NCBI RefSeq assembly: GCF_030684315.1
Contig: NC_081363.1
Span: 47,877,540-47,941,539 of the forward strand
DNA from: Stegostoma tigrinum
Lineage: Eukaryota
Length of the DNA: 64,000 bases
Reading direction: 5' to 3'
Positions 1-64,000 of the stretch are shown piece after piece. Below the pieces are notes generated by a model. The model made no database searches and was not told the DNA's origin. It saw nothing but the letters and a program-made list of their open reading frames with translations. Positions within the stretch are counted from its first letter, which is position 1; every line of letters starts with the position of its first letter. The position numbers and the translations under genes were made by a program.

Positions 1-848
1 TGGGTACAGTGGATGCAGTATACCACATTGGCAGATGTGCAGGTGAACATCTGCTTGATGTGGAAAGTCATCTTGGGGCCTGGGATGGGAGTGAGGGAGG
101 AGGTGTGGGGGCAAGTGTAGCATTTCCTGCGGTTGCAGGGGAAAGTGCTCGGTGTGGTGGGATTAGAGGGGAGTGTGGAGCAGACAAGGGAGTCCTGGAG
201 AGAGGGTCTCTCTGGAAGGCAGACAAGGGTGGGGATGGAAAAATGTCTTGGGTGGTGGGGTCGGATTGTAGATGGCAGAAGTGTCGGAGGATGATTTGTT
301 GTATCCAGAGGTTGGTGGGGTGTTATGTGAGGATGAGGGGAATTGTCTTTTGGCTGTTATTGTGGGGACGGGGTGTGAGGGATGAGGTGCGGGAAATGCA
401 GGAGAAATGATGAAGGGCGTTCTCGACCATTGTGGGGGTGGATGTTGTGGCCCTTGAAGAACGAGGACATCTGGGATGTGCGGGAATGGAATGCCTCATC
501 CTGGAGCAGATACAGGGTGGAGGTGAAGAAATTGGGAAAAGTGGATGGAATTTTTGCAGGAAGGTGGGCAGGAGGAGGCGTATTCCAGGTAGCTGTGGGA
601 GTCGGTGGGCTTGAAATGGATATCGGTTTCTAGGTGGGTGCCTGAGATGGAGACAGAGAGGTCCAAGAAGGAGAGGGAGGTTTTGGAGATGGTCCGGGTG
701 AATTGAAGGTTGGGGTGGAAGGTGTTGATGAAGTGGATGAACTGTTTGAGCTCCTCTTGGGAGCACAAGGCGGCGCCGATACAGTCATCAATGTAACGGA
801 GGAAGAGGTGGGGTTTAGGGCCAGTGTAGGTATGGAAGAGGGACTGTT
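1..848 (-). mobile_element. Penelope-like element (Neptune-type) fragment, RT C-terminus to start of GIY-YIG, frameshifted; continues off the window start
   Basis: Minus-strand ORF 496..897 has PHLFLRYIDDCIG and DIHFKPTDSHSYL; near-identical to 8565-9410. Confidence 0.9.
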
Positions 849-902
849 TGTCTGACTTCTGACTTTGTCCACCCCAGACCAACACTGGCACCTCCACATC
901 AT
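849..902 (+). repeat. 3'-terminal fragment of a second interspersed repeat family (probably another Penelope-like family)
   Basis: tgacttctgactttgtccaccccagaccaacactggcacctcc recurs inverted at ~53791-53832; family assignment is from recollection, not verified. Confidence 0.55.
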
Positions 903-2549
903 ACTATTTTATTCACAATTTATATTCTTGCAGCCAGAATTAACGTGTGACTAATATACCTAACAAAAAAAACTGTGTAAGTATTCCACAAAGCATATCA
1001 AATAGCAAATGTTGTCAAGGTAGATTTCCCAGCAATGACACCTAGATGTCTGTGACAGTGTGGATTGTCAAATCTGAATTAACTTTACAATAAACTTCAA
1101 TTTCTTCTCTTTTGATGAACTAGCTTTGCAGCCCCCGATAAAGGAATTTCAGCACTTACCAGAACAAGTAGTGAAGTGTGTGGCATGAGCTAGAAAACCT
1201 AAAATTTTAAAAACTGGAACAAAATCTCAGAGGTATGAGGCAGGCCTGTTAACCAATTCATCTTGTCACTCAGTGACTACCTCTGCTTCTGGGGACTGGC
1301 ACGTACGATTCTATCCTGCGTTACTATTCCAAGAGTTGTGTCTGATAGCATACCTTTTCACAAGATGGGTTTGGTAACAGTCATTTATGCACGGGTGTCT
1401 CTTCACTCTTGTTGTCCATACCTATCTTTTTTGACAAGTAGAACTCATACTCTAGTGGTATTAAACATGTTTTGTCTCACAATAAATGCCTGCTTAAGCA
1501 AATCCTCCTGATTTTCTATCATTTTTCCAATTAACAGATTTTATATAGCTATGTGAAATTAACAGAGGGCTTCAGAACTAAATACATAGATCATATTGGA
1601 TGTATTGGTCAAGGTTATTGGTGAAAAACTGAAAAAAAATTTCAAAGGTTCATGGCAACTATCACCAAGAACATAAAAATGGATTGAATTTTCAAATTCA
1701 ATTAAACAAATTACTATGTTAAAAATTAAACTCTGTTCAATCTACAAAGTGTGCTTTGTTGATGCCCACAGGACCAGATACATTTGCAACATGGAGAAAT
1801 GGAACTCTTTTATGCTTACATTAAAAGGAAAAAGCTGGACCTAAAAGGTGAAAGACTTTTACTGCATTCACAGCACTGAAATGACCTTAACAAACAGCCG
1901 ATAAGAATATTAAATGGCTTTCATTATCGAATGAAGAGGAAGATCTAAGAACAGAAATAAGGTAAGCAATGGCAAAGGAAAGCTACATTGAAAAGGCTGG
2001 GGAGAAAGTATAACCTGAATGATTTTTAAAAAAACAAGATGTGAGAATGGTGAGAGATAGAGAAAAAATGAAGACTTTGATGGACAGTGTCTGGTGAAGC
2101 AAAACAAATGAGGCTGACAGAGATCATGGTAAAGTGACTGAAAAGCAATGATAGGTATTTCTTATACTCATTGAACTGCAAAATACTTCAGATGCATGCG
2201 CAATCAATATCTGTCACTTCATTGTTGCTACCCACTACGGGTACCAAAGTGGTGCTGTTCCTCACACATCTGCCAGGGTTCACAATTAAATCATAAAAGG
2301 AACAAGAACATTCAGCAGCTCACGTATTTCCTTCACAACTATGCTACCACGTAAAATGGATGGTGGTGAATCACAGTCTATTTTACATTTTTCTCAGTTT
2401 TCATTTTCATTGAAAATAATAATTGAAGATTGTACTGGAACCAATCTTTACAGTTTTGTATTTTTAAAGTTACTTCTTTCAAGTAGACACTCTAAACTAA
2501 TTAACAGTTTCTGTTGTGACTAAGCTAAGTGAACATCTCTGGAGATAAA

Positions 2550-2860
2550 TTCACGTATTTACCTAGAAAAGGGATTTTAATACGGGGAGGGGAGCACATT
2601 TTAAGATGAGAGGAGAAAGATATATAGTGATATTGGGGACAAAATTTTAATACAGGGGTTTGCGTGTGGAATGAACCTCCTGAGAAAGTGATGGATGTTG
2701 GTACAATTACAATATTTACAAGACATTTGGATAAGTACATGAATAAGAAAGATTTGTGGGAAGATGGACGAGGAGCAGGCAGGTGGGACTACTTTAGTTT
2801 GGGATTATGTTAAGCACGGACTAGTTGGACCCAAGGGTCTGTTGGCGTGCCGTATGACTT
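2550..2860 (+). mobile_element. CR1-type LINE 3' end, degenerate
   Basis: Typical tail (gtggaatgaac..., atttggataagtacatg, gcaggtgggact...gggtctgtt) also seen at 32650-32775 and 60350-60495. Confidence 0.8.
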
Positions 2861-3186
2861 TAAATGGGGAGGATAAAGCAATGGGGCCGAGAAGATTGAG
2901 TTACCGCTGTGCTGTGCATTATAGTTTCTAACTCAAACGTTACGAGTAAAAGATCATTTTTCTAGTCTGCCTTTTAAACAAGGCCAACAGTATTGGGTTG
3001 GCTTTAATGTAAAGAATGCAAAGAAAATAATAATCAAGGAAGCAATATGACAAGCGCAATATGATGTCCATTTCCAAAATTCGATCGCAGCGTTCTCAGC
3101 AGTATGTAGCGGCTCCCCGCATCCAACTTGCATTCCGCAGTCACTTTTTTTATCCAAGTTACAAACTTCACACAAAGTGTTGAGAA

Positions 3187-3340
3187 GAGATAGTAGGAAC
3201 TGCCGATCAGCATTAGAGGAGCAGGAAAGTTTGACATTTCGCGTCGAGACCGTTCATCAGAAAATTAGAAAAAAATTAGACCCGAAACGTCAAACTTTCC
3301 TGCTCCTCTGATGTTCATCCAGCTTCACACCGTGTTATCT
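3187..3340. mobile_element. Mini palindromic Penelope-end element E1
   Basis: Two inverted PLE 3' termini; TSD caaagt(g/c)ttgagaa at 3173-3186 and 3341-3354. Confidence 0.8.
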
Positions 3341-3640
3341 CAAAGTCTTGAGAATATCAGGTGAAATATGACGATACGAACGTCGGGAGGTTATTTCATT
3401 TGAACCATGTCAGTAACACTTCTGCGCGGTTTAATTCCAAACTGGGGCATGTCTAAACGGGGTTGTGCAGCCACGCCCAGGGAAAGGCGCTGCAGTGAAC
3501 CTCCCAGGGCGTTGGTTGGAGAACTAAAAATCTCACATCACAGGCTGGTGTTAAACCGGGAAATCAGGTCAGCCGTCAGGCTGGGGTCTCAGCCCGGTGC
3601 ACTGCGGATTCAGGAAGGGCCGAAATCAGGCCGCGTGTTG

Positions 3641-4025
3641 GGGGTCACTGCGCCCAGGGATCGGGTCGGGAATTGGGGGTCACTGCGCCCAGGGATCGGG
3701 CCGGGTATTGGGGATCACTGCGCTCAGGGATCGGGCCGGGAATTGGGGGTCACTGCGCTCAGGGATCGGGCCGGGTATTGGGGATCACTGCGCTCAGGGA
3801 TCGGGCCGGGTATTGGGGATCACTGCGCTCAGGGATCGGGCCGGGTATTGGGGTCACTGGGACTGGGTGATCGGGCCGGGTACTGGGGATCACTGCGCTC
3901 AGGGATCGGGCCGGGTATTGGGGATCACTGCGCTCAGGGATCGGGCCGGGTATTGGGGTCACTGGGACTGGGTGATCGGGCCGGGTACTGGGGTCACTGT
4001 GAGTGGGGAATCGGGCCGGGTACTG
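3641..4025 (+). repeat. 35-bp CpG-rich minisatellite, 11 copies
   Basis: Unit GGGATCACTGCGCTCAGGGATCGGGCCGGGTATTG starting at 3641, 3676, 3711 ... 3991. Confidence 0.95.
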
Positions 4026-4268
4026 GGGTTTTTTAGGGGAGAGCCTCGGGCTGAGTACTTGGGTGGTTACAAGAGGGGGACGAAGTCTCTGGCCGAGTAC
4101 TGGGGTCTATTTTTGTGTGGGGGCGGGGGGGGGGAGAGTGGAAGAATGGCGATCACTCGGCTATTGGGGTCTCCGGTGGGGAAACTAGCGAAACTTTCGG
4201 AGACTGGGCAGCGCTGCGTCCCGATTATCCGCAGCTCGGGTTTCCTGCAGTTTCCATGCAGATAGAAA

Positions 4269-4410
4269 ACAACAAAAGTGTGGAGCTGGATGAACACAGC
4301 AGGCCAAGCAGCATCTCAGGAGCACAAAAGCTGCTGCTGCTTGGCCTGCTGTGTTCATCCAGCCCCACAGTGTTGTCTCGGGTTCTCCAGCATCTGCAGT
4401 TCCCATTATC
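4269..4410. mobile_element. Mini palindromic Penelope-end element E2
   Basis: Inverted arms gctggatgaacacagcaggccaagcagca / tgctgcttggcctgctgtgttcatccagc, tail on the right; perfect 16-bp TSD tccatgcagatagaaa at 4253-4268 and 4411-4426. Confidence 0.9.
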
Positions 4411-4553
4411 TCCATGCAGATAGAAACCTGTTTATCCAGGTTTTTTTGCGGTCTCAGGGCGGGCGTTTCTTCACTTACTCACTCCTTTCTCAGTCGCCAT
4501 TTGCTAAACCCACGCGTTTTCCATTTCAGAAACGTTTCTCCTTCAGCAGAATC

Positions 4554-4556
4554 ATG
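4554..4556 (+). CDS. lgals3: Galectin-3 exon 1, coding part (ATG only)
   Basis: agaatcATG|gtaaga within the CpG island; phase 0 joins the DELS microexon to give M-DELS-LEDAL (human MADNFSLHDAL). Confidence 0.6.
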
Positions 4557-5404
4557 GTAAGAAATGTTAGAATCTTTTTGTTGTGTAGGTAGCATCGCAC
4601 CGATATGTACATTTTTTAAGCATCTGGTGAATGAGCCCTGGTGTTAAATTACAGCACTGCCTTCACCCCGAGTATTTTTGCCGGGGGTTGGTGGTGTAGC
4701 TTGTATATTTGAAAGTATTTTTGTTGGCAATGTTCATCATATCAGGATGTCCAAAACTGCACGATATCTAATTGAGTTATTTCAGAGTGCCGTCACTGTT
4801 ACCATTATAGGACTGAAGATTTTTACATTGACAAATTGTAGAGTGAAGTTTGGCATTTAATGGGAATACCGCAAAAACATGTTAATTACTAGAGACGTGA
4901 AATTAAAACAAAAGTAGATAATGCTGGTAACACTCAGCATCTGTAAGGAAAACAGCCAGAAAGTTTGTTTATGTTTAAAGCCTGGGATTGATGTTACAAC
5001 AGTTCTGTAATTGTTTCTAGCAGTTTTTAAAACATTACCAGTGTCTTGTTGCGAGAAACTGATGGTTGTTCTCTGAATCATTGACTTGAGGTGAGATCTA
5101 CATGGGTGGTCCAGACCGCAGTTTCATAGAGATTTATCCCACCAAGATATTTTTAAAATATAAGCTTGGGGAAATGTGTCCATGAATACTGATACTCCCC
5201 AGCAACTGAAAGACAGACCTTTTCAATGTTTTATTTTATATTCAAGCAACTGTACAAGCATAACAACAAGTATTACAAAAAAGAAATCCACATCTTTACC
5301 ACTCATATCTGTGTTAGAACAAATGCTGTGAATTGTCAGTCTGAAGTTACCTCCTCAGATTACAGTTTTCTCACCACTGCTGAAACTTGTACTCTGTTCT
5401 ATCA

Positions 5405-5579
5405 GAGATAATGGGAACTGCAGATGCTGGAGAATCTGACATAATAAAGTGTGGAGCTGGATGAACACAGCAGGCCAAGCAGCATTTCAGGAGCACAAAA
5501 GCTGACGTTTCGGGCCTAGACCCTTCATCTGATGGGTCTGCTTGGCCTGCTGTGTTCATCCAGCTCCACACTTTGTTAT
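5405..5579. mobile_element. Mini palindromic Penelope-end element E3
   Basis: Tail on the left; inversion at cttcatc-t-gatggg in the hammerhead core; TSD ctctgttc(ta/cg)tca at 5392-5404 and 5580-5592. Confidence 0.85.
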
Positions 5580-6024
5580 CTCTGTTCCGTCATAAGGCGT
5601 TTAGAGTGCAGGGAGTTATTTCTCTTAAACTTGTTGCCTTTCGTAAGTAACTGCAGGTGCATTTCTGTTTCTATAGAATGCATTTTCTTAGCTCAGTTGC
5701 TAATAATTTTCATTTTGAAAAAGGTAGCCACAAACCACTAGGTGCAGTGCAGTTTTACAGTGTTGACGTTTACAGTGACGTTTATCACACATATTCTCGC
5801 TCTTTGGGACTGTCTGCATTCCAGCAGAGTTAAAGGGATTTGTTTAGTGAATAGCTCCTGTTATTGTACATTAGTTAGCACTTCATATTCTCCAGGTCTG
5901 TTTGACTTTTGACATCAGTTTAGTTAAATTTAATTTTATTTCATTTCCTGCAGCAAACTTACATGGCAGATATTACCTTATAATGCAAAATGTTTTGTAG
6001 AATTGTAGAAACTTACAGCTCATA

Positions 6025-7550
6025 AGGATAGAAACATCGAAAATAGATGCTGGAGTAGGCCATTCGGCCCTTTGTACCTGCATCACCATTCAATATAGTC
6101 ATGGCTGATCATGTGATTTCAGTGTCTCACTCCTCCTGCTTTCTCTCCATACCCCTTGATCCCTTTAGCCATAAGGGCCAAGTCCTGAACCCCATGAATA
6201 TATCTAACAAACTGGCCCCAACAGCTTTCTGTGGTAGAGACTTCCACAGGTTCACTGCTCTGAGTGAAAAAAATCTTCCTCATCTCAGTCCTGAATGGCT
6301 TACCCCTGTGAGGCCTAGTTCTGGACTTTCCCAAAATTGGGAACATTCTTCACGCGTCTAGCCTGTCCAGTCCCATTGGGACTTTGTATGTTTGTATGAG
6401 AGCCGCCTTCATGCTTCTGAATTCCAGTGAGTATAAGACCAGTCGATCCAGTCTTTTTTCATATGCCTGACCTGCCATCCCGGGAATCAGTCTGGTGAAC
6501 CTTCACTGGACTCCCGCAATAGTAAGAACGTCCTTCCTCAGACTAGGAGGCCAAACCTACTCACAGTACTCGAGGTGCAGCCTCACCAAAGGCCCCATAT
6601 AACTGTAGCAAGACATCCCCGCAGCAAGACATCCCTTCTCCTATACTCAAATCCCTTTACAATGAAGGCCATGAAGCCATTAGCTTTCCTCATGGCCTGC
6701 TGCACCTGCATGCCAGCCTTCAGCAACTGTTGCACCGTAACACCCAGGTCTCATTGCACCTCACCTTTTCCTAAAAGCCACCATTCAACTAATAATCTGC
6801 CATCCTGTTTTTGTGACATCACAGTATTCCATATTAACATTGCATTTATCAAATATTTGCCCTCTCGAACAGTCTGTCCAAATCACTCTGCATCCTCCTC
6901 ACAGCACATTCTGCCACCCAGTTTAGTGTCATCTGCAAATTTGGAGACATTGCATTCAATTCCTTCATCTGAAGCGTTAACATATATTGTGAACAGCTGC
7001 GGTCCCAGCATTCAACCATTCTGAAAAGGTCCCGTTTATTCCAACATTCTGCTTCCTGTCTGCCAACCAGTTCTCTATCCACATCAAAACATTACCTCCG
7101 ATACCATGAGCTTTAATTTTCCTTACTAATCTCTTGTGTGGACCTTGTCAAAAGCCCTTTGAAAGCCCAGATACACAACATCCACTGATTCATCTTTGTC
7201 CACACTACTGGTCATATCCTCAAAAAATTCCAGAAGATTTGTCAAGCATGATTTCCCTTTAGTGAATCCATGCTGTCTTTGACCGATCTTGTCACTGCTT
7301 GCTAAATTATTACATCCTTAACAATTGACTCTAGCGTTGTCCCACCACTCTTGTCAGGGTAACCAGCCTATAACTCCCCATTTCCCTCCCTCCTTTTTAA
7401 AAAGTGGGGTTACATTAGCTACCCTCCAGCCATGCGGACTTATTGAGTTTTGATCCCGTTATTTTCCCCAATACTATTTCCTGACTGGTAAGGATTTCCT
7501 CATGTTCCTCCTTCATGCTTGACCCTCTGTCCCCTTGCATTTCCAGTTTG
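6025..7550 (-). mobile_element. CR1-type LINE (RT region to 3' end), degenerate
   Basis: Reverse complement of CR1 RT and 3' UTR; similar to + strand copies at 26410, 43169, 44350. Confidence 0.85.
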
Positions 7551-7946
7551 ACCCATCATGTCAGTGCTGGCCTTTCGAAAGGTTGTGCTTAGTTCTACAT
7601 CCTGCTATTTATTTGTGACCCTGAAAGTTCCTCACTGTTAAGTACCTTTTTAAAATATAATTTGTAAAATCATCTTACAGTTCCATTTCAGAGACAGCAT
7701 TCCAATGGCAACAATGCTATGTGAAAATTAACTCCTGTTTTCACTTCATATGTTTCCCCAATGATTTTGAATCTATAACTTGTAAATATTAATTCCCTCA
7801 GCAGAGACATTTCCCCACCTAGCTTTTGAATATCAAAAGCTCCCTAGCTTCAAACTCCTACTTATGTCAGCATCTAACCTAAGATAATAAAATGTGAGGC
7901 TGGATGAACACAGCAGGCCAAGCAGCATCTCAGGAGCACAAAAGCT

Positions 7947-7974
7947 GACGTTTCGGGCCTAGACTCTTCATCAG
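7947..7974 (-). ncRNA. Minimal type I hammerhead ribozyme motif (E4 left arm)
   Basis: CTGATGA-AGAGTCTAGGCCC-GAAAC-GTC on the minus strand; minimal HHRs are an established feature of PLE termini. Confidence 0.75.
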
Positions 7975-8202
7975 AGAGGTGGATGGGGTGAGGGTTCTGG
8001 ATTAAATAGGGAGAGAGGGGGAGGCGGACCGAAGATGGAGAGAAAAGAAGATAGGTGGAGAGAGTGTAGGTGGGGAGGTAGGGAGGGGATAGGTCAGTCC
8101 AGGGAAGACGGACAGGTCAAGGAGGTGGGATGAGGTTGGTAGGTACGAGATGGGGGTGCGGCTTGGGGTGGGAGGAAGGGATGGGGTGAGAGGAAGAACA
8201 GG

Positions 8203-9873
8203 TTAGGGAGGCAGATACAGGTTGGACTGGTTTTGGGATGCTGTGGGTGGAGGGGAAGAGCTGGGCTGGTTTAGGGATGCGGTGGGGGAAGGGGAGATTT
8301 TGAAGCTGGTGAAGTCCACATTGATGCCATTAGGCTTCAGGGTTCCCAGGCAGAATATGAGTTGCTGTTCCTGCAACCTTCGGGTGGCATCATTGTGGCA
8401 CTGCTGGAGGCCCATGATGGACATGTCATCTAAAGAATGGGAGGGGGAGTGGAAATGGTTTGCGACTGGGAGGTGTAGTTGTTTGTTGCGAACCAAGCGG
8501 AGGTGTTCTGCAAAGTGGTCCCCAAGCCTCCGCTTGGTTTCCCCAATGTAGAGAAAGCCACACCGGGTACAGTGGATGCAGTATACCACATTGGCAGATG
8601 TGCAGGTGAACCTCTGCTTAATGTGGAATGCCATCTTGGGGCCTGGGATAGGGGTGAGGGAGGAGGTGTGGGGGCAAGTGTAGCATTTCCTGTGGTTGCA
8701 GGGGAAGGTGCCGGGTGTGGTGGGGTTGGAGGGCAGTGTGGAGCGAACAAGGGAGTCACGGAGAGCGTGGTCTCTCCGGAAAGCAGACAGGGGTGGGGAT
8801 GGAAAAATGTCTTCGGTGGTGGGGTCGGATTGTAGATGGCGGAAGTGTCGGAGGATGATGCGTTGTATCCGGAGGTTGGTGGGGTGATGTGTGAGAACGA
8901 GGGGGATCCTCTTTGGGCGGTTGTGGCGGGGGCAGGGTGTGAGGGATGTGTTGCGGGAAATGCGGGAGACGCGGTCAAGGGCGTTCTCGATCACTGTGGG
9001 GGGAAAGTTGCGGTCCTTGAAGAACTTGGACATCTGGGATGTGCGGGAGTGGAACGTCTTATCGTGGGAGCAGATGTGGCGGAGGCGGAGGAATTGGGAA
9101 TAGGGGATGGAATTTTTGCAGGAGGGTGGGTGGGAGGAGGTGTATTCTATGTAGCTGTGGGAGTCGGTGGGCTTGAAATGGACATCAGTTACAAGCTGGT
9201 TGCCTGAGATGGAGACTGAGAGATCCAGGAAGGTGAGGGATGTGCTGGAGATGGTCCAGGTGAACTGAAGGTTGGGGTGGAAGGTGTTGGTGAAGTGGAT
9301 GAACTGTTCGAGCTCCTCTGGGGAGCAAGAGGCGGCGCCGATACAGTCATCAATGTACCGGAGGAAGCGGTGGGGTTTGGGCCCTGTGTAGGTGCGGAAG
9401 AGGGACTGTTCCACGTAACCTACAAAGAGGCAGGCCTAGCTGGGGCCCATGTGGGTGCCCATGGCCACCCCCTTAGTCTGTAGGAAGTGGAAGGAGTCGA
9501 AAGAGAAGTTGTTGAGGGTGAGGATGAGTTCGTCTAGGCGGATGAGGGTGTCGGTGGATGGGGACTGGTCGGGCCTGCGGGACAGGAAGAAGCGGAGGGC
9601 CTTGTGGCCATCTGCATGCGGAATGCAGGCGTATAGGGACTGGACGTCCATGGTGAAAATGAGGTGTTGGGGGCCAGGGAATTGGAAGTCCTGGAGGAGG
9701 TGGAGGGCGTGGGTGGTGTCATGGACGTAGGTAGGGAGTTCCTGGACCAAAGGGGAGAAAATGGAGTCCAGATAGGTGGAGATGAGTTCTGTGGGGCAGG
9801 AGCAGGCTGAGACGATGGGTCGACCAGGGCAGGCAGGTTTGTGGATTTTAGGAAGGAGATAGAAACGGGCCAT
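8203..9873 (-). pseudogene. 5'-truncated Penelope RT-GIY-YIG ORF with a single in-frame stop
   Basis: ORFs 9436..9873 and 8203..9414 are in the same frame, separated by TAG at GPS*ACLF (GPSYAC in the copy at ~50815). Confidence 0.9.
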
Positions 9874-11009
9874 GCGGGTTTCGGGAACAATGAGGTTGGA
9901 GGCTGTGGGTGGGAGGTCCCCTGAGGTGATGAGGTCATGAATGGTGTTGGAGATGATGGTTGGTGCTCGGGTGTGGGGTCATGATCGAGGGGGCGGTATC
10001 CCTCACACCCTGCCCCCGCCACAACCGCCCAAAGAGGATCCCCCTCGTTCTCACACACCACCCCACCAACCTCCAGATACAACGCATCATCCTCCGACAC
10101 TTCCGCCATCTACAATCCGACCCCACCACCCAAGACATTTTTCCATCCCCACCCCTGTCTGCTTTCCGGAGAGACCACTCTCTCCGTGACTCCCTTGTTC
10201 GCTCCACACTGCCCTCCAACCCCACCACACCCAGCACCTTCCCCTGCAACCGCAGGAAATGCTACACTTGCCCCCACACCTCCTCCCTCACCCCTATCCC
10301 AGGCCCCAAGATGGCATTCCACATTAAGCAGAGGTTCACCTGCACATCTGCCAATGTGGTATACTGCATCCACTGTACCCGGTGTGGCTTCCGCTACATT
10401 GGGGAAACCAAGCGGAGGCTTGGGGACCGCTTTGCAGAACACCTCTGCTTGGTTCGCAACAAACAACTACACCTCCCAGTCGAAAACCATTTCCACTCCC
10501 CCTCCCATTCTTTAGATGACATGTCCATCATGGGCCTCCTGCAGTGCCACAATGATGCCACCCGAAGGTTGCAGGAACAGCAACTCATATTCCGCTTGGG
10601 AACCCTGCAGCCTAATGGCATCAATGTGGACTTCACCAGCTTCAAAATCTCCCCTTCCCCCGCCGCATCCCAAAACCAGCCCAGTTCGTCCCCTCCCCCC
10701 ACTGCACCACACACCCAGCCCAGCTCTTCCCCTCGACCCACTGCATCCCAAAACCAATCCAACCTGTCTCTGCCTCCCTAACCTGTTCTTCCTCTCACCC
10801 CATCCCTTCCTCCCACCCCAAGCCGCACCCCCATCTCCTACTTACTAACCTCATCCCACCTCCTTGACCTGTCCGTCTTCCCTGGACTGACCTATCCCCT
10901 CCCTACCTCCCCACCTATACTCTCTCCACCTATCTTCTTTTCTCTCCATCTTCGGTCCGCCTCCCCCTCTCTCGCTATTTATTCCAGAACCCTCACCCCA
11001 TCCCCCTCT

Positions 11010-11037
11010 CTGATGAAGAGTCTAGGCCCGAAACGTC
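11010..11037 (+). ncRNA. Minimal type I hammerhead ribozyme motif (E4 right arm)
   Basis: CTGATGA-AGAGTCTAGGCCC-GAAAC-GTC. Confidence 0.75.
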
Positions 11038-11819
11038 AGCTTTTGTGCTCCTGAGATGCTGCTTGGCCTGCTGTGTTCGCCCAGCCTCACATTTTATTAT
11101 CTTGGATTCTCCAGCATCTGCAGTTCCCATTATCTCATCATCTAACCTTCTGTGTTTCCAGGAATGAAGTCCTAACTTCCACAACCCCTCATCCTCAGTA
11201 GTATCCTAGTAAACCTCCTCTACGCTTATTCGCTTTCTAAAGTGTACTGCCTGGAATTGCTACAGTTTGGCAGCAAAGGTTAAACCTAACTTATTCAAAT
11301 GTATAACATCCTGAAGGGGCCTTCCAGGGTGGGTTTTTTCCTTTGGCAGGCGAATGTAAACACAGGGACACAATTTCATCTTTGTGTTTCCCACATTTCT
11401 CAGTAAACAAGCAGAAGTGCAGCTTTAGTTGAAGTCCTTAATACTTCCCTCTCGTTTCTCTTTCTTTCCATTTATTGCTGTCTTTCTCTTTCAGCCACTG
11501 TCTTTCTCTCTCCTTGACCATGTGCAAGAAAACAGAATGCTTCCAAATAACAAATGATTGCTGATTGTTAAATTTCCTTTTGCCCCACACCCCGTTCCAA
11601 ATGAGCAGTTGCAACTGTTGTTGCTCTGATAACTTTGGTAATGTAATGGAAATGCAGATGTTAATGATATGATGATTTAACACTGAAGTTCATCTTCATG
11701 TGCTATCGCATTACTGAGAGGAGAGGATGGAATATCCTCTACTGGAGAGGTGTGCTACAGAGATCAGAACTGTGTATAATGTTGCATAAAGAAAAGTTTG
11801 TTGGAACTCCTGGAAGTCA

Positions 11820-12240
11820 GACAATACAAACATTAGGAGCAGAATTCAGGCTGTTGAGCCTGCTGTGCCGTTCAGTAGGATCATGGCTGGTCTGTTTGTT
11901 TCGAATTCCGCATTCCCATCTATTCTGATAACCCTTAAATGGCTTGCCTGAAGAAGTCTATCTCTGCCTTAAAAAATATTCAAGCACCCCAGTTCCATTA
12001 CCAGAGAGTTACAATGTCATACGGCCTTCTGAGAAACAAAGATTCTCCTCACCTCTGTCCAACAAATGGTGACATCTAATTTTAAAACTATGTCCTCCCA
12101 TCGCTCTATTCAGCCATAGGAGGAAATATGACTTCGATGTCCACCTTGTTGAGACCATTCAGGATTTTATATACTTCAATCCAATCATCTCTTGCTGTTC
12201 TAAACATCAATAGAAAGAAGCCCATTCTATCCAACAACAT
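11820..12240 (-). mobile_element. CR1-type LINE 3' end, degenerate
   Basis: Similar to 58880-59250 and 6025-6400. Confidence 0.65.
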
Positions 12241-12783
12241 GTCACTGTTGGCTAAACCAGAGACCTGGATATGCACACTATGTGGAAACAGTACAATTTA
12301 AAGGAGCAACCTGTCAGCAGTGCAGGATAGATCCTCCAAGTCCCAAACCTTATTTCAGCCTAATGCTTGAAGTCCGATAAACTAGGGTTGGTTTCAGTAA
12401 GAGTAAAAGCGCAATTGGCCTGCCGGACCATAGGGTACTTTTTGTTAAAGAGAAATGACCAGTTGAGGTTTAATCTGAGGGTCACCATGTCTCAGATTAA
12501 GGGAGAGGTCGAGAAGGTGAGTCTATCAGTTAAGATAAACCAAATTAACTTTCATGTTTATCACATTTGTAAGTTATTAGCCCAGTTTTTTTCGCACAAT
12601 TTTATTTAGTTAAATTCTAAAATTTAGAATTTATTTCTTAGTTGCAAAAATTAATTTTGATTTGATTTATTACTGTCATGTGTGCTAAGGTACACTGAAA
12701 ACTGTTATCTTATGTCCTTTGCAGACAGATTGTACTATACAAATGCATCAGAGTAATTTTAACATGTCATCTTTGTTTTTCAG

Positions 12784-12795
12784 GATGAATTATCT
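12784..12795 (+). CDS. lgals3: Galectin-3 exon 2 (12-nt microexon, DELS)
   Basis: ctttgtttttcag|GATGAATTATCT|gtaagt; phase 0/0; matches the galectin-3 N-terminal DxxS-LxDAL motif. Confidence 0.78.
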
Positions 12796-14457
12796 GTAAG
12801 TATATACGTTTAGATTTCTGCCAAGTCAAAGACCAGGTACAACTTCAAAAGACAGAGCCTTAACAATTGATATTCATGCAGACTTTGTGGAAGTAATACT
12901 TTACAAGTACTTTCAAAAAGTTTTCTATTTTAATGATTTAATCTGTCATGCCCTTTCTCTTTTTTCCTCCAATTTTGTGCTGATTTTCTGTGCCTCCCAC
13001 GTGTGCTCCATCATGGTGATTACAGCTGTGAGTATTGGCAGGCTACACCTTGCATGATTCTTTCTTCACCCATCCACACTCTCCATCCACCACCTCCACC
13101 CCCCTCCCCAACCACTACCTGGCATAAAATTAGAGAAAACTGGGATCTGCTGACGAGATGACCTACTGCTCATCAAATGGTGATTTTGACAGAAATAAAA
13201 CTTGTTCTGCCAGATAGTGGGAGGTTGAAACGAGCTAGAATTGAGGTGCACTGGACATTCCAGAATAGACAGGAATGTGGGGTGTGGTGAGGAGCTGATG
13301 ATTGTACTGACTAGAATGAAGCTACAGAGGAGTAACACAGCAGACCTGTGTCACATTAGCAAGTAGATTGCGCATTATTTGATGCTCAGGTCAGAAGGAG
13401 ACCGTAATTGGTTGCTATGACTTTTTTTTGTCAAATTTCAATTTGATATCTTGAGAATTTAAGGTTTTTACCAATGTTTTAAAGTTCCTATTATCGATCC
13501 AGTCAATTTTTCTAGGAAAAGCACAAACAAATCAATTTATTGTAATTAAATTTATTTAATTCAGCACATTCAGAGTCATTGGAGCATGGAATTTTGATGT
13601 TTATGCGCATGTAGGCTCCCCCGGGCCCCCCTATCTGTGTGCCAATTAATTGCTTCTGCAAACGTTATTCATCTTTCACTGATACAGGGTCTATTCCTTT
13701 TTTCTCATTTGGGTTGCCTTCAATGTTGTCTGGTCATTCAGTCCTTGATGAGAGTCTTCCCTCCTACATTCATCTTTCAAAAGTCCAATTTTCATTCACC
13801 CTCACCACTCCTCCACACTCCTCCCTCACTGCTCTCCTTTCAAAGTTGCAAACTGTCTTTTTTAAAGAATTCCTTCGTCATCAAGGCTCCATGAGAGTGA
13901 GAGGGCAGCACTCGGGGGTTTTGGCAGGGAGGGGTGGAGAATGGTACTGTAAATACCAATCTAATGAGTTCATGCTCCATGACCTAACATACAGAGATCT
14001 TGTTTTTTTTAATCAATTCTCAGACAGTGGATATGTTCAAATGGTGGACATGTATTTGACTGAGAATGTTCTGATTTACAAAACTCAATTTAAGAAGTGG
14101 ATCAGACTTATTGATGTGATTGCCTTACCCCAAAGCTATGTTTAAAAGTTGATGGATAAAAGTTGTGGCGTGCAAGTTATACGGTCATCAAAAATAGCCT
14201 AGGACAAAGCTGATTCCCGTCTTTGCCCATTGCCAACATATGTACCCTTTGCCGCACTCGGGGGAAATAGGAAAGTTAGTTGTCCTTGTTACATTCCATC
14301 TTAAATGTGAATGAATTTACGTGGTCAAATGTTATCCAGATGAAATGAAGTCCCTTCTCTGAAAAAGCATTGAACAGAGGATCTTTCTGGTCTGTCTTTC
14401 TGTGTTCCATGCACCAAGAGGTAAGCTATTGGGCAACTATCTCACTTTATCTTTTAG

Positions 14458-14694
14458 TTGGAAGATGCTTTGGGTCCTGATTTTTCAAATGCTAACAAAC
14501 TCCATTCTGGTGGTGTAAGTCCACAAGCTGGAAGGCCAGCCCCACAGCCTGGATGGCCAGCCCCACAGCCTGGATGGCCAGCCCCACAGCCTGGAACCTG
14601 GCCTGGACAGGAAGGCCCATATGCTCCCGCTATGCCTGCTCCTTTTGGTTCACCTGGAGCCCCTAATCAGCCTGGTCAAGGAGGCACTGCATTG
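14458..14694 (+). CDS. lgals3: Galectin-3 exon 3 (Pro/Gly-rich N-terminal domain)
   Basis: cttttag|TTG...TTG|gtaagt; 79 codons LEDALGPD...PAPQPGW repeats...GGTAL. Confidence 0.95.
14536..14595 (+). repeat. 21-bp coding tandem repeat (PAPQPGW) x ~3
   Basis: ccagccccacagcctggatgg twice perfectly plus an 18-nt third copy. Confidence 0.95.
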
Positions 14695-16569
14695 GTAAGT
14701 ATTGATCCTTTAAATTAAATAAATAGTGCATGTTATGAATTCAAGAAGTGGTAAAACTTGTTTTCAGTGTGAAGTATCTGTAAATGAAATTGAGAATCTT
14801 TAAATCTCCAGTGTTTTGACTTGTGCAGTTTTTCAGCTACACTTTGAATATGGATCAAATTTCCTTCTGATTCTCTTGGTCTCACTACAAAATAGAAAAC
14901 ATTACAAGAAACTTCACAAAGCTGCTGAGGGAAGTAAATAGATAAATAGCTGTTGTAGAAGAGTTAGGAAAAGTCACTGTAAGCTGAGTTGGAAAAATGT
15001 ATTTTGAGAAGTTTTAAAATAGATGTGGCAAAGTGGTTGTAGAACTGAAATGTAACAATATATGAGATGGTGAATGAATACTTGCACTTACCCACAGACT
15101 TTCTATGATATTTTTCACTCAAACTTACTTCAACTGAAGAATCAATTCATCACGACACTCTCTCCCAGAGAGTCTGAGACCTGTGTGGACAGAACAAACA
15201 ATTGAGTATCTCCTTAACCAATCAAGTTGTAGATTTATTAAGTAAATAGCTAGCAGAATAAACCAAGAATAGACAGAATATTGAATTCTATGTCAAATCA
15301 GATATAAAAAGTAAGAGGAAGAGAAAGGTTGGGTGAAGGCAAATACAAGTTATATAAGTTACACACTGCAGAAGCAGGACATTCTGCCCAGTCAGTCTAT
15401 GTCTTCATTTATTTTCCACCCGAGTTGCCTTACCATTTTTTCCTCATCTAATTCTTCCCTCACTTTTCCCCCAAACGCATGTCTAGTTTCCTCTTAAATG
15501 CATCCATGCCATCCACTCCAGCTATTCCCTTTTGTAGAAAGTTGCATCGTTCTTTGTGTAAATAAGCCTGATAAAAGTTCTGAATAATCCTCCTCACTTT
15601 CAAAAGTTCAATTTTAGTACTAAAGGAAAGAAAAGGGTTGATTTCTTTGGCATCTTGTGATCAATTGAGTACTTACAAAGTATCATAATAAAGCGGTTGT
15701 TTAACAGTAATTATGATTTTTTAAAATCCCAACTTTTCACTTGTACTGAAATAGTCATGCCCTAATTTCTGTGAGTTAAGTGGATATACGTAACACACGC
15801 CGAAAATTCACACTTGCATTTATTTCAATGTAAATGTCTCAGCAAGATAACAGTATGGTGCACTTTCTGGAGAAACAGGGAAACTGACATCAACTTCACA
15901 GTTTCCACATTTAACGTCAAAGTTAGCTGCAGTCTAATTTGTACTTCAAAAATGATGAGTGTTGGTGTTCTTACTGTTGCCTGTACAAAGCAATCTAGCC
16001 CGTTAAGAATGTACTATATAGATTTACCCAGAATGCTGTTAGGGAAGGAAGCTATAGCTATGAGAAACCCTTCAAGATAATGAAAATATTTTCTTAGACC
16101 TCTTGTGTTGGAAATGCTAGTCCATACTAGACAATATTCTCTTGCACTTAATTGGCTATCCAGAATTAGGCATGAATTATGGTCACAAAGGTGTGCCATT
16201 GTATGATGAACAGAGCAATACAGGTGGGATGAGTCATTTTTTTATTTGAAAGGGAGAAGAGAATTGTGCTTGCAACTGGATTTGTCATTTTATTTTGGAG
16301 TAGAAACACACTGGGACCATTTTCATTGCCCGCCAATTAGACATTTTCTAATCTTAAGCAATGTGTATGCACCTTCCTTTGGTGTAAAAGAAATTATGAT
16401 GCCAATCTGATAAAAACTCCAACATGCGTTGGCTTTTATCGCAGACTGGCACATTAATGGGATGTATTTGGCAGACGGTAAAACTAGAAATTCTGTGGCA
16501 TAAATGGAATATTGATAGAATCTTTCAATTTCCAATTACATGTTTTTTGTTTTCACTTGATATTTTCAG

Positions 16570-16658
16570 CCAGTGCCTTATGATCTTCCTATACCAGGAG
16601 GTTGGCAGCCACAGAGAATGGTCAAGATAGTTGGAACTGTCAAAATGAATGCTGAAAA
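16570..16658 (+). CDS. lgals3: Galectin-3 exon 4 (CRD start)
   Basis: ttttcag|CCAGTG...GAAAA|gtaagt; 89 nt; PVPYDLPIPGGWQPQRMVKIVGTVKMNAE versus human [29 protein letters not shown]. Confidence 0.96.
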
Positions 16659-17619
16659 GTAAGTTTTTTTTGATATGGCTGAAACCTTTTTAAAATTTAC
16701 CTAACATTGCACCAGTAGTACTCTTGCAGCTTGTATGAGGGTGTTAGCCAATTGTTTGTTCTCCACATGATATTAAAAATATGAGGACTATACCATCTGC
16801 AGGTGCTTGTTTTTGTTAGAACACATTTGTGTAGATTTTGTAATTTTTCATTCTCATAGCCACTCTTGATATTTGAACTTGACCATTAGTCTTGATTTCA
16901 ATTTTGGCCCTTGGAAATCCTGGATGGATCTCCAGTTGTAGGACCAGGAAATCATTTGGAAGTTGAATTCTGGCTGTGTTTTCTGACCTACCATTTTCAA
17001 GAGGAGTGGCTCCTGAGTGAAGTGGAACTGATGTGAGGCCCAAAGAAAGGCCACAAAACTTTTAACTGCCAAAGGCTTTCAAACCGGAAAAACGTCACAG
17101 TAAAATTCCTTACTGATCTCTGCAGATTGACTGACAGGTTGAACAATGGCTTGCATTCCATTAGGCCTTATTTGTGCCTTCCCTCCATTATCCATTGGCG
17201 TGGCAACACCTCGACATTCTGAGCCTTTGATCATGAAAATTCCACTTTGTACACACAAACGTATGATGTGTTTTGCCTAACATTGAAATTACCCAATCTT
17301 TGCAAAGAGAACAGAATCTATAACAAGAGAAATTTGGAAATTTTACACTGTCACATTTTGACCATGGAGCAGGACTGTGGAATTTTTAGCCCTGGATTCA
17401 TGGCTGCGCTGATCAGTGAAATGATAGGCTGTCAGTGGCTGTCAGATCCTGAAGGTTGTTTGAGAGGCACCAGCACAAATAGTGGGCAGCAGTTTCTGGA
17501 AGCTACTTCACTCTTCAATAATCTTTTGTTGAATAGTGTCAGGTGTCAATATTTTTTAACTGCCTTCCAATACACATAAGTTTTGTGTTTTGCATTTTTT
17601 GCATGTTTTTCTCTTACAC

Positions 17620-17990
17620 TATGAGGAAAGATTGGGTAGGTTGGGATTATTTTCTTTGGAGTAGCGAAGCTTGAGAGAGGATCTGAGAGAGATGTATAAG
17701 ATTAGGAGGGGCATTAATAGGGTGGATAAGAATGTATTTCTTTCATTTGTGGAGTGATCAATAACTGAGGAATGTAGATTTAAGGTAAGTGGTAGAAGGC
17801 TAAGAGGAGAATTCAAGAGAATTATTTTCACTGAGAGTGGTAGTCTGGATCTCACTGTCTGAAGGGATGGTTGAGTCAGAAACTCTTGGTACATTTAAGC
17901 AAATTTAGATATTCAGTTATGTGACCATAGCCTCCATAGCTTTAAGCCAAAAGCTGAAAGACGGGATAAGTGTTATCAGATCTTCGAACA
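17620..17990 (+). mobile_element. CR1-type LINE 3' region
   Basis: Degenerate YEERL..LGLFSLE..LR.DL motif as in 43410-43480. Confidence 0.75.
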
Positions 17991-18034
17991 GCATGAGAAA
18001 ATTTATATTGTATAGCCTCCTTGGGAGTGCTGTA

Positions 18035-18680
18035 AATACAGGGGTGAGATCCAGTTGTTGTTGTCCACATTGGAAACCAAGGACGTAAATAGGACTGGAA
18101 AGGAGATCTTGCTGAAATGATTTGAACAGTTGGGAGCTAAATTAAAAGGCAGAACCTCCAAGGTGTTAATCTCTGGAATACTTTCTAAGCTGCTGGCAAA
18201 GAGTAAGTACTGTCAAGGAGTTAACTAAATGGTTCAGAGGTTGGTGTGGGAGGAATGGCTTTGAATTCATGTGGCACTGACACCAGTAATGAGGCGAAAG
18301 GGAGCTGTTCTGGTGGGATGGGCTTCACTTGATCCATGTTTGGACCTGTGTGTTGATGAATTGAATAATGGGGGCTGTAGAGAGGACTTTAAACTAAATA
18401 GGAAGGGTGTAAGGTTCTGGAGACAGGCTTGTAAAGCAAAAGCTTTATATAAAGACAAAGCAAAAGCAAATGGCAGCATTATAAGGCAGCTACTTGGGTA
18501 AAAATACCCAGAGTGAGACATGAAGGGACAGTCTGACCAAATGTGAAAAATACAGCAAATAGCGTCAAAGAAGAAAACACAGTAAAAAGGCAAAAATAGT
18601 AGCTCTTTACTTTAATTCACGTAGTATTTGAGACAAAATATGTAAAGTAATGGTGCAAGTAGAAGTTATTGGGTTACATC
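18035..18680 (+). mobile_element. CR1-type LINE 5' region (ORF1 esterase-like remnant and ORF2 start)
   Basis: Degenerate VVVHIG...FEQLGAKLKGRTSKVLISG, resembling CR1 ORF1 SGNH esterase. Confidence 0.6.
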
Positions 18681-18799
18681 CCTCTAATTTTTCTGATCAC
18701 TGCATGTATGACAGCAGCTCCTGGATCCAGAAGTCAATGCATTTGTGTGCTGATTGGTGGCACAGACCATCTGAGCCATTGTGCTATGGCGCAGCTTCG

Positions 18800-19635
18800 A
18801 CCATAAGATCTAGAAGCAGAATTAAGCTATTTGGCTCATCAGGTCTGCCCTGCCTTCTCCCCATACCCGTTGATCACCTTCCGAATTAAGACCCTAACTA
18901 TCTCTGTGTTAAATAGTGAGTGGCCTGGCCTCTGTATCATCAGTAGGTGACAGAGGTTAACCACCCCTATGGCTGAAGAAATTCCTCATCTCAATTGTAA
19001 AGGGTCATCCCTTCACTCTGAAGCTATGCCCTCAGATCCTAGTCTCTCCTACCAATGGAAACATCTTCTCCAAGTCCACTGTATTCAAGCTTCTCAATAT
19101 TCCATAGTTTTCAATGAGATCTCCCCTTCATCCTTATATACCGTCTTAACGTGCACTTGTATTCCAGCCCTCTTGAAATGAATGCGAATATTGCATTGCC
19201 TTTCTAACTGCCACCTGCATGTTAACCTGAAGAGAATCCTGAACTCAGACTTCCAAGTCCCTTTGCACTTCAGATTGCTGAAGCCTTTCCCCATTTAGAC
19301 AATGGTCTACGCCTCTATACTTCCCATCAAAGTGCTCACACTTTCCCACATTGCATTCCACTTCCCACTTCTTTGTCCATTCTCCTAACTGGTTTATGTC
19401 TTTCTGTAACCTCACCACTTCTGCAACATTTCATCAATGCTACCTGTCTCTCCACCTATCTTCGTATTCACTGCAAACTCAGCGACAGTGCTCTCAGCCC
19501 CTTCTTTCAGATCGTTAACGCATAACATGAATAGTTGTGGTCCCAACACTGACCCCTGTGGAACTCCACTTGTCACCAGCTGTCATCCTTTAAATAAATC
19601 TTTATATTCCTATTCTCTGCCTTCTGCAAATGAGC
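18800..19635 (-). mobile_element. CR1-type LINE RT/3' fragment
   Basis: Homologous to 21241-21740 and 6025-7050. Confidence 0.8.
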
Positions 19636-21240
19636 CAGGTAAGGAGCAAGGAATCATATCATCCTCTTTATTCAGCCAGCTAGTTTCAAGAAGGTTAACA
19701 AAAACACAGGGTCCCTTTCCTCATGGATATCTTTCCCAATTCCAATGTATTCTTATTTTTTAAGTAGTAGGCTTTCTTAAGTTAATCAAAGAGTGAGTCT
19801 GTTGGTTAAAAAAAATGCAAGGAAATACAAAACACAATATACACATAAGATTAGAAATAAGAAATTATAAAAAGATACCAGTTAGAAAGGACATACAAAT
19901 TGGTCTTTTTTTAATCCTTGAGAGTAGTGGTGAAATGTAATGGCTGTTAAGTTGGGTGATTATGGTAGCCTGAGTTCAGTGTGGAAGTTAAACAGTTGAT
20001 TTAAAGATTCTGTATTTTGCAGGTTTGCTGAGAGGAGTTATCCTGCTTCTTGTTGTGTGCAAGAGAGAAAATGTTTCCACCTTTTCAATTATGCATGGAT
20101 GTATAATCAATGTTCTCCAGCGGTAACCGTTGTAGCATGCTCTAACCCAGTACCACTAGAACGCTAAACTAGTTCAAATACACTAATGGTGCTTTTGGTT
20201 TTCGACTCCTCTCGTGTATTCCCAGTAGGTGTGTAGAGGCCTGATTGGATAAGCTGAAGGAGTAAGCATGAGAGAGATGAGGGAATTGAAAGCAAAAAGA
20301 ACTTTTCAGTGTGTTGAAGAGAGACAGGAAATAATTTCCTTGCTTTGTAATTAAATTAAAAGAGAATGTTTTTGGAATTGTGTTTCCTTTATTGAGGAGG
20401 GATGGGACTGTTTCCAGCAGAAAAGAATGTACAAAAAATAATTCTGGAGATGAGTGAAATGACAGCAGAGTGGGCTTAGCTGAATGACAGTTGGGAGAGC
20501 CCACACAGAAGGAGAAGCTGAATGGCTGCTCTCTGAGCTGTTCCTACTCTAGGGCTAAGATCTTTTGTCCTATGTAAGTTAATACATTTGGAAAGCCGCT
20601 AAATTAATCCTTCTCCTCCTCTGCCTTCACCCCTTCACACCACTTTGTTGTAGTGTTGCTCATTCATTCTCCTGTTGCCGCTAGAGCTGCCATTGGAACT
20701 TCCTAGGAGGTGAAATAAGGAAGTAACCCATTCCAGTGCACTTTTTATGGTGGTTTTTTATAGCTGCAATGCATTTATCATTTTGCTCTATTAATATCCC
20801 TTGTACAAAAAGCTTTGATGCCAAAAATGCATATTTTGAATGTACGAGAGACTGACCACTGACAGTTGCTGCACACCCTTGGATACTGATCTTAAAGCCT
20901 GCATGATGCTACAATGCCCCTCAGTCAGAAGCTCTTTTATATTTAGGGTCTCATGACCGCAAAGCTGTGGGCAGTTTTCTCCCGTGCTGGGAGTTTGGTG
21001 CAGCTGTGTGTACATGCCACTCCTAACTCCTGGTATTTTGTTGCGTCATATCCTTCCTGATGCTGTCTAATTTTGTCCCAGTAAAAGTCTGACCACTGTG
21101 TGGATGTGATAAAGCAGCTGATACAGAAAGTGACATTCAAGAGTTTAGAAAATAGGCAGCAACAGACCCCAGGAGTTCCTTCATCTTCCTTATCATGATC
21201 ATCAGAGTCAACAAAGAAGAAATTTGTGTCTAATTTTCTT

Positions 21241-21740
21241 GATTCAGTTAGATCCCTCCTCATCCTTCTAACTTCCAATGAGAATAGTCCCAGAGTCCTC
21301 AAACTTTTCTCATATGTTAAGCTTTTCATTCCTGGGATCATTCTCATGAACCTCCTCTGAACCCACTCAAGGGCCAGTACCTCCTTCCTGAGATATGGGG
21401 CCCAAAACTGCACACAGATGTGGCCTGACCAGAGTGTTAGAAAGCCTCAGTAGTACATCCCTGCTTTTTTATTCAAGTACTCTCAAAATAAATGCCAACA
21501 TTGCACTTGCCCTCCTGATTACTGATTCAACCTGCAAGTTTACCTTGAGAGAATCCTGGACTAGAACTCCCAATTCTGTTTGCTCTTCAGACTTCTGAAT
21601 TTTCTCCACATTTAGAAAATAATCCATGCTTTTATTCTTCTTACCAAAGTGCATGACCTCACACTTCCCCACATTGTACTCCATCTGCCACTTCTTTGTC
21701 GACTCTCCTATCCTGCCCAAGCCCTTCTGCAGCCTTTTGT
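21241..21740 (-). mobile_element. CR1-type LINE RT fragment
   Basis: Minus ORFs give WQMEYNVGKCEVMHFG and QFWAPYLRKEVLALEWVQRRF. Confidence 0.9.
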
Positions 21741-22797
21741 GCATTGCAGGTAATTGACATTCAAATCATAAGGGGTCTGAGGTGGTAGTGAGCACGTCCA
21801 TGGATAGCCATAATCTAGGATCTTTAGTTAATATGTTAATTATTTGAGAGTATAACAGAAGTTTAGTTACTTAACTCTTCCTTTAAGCCTGAAGAGTGTA
21901 CTAGTCAGAAGAGAGATGTGGAAAATGGTAGGTGCAATAATTTGTACTTCCTAATCATGTCACCGAATTTTTGTACCACTGGTTCGCACTCCCAGAAGTG
22001 TGGAGTTGGCACTTCCTGCCATTGCTACGTTCTCCATATTGGACGACTAGTATTTTTGTGGTCACCTGGCATGGAAGTCGCAATGGTCTGTGCCGCTTGA
22101 GTTTAACTTTATCCAGGAGGGTTTCCAAGAAATTACAGCCTTTTCTTTCTCTACCCCTATTTTGCCCTAGTGTATGGTTTAGCTACCACCTGTGTTACAC
22201 ATTTACAGAAAGGCAGTGATGAGGTAAGAAGTTGGGTTAGCTGACATTCAACTAAGTCAGCAAAGCATAATTCCGAATCAGATGCTGACTTCTCCACGTA
22301 CTTCTTCAATCTTCAGCCAGAACTGGCTTTTAAAGGCTGTACATTCATTTCCATACAGCCATGTACATTTCTCCTGCTTTCCATGTGTTTTGTGTGAATC
22401 ACTATGATGGATGTTCAAGTGAACAGTCCAAGGAAATTCTCATGTAAATGCCCCTGAAGAACATCTGAGGCCATGATATCTAATGCAGAGAAGTTTGGAC
22501 ATGCAATCCAGGTCCGTCCGTTCCTGAATGGTGTGCTACCTTTTGCTGTCTGTTCTGTTCCTTTTGTTCCCCTTCCCTAAAGGCATTACCTCACACTTCT
22601 CTGAAATGAATTCCATTTGCCACGTTTCTGCCCATCAGACCAGCACATGGATATCCTGCTGTAGTTTGCATCTTTCTTCCTTACAGCCAATTGCGTACCA
22701 TCCGCGAACGCCTTGAATCTTTTTCTTAAATGGAGCATCATTGAGTGTCAGTCATTATCATGTGTCATGAAAAGACAGAACCTGACACTGAGAAGGA

Positions 22798-23023
22798 TCT
22801 TGGGGTGCAGTGGCTGTGTCCCTGTCTCTGGGCCAAGCTTCCCCAGGTGTGTGTCCTAACATGTCCGAACAGGTTGAGTTTAAAAATATCAACTTTGTGC
22901 TGAGCCTGGCAGGATGCTCATCAGGGTATTTTTAATCAACCTGTTCAGGGGTGTTACGTAAATAACTCTGGTGCAGGTGGAACTTGGCTTTGACATAGGG
23001 ACCATTACCACTGTGCCACAAGA
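22798..23023. mobile_element. Tail-to-tail pair of a short tRNA-derived SINE, inside an old LINE
   Basis: 22798-22890 (+) and 22925-23023 (-) both match the copy at 30487-30600, which has a B-box ggttcaagtc. Confidence 0.6.
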
Positions 23024-24421
23024 ACCCCCAGAATGCTCCCAGAAATAGCCTTCCTGTCTCCGAAACACCTGTCAACCATTATCATTTGCTTCCTGCTACT
23101 GAGCTGATTTTGAATCTAATTTGTCACTTTCCCCTGTATCTAATAAGTTTTTAATACCCTTCTAGTTTGCTACGTGGAATCTTCTCAAAAGGCTTTGTTA
23201 AAATCCATGAAAAAAAATCAAACATACTGTCCTCGTTGACACTTCTCATTACCTCCCCAGAAAAATATTCAAACACACAAATGAGACCTGACCTTAATAA
23301 GTCCATTTAAATGTCCCTAACTAATCCGTGCCTTTTCAAATATTTCCTCTCACTATGTTTATCCCATCCAATTTTCACACTCAATCTGATTAATTTCCCC
23401 ATCATTCCCCTCTTTTGTAAAGGCCAAAGCAATGTATTCATTGACAATCATAGCCTGTGTTTTTTCACGTCTACATGCAGGTGAATTTTTGGTTTCCAAT
23501 TAGTCCTCATCTTTCTTTCATTATCCTGTTATTCTTTATATATTTTCACAATGTCCGAGACTTTGCCTTTGTTTTGTGTCAGTGCTTTTTCAGGACTCCG
23601 TATAACTGCCCAGCTTTCACTTTTTTAACTTAAGCAATTTTACACACAGTGATGAAATATAAACCATTGTGACTTTACAGGAGACAGATTGCTTCATTTT
23701 GTTCTCCCTCGGATCTGTACTTTGAGTGAAAGATATATTCGTTCTTTAAATAAACACATTTAGAAGTTAAAGATGGTATTAAATGAAAACAAGGTATAAA
23801 AATTGCTCAGAGAAAACAATGAACCCAAGAGCTGGGAACGGTTTAGAAATCAGCAAAAGAGGACCAAGGGATTGATTCAGAACGAGTAAATTGAGAAGGA
23901 GCTTAGGTTTGTGGGAAACATAAGAACTGACTGCAAATGTTTCTATAGGTATGTGAAGAGAAAAATATTGGTGAAAATTAATGTAGATGCCTCGTAAATG
24001 CCAATTTACAATATGAATTATCACAGTAGTAGGGTTTTTTTTGCCATTAAGGCTTTGATCCTGATGGGGAGCGCTGGTGGGGAGATAAAATCTGAGGCAC
24101 ATTTCTGCCGTCAGGCCAGGGACGATTGGTGGAGTTAGTGTCCGTGATGTCAGGGAAGTGTTGTAAGTTCATGATGTGCCACCTTTATAGGACAGTCACT
24201 AAACTACAACACTCTCTTCATTCAATATCAATCAGAAAATTTTTGCTAGTTTCCCAGTTAGTTGAATGAAGAATGACGTAGGATTATTCTGACCAGATTA
24301 GGTGAAAAGTGGTCAGAAGAGGCTTAAGTGGAGAGTAGATGCTGGGTCGATCTATTTAGACGAAGCAGCAGTTTCTGTGCCGTAAGTTCCACTTAATGTT
24401 TGTCTAATTTTATTTCCACAG

Positions 24422-24593
24422 ATTTGTTTTCGATGTATACTCTGGCCAGGATATTGTGTTTCATTTCAGCGCTCGCTTTAGGGAGGGTGGCTCTCACCAA
24501 GTATTGGTTCGCAATAGCAGGATCGGTAATGCTTGGGGTGGAGAAGAAAGGGATGCACCCAGGTTTCCATTCAAATATGGTGAACGATTTGAA
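24422..24593 (+). CDS. lgals3: Galectin-3 exon 5 (sugar-binding core)
   Basis: ttccacag|ATTT...GAA|gtaagt; FVFDVYSGQDIVFHFSARFREGGSHQVLVRNSRIGNAWGGEERDAPRFPFKYGERFE. Confidence 0.97.
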
Positions 24594-24914
24594 GTAAGTG
24601 AAATATTCCTATTCCTGATGGGTCCTAGTGAAATGCAACATTATCTCCAAGGAAGTGTTACAAGTGCACCTTAATTTTATTTTAAATTAGTACAGATAAA
24701 AGATCTGAAACTGAGCATAGGAATCTGTTATTCTGAGGATTTTCTAGGACCGACTGTTGTGCCACTCTGACCTTTTATTATATATTGGAGTCATTACACA
24801 TTTATTCCAGCCCCTCTGAGCAGATTCTAATATAACTGTGGCTGTCTCAAAGCCAAAACATCCAAAGACCCAAGATCCGCATTGAAAGGGCCATGGGTTC
24901 CTGCATGGTACAAA

Positions 24915-25420
24915 AGGTCTTTCATGGTATGAAGGTGAAGGCTGAATGTTGTCTAAGTCTTGCTGCATTTGGACATAGACGGCTTCAGTATCAGAGGAGT
25001 TGGCCTTGTGCAATAATCAGTAATCTTCCCCACTTTCGACTTTCTGACAGAGGGAATGTCACCAACGAGGGGTTGAGACGTTCTCACCCTGATTCCCATT
25101 GAGTCCAGTTTTACTGGGTCTCCTTAACGCCAGACTCTGCCAAAATGCTGACTTTGTGTCATGCATAGTCATTTTTGCCTCCCGGTCCCTTTGATCATGC
25201 TTGGACCAAAGCTGTATTGAGGTCAGGAGCTGAGTGGCTATAGCGGAACCCAAACTGTGCAGCAGTGAGCAGGTTATTGCTAAACAGGTGTTTATTGGCA
25301 CTGTCTACAACCTTCCTTCCCTTTGCTGATCATTGAGAGTAGACTGATAAGAGGTATCAAATTTGTTCTGCCTTTTATGGATAGCATCTACTTGAGCCAT
25401 TATTAACATTGCTGGGTACT
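24915..25420 (-). mobile_element. LINE (CR1/L2-group) RT fragment
   Basis: Minus translation MQQDLDNIQ; same family as 28330-29560 and 46300-48400. Confidence 0.6.
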
Positions 25421-25561
25421 TTTAAATGGAAGTTTGGAAGGATCTAAATGGAGTATATTGGTCCTTTAACACAGCAAATTGAATCAAAATTGAATTCAAC
25501 TGTGAGTATTCAACAAAGAGAAGTTATGTTTGTAAAATTAATTTATTTTTAATTTCTCCAG

Positions 25562-25711
25562 GTTCTGATTCTTGGTGAACCAAACCAATATAAGGTGGCT
25601 GTGAACAATCAACATTTGTTGGAGTTCCAGCGTCGTTATAAAACTTTGCAAGATGTTACCAAGGTTTCCATCTATGGTGAAATTGATCTGCATGCAATGT
25701 ACGTGATGTAA
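25562..25711 (+). CDS. lgals3: Galectin-3 exon 6, coding part
   Basis: ttctccag|GTT...TAA; VLILGEPNQYKVAVNNQHLLEFQRRYKTLQDVTKVSIYGEIDLHAMYVM*. Confidence 0.97.
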   Translation, partial: VLILGEPNQYKVAVNNQHLLEFQRRYKTLQDVTKVSIYGEIDLHAMYVM

Positions 25712-26414
25712 ATGCCAAAAAGTTATTTGAATATTATTACCAGCACTTCCTGAATATATATATATTTTTTTCTGTTCATTATTTACTATTGAAACTATTG
25801 GTTTGGATTGATTAGAAAGCTGTAACGTAATTGTGTATTCTGACGGATTCCAAAATTTAGAATGAATGCAATTCTGAGTGCAGTTTATTATTTGCAATTC
25901 TGCTGTCACTAAATTTGTCCGAGAATCCAGGAAGTTGTAAAAACAGGCCATCCAGACCGTTGAGTCAATGGCAGTAATTTCCCCAAATGAAATGCCTTAC
26001 CTTTCCCACTTTGTACTTGTTTCATTACACTTTAATGCTCCCTTTTTTCAAACAATGTCTAATTGCTCTCACAATAACTCATAGACTTTTCTTCATGATT
26101 ATGAAGGTCACATTTCACACAATACTTTTTTCCAACCCCTATTTTTCTTGTGTTTGCATTTAAACTTGTCTGCTCTAGTAATTCATCAACCAGTACCATC
26201 TATTTGTTATTACTTATCTTTATTGTTAACCCTATAAGACCTTGAACATCATATCTTAATAATTGGAAATGAAACCTGGCATCGTTTCAGTGAAATTATG
26301 CTGCATATGTTACCATACTTTCATATCTTTGCAACTACACACAGTACTCCACCTACAGCTTAAATAGCAATGCATTTATTCATCCAAAGTCCTCAGATTA
26401 TTGCAGCTAGAGCT

Positions 26415-26648
26415 GACTCACCCAGAGAGTGGTGGATATATGGAATGCTCTGCACCAGAAGGCAGTGGAGGCCAAATCTCTGGATACCTTCGAGAAAGAG
26501 ATGATGGAGCTCTTAAAGATAGTGGAATCAAGGGTTAGAGGGATAAGGCAGGAACAGGATACTGATTGTGGATGATCAGCCATGATCATAATGAATGGTG
26601 GTGCTGGCTCAAAGGGCTGAATGGCCTACTCCTGCACCTATTGTCTAC
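26415..26648 (+). mobile_element. CR1-type LINE 3' end
   Basis: cagagagtggtg...tggaatgctct...gggctgaatggcctactcctgcacctattgtcta. Confidence 0.85.
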
Positions 26649-28329
26649 TGACTCCACCACAGCTATTCTTTCCTGTAATGTGTGGAGCTTTGTAACTTTG
26701 TGTAGCCCATCATGGTACCATGACCGTAGTGTTTTCCAAATGTAGCATCATCCAAGTATGCCGTGTGTGATGGAATATCTGAGTGCAATAATGGCCCAGA
26801 ATTTCCAATGGCCAGGGAGCTCCTTTGACAGCAATATGTTAGTTGTACCAGGACCATGCAGAAATTCTGATGCAGGTAATTCTAAAGGGAGTGCCCTGGA
26901 AATTGAAAACTCTGATCAGTAAATCCTCTGTATCTGAAACGCTCCAAAAGGATGCTCATTGAATTCAGAATTCAGAGGGCTCCAACTCACGTAAGCTTAA
27001 TAGCTCCCCAGGAAAGTTTGGAGGATTAAAAAGTGATTCTAACTAATGGGTAACTATTAAACTGAATCCCTGACTAACCACTGCCACCCCCATCTACCCT
27101 GTCCAATCCTTATGGCCCCCTTCAATCTGACTTTCCACACAATCCCAGGCTGATCCTGCTGGACTGATAACCATCCTCTGTCGTTACGCAAACAACTTGA
27201 AGCATTCATCGAGTTATCTGGCATCCAGCTGTGCCTCAGCCAACTGGCACCTTGCCCCTAAACCTACCTTCAACTCAAATGCCTCTCAACGTCTCACCTA
27301 CCTGCCACTGTACCCCCTGAACCACCTGGCGGATGACCAAACCCCCACCCCCCACCCACCTATCACCTTCATATGTTAGCTACCCACTCTCTTACCCATC
27401 TCCCTCCCATCCCAAACATTTACCTTTCCTCTTTCACTGTCACAGGGACCTTGGGGCCTTGAATAACTTCATCTTGACACACAGCCATAAGCACAATAAG
27501 AAAGGAGTGAGTTTTGACTTGCCAGGCTGCTCCTATGCCAAGTGGATCTCTCTCTGGTTTCCACTGATGCATACATTTGGGAGTTGCCAGACTCTGAAAT
27601 CTAGCCAGATAATCCGTCAACAGATAAATAGGTGACAAATGGAGAAAAATGGTCAATCAAACCCAGGCCGACTCAATAATCTGAAATTCTGGGCCAGCTG
27701 TGTGACTTAAAATTGAGGACTTGATCATGTGTATAGATTGATCAAACTTTATGTTTGCTGATCTAATAAATAAAATTGAACAAAGTATATTGTGTGTGTA
27801 TGTGTTAACACCAAAGCTGGAGGAGTACACTGTCATTCTAATCCCACGACTGCACTTTCTCAAACAATCAAGCTAACCAATGAAATACCTTCTCTGTATC
27901 AGGTTTCAAACAAAATCTATCAAACAAGTTTCTTAATAAACATAATTATTGGTTTGTTTTCAAAACAGAACTTCCTCAATGAAGATACCATAATTGGTTC
28001 ACGTACATAGTCAGTAATGTAGTAGTTGAAACATATATCCCTCCTAAATGTTCCCAAAATACACACAAACCCAGACTTCTCAGGGGAAAAATAATTTCTA
28101 CACAGAGTTTGAGCAATGTGAGCATTTTTCAAAAAAGCCAATGGGTTGTTATCATTGAAGACAAAGGATAAAGCGTAGAGTGTTATAGATTCTGTAGCTG
28201 TGATGTTTTGGCGCTGAGACAAGTCAGTAATCATGCACTAAATTCAGCAAGTCTGGTAGTATCTGTGCCAGGAGAAACAAAGTTAATTCTTCAAATCTAT
28301 ATAACTCTTCTGTGTGCCTGAGAACTGGC

Positions 28330-29560
28330 TGTCCGTAGTATATGGTGCATTCAGTTGTTTTTTTGATATCACGGGGAGTGAATTGAATGGGCTCAAGACT
28401 GGCGTCTCTAATGCTGGAGGCCGCTGAAGTGGACCGCGCGGCACTTCTCTCTGAAGATTGTTGCAAGTATTTCAGCTTTATCTTTTGCACCAATGTTTTG
28501 GGCTGCCCCATCATTGGCATTTGGGAATATTTGTGGAGGCTCCTCCAGTGAGTTGTTTAATTGTCCACAACCATTCATGACTGGATGTGGGAGATCTGCA
28601 GAGCTTAGATCTGATCTGTTAGTTGTTAAATCGCTTAGCTCTGTTTATTATTAGCTGCTTATGCTGTGTGGCACACATGCAGGCTTGCTTTGTCGCTTCA
28701 CAGGATGACACCTCATTTCTAGGAATGCCATTTGCTTCTCCTGATATGCCTTCCTGAACTTTACATTGAGCCAGTGTTGATCCCCTGGCCCGATCATAAT
28801 CGTAAGGTGGGCGAAGTGTGGGGCCATGAGTTTGTAGATTGTGTTGATCTGCTGCTTTTATTGATGACCCACAGCACCTTAACGGATGCCCAGTTTTGAG
28901 TTGCTAGATTTGTTTGAGGTCTGTCCATTCAGCGTGATGTTAGTGCCACACAACATGATGGGGTGTATTCTCCTTGTGAAGAAAGGACTTTGTCTTTACA
29001 AAGACTGTGTCGTGGTCACTCGTAGCGATAGTGTCATGGACGGGTGCATCTGCAACCAGCAGATTGGTAAGGATGAAGTCTCCTCCTGCAGACCCAGTCT
29101 AGCAGTTATGTCCTTTAGGACTTACCCAGCTCAATCAGTAGTGCCTGTGCTGAGATGCTGTTGGTGGTGGACATTGAAATTCCCCATCCAGTGTACATCC
29201 TGTGCCCGTGTTGCTGTTTGAGCTACCTCTAGATGGGGTTCACCTGAAGCCAAATTGATTCCTCACCCAAGTGAAGATGCTAACTGGTAATCAGCAGGAG
29301 ATTTCCTTGTGTTTAACCTGATGGTGTGAGATTCCATGCTGTCGATGTTGAGCACTCGCAGGGCAACTTCTCCCTGACTGTAAACTCTTATGATCCTACC
29401 GCTGTGTTTGTCCTCTGTTTGGAAAGGATTGCAATATTGGTGTCTGGATCATTGTAAGGTACGATTCTGTGATTGTGACTATGTTATACCTTTACATGAC
29501 TGAGACAGCACTCCTAATTTTTGGCACTAGCCCTCCCTGATGTTGGTAAGGAGTAAGGAG
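28330..29560 (-). mobile_element. LINE (CR1/L2-group) endonuclease-linker region, degenerate
   Basis: Minus translation PIQFTPRDIKK; homologous to 46300-46560 (+). Confidence 0.6.
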
Positions 29561-30329
29561 GACATTTTGGGATCAGCAGGACTGAATTTACTTCTGTTTT
29601 TGTTCCTGAATTTACAGCTGCTGTTTCTGGTGCCTGAGTTGATGCCAAGTGGTCTGCCCATATTCGTTTTTTTAAGATACTTTTTAGCAATTTGATGCAT
29701 TTGAAAGGTTTGCGAGGTCATCTGAGGCATTGGAGAGCCAACTAGAGAATATGAACAAGATGTGGTTTTCATGGTCATCATTAAACTTTAATTCCAGATT
29801 TTTAAAAAGAAGTTAAAACTCTCAATCTGCTGTACTAGGGTCCATGCCAGATCCCTGGGCTGTTTCCTGGATTCCTTAACTGGCGACAATACCACAACAA
29901 CATCATTGAAAATAGCTGATTCCGCTTGCTAGTAGACAGGGAGCCTGCATGATCAGTGATTCTCAAGATCAGCACAGACCTGAATCTATTTGGCTTCAGC
30001 TCCTCACATAGATTTCCTGATGACATCTGCAGGATTTTTAAAATATGCTGTTCACAGATGCATCTCCCAAATGACTACTGCCATATTTAACAGATTCACT
30101 TTGCAATTGAGACCACTCAGAATGAAAGGGTCCTTGGATTTGCTGCTGTGGCTGGTTAAATCTCCCATGGATCTTTCAAACTTTAAACCGACGCAGCTGA
30201 AGAGACTTTGCAGACAAGTTAAAACCTGTAAACAGCCCCTTTCCAAATCTATTTTGAGTTAGGCCTCTTTCTCTCTCCCTCATCTTTCGTGGTCTGCATT
30301 GCTCCTAAAAGGCTGTGCATGTAACTGAA

Positions 30330-30422
30330 AAAATGGGTGATTTACTGGTGATGGTTAATAGATGAAAAATGGGTGATTTGGTGGTGATGGTTAATAGATG
30401 AAAAATGGGTGATTTGGTGGTG
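30330..30422 (+). repeat. 36-bp tandem repeat x ~2.6
   Basis: aaaaatgggtgatttggtggtgatggttaatagatg. Confidence 0.9.
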
Positions 30423-30486
30423 GGGAAAAGCAGATTGGTGTGTGCAATAGCACTTCCAGATACATTAAAAAATACCTTTTAAGCGT

Positions 30487-30600
30487 CTCTTGTGTCATTT
30501 TGGTAGTGCCCCTACCTCTGGCACAAAAGGCCTGGGTTCAAGTCTCACCTGCTCCAGAGGTGTGTAATAACATCTTTGAACCTTTAGATGGGAAAACATC
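30487..30600 (+). mobile_element. Short tRNA-derived SINE
   Basis: B-box gggttcaagtctc; homologous copies at 22798-23023. Confidence 0.55.
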
Positions 30601-31029
30601 TGTCCTTTCAGCATGTGGTTGCGAGCAACTACGATGCCCTACCACAAATACATGGGCAAGGTACCACAGAAGCCATGTGACACAGGAGTTGCACTTGAAC
30701 TGCCATTGGGTCCTTGAGTATGTGGTTCAGCTGCCTGGACAGATCAGAGGGCAGAGCCCTTTGATATTGCCAGAATGATAGATATCTATTGCACCTCACA
30801 TAGTAGCGTTGTGAGGAGGTTTGGAGCTGTATGAGGGTAAAGGTGAGGACAATTCTGTATCTTTCACAGGATGAGGAATGATGTGGTCAGTGTCTCTACA
30901 ACCTTGCACCTCGCTGCCAGCGATGCCTGGAACAGCTTCATATAAGCATGACTCAGCTAAGCTGAGGCTGTGCAACCATCTGGTTCTCAAATGTCGTACA
31001 TATTGAGCACACCACTCTCCAACTGTTAC

Positions 31030-31780
31030 AGTGGAAAAGAAGAGCTCGTGGAGCTAACAGGAAGCAGAAAGTATAAATAGGTCATTTTCTGGTTGGCAAG
31101 ATACAATGTGTGGTAAACCACACAACTTCTCACAACTTGGGTAGATGAATTGGATAAAGAGACCAGATGTATTACTGTTAAATTTGCTGATGATGCAAAG
31201 ATAGTTTGGAAAGTAGGTAGTGAAGAGCCCATCTCATTTGGCCTGACTAAATAAACCAGCAGCCTATTCAAATTTCAGACTCCAGCACCTGGTCTGCGGT
31301 TTCTGGGGTACAATGCTACATGTGCTGTTCCAGATTCTTTTCCAATGGTACTAAGCTGGCTGGGAGGGAGAAGGTGAGGATAGTCCAGAGATGCTGAAGT
31401 GTGATTGGATAAATTGAACGAATACACTGCATCTGCCATGCTTTTGCTCAAGGTAAGGTTATCCATGTTAGACCAAAAAAACAGGAAGGCAGATTATCTG
31501 AATGGCAACAGATTTCACTTGCCCCTTTTCCAATGAGATCCAGGTGTCCTTGTACACTAGTTGCTGAAAGCAAGCATGCAGCTGCAGCTGAAGGTGAACA
31601 GGCCAACTGTAATGTTGGCCTTCATAGCAAAAGGATTCAAGTACAGGAGCAGGAATGTCTTGCTGCATTTGTACAGCATCTTGGTGAGACCACATCTGGA
31701 GAACTGTGTGCATTTCTGGTCTCTTTATCTAAGGAAGGATGTTCTGGCTATGGAGGGAGTGCAACACTGGTTTACCTGAC
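31030..31780 (+). mobile_element. CR1-type LINE RT fragments
   Basis: KFADDAK-like motif at ~31180; ORF 31561..31779 LVRPHLENCVHFWS. Confidence 0.75.
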
Positions 31781-31782
31781 AG

Positions 31783-31917
31783 ATAAAAACCGAAAGAACT
31801 GTGGATGCTCTAAATCAGGAACAAAAACAGAAATTGCTGGAAATGCTCAGCAGGTCTGGCGGCATCAGTAAATTAAAAATCAGAGTTAACATTTCGGTTG
31901 ACCTTCCTCAGAACTGA
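31783..31917 (-). mobile_element. 3' terminus of an older Penelope family with degenerate hammerhead
   Basis: Minus CTGAGGAAGGTCAACCGAAATGTTAAC; homologous to 46971-47068. Confidence 0.65.
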
Positions 31918-32358
31918 GGATAGGTATCTGTTACCACAATACCTAACTGTCCTGTTAACGGCAGGGATCTCTGAAAATGTACTCTAGGATCTCTTAATTC
32001 CTTGACCCTTCTCAATATTGTTCTATTTATTGTGCATTTCCCAAATGCATAGCTTTTCACTTTTCCAGGTTGAAGTCCCATTTCACCACTTTTCTGTTCA
32101 TTCAAGCAAATCACATAAACCTGCAGCCAACAGTCATCATGGTAAGTCTTCGCTATCAACTACACACCCAATTTTTGAGTTTCTCAATAAATTTCCTATT
32201 TATGCTTCCAACATTTAACTCTAAATCATCAAGATATAGCACGACCTGCAAGACACCCAACACTGCCCTCTGGTACACCACTGGAATACAGAATAGGGAT
32301 ATAATGCTGAAACTATGTAGGACCTTTGCTCTGGTGATATGCTGGAAAAAACAGAAGA

Positions 32359-32573
32359 CATTCTCCCTGTGTCTGCGTGGGTTTGCTCCGGGTGCTCCGG
32401 TTTCCTCCCACAGTCCAAAGATGTGTAGGCTAGGTGGATCGGCCATGCTAAATTGCCAGTAGTGTTCAGGGGTGTGGGGGTTATAGGGGGATGGTTCTGG
32501 GTGGGATGCTTCAAGTGGTGGTGTGGACTTGTTGGGCCGAAGGGCCTGTTTCCAGATTGTAGGGAATCTAATC
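32359..32573 (+). mobile_element. HE1-type V-SINE, 5'-truncated
   Basis: V-domain ttctccctgtgtctgcgtgggtttgctccgggtgctccggtttcctcccacagtccaaagatgtg followed by CR1-like tail gggccgaagggcctgttt. Confidence 0.85.
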
Positions 32574-33246
32574 ACATCAGAGTGAGGGTGTTTGCAATTG
32601 AATACAGGACTCTATTCATCTTCTGTTGATGTCGTTGAACATCTTTCAACATTTTAGAGGGATATGGGCCAGGAGTAGGCAGGTGGGACTTGTTTAGTTT
32701 GGGATTATGTTCAGCATGGATCAGTTGAATCAAAGGGTCTGTTTCCATGCTGTATGACTCAATGACTCTATGACTTCATACCCGAGTTTCTAACTTGTTA
32801 ATGCAGATGTCAGGCTTGCTGAGCGTTTCCAATGTTCCTCATTGGCATTTCAGAATTTCAACACTTACAGATTATTTGCTGCTTTTTACAAATAAAAAAG
32901 TGAATTTCACACTTTGAAAATCTCCAACTTTAATAAATCTACTGCATTTAAAAACAAATTTACAATGAAGCACTGCAAAACAATCTGATCAATTTAAGAA
33001 TAGCCACAAGGTGGCGACATTTGCACATGGTTTAAAACTACACAGACTAGCCCGATTTTGGGCCGCCCTGTGAGCTGAAATTCAGCCGGCCTAATGATTA
33101 ATATTCAGCAACTAATGTTACAAAGTTTCATGGCAAGTTGGATTTCAAAATAACTACCAGTTCAGTGGCGTGGAGAGGGGGATTGGGCTTGGAATTTCAC
33201 TTCAGTTGTCCTGGTATTGTCAGCAACAGGCACATTCCTGCACATG

Positions 33247-33391
33247 AGATAATGGGAACTGCAGATGCTGGAGAATTCCAAGATAATAAAATGTGAGGCT
33301 GGATGAACACAGCAGGCCAAGCAGCATCTCAGGAGCACAAGAGATGCTGCTTGGCCTGCTGTGTTCATCCAGCCTCACATTTTATTATCTT
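33247..33391. mobile_element. Mini palindromic Penelope-end element E5
   Basis: Tail on the left; perfect 15-bp TSD acattcctgcacatg at 33232-33246 and 33392-33406. Confidence 0.92.
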
Positions 33392-36218
33392 ACATTCCTG
33401 CACATGCTGGCCACAGTCATGGAATATACAGTCTGAGTGGCCAACAGTCAGATCTGTAGGTCGATCACGAGTAGTCAGGCCAATCACATCTTGTCAATCG
33501 GGGAGCTGCAAACATAATGGCCAGGGGTCTGGGCGGTTACCTCTCAGAGGCTGCTCTTCAAAGTCTGTCAGAGGTCTGAGGTAAATACAGACCTGAGGGT
33601 CCATGCATTGATTGTTGAGGAGGGTTCAAGGGAGGGGCTACTAGGGGAAACTTGGGGATCACTGCCAAAATCAAATGGGCAGTCAGGTCTGTGGGCAGAT
33701 CAGCCATGATCTAATTGAATGACGAAGTAGTCTCGATGGGCTGAATGGCCTGTGTCTGTTCCTATGTCTCACGGCCTTAGGAGAAAGCAGAAGCATCAGT
33801 TCAGGTGCGACTAGGGGGCAGGCAGAACAGAATTGGAAGGTCTATGGAGGGAGGCATTATTGACAGTGAGGAGAGTGTAGAGGACAGGTTGAGCGTTATT
33901 AAGGTGTAACGTCTGACTTCGGGGACAGGGAGAACAGTTGGAGGCAATATTCAAAGTGATGGATCTCCAGATGAGGGAGAGGGTGGAAGTAGGTTGTTAG
34001 GGTGATGTGAGGTAAAGGAAATGAGGGAGGCTCAGGGAGTGGGAGTGGGAGCAGGGGAGGGACAAAGTAGTCAGGAACTGGTTGGAGACCAGGTGGGGCC
34101 TGTGCTGATGTACCCACTGCAATGTGAAATGCAGCTGGAACAGTGCCCAGGGTGGGTCAGTGTCACTTTGGTGAAAGCACAGGATCCACGTCTGCTGGAT
34201 GTTCGTTCATTAAAGGGCCAAAGCCTGAAGCAGTAATGTGCAAACCCCAGGTACATTTAATTTCCAAGAATTTCTTTGCCTATTTGTGATGAATATGGAG
34301 TTAATATGCTTAGTGTTTAAATGTGATTTGTGCCATGCCTTTCATCTTTGCAGGTGCAACATGGGCATCTCAATGAAATAGAAATTAGTAGCAATGACTT
34401 AAACAGAGGTGAATGGTGACAAAAGCTTTATCGTGTGTCATATGAGTACTACGATGAACTGTGCTAAATTCAATGAAAAGTCGAATAATTAAGGTTGGTC
34501 TGTGATAGGAAGGGGGTTGGTAGGCATTTCAATATTGATGTAACGTGTTGGTCATTCAGCTGTCACAGCATCTTCACAGAGCTGGGCGCACATGCTGTGA
34601 CCAGGATGATGGAGGAGCCAATGACAAACCTCTTGAATATGTGGTTCTGCTGCTTTAACTAGTCGAGGGATGAGGTTCCTCCGGTATAGTTTGCACAGAG
34701 TTTGTTGCATTGTTCTAGAGTTCTGCGCTCTGCATAATTGGAGCAGGCAAAGAGATAATGTGGTAAAGGCTAAAAGCGTGGGATTTTGGGACCAGTCTTC
34801 TGGACATTGGGGAGGGGGAAGCTCCCCTTGTGCATGACAGAGCTCAGCTGCATCTGTCTCCAGAAGCCAGAGAGAACTTGACTGGCACCCGGTTCTCATC
34901 CAGTAAATGAGAGCTGGATGCTGCAGATCATCATGTATGTAAATAATGTAAAATAGTCATTAGCCATAATGCCAGCATTTGGTTTGCATTGTGGATGTGG
35001 AACCTCTAACTGTTTTAGAGACTTGAACACGTAACACCTGCCTATTTATTTCCTTCCTCGTGAGTTTTCAAAGGCGCAGACACACGTTCTGGGTGAAGCC
35101 AAGGTCTTTTCCCAGGCGAGGGGAGTCCAAAAGGTGAGAGGAGAAAGATTTAAAAGGGACATAAGAAACACCTTTTCCTGCAGAGGGTGGTGTCTATATG
35201 GAACGAGCTGCCAGAGGAAGTGGTAAAGGCTGATACAATTACAACATTTGAAAGGTATCTGATTGCTTGCTGGAATATGATATTCTCTGTCAAGAGGCAA
35301 GTATCCAGTGGGTATTGAGCGCAGAGTAGCAGTGACTTTGAGAGAGTGCTTTAGATGGGATGGTAAACCAGATGACCAGGTTGTGAAACAGCAACTCGTG
35401 TGAAAGAATAAAATTGGATGTGAGAGGAAGTGTCAGCCAATACCCACTGTGTACCATGAGCGGCTTGGCTTTGTGGTTGCTGTGTCAGTGGACTGCAGGT
35501 GAGGATCAAGGATGGATTGCCAACACTTGTCTCGGTGCACAGCAGCCTTTTAAAGATGGTATGGTTGAGAGGGATGTCAATCCTTCAGTGGGTATCTGCT
35601 GAGTGATGTGTTGTTCTGGGAACTGTACAGGGTAAGGTGGGGGGTAGAATGTGGTAAGAGGCACGCCGTAGGGGCCAGGCAAGTAGTTAGTGAAGAACAG
35701 CATTTCCCAGGTCTTATGGTGAGAAACCATGCAAGAAGCACAATACGACTGACACTTCAACAAAAATAAATGTACAGTTCAGGTCAATGTTTCTATTTCT
35801 AAAACCCAGGATCCCAAATACACAGTTAACTACTTTGGTCACCTGCTCTGCCAACTTCAGAAATTTGTGTGCAAACAACTCCCGATCTCACTTTTCTCAG
35901 CTCCTCTTATACTATGATACTTCACATGTATTTTCTCTCCATGTTATTCCTGCCAAAACTAAGCAACTCACATTATTCAGTGAATTGCATCCAGCATTTG
36001 TCAGCACAGTCCACCTGCCTGTTTATTATTCTTCTGAAGTTTATTGCTACTTTTCTCACTGTTTACTGCACTACCAAGTCACTTGTTCCCTGGAAATTTT
36101 CGAGTCATGCTGCAACTCTGATACAATGGGAACTGCAGATGCTGGAGAATCCAAGATAACAAAGTGTGAAGCAGGATGAACACAGCAGGCCAAGCAGCTT
36201 CTCAGGAGCACAAAAGCT

Positions 36219-36246
36219 GACGTTTCGGGCCTAGACCCTTCATCAG
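36219..36246 (-). ncRNA. Minimal hammerhead ribozyme motif (E6 left arm)
   Basis: CTGATGA-AGGGTCTAGGCCC-GAAAC-GTC. Confidence 0.8.
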
Positions 36247-38009
36247 AGAGGGGGATGGGGAGAGGGAACTGGAATAAATAGGGAGAGAGGGGGAGGCGGA
36301 CCGAAGATGAATAGAGAAGATAGGTGGAGAGGAGAGTGTAGGTGGGGAGGTAGGGAGGGGATAGGTCAGTAGGGAAGATGGACAGGTCAAGGAGGCGGGA
36401 TGAGGTTAGTAGGTAGGAAATGGAGATGCAGCTTGGGGTGGGAGGAAGGGATGGGTGAGAGGAAGAACAGGTTAGGGAAGCAGGGACAGGCTGGGCTGGT
36501 TTTGGGATGCAGTGGGGGAGGGGGAAATTTTGAAGCTTGTGAAGTCCACATTGATACCATTGGGCTGCAGGGTTCCCAAGCGGAATATGAGTTGCAGTTC
36601 TTGCAACCTTCAGGTGGCATCATTGTGGCACTGCAGGAGGCCCATGATGGACATGTCGTCTGAGGAATGGGAGGGGGAGTTAACATGGTTCGCGACTGGG
36701 AGGTGCAGTTGTTTATTGTGAACCGAGTGTAGGTGTTCTGCAAAGCGGTCCCCAAGCCTCCGCTTGGTTTCCCCAATGTAGAGGAAGCCACACCGGGTAC
36801 AGTGGATACAGTATACCACATTGGCAGATGTGCAGGTGAACATCTGCTTGATATGGAAAGTCATCTTGGGGCCTGGGATGGGGGTGAGGGAGGAGGTGTG
36901 GGGGGCAAGTGTAGCACTTCCTGCGGTTGCAGAGGAAGGTGCCGGGTGTGGTGGGGTTGGAGGGGAGTGTGGTGCGGATAAGGGAGTCACCGAGAGAGTG
37001 GTTTGGCGTCAACACCCTTGACCGTGTCTCCCGCATTTCCCACAACACATCCCTCACACCCCGCCCCCCGCCACAACCGCCCGAAGAGGATCCCCCTCGT
37101 TCTCACACACCACCCCACCAACCTCCGGATACAACGCATCATCCTCCGACACTTCCACCATCTACAATTCGACCCCACCAACCAAGACATTTTTCCATCC
37201 CCACCCTTGTCTGCCTTCCGGAGAGACCACTCTCTCCGTGACTCGCTTGTCCGCTCCACGCTCCCCTCCAACCCCACCACACCCGGCACCTTCCCCTGCA
37301 ACCGCAGGAAGTGCTACACTTGCCCCCACACCTCCTCCCTCACCCCCATCCCAGGCCCCAAGATGTCTTTCCATATCAAGCAGATGTTCACTGCACATTT
37401 GCCAATGTGGTATACTGTATCCACTGTACCCGGTGTGGCTTCCTCTACATTGGGGAAACCAAGCGGAGGCTTGGGGAAACCGCTTTGCAGAACACCTCCG
37501 CTCGGTTTGCAATAAACAACTGCACCTCCCAGTTGCGAACCATTTCAACTCCCCCTCCCATTCCTTAAACGACATGTTCATCATGGGCCTCCTGCAGTGC
37601 CACAATGATGCCACCCGAAGGTTGCAGGAGCAGCAACTCATATTCTGCTTGGGAACCCTGCAGCCCAATGGTATCAATGTGGACTTCACAAGCTTCAAAT
37701 TCTCCCCTCGCTCCACTGCATCCCAAAACCAGCCCAGCTCGTCCCTGCCTCCCTAACCTGTTCTTCCTCTCACCCATCCCTTCCTCCCACCTCAAGCCGC
37801 ACCTCCATTTCCTACCTACTAACCTCATCCCACCCCCTTGACCTGTCCGTCCTCCCCGGACTGACCTATCCCCTCCCTACCTCCCCACCTATACTCTCCT
37901 CTCCACCTATCTTCTCCTCTATTCATCTTCGGTCCGCCTCCCCCTCTCTCCCTATTTATTTCAGAACCCCCTCCCTATTTATTTCAGAACCCCCTCCCCA
38001 TCCCCTTCT

Positions 38010-38037
38010 CTGATGAAGGGTCTAGGCCCGAAACGTC
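38010..38037 (+). ncRNA. Minimal hammerhead ribozyme motif (E6 right arm)
   Basis: CTGATGA-AGGGTCTAGGCCC-GAAAC-GTC. Confidence 0.8.
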
Positions 38038-38729
38038 AGCTTTTGTGCTCCTGAGAAGCTGCTTGGCCTGCTGTGTTCATCCAGCTCCACACTTTGTTAT
38101 CTGCTACTCAGATGTCCAAGCCCAAGTAATGTATAACAAAAGTAGCAGTGATCCTCACACTTTGGAATTCCACTGGATTCCTGCAATCCCAAAAAAACAC
38201 TGGCACTCACCATTTTGTATCCCTTATCAATTTTGTATCCTTGTTGCTGCTTCCTGTTTTATCGAATCTTATCTGAACACTTAACCACCATCAATCGTTA
38301 ATAGATTTGGCCCGAAACATTGACTTACCTGCTCCAAGGATGGCGCCTGACCTGCTGTGCCTATAGACTTTATCTCCCTTTGATTTTGGTAACATCTTCA
38401 AGCCTCTTGACCTTTCAGACCATCCACTTGTCCAAGGAGGATTTCAAGACCAAGGGCAGTAACTCTCCAATTCTGCCCTGACTTTCCTCCGAGCTAGCCT
38501 GAATTATTTCTGTACCTTAAGTGGTGCCAACCATCTTTGTATCCACTTTTATCTACCTCACCTGTTAACTGGCAATTTCGTCATTTGCCAATGCTGTGAC
38601 AAACTGCTCTTTCTTGGTAAATACTGAAGCAATGATCTCATTCATTACCTCATGATTTCTACTGGGATTTACTACCTCGATGGTTCCTACTCTCCCCACC
38701 AATGATGCCCATTCTCTGTGCACAACAAA

Positions 38730-39030
38730 GCCCCACAAACAGGAATATGGAAATGACCTGATGATCTGTTTTTGTGCTGTAAATTGTGGGCCAAGACAGT
38801 CAGGATAATTCCCTAATTGTCTTCAAAACAGTGTCATGGGATGTTTTTACATCCAGAGGACAGCTGGGGCCTCAATTTAACATCTCTTCTGAAAAATGCT
38901 TCTTCCAACAGTGCAGTAGTCCCCTGGTACTACACTGGAGTGTCAATCTTGAACATTGTGCTCAGCTTCTTCACTGGGAGTTGAACCAACAATCAGACTC
39001 AGGCAAGGGGGCAGCTTGTTGAGTCATAGC
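38730..39030 (-). mobile_element. Deu-domain SINE (SacSINE1/AmnSINE-like), degenerate
   Basis: Minus gcactgttggaag...gagatgttaaattgaggcccc resembles the Deu domain; B-box ggttcaactccc near 38980. Confidence 0.65.
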
Positions 39031-40198
39031 TGATACAAACAAGGGCCAAAGACATAGAAGGGTGTGAGACCAAAGATGGGCGAAGATTGTATGGAGCAGG
39101 AATACTAAGTGGACCTTTTTGGTGAGCCTGATTTAGTGCTGTCCAATTTATTATCATTCCATATAGAATCAGTCACCGTTGGGCTAAAAGGGCTAGAAAG
39201 CAGGAGGTAATCCACTGCGAGGGTATTCACAGTTCAATGATAATATGTAGGCTACGACAGGATTCTAATTTCTCCCTTCCCTGGTGGTAAACTAGTAAGT
39301 AGCAGAATTTTCTGTAATAGTGCTGTGCATGTAGCTATGCCATGAAGACAGCAGTGGTTCAGAAGGCATCTCACCATCACCTTCTCAAGGGCAATTAGGG
39401 ATGGGTAACAAATGTTGGCCTAGCCAGTGATGCAGGCATCCTGTGAATGAATAAATAAAAGAAATGCATTCCTTACAAACCCTTCAAAAAGTTGGCCCTA
39501 GCAAGGATATTCAGTGGGTAGCGATAGAAATTCTGTCTACTACTAATTTTCATTTTACCAGGGGTTTTAGAGATGTTTGTACCTTGATGTGGCTCTGTTC
39601 ATCTTCTTTCATCTTTTAAGGATAAATAGATCTCTGCAGTGTGCTACCATCATTTTATACTTTACCTTCAGTGTTGATCTGTGGTTTTTTTGTGTTTTCA
39701 ATTTTTCCTCTTTTGTCCCCTGCGTTTGCTTGGGTGTGCCTCTCATTGCTTTGGCGATACACAAATGCTTTTCTCCCTTTTGCATTTCTTTCTCTTGTCC
39801 AAGCTACAGCTCACAGCATAACCAGACATCACAGAGTCACCTAAATATTTCATGAAGCAAGTTGGAATTTGAGAATTTGTTAATGGAATTTACTGGAAAG
39901 GGAAAAGGCGGTGCTTCTTTCTACTTTTAACACATATTGGAGTTTCTGTAAGCCTTTTTTATCTGTTATGGCACTTGGTGCGAACTATAAAAACATCCTT
40001 AAAACAGATGAAAAGTGATTCCTTATATATAAGCTGATGTAACCTAGAAAATAGAAGTCAGCAAGAGAAAAGGATATGTCCCAGTTTTTGGGAATGATCT
40101 CAATTCGTGACTGACCGTTGCCTCCTCAAGTTACTGTCGGCCACGCAAATTTGGTGTTCTCCTCATGTCAATGATTATACCATTAACCTGAGAAACAT

Positions 40199-40413
40199 AA
40201 CACAGTGTGGGGCTGGAGGAACACAGCAGGCCAGTCAACATCAGAGGAGCAGGAAAGCTGACGTTTCGGGTCGGGACCCTTCTATTCTAAAGAAGGGTCC
40301 TGACTCAAAATGTCAGCTTTCCTGCTCCTCTGATGCTGCCTGGCCTGCTGTGTTCATCCAGCTTCACACTGTGTTATCTCAGACTCTAGCATCAGCAGTT
40401 CTTACTGTCTCAG
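40199..40413. mobile_element. Mini palindromic Penelope-end element E7 (older subfamily)
   Basis: Arms meet at gacccttct-attctaa-agaagggtc (hammerhead stem II); tail on the right; TSD cctgag(a/c)aacat at 40187-40198 and 40414-40425. Confidence 0.85.
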
Positions 40414-41499
40414 CCTGAGCAACATGCTGCTTTTAATCTCTGTGCTCTAAGGGAGGCCCTAGGAACACACTTTGTAGATTGCATGGTGAATGACAGTCTG
40501 ATACTCTTAAAGCCTCACTCCCTAAAAAAAGGCAAGTGTGCACATCCAACTAAAGGCTCCTGATTAGAGGCAAAAAACTGCAGATGTAAAATCCAAGATA
40601 GACAAACAGGAGGCTGGAAGAACACAGCAAGCCAGGCAGCATCTGCGGAAAAGGAGCAGTCAATGTCTTGGGTATTACCCTTCTTCACGTTTCTGATAAT
40701 GAATTTGTCTCAGTGCAGGAGCCACACTGACAGTTCTGTGACTCACTCCTGAAGGGTCTGGTGAGCAATGTAGTCTGCAGGAGGGAAATGTTACCCCATT
40801 TGGATGGGAATGTCTCACACGTTAACCTGAGGAGGGAATGGGTTCACATTATCGAACAGTTTAACACCCTGAGTCTGACAGACTACCTCCTGTCACTATC
40901 CAGGAGGACAGGGGAGTCTAGTTCTAACATAGCAGAGGGCTTCACACAGAATCACACAAAACTCAGAGCCCATAGTCCCTGGCATGAAAATGATGATCAA
41001 CCTCATGTCAGAACAGTCGAATACAGCTGATAGCTGCTGTCTGTGTCACAGGCAGAATTCTAACAACATCTCACTGAGGTTATATGTTATGCATCTATGC
41101 TGACAACACAAAGCTGGGTGCCAAAACCAAATTGTGAGGCAGATAGAAAAAGGCTTCAAGGAGATATAAACTAGCTAAGCATTCGGTCAAGAAAGTGACC
41201 CTGCAGTATAATAATGTGGAAAAGTGTGAACTTGACCACTTCAGACAGAAATAATGGTAGATTAATATTTTTTACAAAGTTAAAGGATGACTCAGTGTTG
41301 ATATGCAGAGAGATCTGGATGTTTTAGGCCATTCTTCACAGAAAGTTAGCATGCAAGCACAGCAAACAATTAGTTGGGAAATGCTAAGTTAGCTTTTATT
41401 GCCAGAAAATTATGTATCATGATGAGAAAGTCTTATTACAATTATCCAATGCTTTGATAAAAACTGTCATCAATATGGATCAGACCTTGAAGTACATAT

Positions 41500-42690
41500 A
41501 GACAAATTGAATTTTTAATTATAACATGTGTCTTTTCTAAAAAAAAGGGCATACAGCCAAAAGATGCCTGTAGATATAAATACAGCGGTTATCTGGAGAT
41601 ACCTGGAAAGTCACACCTAAAGATGGCAAGGGAACTTCAAACAACACTTTTCAAAAGGTCAATTGTAAAACAACACAAACTGAGCACTGGTGTCCTGTGG
41701 CTGCAGAGATAGTGAGGAGTTAACTATACCTTTCCTATCCCCTCCCAAATGAAAGACATCTTCTGTAGATTATGTCCCAAACTTTGTGTTTTCCACTTTC
41801 AAGGATACACAGCAACAGGGGTTAAAAGCCAGTTTAAAACCTCTCTGTGTGTACTCGTGGATGATTGAGTGAAAAAGGTAAAGTCACCATAGTCCTAGAG
41901 GACCATAGTGTTGCTCTCTCATTAGAGAGAGGTGACTGTTGGTAATTTAACCTGAGGGGTACCACGCATCAGGCAAGGGATGAGGTGAGAAGATGAGTCA
42001 GCCAATGCAGGAACTGAACCTCAGCTGTTGGCCATCCAGCCAATTGAGCTAACCAACTCCAAATTATTGTGTGTGCAGTAAAATTCACAACTAAGAAATC
42101 CCCTTGTTATCCCTGCAGGTAAAAAGAAAGGGTATTTTTCTCTATCTCTCTGCTGAAGCCAGAAAGCAAGTGAAACTACTGTCAAAATGAACCTGCAAAG
42201 CCAAACATCTCAAAATCAGTCACTCACCTACCAACGTCAGTGCTACCAGTACAATCCAATCGAATGACCACAATCTTCCGACTATCTGCTCACCACAGAA
42301 CTCAGGAACAGATGCATACATTTTAATCTTTTACCTCTTTGGGACTTGCCTCTCATTTCTAAACTGTGTTGAGCATTGTTATTATTTCTTCTCACATTTA
42401 GTAATGAATAAGCTCACTCTTTTGCTAACTCAGAGAAAGTCTGGTGAAAGTGGCTCCTTTTAAACCATAAATTCACATGGTCTAGAGAAAGGCATCCTCA
42501 AAGGCAGGAATCCTTTCTAAATTAAGCTTGTTGCAACCAACTGAGGGGGCAGGTGAATAAAAGAAGAGGAGCCAGGTCATCCTTCCTCAGCTGGATAATT
42601 GTTTGGGGTATCCCATTTGGAATTGTAATAACTTGGGAAACTCCATCCAGGGACTGGTCATAACTGATCACACCTGGTGTGGTATGTATA
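41500..42690 (+). repeat. Possible solo LTR-like repeat, related to 19640-20150 (opposite strand)
   Basis: Shared inverted segment ctttct...agtta...aaagagtgag; class uncertain. Confidence 0.3.
41872..42058 (-). mobile_element. tRNA-derived SINE
   Basis: Minus A-box ggttagctcaattgg and B-box ggttcagttcc; related copy at ~12400-12545. Confidence 0.65.
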
Positions 42691-43154
42691 GTCTTCATGA
42701 GAAACAATTATGTTTACTTTAGGAAGAGTGCAACAGAAGTTCATAAAGTCCATAAACGGGTGAAACACATCTGCCTATGAGGAGAAATTTGACCAAGTAG
42801 ATGCTAATAAGTATTTTCCCAGAGAATCTCAGGCAAGAGGTCATAGTGTCAGAACAAAGAGTTATTTACCTCGGACTAAGATGCACAGAAATATCTTCTC
42901 CTCAATGGTCTGAATCTTTGGAATTCTTTGCCCCAAAGAATGCTGATGGTCAGCTGTTGCATATGTTTGAAATTGCAATTCACAGTTTTATTTTAAAATA
43001 AGAAATATGGGATTGTTCAGGCAAGTGGAGTTCTTGTAAAAGTTCCACAATAACCTTTTAAATGACGAAGCAGGCTCATGATGGAGCTGTATGGCCCACT
43101 CCTGTTTCTATTCTTAACTCTTTTCTAATTAAATTATCTTATGTATTATCAAAC

Positions 43155-43837
43155 ATGTACACAGATCCTTGAAAGTTGCCACCCAGGTTGACAGGGCTGT
43201 TAAGAAGGTATACAGTGTTTTAGCTTTTATTAATAGGGGGATCGAGTTCCGGAACCAAGAGGTTATGGTGAAGCTGTACAAAACTCTGGTGCGGTCACAC
43301 TTGGAGTATTGTGTACAGTTCTGGTCACCGCATTATAAGAAGGATGTGGAAGCTTTGGAAAGGGCGCAGAGGAGATTTACTAGGATGTTGCCTGGTATAG
43401 AGGGAAGGTCTTACGAGGAAAGGCTGAGGAACTTGAGGCTGTTTTCATTAGAGAGAAGGAGGTTGAGAGGTGACTTAATTGAAATATATAAAATAATCAG
43501 AGGGTTAGATAGGGTGGATAGGGAGAGCCTTTTTCCTAGGATGGTGACGGCGAGCACGAGGGGGCACAGCTTTAAATTGAGGGGTGAAAGATATAGGACA
43601 GATGTCAGAGGTAGTTTCTTTTCTCAGAGAGTAGTAAGGGAATGGAATGCTTTGCCTGCAACAGTAGTAGATTCACCAACTTTAGGTACATTTAAGTCGT
43701 CATTGGACAAGCGTATGGACGTACATGGAATAATGTAGGTTAGATGGGCTTGAGATCGGTATGACAGGTCGGCACAACATCGAGGGCCGAAGGGCCTGTA
43801 CTGTACTGTAATGTTCTCTGTTCTATGTTCTATGTTC
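43155..43837 (+). mobile_element. Young CR1-type LINE 3' end with open ORF2 C-terminus
   Basis: 189-aa ORF LYKTLVRSHLEYCVQFWSPHY...SYEERL; (ttctatg)n tail. Confidence 0.95.
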
Positions 43838-44309
43838 AAACAATGTGTTTTTATTTTAAGCAGACGACCGTTACTTCTTCCTGTGCTGAGAATAATTGTG
43901 CATTCTTTCCCCCATATCTTTTTCTGATTCTATTAAAATGCTTTCTTACCTCGAACTTTTCAATGCTGAAGGAAACCCTTCTCTGAAATGCCTGTGTTCT
44001 CCGCGATTGATGTCTGTCCTATTTTGTGTCCAACATTATCTGTTTTCATTTCAGATTACCATAATTTTGCATCTTAGTCTCAGCTCTCTGTTGTATTTGA
44101 GATTGTCTCACTCAAACAACTCTGAATTGTAAGTTACTCACCAGAAAAAAAATGTAGCTTTCTCATTATTTTTCCCATCGCCTCATGTGGCAGAAAATAT
44201 CACAATACCAGGTTTATCTGGTCAGCCTCTCAAGTCCTGTAAAGTTTTATTGAAAGTAAGATCCACAGAACCAAAAGGGCCTAAGCAAAATTTTATAAAG
44301 TGAATATAT

Positions 44310-45158
44310 CAGAATATAGATAGACTGGAGAGTTGGGAAGATAAATGGCAGATGGAGTTCAATCCAGGCAAATGCGAGGTGATGCATTTTGGAAGATCTA
44401 ATTCAAGGGCGAACTATACAGTAAATGGAGAAGTCCTATGGAAAATTGATGAACAGAGAGATCGGGGTGTTCAGGTCCATTGTTCCCTGAAGGTGGCAAT
44501 GCAGGTCAGTAGGGTGGTCAAGAAGGCATACGGCATGCTTTCCTTCATTGGACGGGGTATTGAGTACAAGAATTGGCAGGTCATGTTACAGTTGTATAAG
44601 ACTTTGGTTCGGCCACATTTAGAGTACTGTGTACAGTTCTGGTCGCCACATTACCAAAAGTATGTGGATGCTTCGGAGAGGGTGCAGAGGAGGTTCACCA
44701 GGATGTTGCCTGTTATGAAGGGCACTAGCTATGAAGGAGGTTGAGTAGATTAGGATTATTTTCATTAGAAAGACAGAGAGGGGGGACCTGATTGAGGTCT
44801 ACAAAGTCATGAGCAGTATAGACAAGGTGGACAACAAGAAACTTTTTCCCAGAGTTGGGGACTCATTTACTACGGGTCATGAGTTCAAAGTGAGGGGAGG
44901 AAAGTTTAAGGGAGATATGCATGGAAAGTTCTTTACGCAGAGGGTGGTGGGTGCCTGGAACACGTTGCCAGCGGAGGTGGTAGACGCAGACACGTTAGCG
45001 TCTTTTAAGATACATTTGGACAGGTACATGGATGGGCAGGGAGCAAATGGACACAGACCCTTAGAAAATAGATGACAGGTTAAACAGAGGATCTTGATCG
45101 ACACGGGTTTGGAGGGCCGAAGGGCCTGTTCCTGTGCTGTAATTTTCTTTGTTCTTTG
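44310..45158 (+). mobile_element. CR1-type LINE 3' end
   Basis: WQMEFNPGKCEVMHFG...LVRPHLEYCVQFWSP; (ttctttg)n tail. Confidence 0.95.
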
Positions 45159-46970
45159 AAATACTCAACACTCTGTTGCATACCAAACAGATTGTTTTAA
45201 AACAATGAGACTGTATTTCTTTCAGTTCTCCTGGCAAGCAGATGCAAGGAGTGTCTTTTTTTCTAAGAAATTGTGTTTCCGTAGTGGAGTTTTACACATG
45301 GGAAATGTATATTCTGCATCTAGGCATGTGCTGGCCACAATTTTCATGCCCAAATTCTTGATGTGTTCCTGACAACAACAGAACTTAAGGTAACTGCATA
45401 TATGTATGACTATTATGAATTCAGGTTTTTGGTATCATAATGCCGACTTGTATCTAAGTATAATTCATGTTCCAGCGTCTTTCTGTCCTCAGCTTGTGAT
45501 CAAAGTGCAATGAAGAGTAAATAGAAAACACTAAAGTATAAACATTTCTTCTTTTCAACCTAAAAAGATTTTGTGGATTTTGAGGTCAAAGACTGAGGGG
45601 TGGTGTCACCAGAGTGACTTCACAAAAATCTTAAGGAGCAGAGGAAGGCCTTTCGACCCATTGTGCCCTCGCCGATTCTTCGTAAGAGTATTATTACCCC
45701 CAAGTGTCAATCTCCTGCTTTCCCTCCATATCTTTGCACATGGCCCTTGTCCAATGTCCTCCAATGAATCTGCCTCCATCACACTTTCAGAAGGAGAGGA
45801 AGAATCAGACTGACTTCAGAATGAAATTTCAGGGCTGAGGGCTTTGGCAGATGCAGACATAGGCATCAATGAAGGATCATAAATATCTTGGAGGATTGTC
45901 TGGCCGGTGGAGACAACGAAGATAGGAAAGGCTTGGCCACATAGGAATTTGAGACAAGAATGAGAATTGTAAAGTCATGTAGTTCCTCAACTGGGAACCA
46001 ATGTAAATCAATGACCACAACAGTGAACAATACAGACTCAGCTAGCAAAGTTTCAATCACTTCTGAAGGGCAGTAGGGATGGGTAAGAAATGCTGGCCAG
46101 CTAACTACGTCTACATCCCACAGATGAATTCAAAAAATGTATACATACACCTAAAAATGAGGTCTCAAATGGGTGAGGCAACAACATAAGATTATCTGCA
46201 TGCAGCCAGCAACAAACAGTGGTAGATGATCCCACAGCCAATGGATTACATCTAAACTCAGCTTAGATGTCCAGGACTTGTCCCAAATTGTGAATGCTAG
46301 TGGACAATTAACTAACAGGAAAAAGTGGCTTTAAAAAATCCTCATCCTCAGTAATGGGAAGCCCTTGCAAAGTCAGGCAAAAAACAAGGCTGAAGTATTT
46401 GCAACTATCTTCAGGCAGAAATGCCAAATGGATAATCTATGTAAGTCTCCTCACCAGCATCACGGGGTGAATCATCAACTAATTTGATTCACTCCATTTG
46501 ATACCAAAGAATGGCTGTAGCGTTAGATTCCACGAAGTCTACTGGCCCTGGCAACATTCCAGCAACAGTGCCAAGGTATGGGCTCCAAAATTTACTGCAC
46601 AGCTTAGGTATCTAAAGGATGCACTGCAGCATCTCATCAAGGCTCCTTCAAAAGCATCTTTCACTCCTGCAACCACCAGAAGGGCAGGAGATACATGTGA
46701 CTTCTGCTGGATGAAAATTTCCCTCCAAACCACATATCATCCTGACTTGGAAGTGCAGATGTTTGTTGATGATTACACAATGTTATCACCATTCACAACT
46801 CCTCAAATAATAAGGAAGCCCGTATCCTTTTGCTACAAAACCTGGACAACATTCAGGTTTGGGCTGGTAAGTGACAAGAAACAGCCACAACACCCAACTA
46901 CCGGGCGTTGACTATCTCGGGCAAGCAGAATCTATCAATGTCCACAGGACAACCAATGACCTTACCATGA

Positions 46971-47770
46971 ACAAAAACAAAGTTACTGAAAAAGCTCAGC
47001 ATCTGGCAGCATCTGTGGAGGAGAAAACAGAGTTAACGTTTCGGTCCGGTGACCCTTCCTGAGAACTGATGGTGGCTGGGAAAGCGTCAGTTTAGATGCA
47101 GAAAATGGGGAGGTGGGTGGGGTAGGGAGTAAATGATAGGATAGAGTCCAAAAGAGAGAGAGAGACAGTTGGACAAACAAAGGAGTTGCTAACGATCAGG
47201 CTGGGAGGGTGAGTAGTTGTTAATGGGGACTGTTAGTGACTAACAACAGGGGGTGTGTAATGGCAGGCTATGTGGTAATAAGGCCTAGTGTGTGGGGTGG
47301 GATCTGGGACATGGGGGAGTTTAGGCCCTAAAATTATTGAACTCAATATTGAGTCCAGAGGGCTGTAGGGTGCCCAAGTGGAAGATGAGGTGGTTGTTTT
47401 TCCAGCTTGCATTGGGCTTTGCTGGAACACTGCAGCAAGCCAGCCAGAGATGTTGGCCAGGGAGCAGGATGGTGCATTGAAGTGGCAGGCAACAGGTAGT
47501 TCTGAACAGGATTTTCTGAAGAAGGGTCTAGGCCTGAAACGTCAGCCTTCCTGCTCCTCTGATGCTGCTTGGCCTGCTGTGTTCATCCAGCTCTACACCT
47601 TGTTATCTCAGGTAGTTCAGGGTCTTTTTTGCGAGCAGAATGTAGATATTCTGAGAAGTAGTCGCCAAGTCTACGCTTCGTTTCTCCAATGCAGAGGAGA
47701 CCACGTTGTGAGCACCGAATGTAGTAGACTAGATTCTGGAAAGTGCAGGTGAAGTGTTGCTTCACCTGGA
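46971..47770 (-). mobile_element. Older Penelope-like element 3' part (GIY-YIG and terminus)
   Basis: Minus FTCTFQNLVYYIRCSQRGLLCIGETKRRLGD; degenerate hammerhead at ~47035-47063; possible TSD ttaccat. Confidence 0.8.
47503..47608 (+). mobile_element. Single-arm Penelope 3' end with hammerhead motif, nested in the older PLE
   Basis: CTGAAGA-AGGGTCTAGGCCT-GAAAC-GTC at 47516-47543; 10-bp TSD caggtagttc at 47493-47502 and 47609-47618. Confidence 0.85.
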
Positions 47771-48989
47771 CGGCATTACCATTGTTGAATTCAACATTCT
47801 GAGGGTCACCACTGACCAGAAACTGAACTAGGCTATTCACAGAAATATTGTGGCTACAAAAGTACATCACAGGCTAAAAATACGGCAATGAGTAACACAT
47901 TTTCTGACTAATCAAAGCCTCTCCCCCATCTACAAGGTGCAAGTCAGGAGTGTATTTGAATATTGTCCACTTGCCCAGATTGCAGCAGCTTCATATAACA
48001 TTCAAAAAGCCCACCAGCATCAAACTCAACTAAGCCTTTTTGATTGACATCTCATCCACTAACTGAAACACTGCTCTGCAGCAATTCACTAAACCTCCTT
48101 TGACAGCAACTTTTAAACCTCCTTTGGAAACCTCCACCACTTAGGACAGGGTAGCAGATAGACTGTTAGCTGCAAGTTTCCCTCCAAGTCACACACCATC
48201 CAGATGTGGAACTATCTCATTTTTCCTTCATTGCTTATGGGTCACTAACTTAGAATTCACTTCTTAACAGCAAAACACACCATAGATTGCAGCAGTTCAA
48301 GAAGCTGGATCACTACTATTTTCAAATGGACAATGTGAGTTGAGCAATAAATGACAGCTGTGCCCGTGATTTAACATCCCTTAACAAATACATTTATTAA
48401 AAAGTGCTCACGTTGAATGTCAGCAGGATCAGTTGATGCTATCACATTGGAAGGTCAAAAACAATATAGCTGTTTCTTTCTTTGCAGATGTTGCCTGGCC
48501 TGCTGAGTATTTCTGAACTTGTCTATATTTATTGGTGACACCTTCCATGGTCATCATATGCCGACATTCACTCCCAAGATCAGACAAGAACAATGGGACA
48601 CTTACAGCCACTTGTGAAACTGTATTCCAGTAAAGGTTAGGAGTGGTCACAAACATACATTTATTTACACCTTTATTTCATGTGGAAAGTAAAATATTCT
48701 TGATAACATTGACTGTTTAACATTTACATAGAGGGGTAAGTGGATTTACCAAAGAACATTACAAAAAGGAGTGAAAGTATTCCCATCCTGGCTCAAGTAT
48801 CTTTTTGTTACAGATCTTGAATCAATGTCAGTTCCAAAGCAATATATTTTTAATGATGGAAACAACAAACAACATACTCATTGTTTGAAATTATTGTGTG
48901 TTATTTTTAGAATTATTTTTCTGCCTCAGATTTCTTTTTGGGTTCATTTCATAAATTGCTGTTGTAAGTGGTGTGGACATGTTATTTAT

Positions 48990-51900
48990 AGAAACATACA
49001 AAATAAATATAGAAGGCCATTTGGCCCATTGAGCCCACTCCAGCATTCAACGTGATCATGCTGATCCCCTGTCAGTGCTATACTCCTGCTGTCTCCCTAA
49101 ACCCCATGATACCTTTAGCGTCTAGAAAACTATCTACTACTTTCTAAAATGTATTCAGTGGCTTGGCCTCAACATCTTTTATAGCAGAAAACTCCACTAG
49201 TTCAACATTCTTTGATTGAAAAATTGCTCTTCAGCTCAGATCGAAATGTATTAGTGTCAAATTTCAACAAGATCATGTACTGCTCTCATCATGCACATCC
49301 TGAGACTGCCACTTCTTGTTTGAGAGATAGTAGAAGCTGCATATACTGGAGAATTTGAGATAACAAGGTGTAGAGCTGAATGAACACAGCAGGCCAAGCA
49401 GCATCAGAGGAACAGGAAGGCTGATGTTTCAGGCCCACACCCTTCTTTCGAAATGGGGGAGGGGAAAGCGGTACTGAAATAAATAGGGAGAGAGGGGGAG
49501 GCTGATAGAAGATGGATAGAGGAGAAGATAGGTGGAGAGGAGACAGACAGTTCAAAGAGGCGGGGATGAAACCAGTAAAGATGAGTGTAGGTGGGGAGTT
49601 AGGGAAGAGATAGGTCAGTCCAGGGAGGAGAGACAGGTCAAAGAGGTGGGATGACATTAGTAGGTAGGAGATGGGGGTGGGGCCTGAGGTGGGAGGAGGG
49701 GATAGGTGGGAGGAAGGACTGGTTAGGAAGGTGGGTACAAGCTGGGCTGGTTTAGGGATGCGGTAGGGAGAGGGGAGATTTTGAAGCTTGTGAAGTCCAC
49801 ATTGATACCATTGGGCTGCAGGGTTCCCAAGCGGAATATGAGTTGTGACTGGGAGGTGCAGTTGTTTAGTGCAAACCGACCGTAGGTGTTCTGCAAAGCG
49901 GTCCCCAAGACTCCATTTGGTTTCCCCGATGTAGAGGAGGTCACAACGGGAACAGCAAATGCAGTATACTACATTAGCAGATGTGCAGGTGAACATCTGC
50001 TTGATGTGGAAAGTCTTCTTGGGACCTGGGATAGGGCCCAGGGGAGAGGTGTAGGGGGGTTGTAGCACTTCCTGCGGTTGCAGGGAAAAGTGCCAGGTGT
50101 GGTGGTGCTGGAGGGGAATGTGGAGCGGACAAGGGAGTCATGGAGAGAGTCGTTCCTCTGGAAAGCAGACAAGGGTGGGGATGGCAAAATGTCTTTGGTG
50201 GTGGGTTCGGATTGCAGATGGCGGAAGTGTCGGAGGATGATGCATTGGATCCGGAGGTTGGTGGGGTACGTGAGGACGAGGGGGATTCTGTTTTGGTTGT
50301 TATTGCGGGGAGGGGGTGTGAGGGATGAGTTTCAGGAAATGCGGGAGACACGGTTGAGGGTGTTTTCGACAACTGTGGGGGGGAAGTTGCGGTCCTTGAA
50401 AAACGAGGACATCTGAGATGTATGGGAGTCGAATGCCTCGTCCGGGGAGCAGATGCAGTGGAGGCGAAGGAATTGGGAATAGGGGATGGCATTTTTGCAG
50501 TAAAGTGGGTGGGAGGAGGTGTATTCTAGGTGGCTGTGGGAGTCAGTGGGCTTGAAATGGATATCCGTTTCTTGGTGGTTGCTAGAGATGGAAACAAAGA
50601 GGTCCAGGAAGGAGACAGAGGTATTGGAGATGGTCCAGGTGAACTTAAGGTTGGGGTGGAAGGTGTTAGCGAAGTGGATGAACTGTTCTAGCTCCTCGTG
50701 GGAGCACGAGGTGGTGCCAATACAGTGATCAATGTAACGGAGGAAGAGGTGGGGTTTAGGGCTAATGTAGCTTTGTAAGACTGATTGTTCTACATAACCT
50801 ACAAAGCGGCAGGCATAGCTTGGACCCACCGCCAACACCAACACAATTCCACCCACAGCCGACGCCACATGGCACACCATCGACGCCGATGTCACTCTGC
50901 CCATCGCCTCCACAGCAGCTCCAGAGGAGACAGTGGCACCCAGCCCTGCTGAGTCTTCATCATCCCACCAGTCCTCCCCCTTACTGAGGACAAATGGTCA
51001 GTCCTCAGTAAAGGACCCAACTTTATCCCTCTCCACCCACACATCAACGAATACCGGTCACGCTTGCACGTTGAACATTTTTCCTCATGGGCCCAAACTA
51101 TGCCTATCTCTTTCAAGAAGTAAGCGCGGAGGTGGTGGAGAGACTGTGCAACCTCCTCCCACCTCAAGCCCCACCCACATCTCCTACTTACTCACCTCAT
51201 CCTGCCCCCTTGACCTGTCTGTCTTCTGTGGACTGACCTATCTTCTCCCTAACTCCCCACCCACACTCACATTTACTGGCTCCATCCCCGACTGTTTGAC
51301 CTGTTTGTCTCCTCTCCACCTATCTTCTCCTCTATCCATCTTCTATCTGCCTCCCCCTCTCTCCCTATTTACATCAGAATCCCCTTCCCCTCCCCCATTT
51401 CTGAAGAAGGGTCTGAGCCCGAAACATCAGCCTTCCTGCTCCTCTGTTGCTGCTTGGTCCGCTGTGTTCATCCAGCTCGACTTCTTGCTTGACCACTGGC
51501 CAGAAGAAACATCTTCCCTGCATCTAATATGTTGAGTTCTGTCAGAACTTAACACATTTCAGTGGGGGTCCCCTTTCATTCTTCTAAACTCCAGTGATAA
51601 AGGCCAGAAGATCAAATCTCTCTTCAGATGACAAAACTACCATCTAAGTAATAATTCTGGTGAACCTTCTCTACTCCCCATCTCTGGAAGGATATCTTTT
51701 CATTGGTAAGGTGACCAAAACTGCACACAATACTCCAGGTGTGTTCTCACCAAGGGCCCTGTATAGCTATATTAAGACTTCCTTGCTCCTATACTCAAAC
51801 TCTCTTGCAATGAAGGGCTACATACCACTTGTCTTCTTAATTGCAAGCTGCGCTTGCATGCTTACTTTCAATGACTGATGTACAATAACCGCCAGGGTTC

Positions 51901-52200
51901 TCTGTACTTCAACATTTCTCAATTTATAACTATTTAAACAATGTGGTGCCATTCTGATATTTCTACTGGTGGACAACTTTATATGTATCCACATTGTACT
52001 GCGCCTGTCGTGTATTTGTCCACTCACTCAACTTCACTAAATCATCCTGAAGCCTCTTTATGTCCTCCTCACTACTCACTCTCCATCCTAGTTATGTGCC
52101 ATTAGCAAAATGGGAAATATTATATTTGATTCCCTTATCCATATCATTGGTATATTGTTGAACAGCTGGGACCAAGCACTGATCCCTGCGGTATGCCACA
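48990..52200 (-). mobile_element. CR1-type LINE split by E8 (48990-49320 and 51480-52200)
   Basis: 3' UTR at 48990-49300 continues into RT-like sequence after 51490. Confidence 0.7.
49324..51479. mobile_element. Large palindromic Penelope insertion E8 (older subfamily)
   Basis: Left arm minus 49324-50829 with RYIDH and YIGET; right arm plus ~51155-51479; TSD acttcttg(t/c)ttga at 49311-49323 and 51480-51492. Confidence 0.88.
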
Positions 52201-53790
52201 TCCTTCCATTAATGAAACTGTCTGTAGTAAGCATGAGAGAGAAACACCATGTCATCAGAGAGCAGGTGCTCACCAATTCTGCCAGTTTAACTAATGGAGC
52301 TGACTTTTCTCCAATTGATTGCTCCCATGTTTGAATCCCAGACATTTTGCGAGCAGTCAGAGTGCAAATCTGCTTCAGCATTCATGCATTTTGAGCACTG
52401 CAGTGTTGGATACATGGGTTCCAACATTGATCTTTCGATGAGGACCTGAGACTTTAAAATTAATAAGAAACATTTATACGTATCATTGCTCACATCACAA
52501 GAGCAGCTATAAAATGAATTAGCCATATTCACTTGACAAATTGTGGGATGCTAGTCAGATATTTCACACATTGAAATTTTCTAAAAATTGCCTGCAATGT
52601 GCATTTATTTACTCTTTTCATTTTCTTCCCAACTTTTACCTGAGAGGGCAAACAGGGCTTTGTTTAAATTCTGATTTGACAACAGTGTAGTACCTGAGTG
52701 TTGGACTAGATTTCTGCAATCAAATCAAATCAAGAATTGGGAGTTAAAGCCAGAACCCTTGTGATTCAAAAATGTAAGTGCTATTAACTGATCCACGGCT
52801 AAAAAATCTCTGATGTGTTTTCTGGAGATGAAAGAAGGGTTGTAATTTGACACACAGTGATGAAATTTTCCAGTTCAGAGTGAGTGTAAGAAACAGCACT
52901 ATAAAGTTATTAATGTCCTGGAAAAAAAAGAGGAACTGGGTCTGAATAGAACTGGAATGAAGAGTGATCCACATATCCCACAAAAAGGCTATGCAAGATT
53001 AGCTGAGAGTCATTACATTTATTCGTAAGAAATGAATGGAGTTGAAGAAGGAAATATTCAATGTGAAAAAAGGTTCTGCCGGGTGGAGGAGAGCAGTTGA
53101 TGGAGACTTCTTAAACCACTTTTCATGGAAGAAGTGGTGATCTCTCAAACTGTCCAAGAAAGGGGTTGAAGGTGCATTGGGATTCAATGTTTGTGTTGAA
53201 AAGGAAACATTTAGGGCAAGGAAACTGTTGGTGTTGAGGCAACTTGCACACTTGATATTGGTCTACTTTTTCCTTCTCAAGCTTCTAAATTCCCTTCCAT
53301 TTTACAATTTTTTTTGCTTCCATTTCAAATTTACCCTGGTCTAATCCACCACCTCAATTATTCACCTGTTATGTGAAAATGGAAACTACTGAACATGATC
53401 AACAGGTCGGGCTGCATCTGTGAATAAACAGAGGTAACGTTTTGGAGTGATGGACTTTCATAAGTATACTTTTCTTAAATATACTATGTTAATATCACTG
53501 AACACTTAACACATTTTATTTTGAAGCAGTTTACAGATCATCCCCCTTTCTCTGTTTTCCTCTTGGAGGTGTAATTTTCTTCTCACAGACGCTGGCTGAT
53601 ACGACTGTGTTTCCAACATTTTCTGATTATAGTTACGGTCTTAATTAACCCAAAATATTAGGTTACCTATATCTGCTCAACAGATTTAAAAGATGCTATG
53701 TTAATGCCACTTTGTAAATTGCTCAGTCCATTTGTTCGGAACATGCTTGATTTGCATTTATCAGAAGCTGCGTAGTATTTTCCAAAATAC

Positions 53791-53877
53791 GGAGGTACCG
53801 ATGTTGGACTCGGGTGGACAAAGTCAGAAGTCACAAAACACCAGATTATACTCCAACAGGTTCATTTGAAATCACAA
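53791..53877 (-). repeat. Second copy of the repeat terminus seen at 849-902
   Basis: Reverse complement gives gtgacttctgactttgtccacccgagtccaacatcggtacctcc. Confidence 0.6.
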
Positions 53878-53949
53878 TACAGTGAATAGAGAACGCTGGG
53901 TTTGGTGATAAACCATAACAAAACAGCCACTAGACTAACAATTTTTTTC

Positions 53950-54670
53950 AGCGCGCAGCACCCTGGGATACTGGCAGTCCGATTTCGGAGGCCTTCGCTG
54001 CACGCAGCACCCTGGGATATTGGCAGCCTTATGGCCTAAAGTGCGGGAGGAGTGGCACTGTTGGTGGAGGTATCGGCGGTAATAACACCAGTAGTGTTGG
54101 GCGAATGTAACCCGAAAAAAATACGCGCTCTGGGTGCGAAGCCCAGGCGGGGTCTTACTAGTCCCGGTCCCTCCTATGAATCCCAGATCTGATTCTGAGG
54201 GACCGGTACAAGGCTCGATATCTCGAATCCAGGTGAGTTTTTTCCTTCTTTTTCCGCCACGTCCCGGGTGCGAGCGGCCCAGGATTTGGGGGCGGGGTGT
54301 GGTTGACCTGTGATTTTTGCGTCCTAGACGGGTTTAATTAATACATTTAGTTTTAATCGGATGCCTTTAAACACCGCGCGTTTGAATGTGGGAAGCACAG
54401 AGGTAGGCCACAGCCTCGGGCTGTGCTGTCAGGAGGTTCCCGCCTGTTGGTATTTGTACTGTGTGGTGGTTTGAGTAGCAGCAGTCTTCCTTCGACCCCC
54501 TCACCCGCGGTTCCTGAGAACCGCAACGGTAACTGTCACTGGCTGACGTACTGCGGGAAAAGCTGAACGCCGACCGTCGATCCAGGCATGCTGAGGTTGA
54601 CAATTGCAAATCTTTTATAGTTAAATTCGGACCAGACATTTAGTATTTGTACAGAGTTCGTTCGTACAAT
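53950..54670 (+). promoter_or_regulatory. Second CpG-island promoter with putative non-coding first exon ending at 54232; gene unidentified
   Basis: CpG-rich; strong donor ccag|gtgagt at 54233; GC box ggggcgggg ~54288-54297; no recognisable coding exon downstream in the window. Confidence 0.65.
53951..54028. promoter_or_regulatory. Direct repeat of two ZNF143/Staf-like sites
   Basis: cgcagcaccctgggata(c/t)tggcag twice, 49 bp apart; resembles the SBS consensus GCAnnCTGGGAnnTGTAGT. Confidence 0.5.
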
Positions 54671-57600
54671 CTCCGTCTTTCTGTTACGTAATTTTATTAC
54701 ATTTTATTCCCCTTTATTTGGTCTCATTAATGACCAGTTAAAGAACCATACACGATCTAATTCTGGAATAAGAAATATTCAGTTACTGCTAGAGCTGACC
54801 TAGGTTTTTGTGCTAATTTGATAACATTGCACCCCTCTGCTGAACTGGATATACTCAGTTTAAGCCATGGCAAAGGAAACTGGAAGATCCTTCCTTATCA
54901 ATCTTCCATGTCCGCTATACAGGTGTCTGATCCGTTGAGAAGTCCTGTTCATGTGTTACTGGAACTAAATGTGCCTAGTTGTCTTGTTTTTAAAAGTTTT
55001 TTTAAAAATGTACAAGTGTTTCTATGCAGTGTTATGGTTGGACATTTGTTTGGATGGCTTCATAACTTCATTTTAAAACAAAATTTTCCCTGTTTTTCTG
55101 TTGATGCTTTGTGCAGTGTCTTCTCTGTGCAGCCAGCACTTGCATGTGTTTGCACTTTTGCATCTGGTTTAAGGCTTTGTGAATTTAAACTTTGTGCTGT
55201 GATATAAACATGCATCCTCTGCTGTCATTCAGTTTGAGTGGTTTAGCAAAGCACGTTATGTCCAATGGCACTATTCAAAACACAGTTTGCCAGGTGTCAA
55301 CATTCTGTGCCTCCCAAACATCACCAAAAAACTAACTGGTTATTCGCTCATATTTGGTGTTGTGGATGAAGTCTGGCAGTTGCACTTGTAAGCACAACAG
55401 TCACTGAAGATATTTGCATAAATCTTGACAGCTTATGACGATATGTTCTATCATGGAGAGATATTGCAAATCTGGTTGCATTCTCACTTAATACTTCATA
55501 TTTGCAGACTAGCTGGTGTCCTTGGATAGTGGTGAGGAGTTGTAATTCCTCTGCATTTTTTAAAAATCTTGACGTAGGGACCAATATATCTGTAGTGTAA
55601 TTTGTGGCTTGTGAGAATACAGTTTTGAATTACTTCTTGTTTCATTCTGGATGTGAAATGCCTAATTTGGAATCAAAACATTCACACAGGTTGAAATGCT
55701 ATTATCATGTAGCATTGACTGACTGAATTTATTAGTTCAGCTGTCAGAAGCAGTAGCTACGGTGCACTCATTGTAATCAAGTACAAATGGCAAGGAATAA
55801 ATCTTTTCAGTGGAAACAAGACCTAACTCAGAAGATTTTTTTTTGAAAGCATGAAGCACTGACATCCAATTTTGAGCAGTATTAAAAAGTATGGATATGC
55901 TGGAAGATGCTGGTTTGTTGCTATTCTGCTGTGACAGCAGTTTTTACATTATTGGCGGATGCGTAGAGAAAGCAAGGAGGCAGAAACATAATCATGAACA
56001 TATGCAAATTTGTTCTTTTGCCTGTATGTGTAATTGACAGCAATTGAAAATATCTAAGGCTCTGTGTACAAGGAACTCTCACTGTCCTCGACCATGATTT
56101 GTCAAATGTTTAGTGTAGTGAAACCAATACGTTAAATGAAAATTACACTTACTATGGCTAAGTGTAGAGCTCCTCAGATTAAACCCACTAATATGAGAGG
56201 CCATTGCCCTACCATCAAAAGTAACGGACTTGTAGGCAATGGCAATTTCTGAATCGGCCTTTCAGCAGCCCTTTTAAGCTCAGAACCTTTTCATGTTTGC
56301 TCTTGCATTGTTCTTCTGTATAAATTTGTGGCATCTTGAAGATTGTGGCAATGGCTTTGTTTAGCTTTTTATTTGAATGTTTTTTGATATTAACTTAAAA
56401 ATTGACATCCGTGGTGTGGAGTAGGGCGTTGTGTGCGTTTCATTGAATATCTTCTGAAAGTGAATTGAAAATCTGTTTCTATCTAGGAGATTATACAATC
56501 ACAATAAGTTCAATTTGTTAAGGTGTCTGATAAAATTTGAATTGTTTCTTGCAATTATTGTTGAATTTTTATAGTTACCTATTTATCCTACCAAGGTATT
56601 TTAGTAAGTTCATTTCCCAAGCTTGGGTGCAAGGTTGCAGTGGATATTTCTTCTTGTGGGATTTGATTGGGTATTGGCATGTTAGTAATGTGCTGTACCA
56701 GGTTAAAATGAGCAATCTCAAATTTCAATAATAAATATCTAAGAAATATTTGTAATAACTTAAAAGTTCTGTTCTCCTTTTGGCATTAATGGTGGAGAAA
56801 ATTTGATATCGCTTTCGGAATCCAAATAGGAAATTAATATTCAGAAAAAAGAAGTGTAGATGTGTTTGAGGGCAGGCATGACATGTTGAATAATTAAAAA
56901 ATGGATGGCTTTATCAAACGTAAGTTACGTAAGACTCTAAAGGGAGTAACAAAGTAGATATAGAGAGGATGTTTCCTCTTGTGGAATAGTCTAGAAGGAG
57001 CACTAATAGATTTTGAATAAGGAGTAGCAGGTTTAAAACTGAGATGATAAGAAATTGCCTTTATTTTGTACTTTTTTTTTCAAAAAAGTTTTGGAATATT
57101 TGCATATCTGCACTACTCTGCATCAAGGGAGGATTCGAAGATTAATTACCATTGCCTCCACAATATACTATTTTTAATATCCTTAGGCATTTTCTGCTGC
57201 ATTGACCTTGCACGCTTCTTAACCACTAGATCATATTAAAACATAATTTTTAATTCTAGTGTGTCATGTCTTGAGATGGTTTATGTTTTAAAAGTGTTCT
57301 ATTAATGAAAGTGAGGTGTGTGTCTTACAAAGTGCACTGAGTTAAAACTTAATTGTGTTTCTGTCCTTTTTTAAATTTTCTTGTTACACTATTCGATGCT
57401 TTAAGTAGTTCTGCAGTCTATTGCCAAAAACATCAAAAATATCTGTTTTCTATAAAGAACACCTGACATCAGATGACTGTTTGGTCCCTTTTTTTAAAAA
57501 TGAAATGTGGTAAATTGCATGTTTAAAAGTGGGTGACATTGTTAGCTTCAGCGTTCCCAAAATAAATGCAGCACAGTTAGACTCATAAAGGTTCCTCTAT

Positions 57601-58879
57601 ACTGCCCTCTAGTAGGGTTGGGAAACTTTGGATGTGCTTTTACACTTTTTATACTGCATCTTGTGCCTTCTATGAGTGATATTAATTGTTTAGTGCTGAA
57701 TTGAGGGCAGTTATCTGCCTTGGACCGATACACAATAGGAATTCACATGAGGCAATCATCTGTCTTACTTCACTTGAGACTTCCATAACCAGCAGAAAGT
57801 GCAGCCATTCATCCTGTCATGTTGATTTGGTGAAAGATGAGTGTTAATCCTATTATAAAATGCAGCTCCTTTTAATGGCATTTCTTTAAAGTAATCCACT
57901 TAAAATCACACTCAAATCTCTCTTTCTACAAAATATTATCCTGGAGTGAAAGGCAAGATTTTAACCCAATCAAAGGCTTTAAATTATATGTACTATATGT
58001 CCAAAAATGTTACTAAGGAAATGTTAATGAGGAGTACTGTATGGAAATTGGCCACGATTTATCCAAATCCTAGGTACAGGAGCACTCAATTAATTTTGAT
58101 CAGTGGTGATTCTTGGTTAATATTTGAAGAGGATCTGTATTAGGAGAGTAATAGTCATAAAATTAATACTTGAGAAAATGAGAAGCCATTAGTAGTTGTA
58201 TGAGGATTTTGAAAGATGCTTAAAGTTTCAGTAAGAGACTAGTTGATAAAATTATCACACATTTTAAAGGCTGTGTGGCAGCAATAAGTTTAGTAGTCAG
58301 AATGCAGAGAGTAGTGTTTAACTTTTTTGGACTGTAAGAATCTAAATTACAGTTTTTCAGAGATCAGTGTGCAAAATAGCAATGATTTCCTGCAAGGGTG
58401 TTGCCACTGACCTCAAAGAAAGTTCCCCACAATGATCTACCAATTCTGTGGTGTGATTTTTTTTTCCCCCTTTTTTATTAGTGGCAATTTAAAATCTGGC
58501 ACTAAGTCAAGGGCATGGCTTGGCTGCAGCAACAGTGATGTCCGTAAAGAGGTGGACAGCAAATCTCATTGAATGATTCACACATATACCAGAAAGTTAA
58601 AAATGTTCAAAACCCATCACTTTGACTTTAACCTGAAAATTTAATGTGTTTGGATCAAGATAGCAACTAAGATAAAGATAAACTTTTTTAAAAAATGAAA
58701 TGTTTGGAATTTTTAGTCAATCTGGCAAAATTTGATATCCACAAACAGTCTGACTTTTTCAAAGGATTATTTAGCAAGAATATCCGCATGAGTGGAAATT
58801 ATTTCCAATTCAGTTGATCTCAATTGATTGCAGTGTGCAGGTACCTGAGGAGTGTAAAATACTGAGGTTGAAGATGTAT

Positions 58880-59250
58880 ACAAACATACCGAGCATGTCA
58901 GGAACAGAAATAGGCCATTCAGTCCTTTAAACCACTGAGTAAGATCATGGTTGATCTGTTTGTATCTGACTTCCACATTTCCATCTGCCCTTGATAAACT
59001 ATGATTTCTTTGCCCAGCAAGAATCTTTCAATCTCTGCCATAAAAATATTCTGAGACAGCGTTGCAAAATCTCTCAACCCTCGAAGAGAAGAAATTTTCC
59101 TCAACTCTTTTGTAAGATGGTCAAGACCTAATTTTAAAACATGGTCTCCCTTGTTCTGGAATCATCCACAAAAGTAAACATTCCTTCCACACCCGCCTTG
59201 TCAAGACCATTGTTAACCTGATAAACACTGGATTCAGCCACTTCAGACCG
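58880..59250 (-). mobile_element. CR1-type LINE 3' end
   Basis: aggccattcag...gatcatggttgatctg pattern as in 11820-12240. Confidence 0.7.
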
Positions 59251-59619
59251 TGAACTCTGTCCTTCATTTTGATTACTCCCACTGTCTTGTTTGCATGAGA
59301 TTGATCTTGGTGGAACTGACCACTTTCTGCTGTTAACACCAACAAATAATGCCCCCTGTTCATCTGTGTACCTTCTCTACTATAATCAGCACCCGCTTTG
59401 CATTTTTCTTTGGGCACCTCTTCGACCTCTTCCATTTGGTCTGCTACACCCTTCCTAAAGGCATAAAAACCATCACTTTTACAGCCCCTTTGGGGCAAGA
59501 GCAAAGTACTAATATGGGAAATGAAGATCAGTGAATGGTAGAAATGGTCAAAAAGACACAAAACTAAGAATATAACAGCAGAGAAGACTATTTTCTACCA
59601 ATATAAAAAACAAAATTAA

Positions 59620-61000
59620 AAAGGCACTGTATCTGAATGTCACAGTATTCGTAACAAAGTAAGTTAATTGACTGCATACGTTGAAGTGAATATGACCAGA
59701 CGCCATTACAGGAACATGACCAAGATTGTGTCCTTTAAACACACAATGTGGCATTCGGGGAAAACAGGAAGCTATATAAATATGGAGGGGTGGTGCTCCT
59801 AGTCAAAGATGGTATTGGTGCAATCATTAGAGGTGACCTGGATTTGGGAGGGCAGGATAGTTGGAGGTAAGGAAGTGTAGATGAGTATATTAAAATCAGT
59901 TTGGGCAGAGATGATGAATAGTAGGGGAAAGAAGTCACAAGGGGCTGAAATTTACAGATCCTCAAAAGTAACCACAATGGAGGAAAAACATGGTAGCAAT
60001 GAATAGAAGCTATGGATAAGAAGCTATGAGATACCCTGTGAAATGCCAGAAATAGTCTGTTCACAGGATTTGGCCTTAGTGGACAATTCAGGTACAAATG
60101 TGTAATTTTAGAACATAGTTAGGTTAATTTTGGCTGCATGAAAATTCTTCTTTATAGTTGAGAAAAATTTAAGCAAGTTACATATAGGCATTGGTTTACT
60201 TTCTGTACACCTTCTTGTACATCTAGTTATATCACTGAAGGAGGGAAAGAGTCAATTGCAGAAATTAGAATTAGAACACATGGAACAATTCTGTTGTTAT
60301 TTCTAATAAGATTTTTGTCAAGAATTTTAGTGAAGGATTTACTTATACATTTAAAAGACACTTTGATAAATACACGAATAAGAAGTGTTTGGAAGGATAT
60401 GGGCCAAGTTTAGGCAGGTGGGACTAGTTTATTTTGGGATTATGGTCACCATGGACTGATTGAACTGGAAGGTCTATTTCCGTGCTGTGTAACTTTAAGT
60501 ATACAAGAGGAAATATTGGGTGCTTGTGATAAAGGGGAAACAATATTTGTGGATGATTTTAATCTACATATAAACTGGAAACCAGATTGGCAATAATAGC
60601 CTTGATGAAGAGTTAACAAAATGCTTTTGAAATAGTTTTAGAGCAGCATGATGTGGAACCAACCAGAAAGCCGGCTCTATCAGACTTCATGTTGTGTGAT
60701 GTGATGCGATTAATAACCTCAGAAGAGAGGCATCTCAAGGAAGCAGCAGTGATCATTTGATTGAATTTTACATGCAGTTTGAAGCAGAGGGAAGTAGCGT
60801 TAAGACTTGTGCATTAAATTTACGTGAGGAAAACGACGTGGGCATTAAAACAGAGCTGGTTGAAGTGAACTGGAAAACTGTTAAGAAAGAGGAGAAATGA
60901 CAACAATTAGAGATATTTTAGAATATTCAGAATAAGTTCATGCTTCCTAATGAAGAAAAATCGTAAGGGAACCCACCATCAGTGGTTGACAATGGAAAAA
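59620..61000 (+). mobile_element. CR1-type LINE ORF2 endonuclease region, degenerate, with nested CR1 3' end at ~60340-60495
   Basis: Degenerate LYLN..SIRNK, AIT and GGVVLLVKD motifs of AP endonuclease. Confidence 0.6.
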
Positions 61001-61269
61001 GATGAATAGTGGCCTTGGTTAGAAATTTGGTGAGTCTTTCCTCTTGCAGTCTTTAAAAATTTATTTTGTGTTTAAGTTTTAGATTTACGAACAAGAACAA
61101 GAATAAAACAAGACCCTTTATATGTATTAAAATATTCATTGCACTAAAGGAAATACACCGAGAATAATTTAAAAGGTAAGTTGTGGCAAAGCAGCTTAGC
61201 CAGACAGTATGTTCCTCCTGTGTGTTGTGGGAAATCAGGGATACTTCCAGTGACCGGGGTGTCTCTACT

Positions 61270-62520
61270 CGCTCCTTTATATGTATATCCAGATCTCTTG
61301 TGAAACCACCTATTTATTCCACCTGGACTACTCTCCCAGGCAGCACATTCTAAATCCTAATACTCTCCAAGTAAAGATGTTCCTTCTCATCTCACTCCTA
61401 GCTCTGTTGCTGACAGTGTTGAAATTGTGGTTACTGACATACGAAATCATGAAAATAGAATATCCTTCTTTACCCTGTCAAAATTGCTCATAATTTTGAA
61501 AACCTCATTAAGGTCACCTTCTTCTATTAAATTTCTCTGCTCCAAGGAGAATAAACCCAATCCCTCTAATCTTTCCTTCTACCTAAAATCGTTCATTCCT
61601 GGTATCAATCTACTAAATCTCTACAGAACTGTCTCCAGGGCTTTAATGTCTTTCCTTAAATAAGGTGGCCAGAACATAATGCTGCATACGTGGTCTGACC
61701 AATGATTTGTAGAGGTTTAATATCTCTTCTTTGCTTTTATATTCTGTGCCTCTGTTTGTAAACCGAAGGATCTTATAAACGTTTGTAACAACTGTTTCAA
61801 CTTGCCTGGCCACCTTCAGAGAACAGTGAACAGTGAAGTCCCTTTACTGTTGGAATTCCTTCCTTAATGGTATTGTAGGTCAACCCACAGCACATTGTCT
61901 GCAGCTCACCAACACCTTCTCATGGGCACCTTGGGCAATAAATACTGGCCAGCCAGTGAGGCCCTCATCCTACAAATAAAAAAAGGAGTACGCCCCTTAA
62001 AGTTGGACCTTTGAGCCTATATTGTCTCTGTATTTCTTCTGCCAAAATGTGTGACCTCACATTTCTCTGCATTGAAATTCATCTGCTGGGTGTCTGCCTA
62101 TGTGCCCAACTTTTCAATGTCCCTGTGAAGTCACTCCACATCATCCTCACAATTCACTATGCTCCTCAGCTTAGTATCATTTACAAATTTCCAAATCATT
62201 ATATAAATCAGAGAAAGAAAGTCTCCCAAAACCGATCCCTGAGGAACGTCACTTTCAAATTGTCTCCAATCTGAGAAATGTCCATCAATACCTATCCTCG
62301 GCTATCTTTTAGCCAGTTTCTAATCCATATTGCCAAGGACCCATCAATCCCAACCATTTCTAATTTGCTTAATAACCTACTGTGTGGCACTGTATCTGAT
62401 GCTTTCAGAAAGTCCAAATATACAACATCCACTGCGTGTCACCTTGTCAGAGAAATTGAATTAAATTTTTCAGACGTAACCTACCCTTGACAAAGCTATA
62501 TTGACTGTCCTGTATTAACT
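61270..62520 (-). mobile_element. CR1-type LINE RT fragment, degenerate
   Basis: Minus gtggatgttgtatatttggactttctgaaagca ([10 protein letters not shown]) at ~62400-62432. Confidence 0.75.
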
Positions 62521-64000
62521 TATTTTTCTCTGTCTGTGTATTTACCATATTATGGCTGCTTTAACTATGAAGACTCCTTAATTGCTAGATCATATTAAAA
62601 TATATTTGTTAACTCCAGTGTGGAGTGTCTTGAGATGCTTTCTGTTTTAAAGGTGTTATATTAATGCAAAAATGGTGTATCTTGCAAAGTGCACTGACTT
62701 TATACTCAGTGAATTTATACTTACTTCTGTTTCTGTCCTTCTTAAATTTTACTTGTTACGCTAATCAGTGCATTGAAAAGCTCTGCAATCTGTTGCTAAA
62801 CACGTTAAGAACTCTTGATATATTTTAGATAGTCCTCTGTCAGCAGGTGGGTGTTTTTTTTAAAGAAATGTGTTCCACTATACTGTGGTTCACCTAATGA
62901 TCCAGAGATGATTGCCTTTATGGTTTTGTTTCTTCATTTGACACTTAACTTCTCTTACTCCCTCAGCAGAACTTTTTTCCTCATTCCACCTATGTTGTTG
63001 GTGCCCGTGTGGAGCACAAAGGCTGGATGCTCCTCTCATGACTGCAAATTCTTTTCCAGAATGCATAGACTGAATGATGGCCAGGCAGACAAGACAGTAC
63101 CTGGATTCTTGTGCCCTGCTGCAAAAAAAACATGGAAATCCCCACATGGTCTGTTACATTCCTTTTCATTCCCTCCAACTTCCAGAGCCCCAATGACACA
63201 GCCTATTAGCTTAGCTTCTATTTTGAAAGTCAAAGTGGTGAGTGGAAACATATCACCGTTTTTTTTTCATTATCACTGGGACAAAATCATGGAACTCTTT
63301 CCCCAGCAGCAAAGTGGGAATACATGGACCAAAAGGACTGCATTGCAAGAGCAATTCACTATGTCAGCTTCAAGGCCAAAAAGGGATCGGCAATAAATAC
63401 TGGAGCAATCAGCAAAGTCCACATCTCCTGAATCAGCAGCAAAAATAACTGTCCAAAAGTCCAACTATATGATAAGGGCAGTCCAAAAAAAATCCTGCAG
63501 CACCAAATTAAACATGACAAATGATCCAATTCAATGTACTTCATATTTCAATGATCTTTCCAACCTAATGCATCTCCTCACACAATCATTTGTACTTCAA
63601 TTGGACAAAGATTTGATGAACAAAAAAAAACAAGTATTCTATTCTCAAATGTATCTAGTTGGAAAAAGTCAATTTTTAATGAAATTGATATCGGAAGGAA
63701 CTCACCCAAAACATAGCTGCAAGTGGATCGTAAAGCAGAAGGTGGAGTTCAGGCCACGGTTCAGCCAAGCATGATTTTATTGAATGACAGAATAGGCTTG
63801 AAAGTCTGTATTGATCACACAGGTTCCTCATGATCCCACCAAGATTCCATTCATTTTAATTAGTTCCATATCCTGGCTATAGTTGCTTGCAAATAAAAAC
63901 AGATTATATTTGCCAGTATAGTAGCGTACTTTCTACCGCTGAGTAGATAAAGAAATTAACAAGCAAGGGACAGTATGTGGATGAGAAGACTGCCACCCTG

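What the first reader, a model, noticed from the sequence alone, without database searches (positions are those of the whole stretch)
3173..51492. Penelope elements insert here as 'tails-out' palindromes with one tailed end and a single TSD
Seen: eight insertions (E1 3187-3340, E2 4269-4410, E3 5405-5579, E4 7881-11138, E5 33247-33391, E6 36123-38100, E7 40199-40413, E8 49324-51479) each consist of two 5'-truncated copies of the PLE 3' end joined head to head. One arm stops at or near ...TTATCT and the other carries ~30 extra nt (GGATTCTCCAGCATCTGCAGTTCCCATTATCT or a variant). One 10-16 bp TSD brackets each pair, so each is a single event. Known: inverted pseudo-LTRs and a short tail extension are described for Drosophila virilis Penelope, so the components are not new. 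Inference: here it looks like the default outcome across two subfamilies and a >20-fold size range, suggesting that both nicked target strands are primed on the RNA 3' region at two fixed offsets, with the two cDNAs then joined centrally.
Basis: partly seen in the sequence, partly recalled or inferred. Interest (0 to 1): 0.8.

Follow-up and report, generated by a model that had tools for sequence, protein, structure and literature searches.

The report
Penelope-like retroelement inserting as one-tailed palindromes
A very abundant Penelope-like retroelement often lands as two back-to-back copies of its 3' end, only one of them carrying a short tail; the layout is known, but the pattern here suggests both cut DNA strands copy the same RNA from two fixed start points.

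Summary
The eight palindromic insertions are real, each inside one 12-16 bp target-site duplication (TSD), weak at E3 and E6. The element is a Penelope-like element (PLE) with a Neptune/Nematis-type linker, not Penelope/Poseidon. The architecture (inverted 5'-truncated arm, tail at one end, TSD) is published. 'Default outcome' is overstated: in 400 kb of unselected genome about half of loci (32 of 60) are pairs, 21 of 28 among TSD-bounded ones. What I did not find in the papers searched is how strict it is. Of 107 pairs, 93 have one tailed arm, none has two. The tail sits on the longer or shorter arm equally. Both arms come from the same template class (4 of 93 mixed) and share rare variants (2.1 vs 0.11 per kb). 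Nine of 45 long pairs stop at the same internal position (0.8 expected). Both junctions show the same microhomology and flanking A at -7. Best reading: a 14-nt staggered cut, both 3' overhangs primed on one RNA at two sites 33 nt apart, the two cDNAs end-joined centrally (about 55%). Fold-back plus later trimming is the main rival.

The parts
3173..3354 (.). E1 pair with TSD copies 3173-3186 and 3341-3354; left arm tailed with an internal deletion, right arm untailed (end subfamily B)
4253..4426 (.). E2 pair; perfect 16-bp TSD (4253-4268 / 4411-4426); right arm tailed
5392..5592 (.). E3 pair; 13-bp TSD with 2 mismatches; left arm tailed
7867..11148 (.). E4 pair; 14-bp TSD with 1 mismatch (7867-7880 / 11135-11148)
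7881..9998 (-). E4 long untailed arm (2.1 kb): broken RT, thumb, CX4CxxC linker and GIY-YIG endonuclease coding sequence, then 3' UTR; lacks 39 nt that the other arm and most long copies have
9998..11136 (+). E4 shorter tailed arm (1.14 kb): linker, endonuclease, 3' UTR, hammerhead-like core, tail
10976..10982 (+). TATA-like TATTTAT, 30 nt upstream of the position where short arms stop (inferred promoter)
   Evidence: function inferred
11006..11009 (+). Sharp 5' boundary of the short-arm class (inferred RNA 5' end)
   Evidence: 27 of 108 unselected arms stop in a 9-nt window
11010..11037 (+). Minimal hammerhead-like core (CUGAUGA, stem II, GAAAC-GUC); motif recalled, no Rfam match
   Evidence: sequence; no hit; stem II folds
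11097..11102 (+). Upstream TTATCT: untailed arms end -6 to +2 of it (inferred RT start site 1)
11103..11135 (+). 33-nt tail ending in a second TTATCT; tailed arms end -3 to +8 of it (inferred RT start site 2); in full tandem copies it runs on into the next unit
33232..33406 (.). E5 pair; perfect 15-bp TSD; left arm tailed
36110..38113 (.). E6 pair; degenerate 13-bp TSD (2 mismatches); left arm tailed
40187..40425 (.). E7 pair (end subfamily B); 12-bp TSD with 1 mismatch; right arm tailed
40576..40644 (-).
47513..47610 (+).
49311..51492 (.). E8 pair (subfamily B); 13-bp TSD with 1 mismatch; left arm tailed; right arm internally deleted and about 17 nt short at its end

Best explanation
Double target-primed reverse transcription on one RNA. 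The element's protein, probably as a dimer, nicks both target strands about 14 nt apart, leaving two 3' overhangs. One overhang primes at the upstream TTATCT site and the other at the site 33 nt downstream on the same RNA, each through 1-4 nt of pairing. The downstream polymerase displaces the first cDNA. Each cDNA stops on its own or at the RNA's 5' end, and the two cDNA ends are joined by end-joining. If one priming fails, a single arm of either type results. Shown: product structure, end windows, TSD size, symmetry of the two junctions, shared template class and variants. From the literature: both-strand cleavage and extension and two start sites in vitro, for a different clade. Inferred: dimer, same RNA molecule, order of priming, strand displacement, central joining.
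For: One-tail rule: 93 tailed/untailed, 0 tailed/tailed, 1 untailed/untailed without TSD, 13 with a truncated or unscorable arm, of 107; 72 of 73 fully scorable pairs not selected for a tail. Tailed arm longer in 22, shorter in 25, within 20 nt in 46 of 93. TSD-bounded singles of both types, 9 tailed and 8 untailed among young copies. Arm class coupled: 44 short/short, 45 long/long, 4 mixed of 93; 13, 9 and 2 of 24 in unselected blocks. Same internal stop within 15 nt in 9 of 45 long pairs, permutation mean 0.84, maximum 6 in 20,000; the stops match in position, not in distance from the start sites. Rare shared variants 2.1 per kb within loci vs 0.07 between loci and 0.11 between loci of one subfamily; haplotype X never paired with Y; arms are sisters in 9 of 13 pairs. 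At least 2 nt of TSD-template match at 26 of 58 tailed and 29 of 58 untailed ends vs 6-7% in controls. A at -7 from both TSD edges, 37 and 38 of 58. PMC11167929: PAc cuts and extends both strands, starts at two sites flanking the tail, predicted dimer.
Against: PMC11167929 saw no difference in start site between the two strands in vitro, which does not by itself give a one-tail rule, and it studied a Poseidon element. It also reports no homology between cleaved DNA and start site, while I see 1-4 nt. Arms are not always concordant: 113 discordant vs 196 concordant common variants (part is a query-selection artefact at one site), the partner arm is nearest neighbour in only 15 of 35 pairs, and 3 of 93 pairs mix end subfamilies. 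Gene conversion between arms could create shared variants after insertion. Tail-only arms, expected if the trailing polymerase collides with the first cDNA, were not supported. Strand displacement over kilobases is assumed. 21 of 28 unselected singles have no TSD and are unexplained.
Confidence: 0.55

Rival explanations
1. Fold-back (self-priming): one tail-primed cDNA folds back and copies itself, the endonuclease cuts the hairpin at the upstream site, and later deletions at the palindrome centre make the arms unequal. Close to the published suggestions of self-priming (PMC3846280) and endonuclease resolution of the intermediate (PMC8557442).
For: Explains the one-tail rule, shared variants, coupled arm class and coincident stops equally well. 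One pair split by an inversion at its centre shows that centres do rearrange.
Against: The untailed arm is the longer one in 20 of 46 long pairs, by up to about 1.9 kb, which needs a later deletion each time. Only 18 of 69 centres overlap by 3 nt or more; 10 are blunt and 28 carry extra bases (boundaries from BLAST, good to 1-2 nt). Several centres are perfect loopless palindromes. Untailed singles with clean TSDs exist, yet TSD-bounded untailed/untailed pairs do not. Asymmetry does not rise with divergence (rho 0.23 with identity, p 0.12; confounded by selection of long young copies).
Confidence: 0.25
2. Twin priming on two RNAs: a dimer carries two transcripts, usually from the same source locus, with one subunit fixed on each start site.
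For: Needs no strand displacement; fits the symmetric junctions; allows the discordant loci such as L156 and the 3 mixed-subfamily pairs.
Against: Does not readily explain 9 of 45 pairs stopping at the same internal position, or why the two subunits never use the same site on separate RNAs. Independent RNAs from the cellular pool are excluded by class coupling and rare shared variants unless gene conversion is strong.
Confidence: 0.15
3. The pairs are two independent insertions, assembly artefacts, or copies of a few palindromic master elements.
For: High density (about 60 loci per 400 kb; 10% of the DNA) makes chance neighbours possible. No empty allele was seen (one search was uninformative).
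Against: 74 of 93 pairs carry one TSD above a threshold reached by 0.3% of controls; central junctions differ from locus to locus; arms differ by about 2%, so they are not sequencing fold-backs.
Confidence: 0.05

Closest known systems
Endonuclease-containing PLEs, Neptune/Nematis type (PMC8557442, passages read)
   Same: [quoted passage not shown]
   Different: The passages give no counts. Here both arms are usually 5'-truncated, TSDs are clear (median 14 bp) and not in microsatellites, and the one-tail rule is close to absolute.
Adineta vaga Pen2/Pen2a (PMC3846280, passages and Discussion read)
   Same: Inverted pLTRs, a 31-bp tail optionally on one inverted pLTR, 8-10 bp TSDs, head-to-head junctions, putative TATA and Inr in the pLTR.
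   Different: The inverted arm there is pLTR-sized; here both arms can be 1-2.7 kb and reach deep into the ORF. That paper explains the junction by self-priming on an antisense template.
PAc (Poseidon of Anolis carolinensis) in vitro (PMC11167929, main text parts 1-2 of 4 read)
   Same: Two adjacent internal RT start sites bounding the tail; both strands cut and extended; hammerhead just upstream; predicted dimer.
   Different: Different clade. The paper does not treat inverted insertions or TSDs (a text search found 'inverted' once, for a blocking group, and 'duplication' not at all), and found no strand difference in start site.
LINE-1 twin priming (recalled, not read here)
   Same: Both target strands prime cDNA on one RNA; the two cDNAs are joined centrally; one TSD; head-to-head inversion.
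   Different: In L1 the second primer lands at variable internal sites and the two pieces do not overlap, so nothing is duplicated. Here the two sites are fixed 33 nt apart and the same sequence is copied twice, giving a palindrome.

Membership tests
Endonuclease-containing PLE | RT followed by C-terminal GIY-YIG endonuclease in one coding unit | tested here: met
   RVT_1 E 7e-6 (under the curated cut-off) and weak GIY-YIG E 0.07-0.11; 127 longer homologues at E<=1e-20, most with RVT_1 and many with GIY-YIG annotation. All copies seen are broken.
Endonuclease-containing PLE | DKG motif; CCHH motif with two Cys between GIY and YIG | tested here: met
   PADKGGAVVVW in L131; VVYCIHCTRCGFLYIGET with downstream histidines; definitions from PMC8557442.
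Endonuclease-containing PLE | Partial tandem with pseudo-LTR; tail continuous with the next unit | tested here: met
   L131, L132 and L161 run from the tail into the next unit; 3 of 153 tailed ends match 40 nt of it and 2 more match 15-18 nt.
Endonuclease-containing PLE | Hammerhead ribozyme motif in the pLTR | tested here: inconclusive
   Core motif seen by eye and stem II folds; Rfam gave no hammerhead hit; activity not testable.
Penelope/Poseidon clade | Absence of the CX2-5CxxC linker | tested here: not met
   CNRRKCYTC (CX4CxxC) lies upstream of GIY-YIG.
Neptune/Nematis clades | CX2-5CxxC linker between RT and endonuclease | tested here: met
Neptune vs Nematis | Placement in an RT phylogeny with named references | not tested
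   No named PLE references among the hits.
L1-type twin priming | Inverted and non-inverted pieces do not overlap on the element | tested here: not met
   Arms overlap fully; works like twin priming but is not the L1 product. Definition recalled.
L1-type twin priming | Both junctions primed by target 3' ends on one RNA molecule | not testable with these tools
   Indirect support only.

The most novel reading that the evidence does not exclude
The usual route of PLE integration is a symmetric double priming in which a dimer copies one RNA twice from two fixed sites 33 nt apart. The optional tail, the inverted pseudo-LTR, the variable arms and the single-arm copies are then all products of one reaction, and it fills this genome with many short near-perfect palindromes whose centres can later rearrange.
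Probability: 0.5. Interest if true: 0.75.

Novelty: new member of a known kind. Interest (0 to 1): 0.55.

Why it matters
How PLEs, the sister group of telomerase RTs, make their tandem/inverted insertions is named as an open question in PMC8557442, and the steps after initiation are left unvalidated in PMC11167929. This genome holds enough clean, TSD-bounded copies to turn a descriptive cartoon into rules: exactly one tail, a 14-nt stagger, symmetric junctions, and arms from one template. These rules favour double priming over self-priming and give a direct experiment with the existing in vitro system. The element also covers about 10% of the 400 kb sampled, so the palindromes may matter for genome rearrangement and for repeat annotation.

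Tried and rejected
Empty-site test: contigs of four public runs laid on L025 were swamped by other copies; no usable joint. RNA evidence: no RNA holder listed, so the start site is untested. Cap-derived extra G at the short-arm boundary: 6 G of 18 non-symmetric A-type junctions, inconclusive. Truncation at the hammerhead cut site: 5 of 108 arms in a 5-nt window against about 0.4 per nt nearby, not convincing. Tail-only arms as collision products: one case without TSD, one mis-called pair (L158), rejected as evidence. Rfam: no hammerhead match. Folding of the end region: no better than shuffles (z 0.88 and -0.08). Pfam at default threshold found nothing in six window ORFs; PDB sequence search found nothing. 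My first tail classifier over-called partial tails and was replaced. Variant 3507C is an artefact of the search query and inflates arm discordance. Hidden partners among singles: only 1 of 561 flank combinations passed. Earlier scan notes: none. Three further unselected 100-kb blocks were planned but could not be fetched, so the unselected sample is 400 kb from four places.
Full report
1. Observation. All eight elements are present as head-to-head pairs of the same 3' end. Each has one tailed arm and a bracketing TSD of 12-16 bp: perfect at E2 and E5, one mismatch at E1, E4, E7 and E8, two at E3 and E6. E3 and E6 score below my threshold; the TSDs of E1 and E8 were read by eye.

2. The element. 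The window lies in a 3.2-Gb assembly. Long copies give a unit of about 3.53 kb. It codes for an RT with the DKG motif (RVT_1 E 7e-6, under the curated cut-off), a CX4CxxC linker, and a GIY-YIG endonuclease with two cysteines between GIY and YIG. By the definitions in PMC8557442 (passages) the linker makes it Neptune/Nematis-type and excludes Penelope/Poseidon; I built no phylogeny. In L131 and L132 the 3' end and tail run straight into the next unit, so the tail is internal to the tandem source and both end positions are internal to its RNA. Both positions end in TTATCT, 33 nt apart. A hammerhead-like core lies 93 nt upstream of the first (motif recalled; no Rfam hit). The element covers 10% of 400 kb sampled.

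3. Is the palindrome the default? Four unselected 100-kb blocks gave 29 pairs and 32 singles automatically. By hand, one single has a 17-nt inverted arm and a 15-bp TSD, one has a 3'-truncated partner and a 15-bp TSD, and two are halves of one pair split by an inversion. That gives 32 pairs and 28 singles. Among TSD-bounded loci there are 21 pairs and 7 singles (controls reach the threshold in 0.2-0.3%). So pairs are about half of loci and three quarters of intact ones. The 21 singles without a TSD may be decayed pairs or insertions with a 5' deletion; I cannot tell.

4. The one-tail rule. Pooling the window, the unselected blocks, loci found with a tailed query, a tail-free query and an RT query, and their neighbours gave 107 pair calls: 93 tailed/untailed, 0 tailed/tailed, 1 untailed/untailed, and 13 with a truncated or unscorable arm. 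The untailed/untailed case is old, has no TSD and abuts another insertion. Of the 13, one is a mis-call (L158), one runs off its locus (L072) and one is E1. Leaving out loci selected for a tail, 72 of 73 fully scorable pairs are mixed, although singles are both tailed and untailed (51 and 38). Both end subfamilies obey (77 A/A, 13 B/B, 3 mixed). Each genome search scored only its best 40 candidates, so the search-derived sets lean towards young copies.

5. Both outer junctions look alike. In 58 young pairs the TSD is 12-19 bp, median 14, with 51 between 13 and 16. Untailed ends fall mostly from -6 to +2 of the first TTATCT, tailed ends from -3 to +8 of the second. The first bases of the TSD match the template's continuation by 2 nt or more at 26 of 58 tailed and 29 of 58 untailed ends, against 6-7% in controls. 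A is enriched 7 nt outside both TSD edges, each read on its own strand (37 and 38 of 58 against about 29%; p about 1e-8, position chosen after looking). This is what a two-fold symmetric staggered cut with two priming 3' overhangs would leave (inference).

6. Both arms come from one template. Arms are either short (inside the last 105 nt before TTATCT) or long, and the class is coupled: 44 short/short, 45 long/long, 4 mixed of 93; 13, 9 and 2 of 24 in unselected blocks. Short arms stop sharply: 27 of 108 unselected arms end in one 9-nt window, against 29 in the whole kilobase upstream. That point lies 30 nt after TATTTAT, which suggests the RNA's 5' end (inference; no RNA data). Nine of 45 long pairs stop within 15 nt of the same internal position, against 0.84 expected. 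In 35 young long pairs, rare variants shared by both arms occur at 2.1 per kb, against 0.07 between loci and 0.11 between loci of one subfamily; 21 of the 35 have at least one; haplotype X is never paired with Y (29 of 33 classifiable pairs match). Arms are sisters in 9 of 13 pairs in a tree. Against this: 113 of 309 common-variant comparisons are discordant (partly a query artefact), the partner is the nearest arm in only 15 of 35, one locus carries a patch of the other haplotype, and gene conversion between arms cannot be excluded, though sharing shows no gradient from the centre.

7. Against simple fold-back. The tailed arm is longer in 22, shorter in 25 and within 20 nt in 46 of 93 pairs; among 46 pairs with a long arm the counts are 19, 20 and 7. 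A fold-back copy cannot be longer than its template or gain a tail. Of 69 young centres, 31 overlap (18 by 3 nt or more), 10 are blunt and 28 carry extra bases, and several are perfect loopless palindromes. This resembles end-joining of two free ends. Fold-back survives only with later central deletions in most copies.

8. Mechanism. Most likely (55%): a 14-nt staggered cut; both overhangs prime on one RNA, one at each site; the trailing polymerase displaces the leading cDNA; the cDNA ends are joined; failure of one primer gives a single arm. Rivals: fold-back with endonuclease resolution and later trimming (25%), two RNAs from one locus on a dimer (15%), chance or artefact (5%). Genomic products cannot finally separate the first two.

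9. Literature. [quoted passage not shown] PMC3846280 (passages and Discussion) shows inverted pLTRs with a one-sided 31-bp tail and TSD and proposes self-priming on an antisense template. PMC11167929 (parts 1-2 of 4 and passages; the supplements held as text had none of three terms searched, and their figures were not seen) shows both-strand cleavage and extension and two start sites bounding the tail, without discussing inverted products. A 2026 preprint on retrozymes (passages) does not address it. Ten searches of the open-access library, including Penelope with 'twin priming' and 'twin-priming', found no paper giving these counts or this model, judged from listings for the papers I did not open. 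The 2005-2006 reviews cited by these papers were not seen and may contain it. L1 twin priming is recalled.

10. Verdict. A real feature and a new member of a known kind: the architecture is published and the 'default' claim is too strong. The value lies in the strict rules, which favour one mechanism for an open question and point to a direct experiment. Interest 0.55.

Noticed in passing
G000:C5:20045797-20046409 (unselected block, L055): A tailed and an untailed arm, both on the minus strand 400 bp apart, share a 14-bp TSD in inverted register: a pair split by an inversion with one breakpoint at the palindrome centre.
   Followed up: partly
L131:4369-4620, L132:4060-4290; window 11056-11136: A 27-codon upstream ORF spans the end core and tail, in frame with the main ORF and separated from it by one TGA just after the tail.
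   Followed up: no
L156 tailed arm, element positions 2885-3097: A patch of Y-subfamily variants inside an X-subfamily arm: gene conversion or template switch.
   Followed up: partly
L131:4369, L134:5692: The ORF interior is joined directly to the short-arm start point, as if synthesis jumped at the RNA 5' end.
   Followed up: no
G000:C5:20017859-20020067 (L052/L053); also L002, L024, L025, L164 and window E8: TSD-bounded pairs whose untailed arm starts 10-60 nt upstream of the usual site; the second end was never downstream of the tail.
   Followed up: partly
L170:2839, L020:1501: Tailed ends that run 15-18 nt beyond the tail into the next unit's sequence.
   Followed up: no
window 3650-4030: GC-rich tandem array of about 34-bp units between E1 and E2, in CpG-rich DNA.
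   Followed up: no
window 4530-4557: Looks like a small exon (pyrimidine tract, AG acceptor, ends ATG then a GT donor); E2 lies 100 bp upstream.
   Followed up: no
window 43133-44744: Fragments resembling the 3' coding end of CR1-type LINEs (recalled resemblance; no Pfam hit for the one ORF tested).
   Followed up: no
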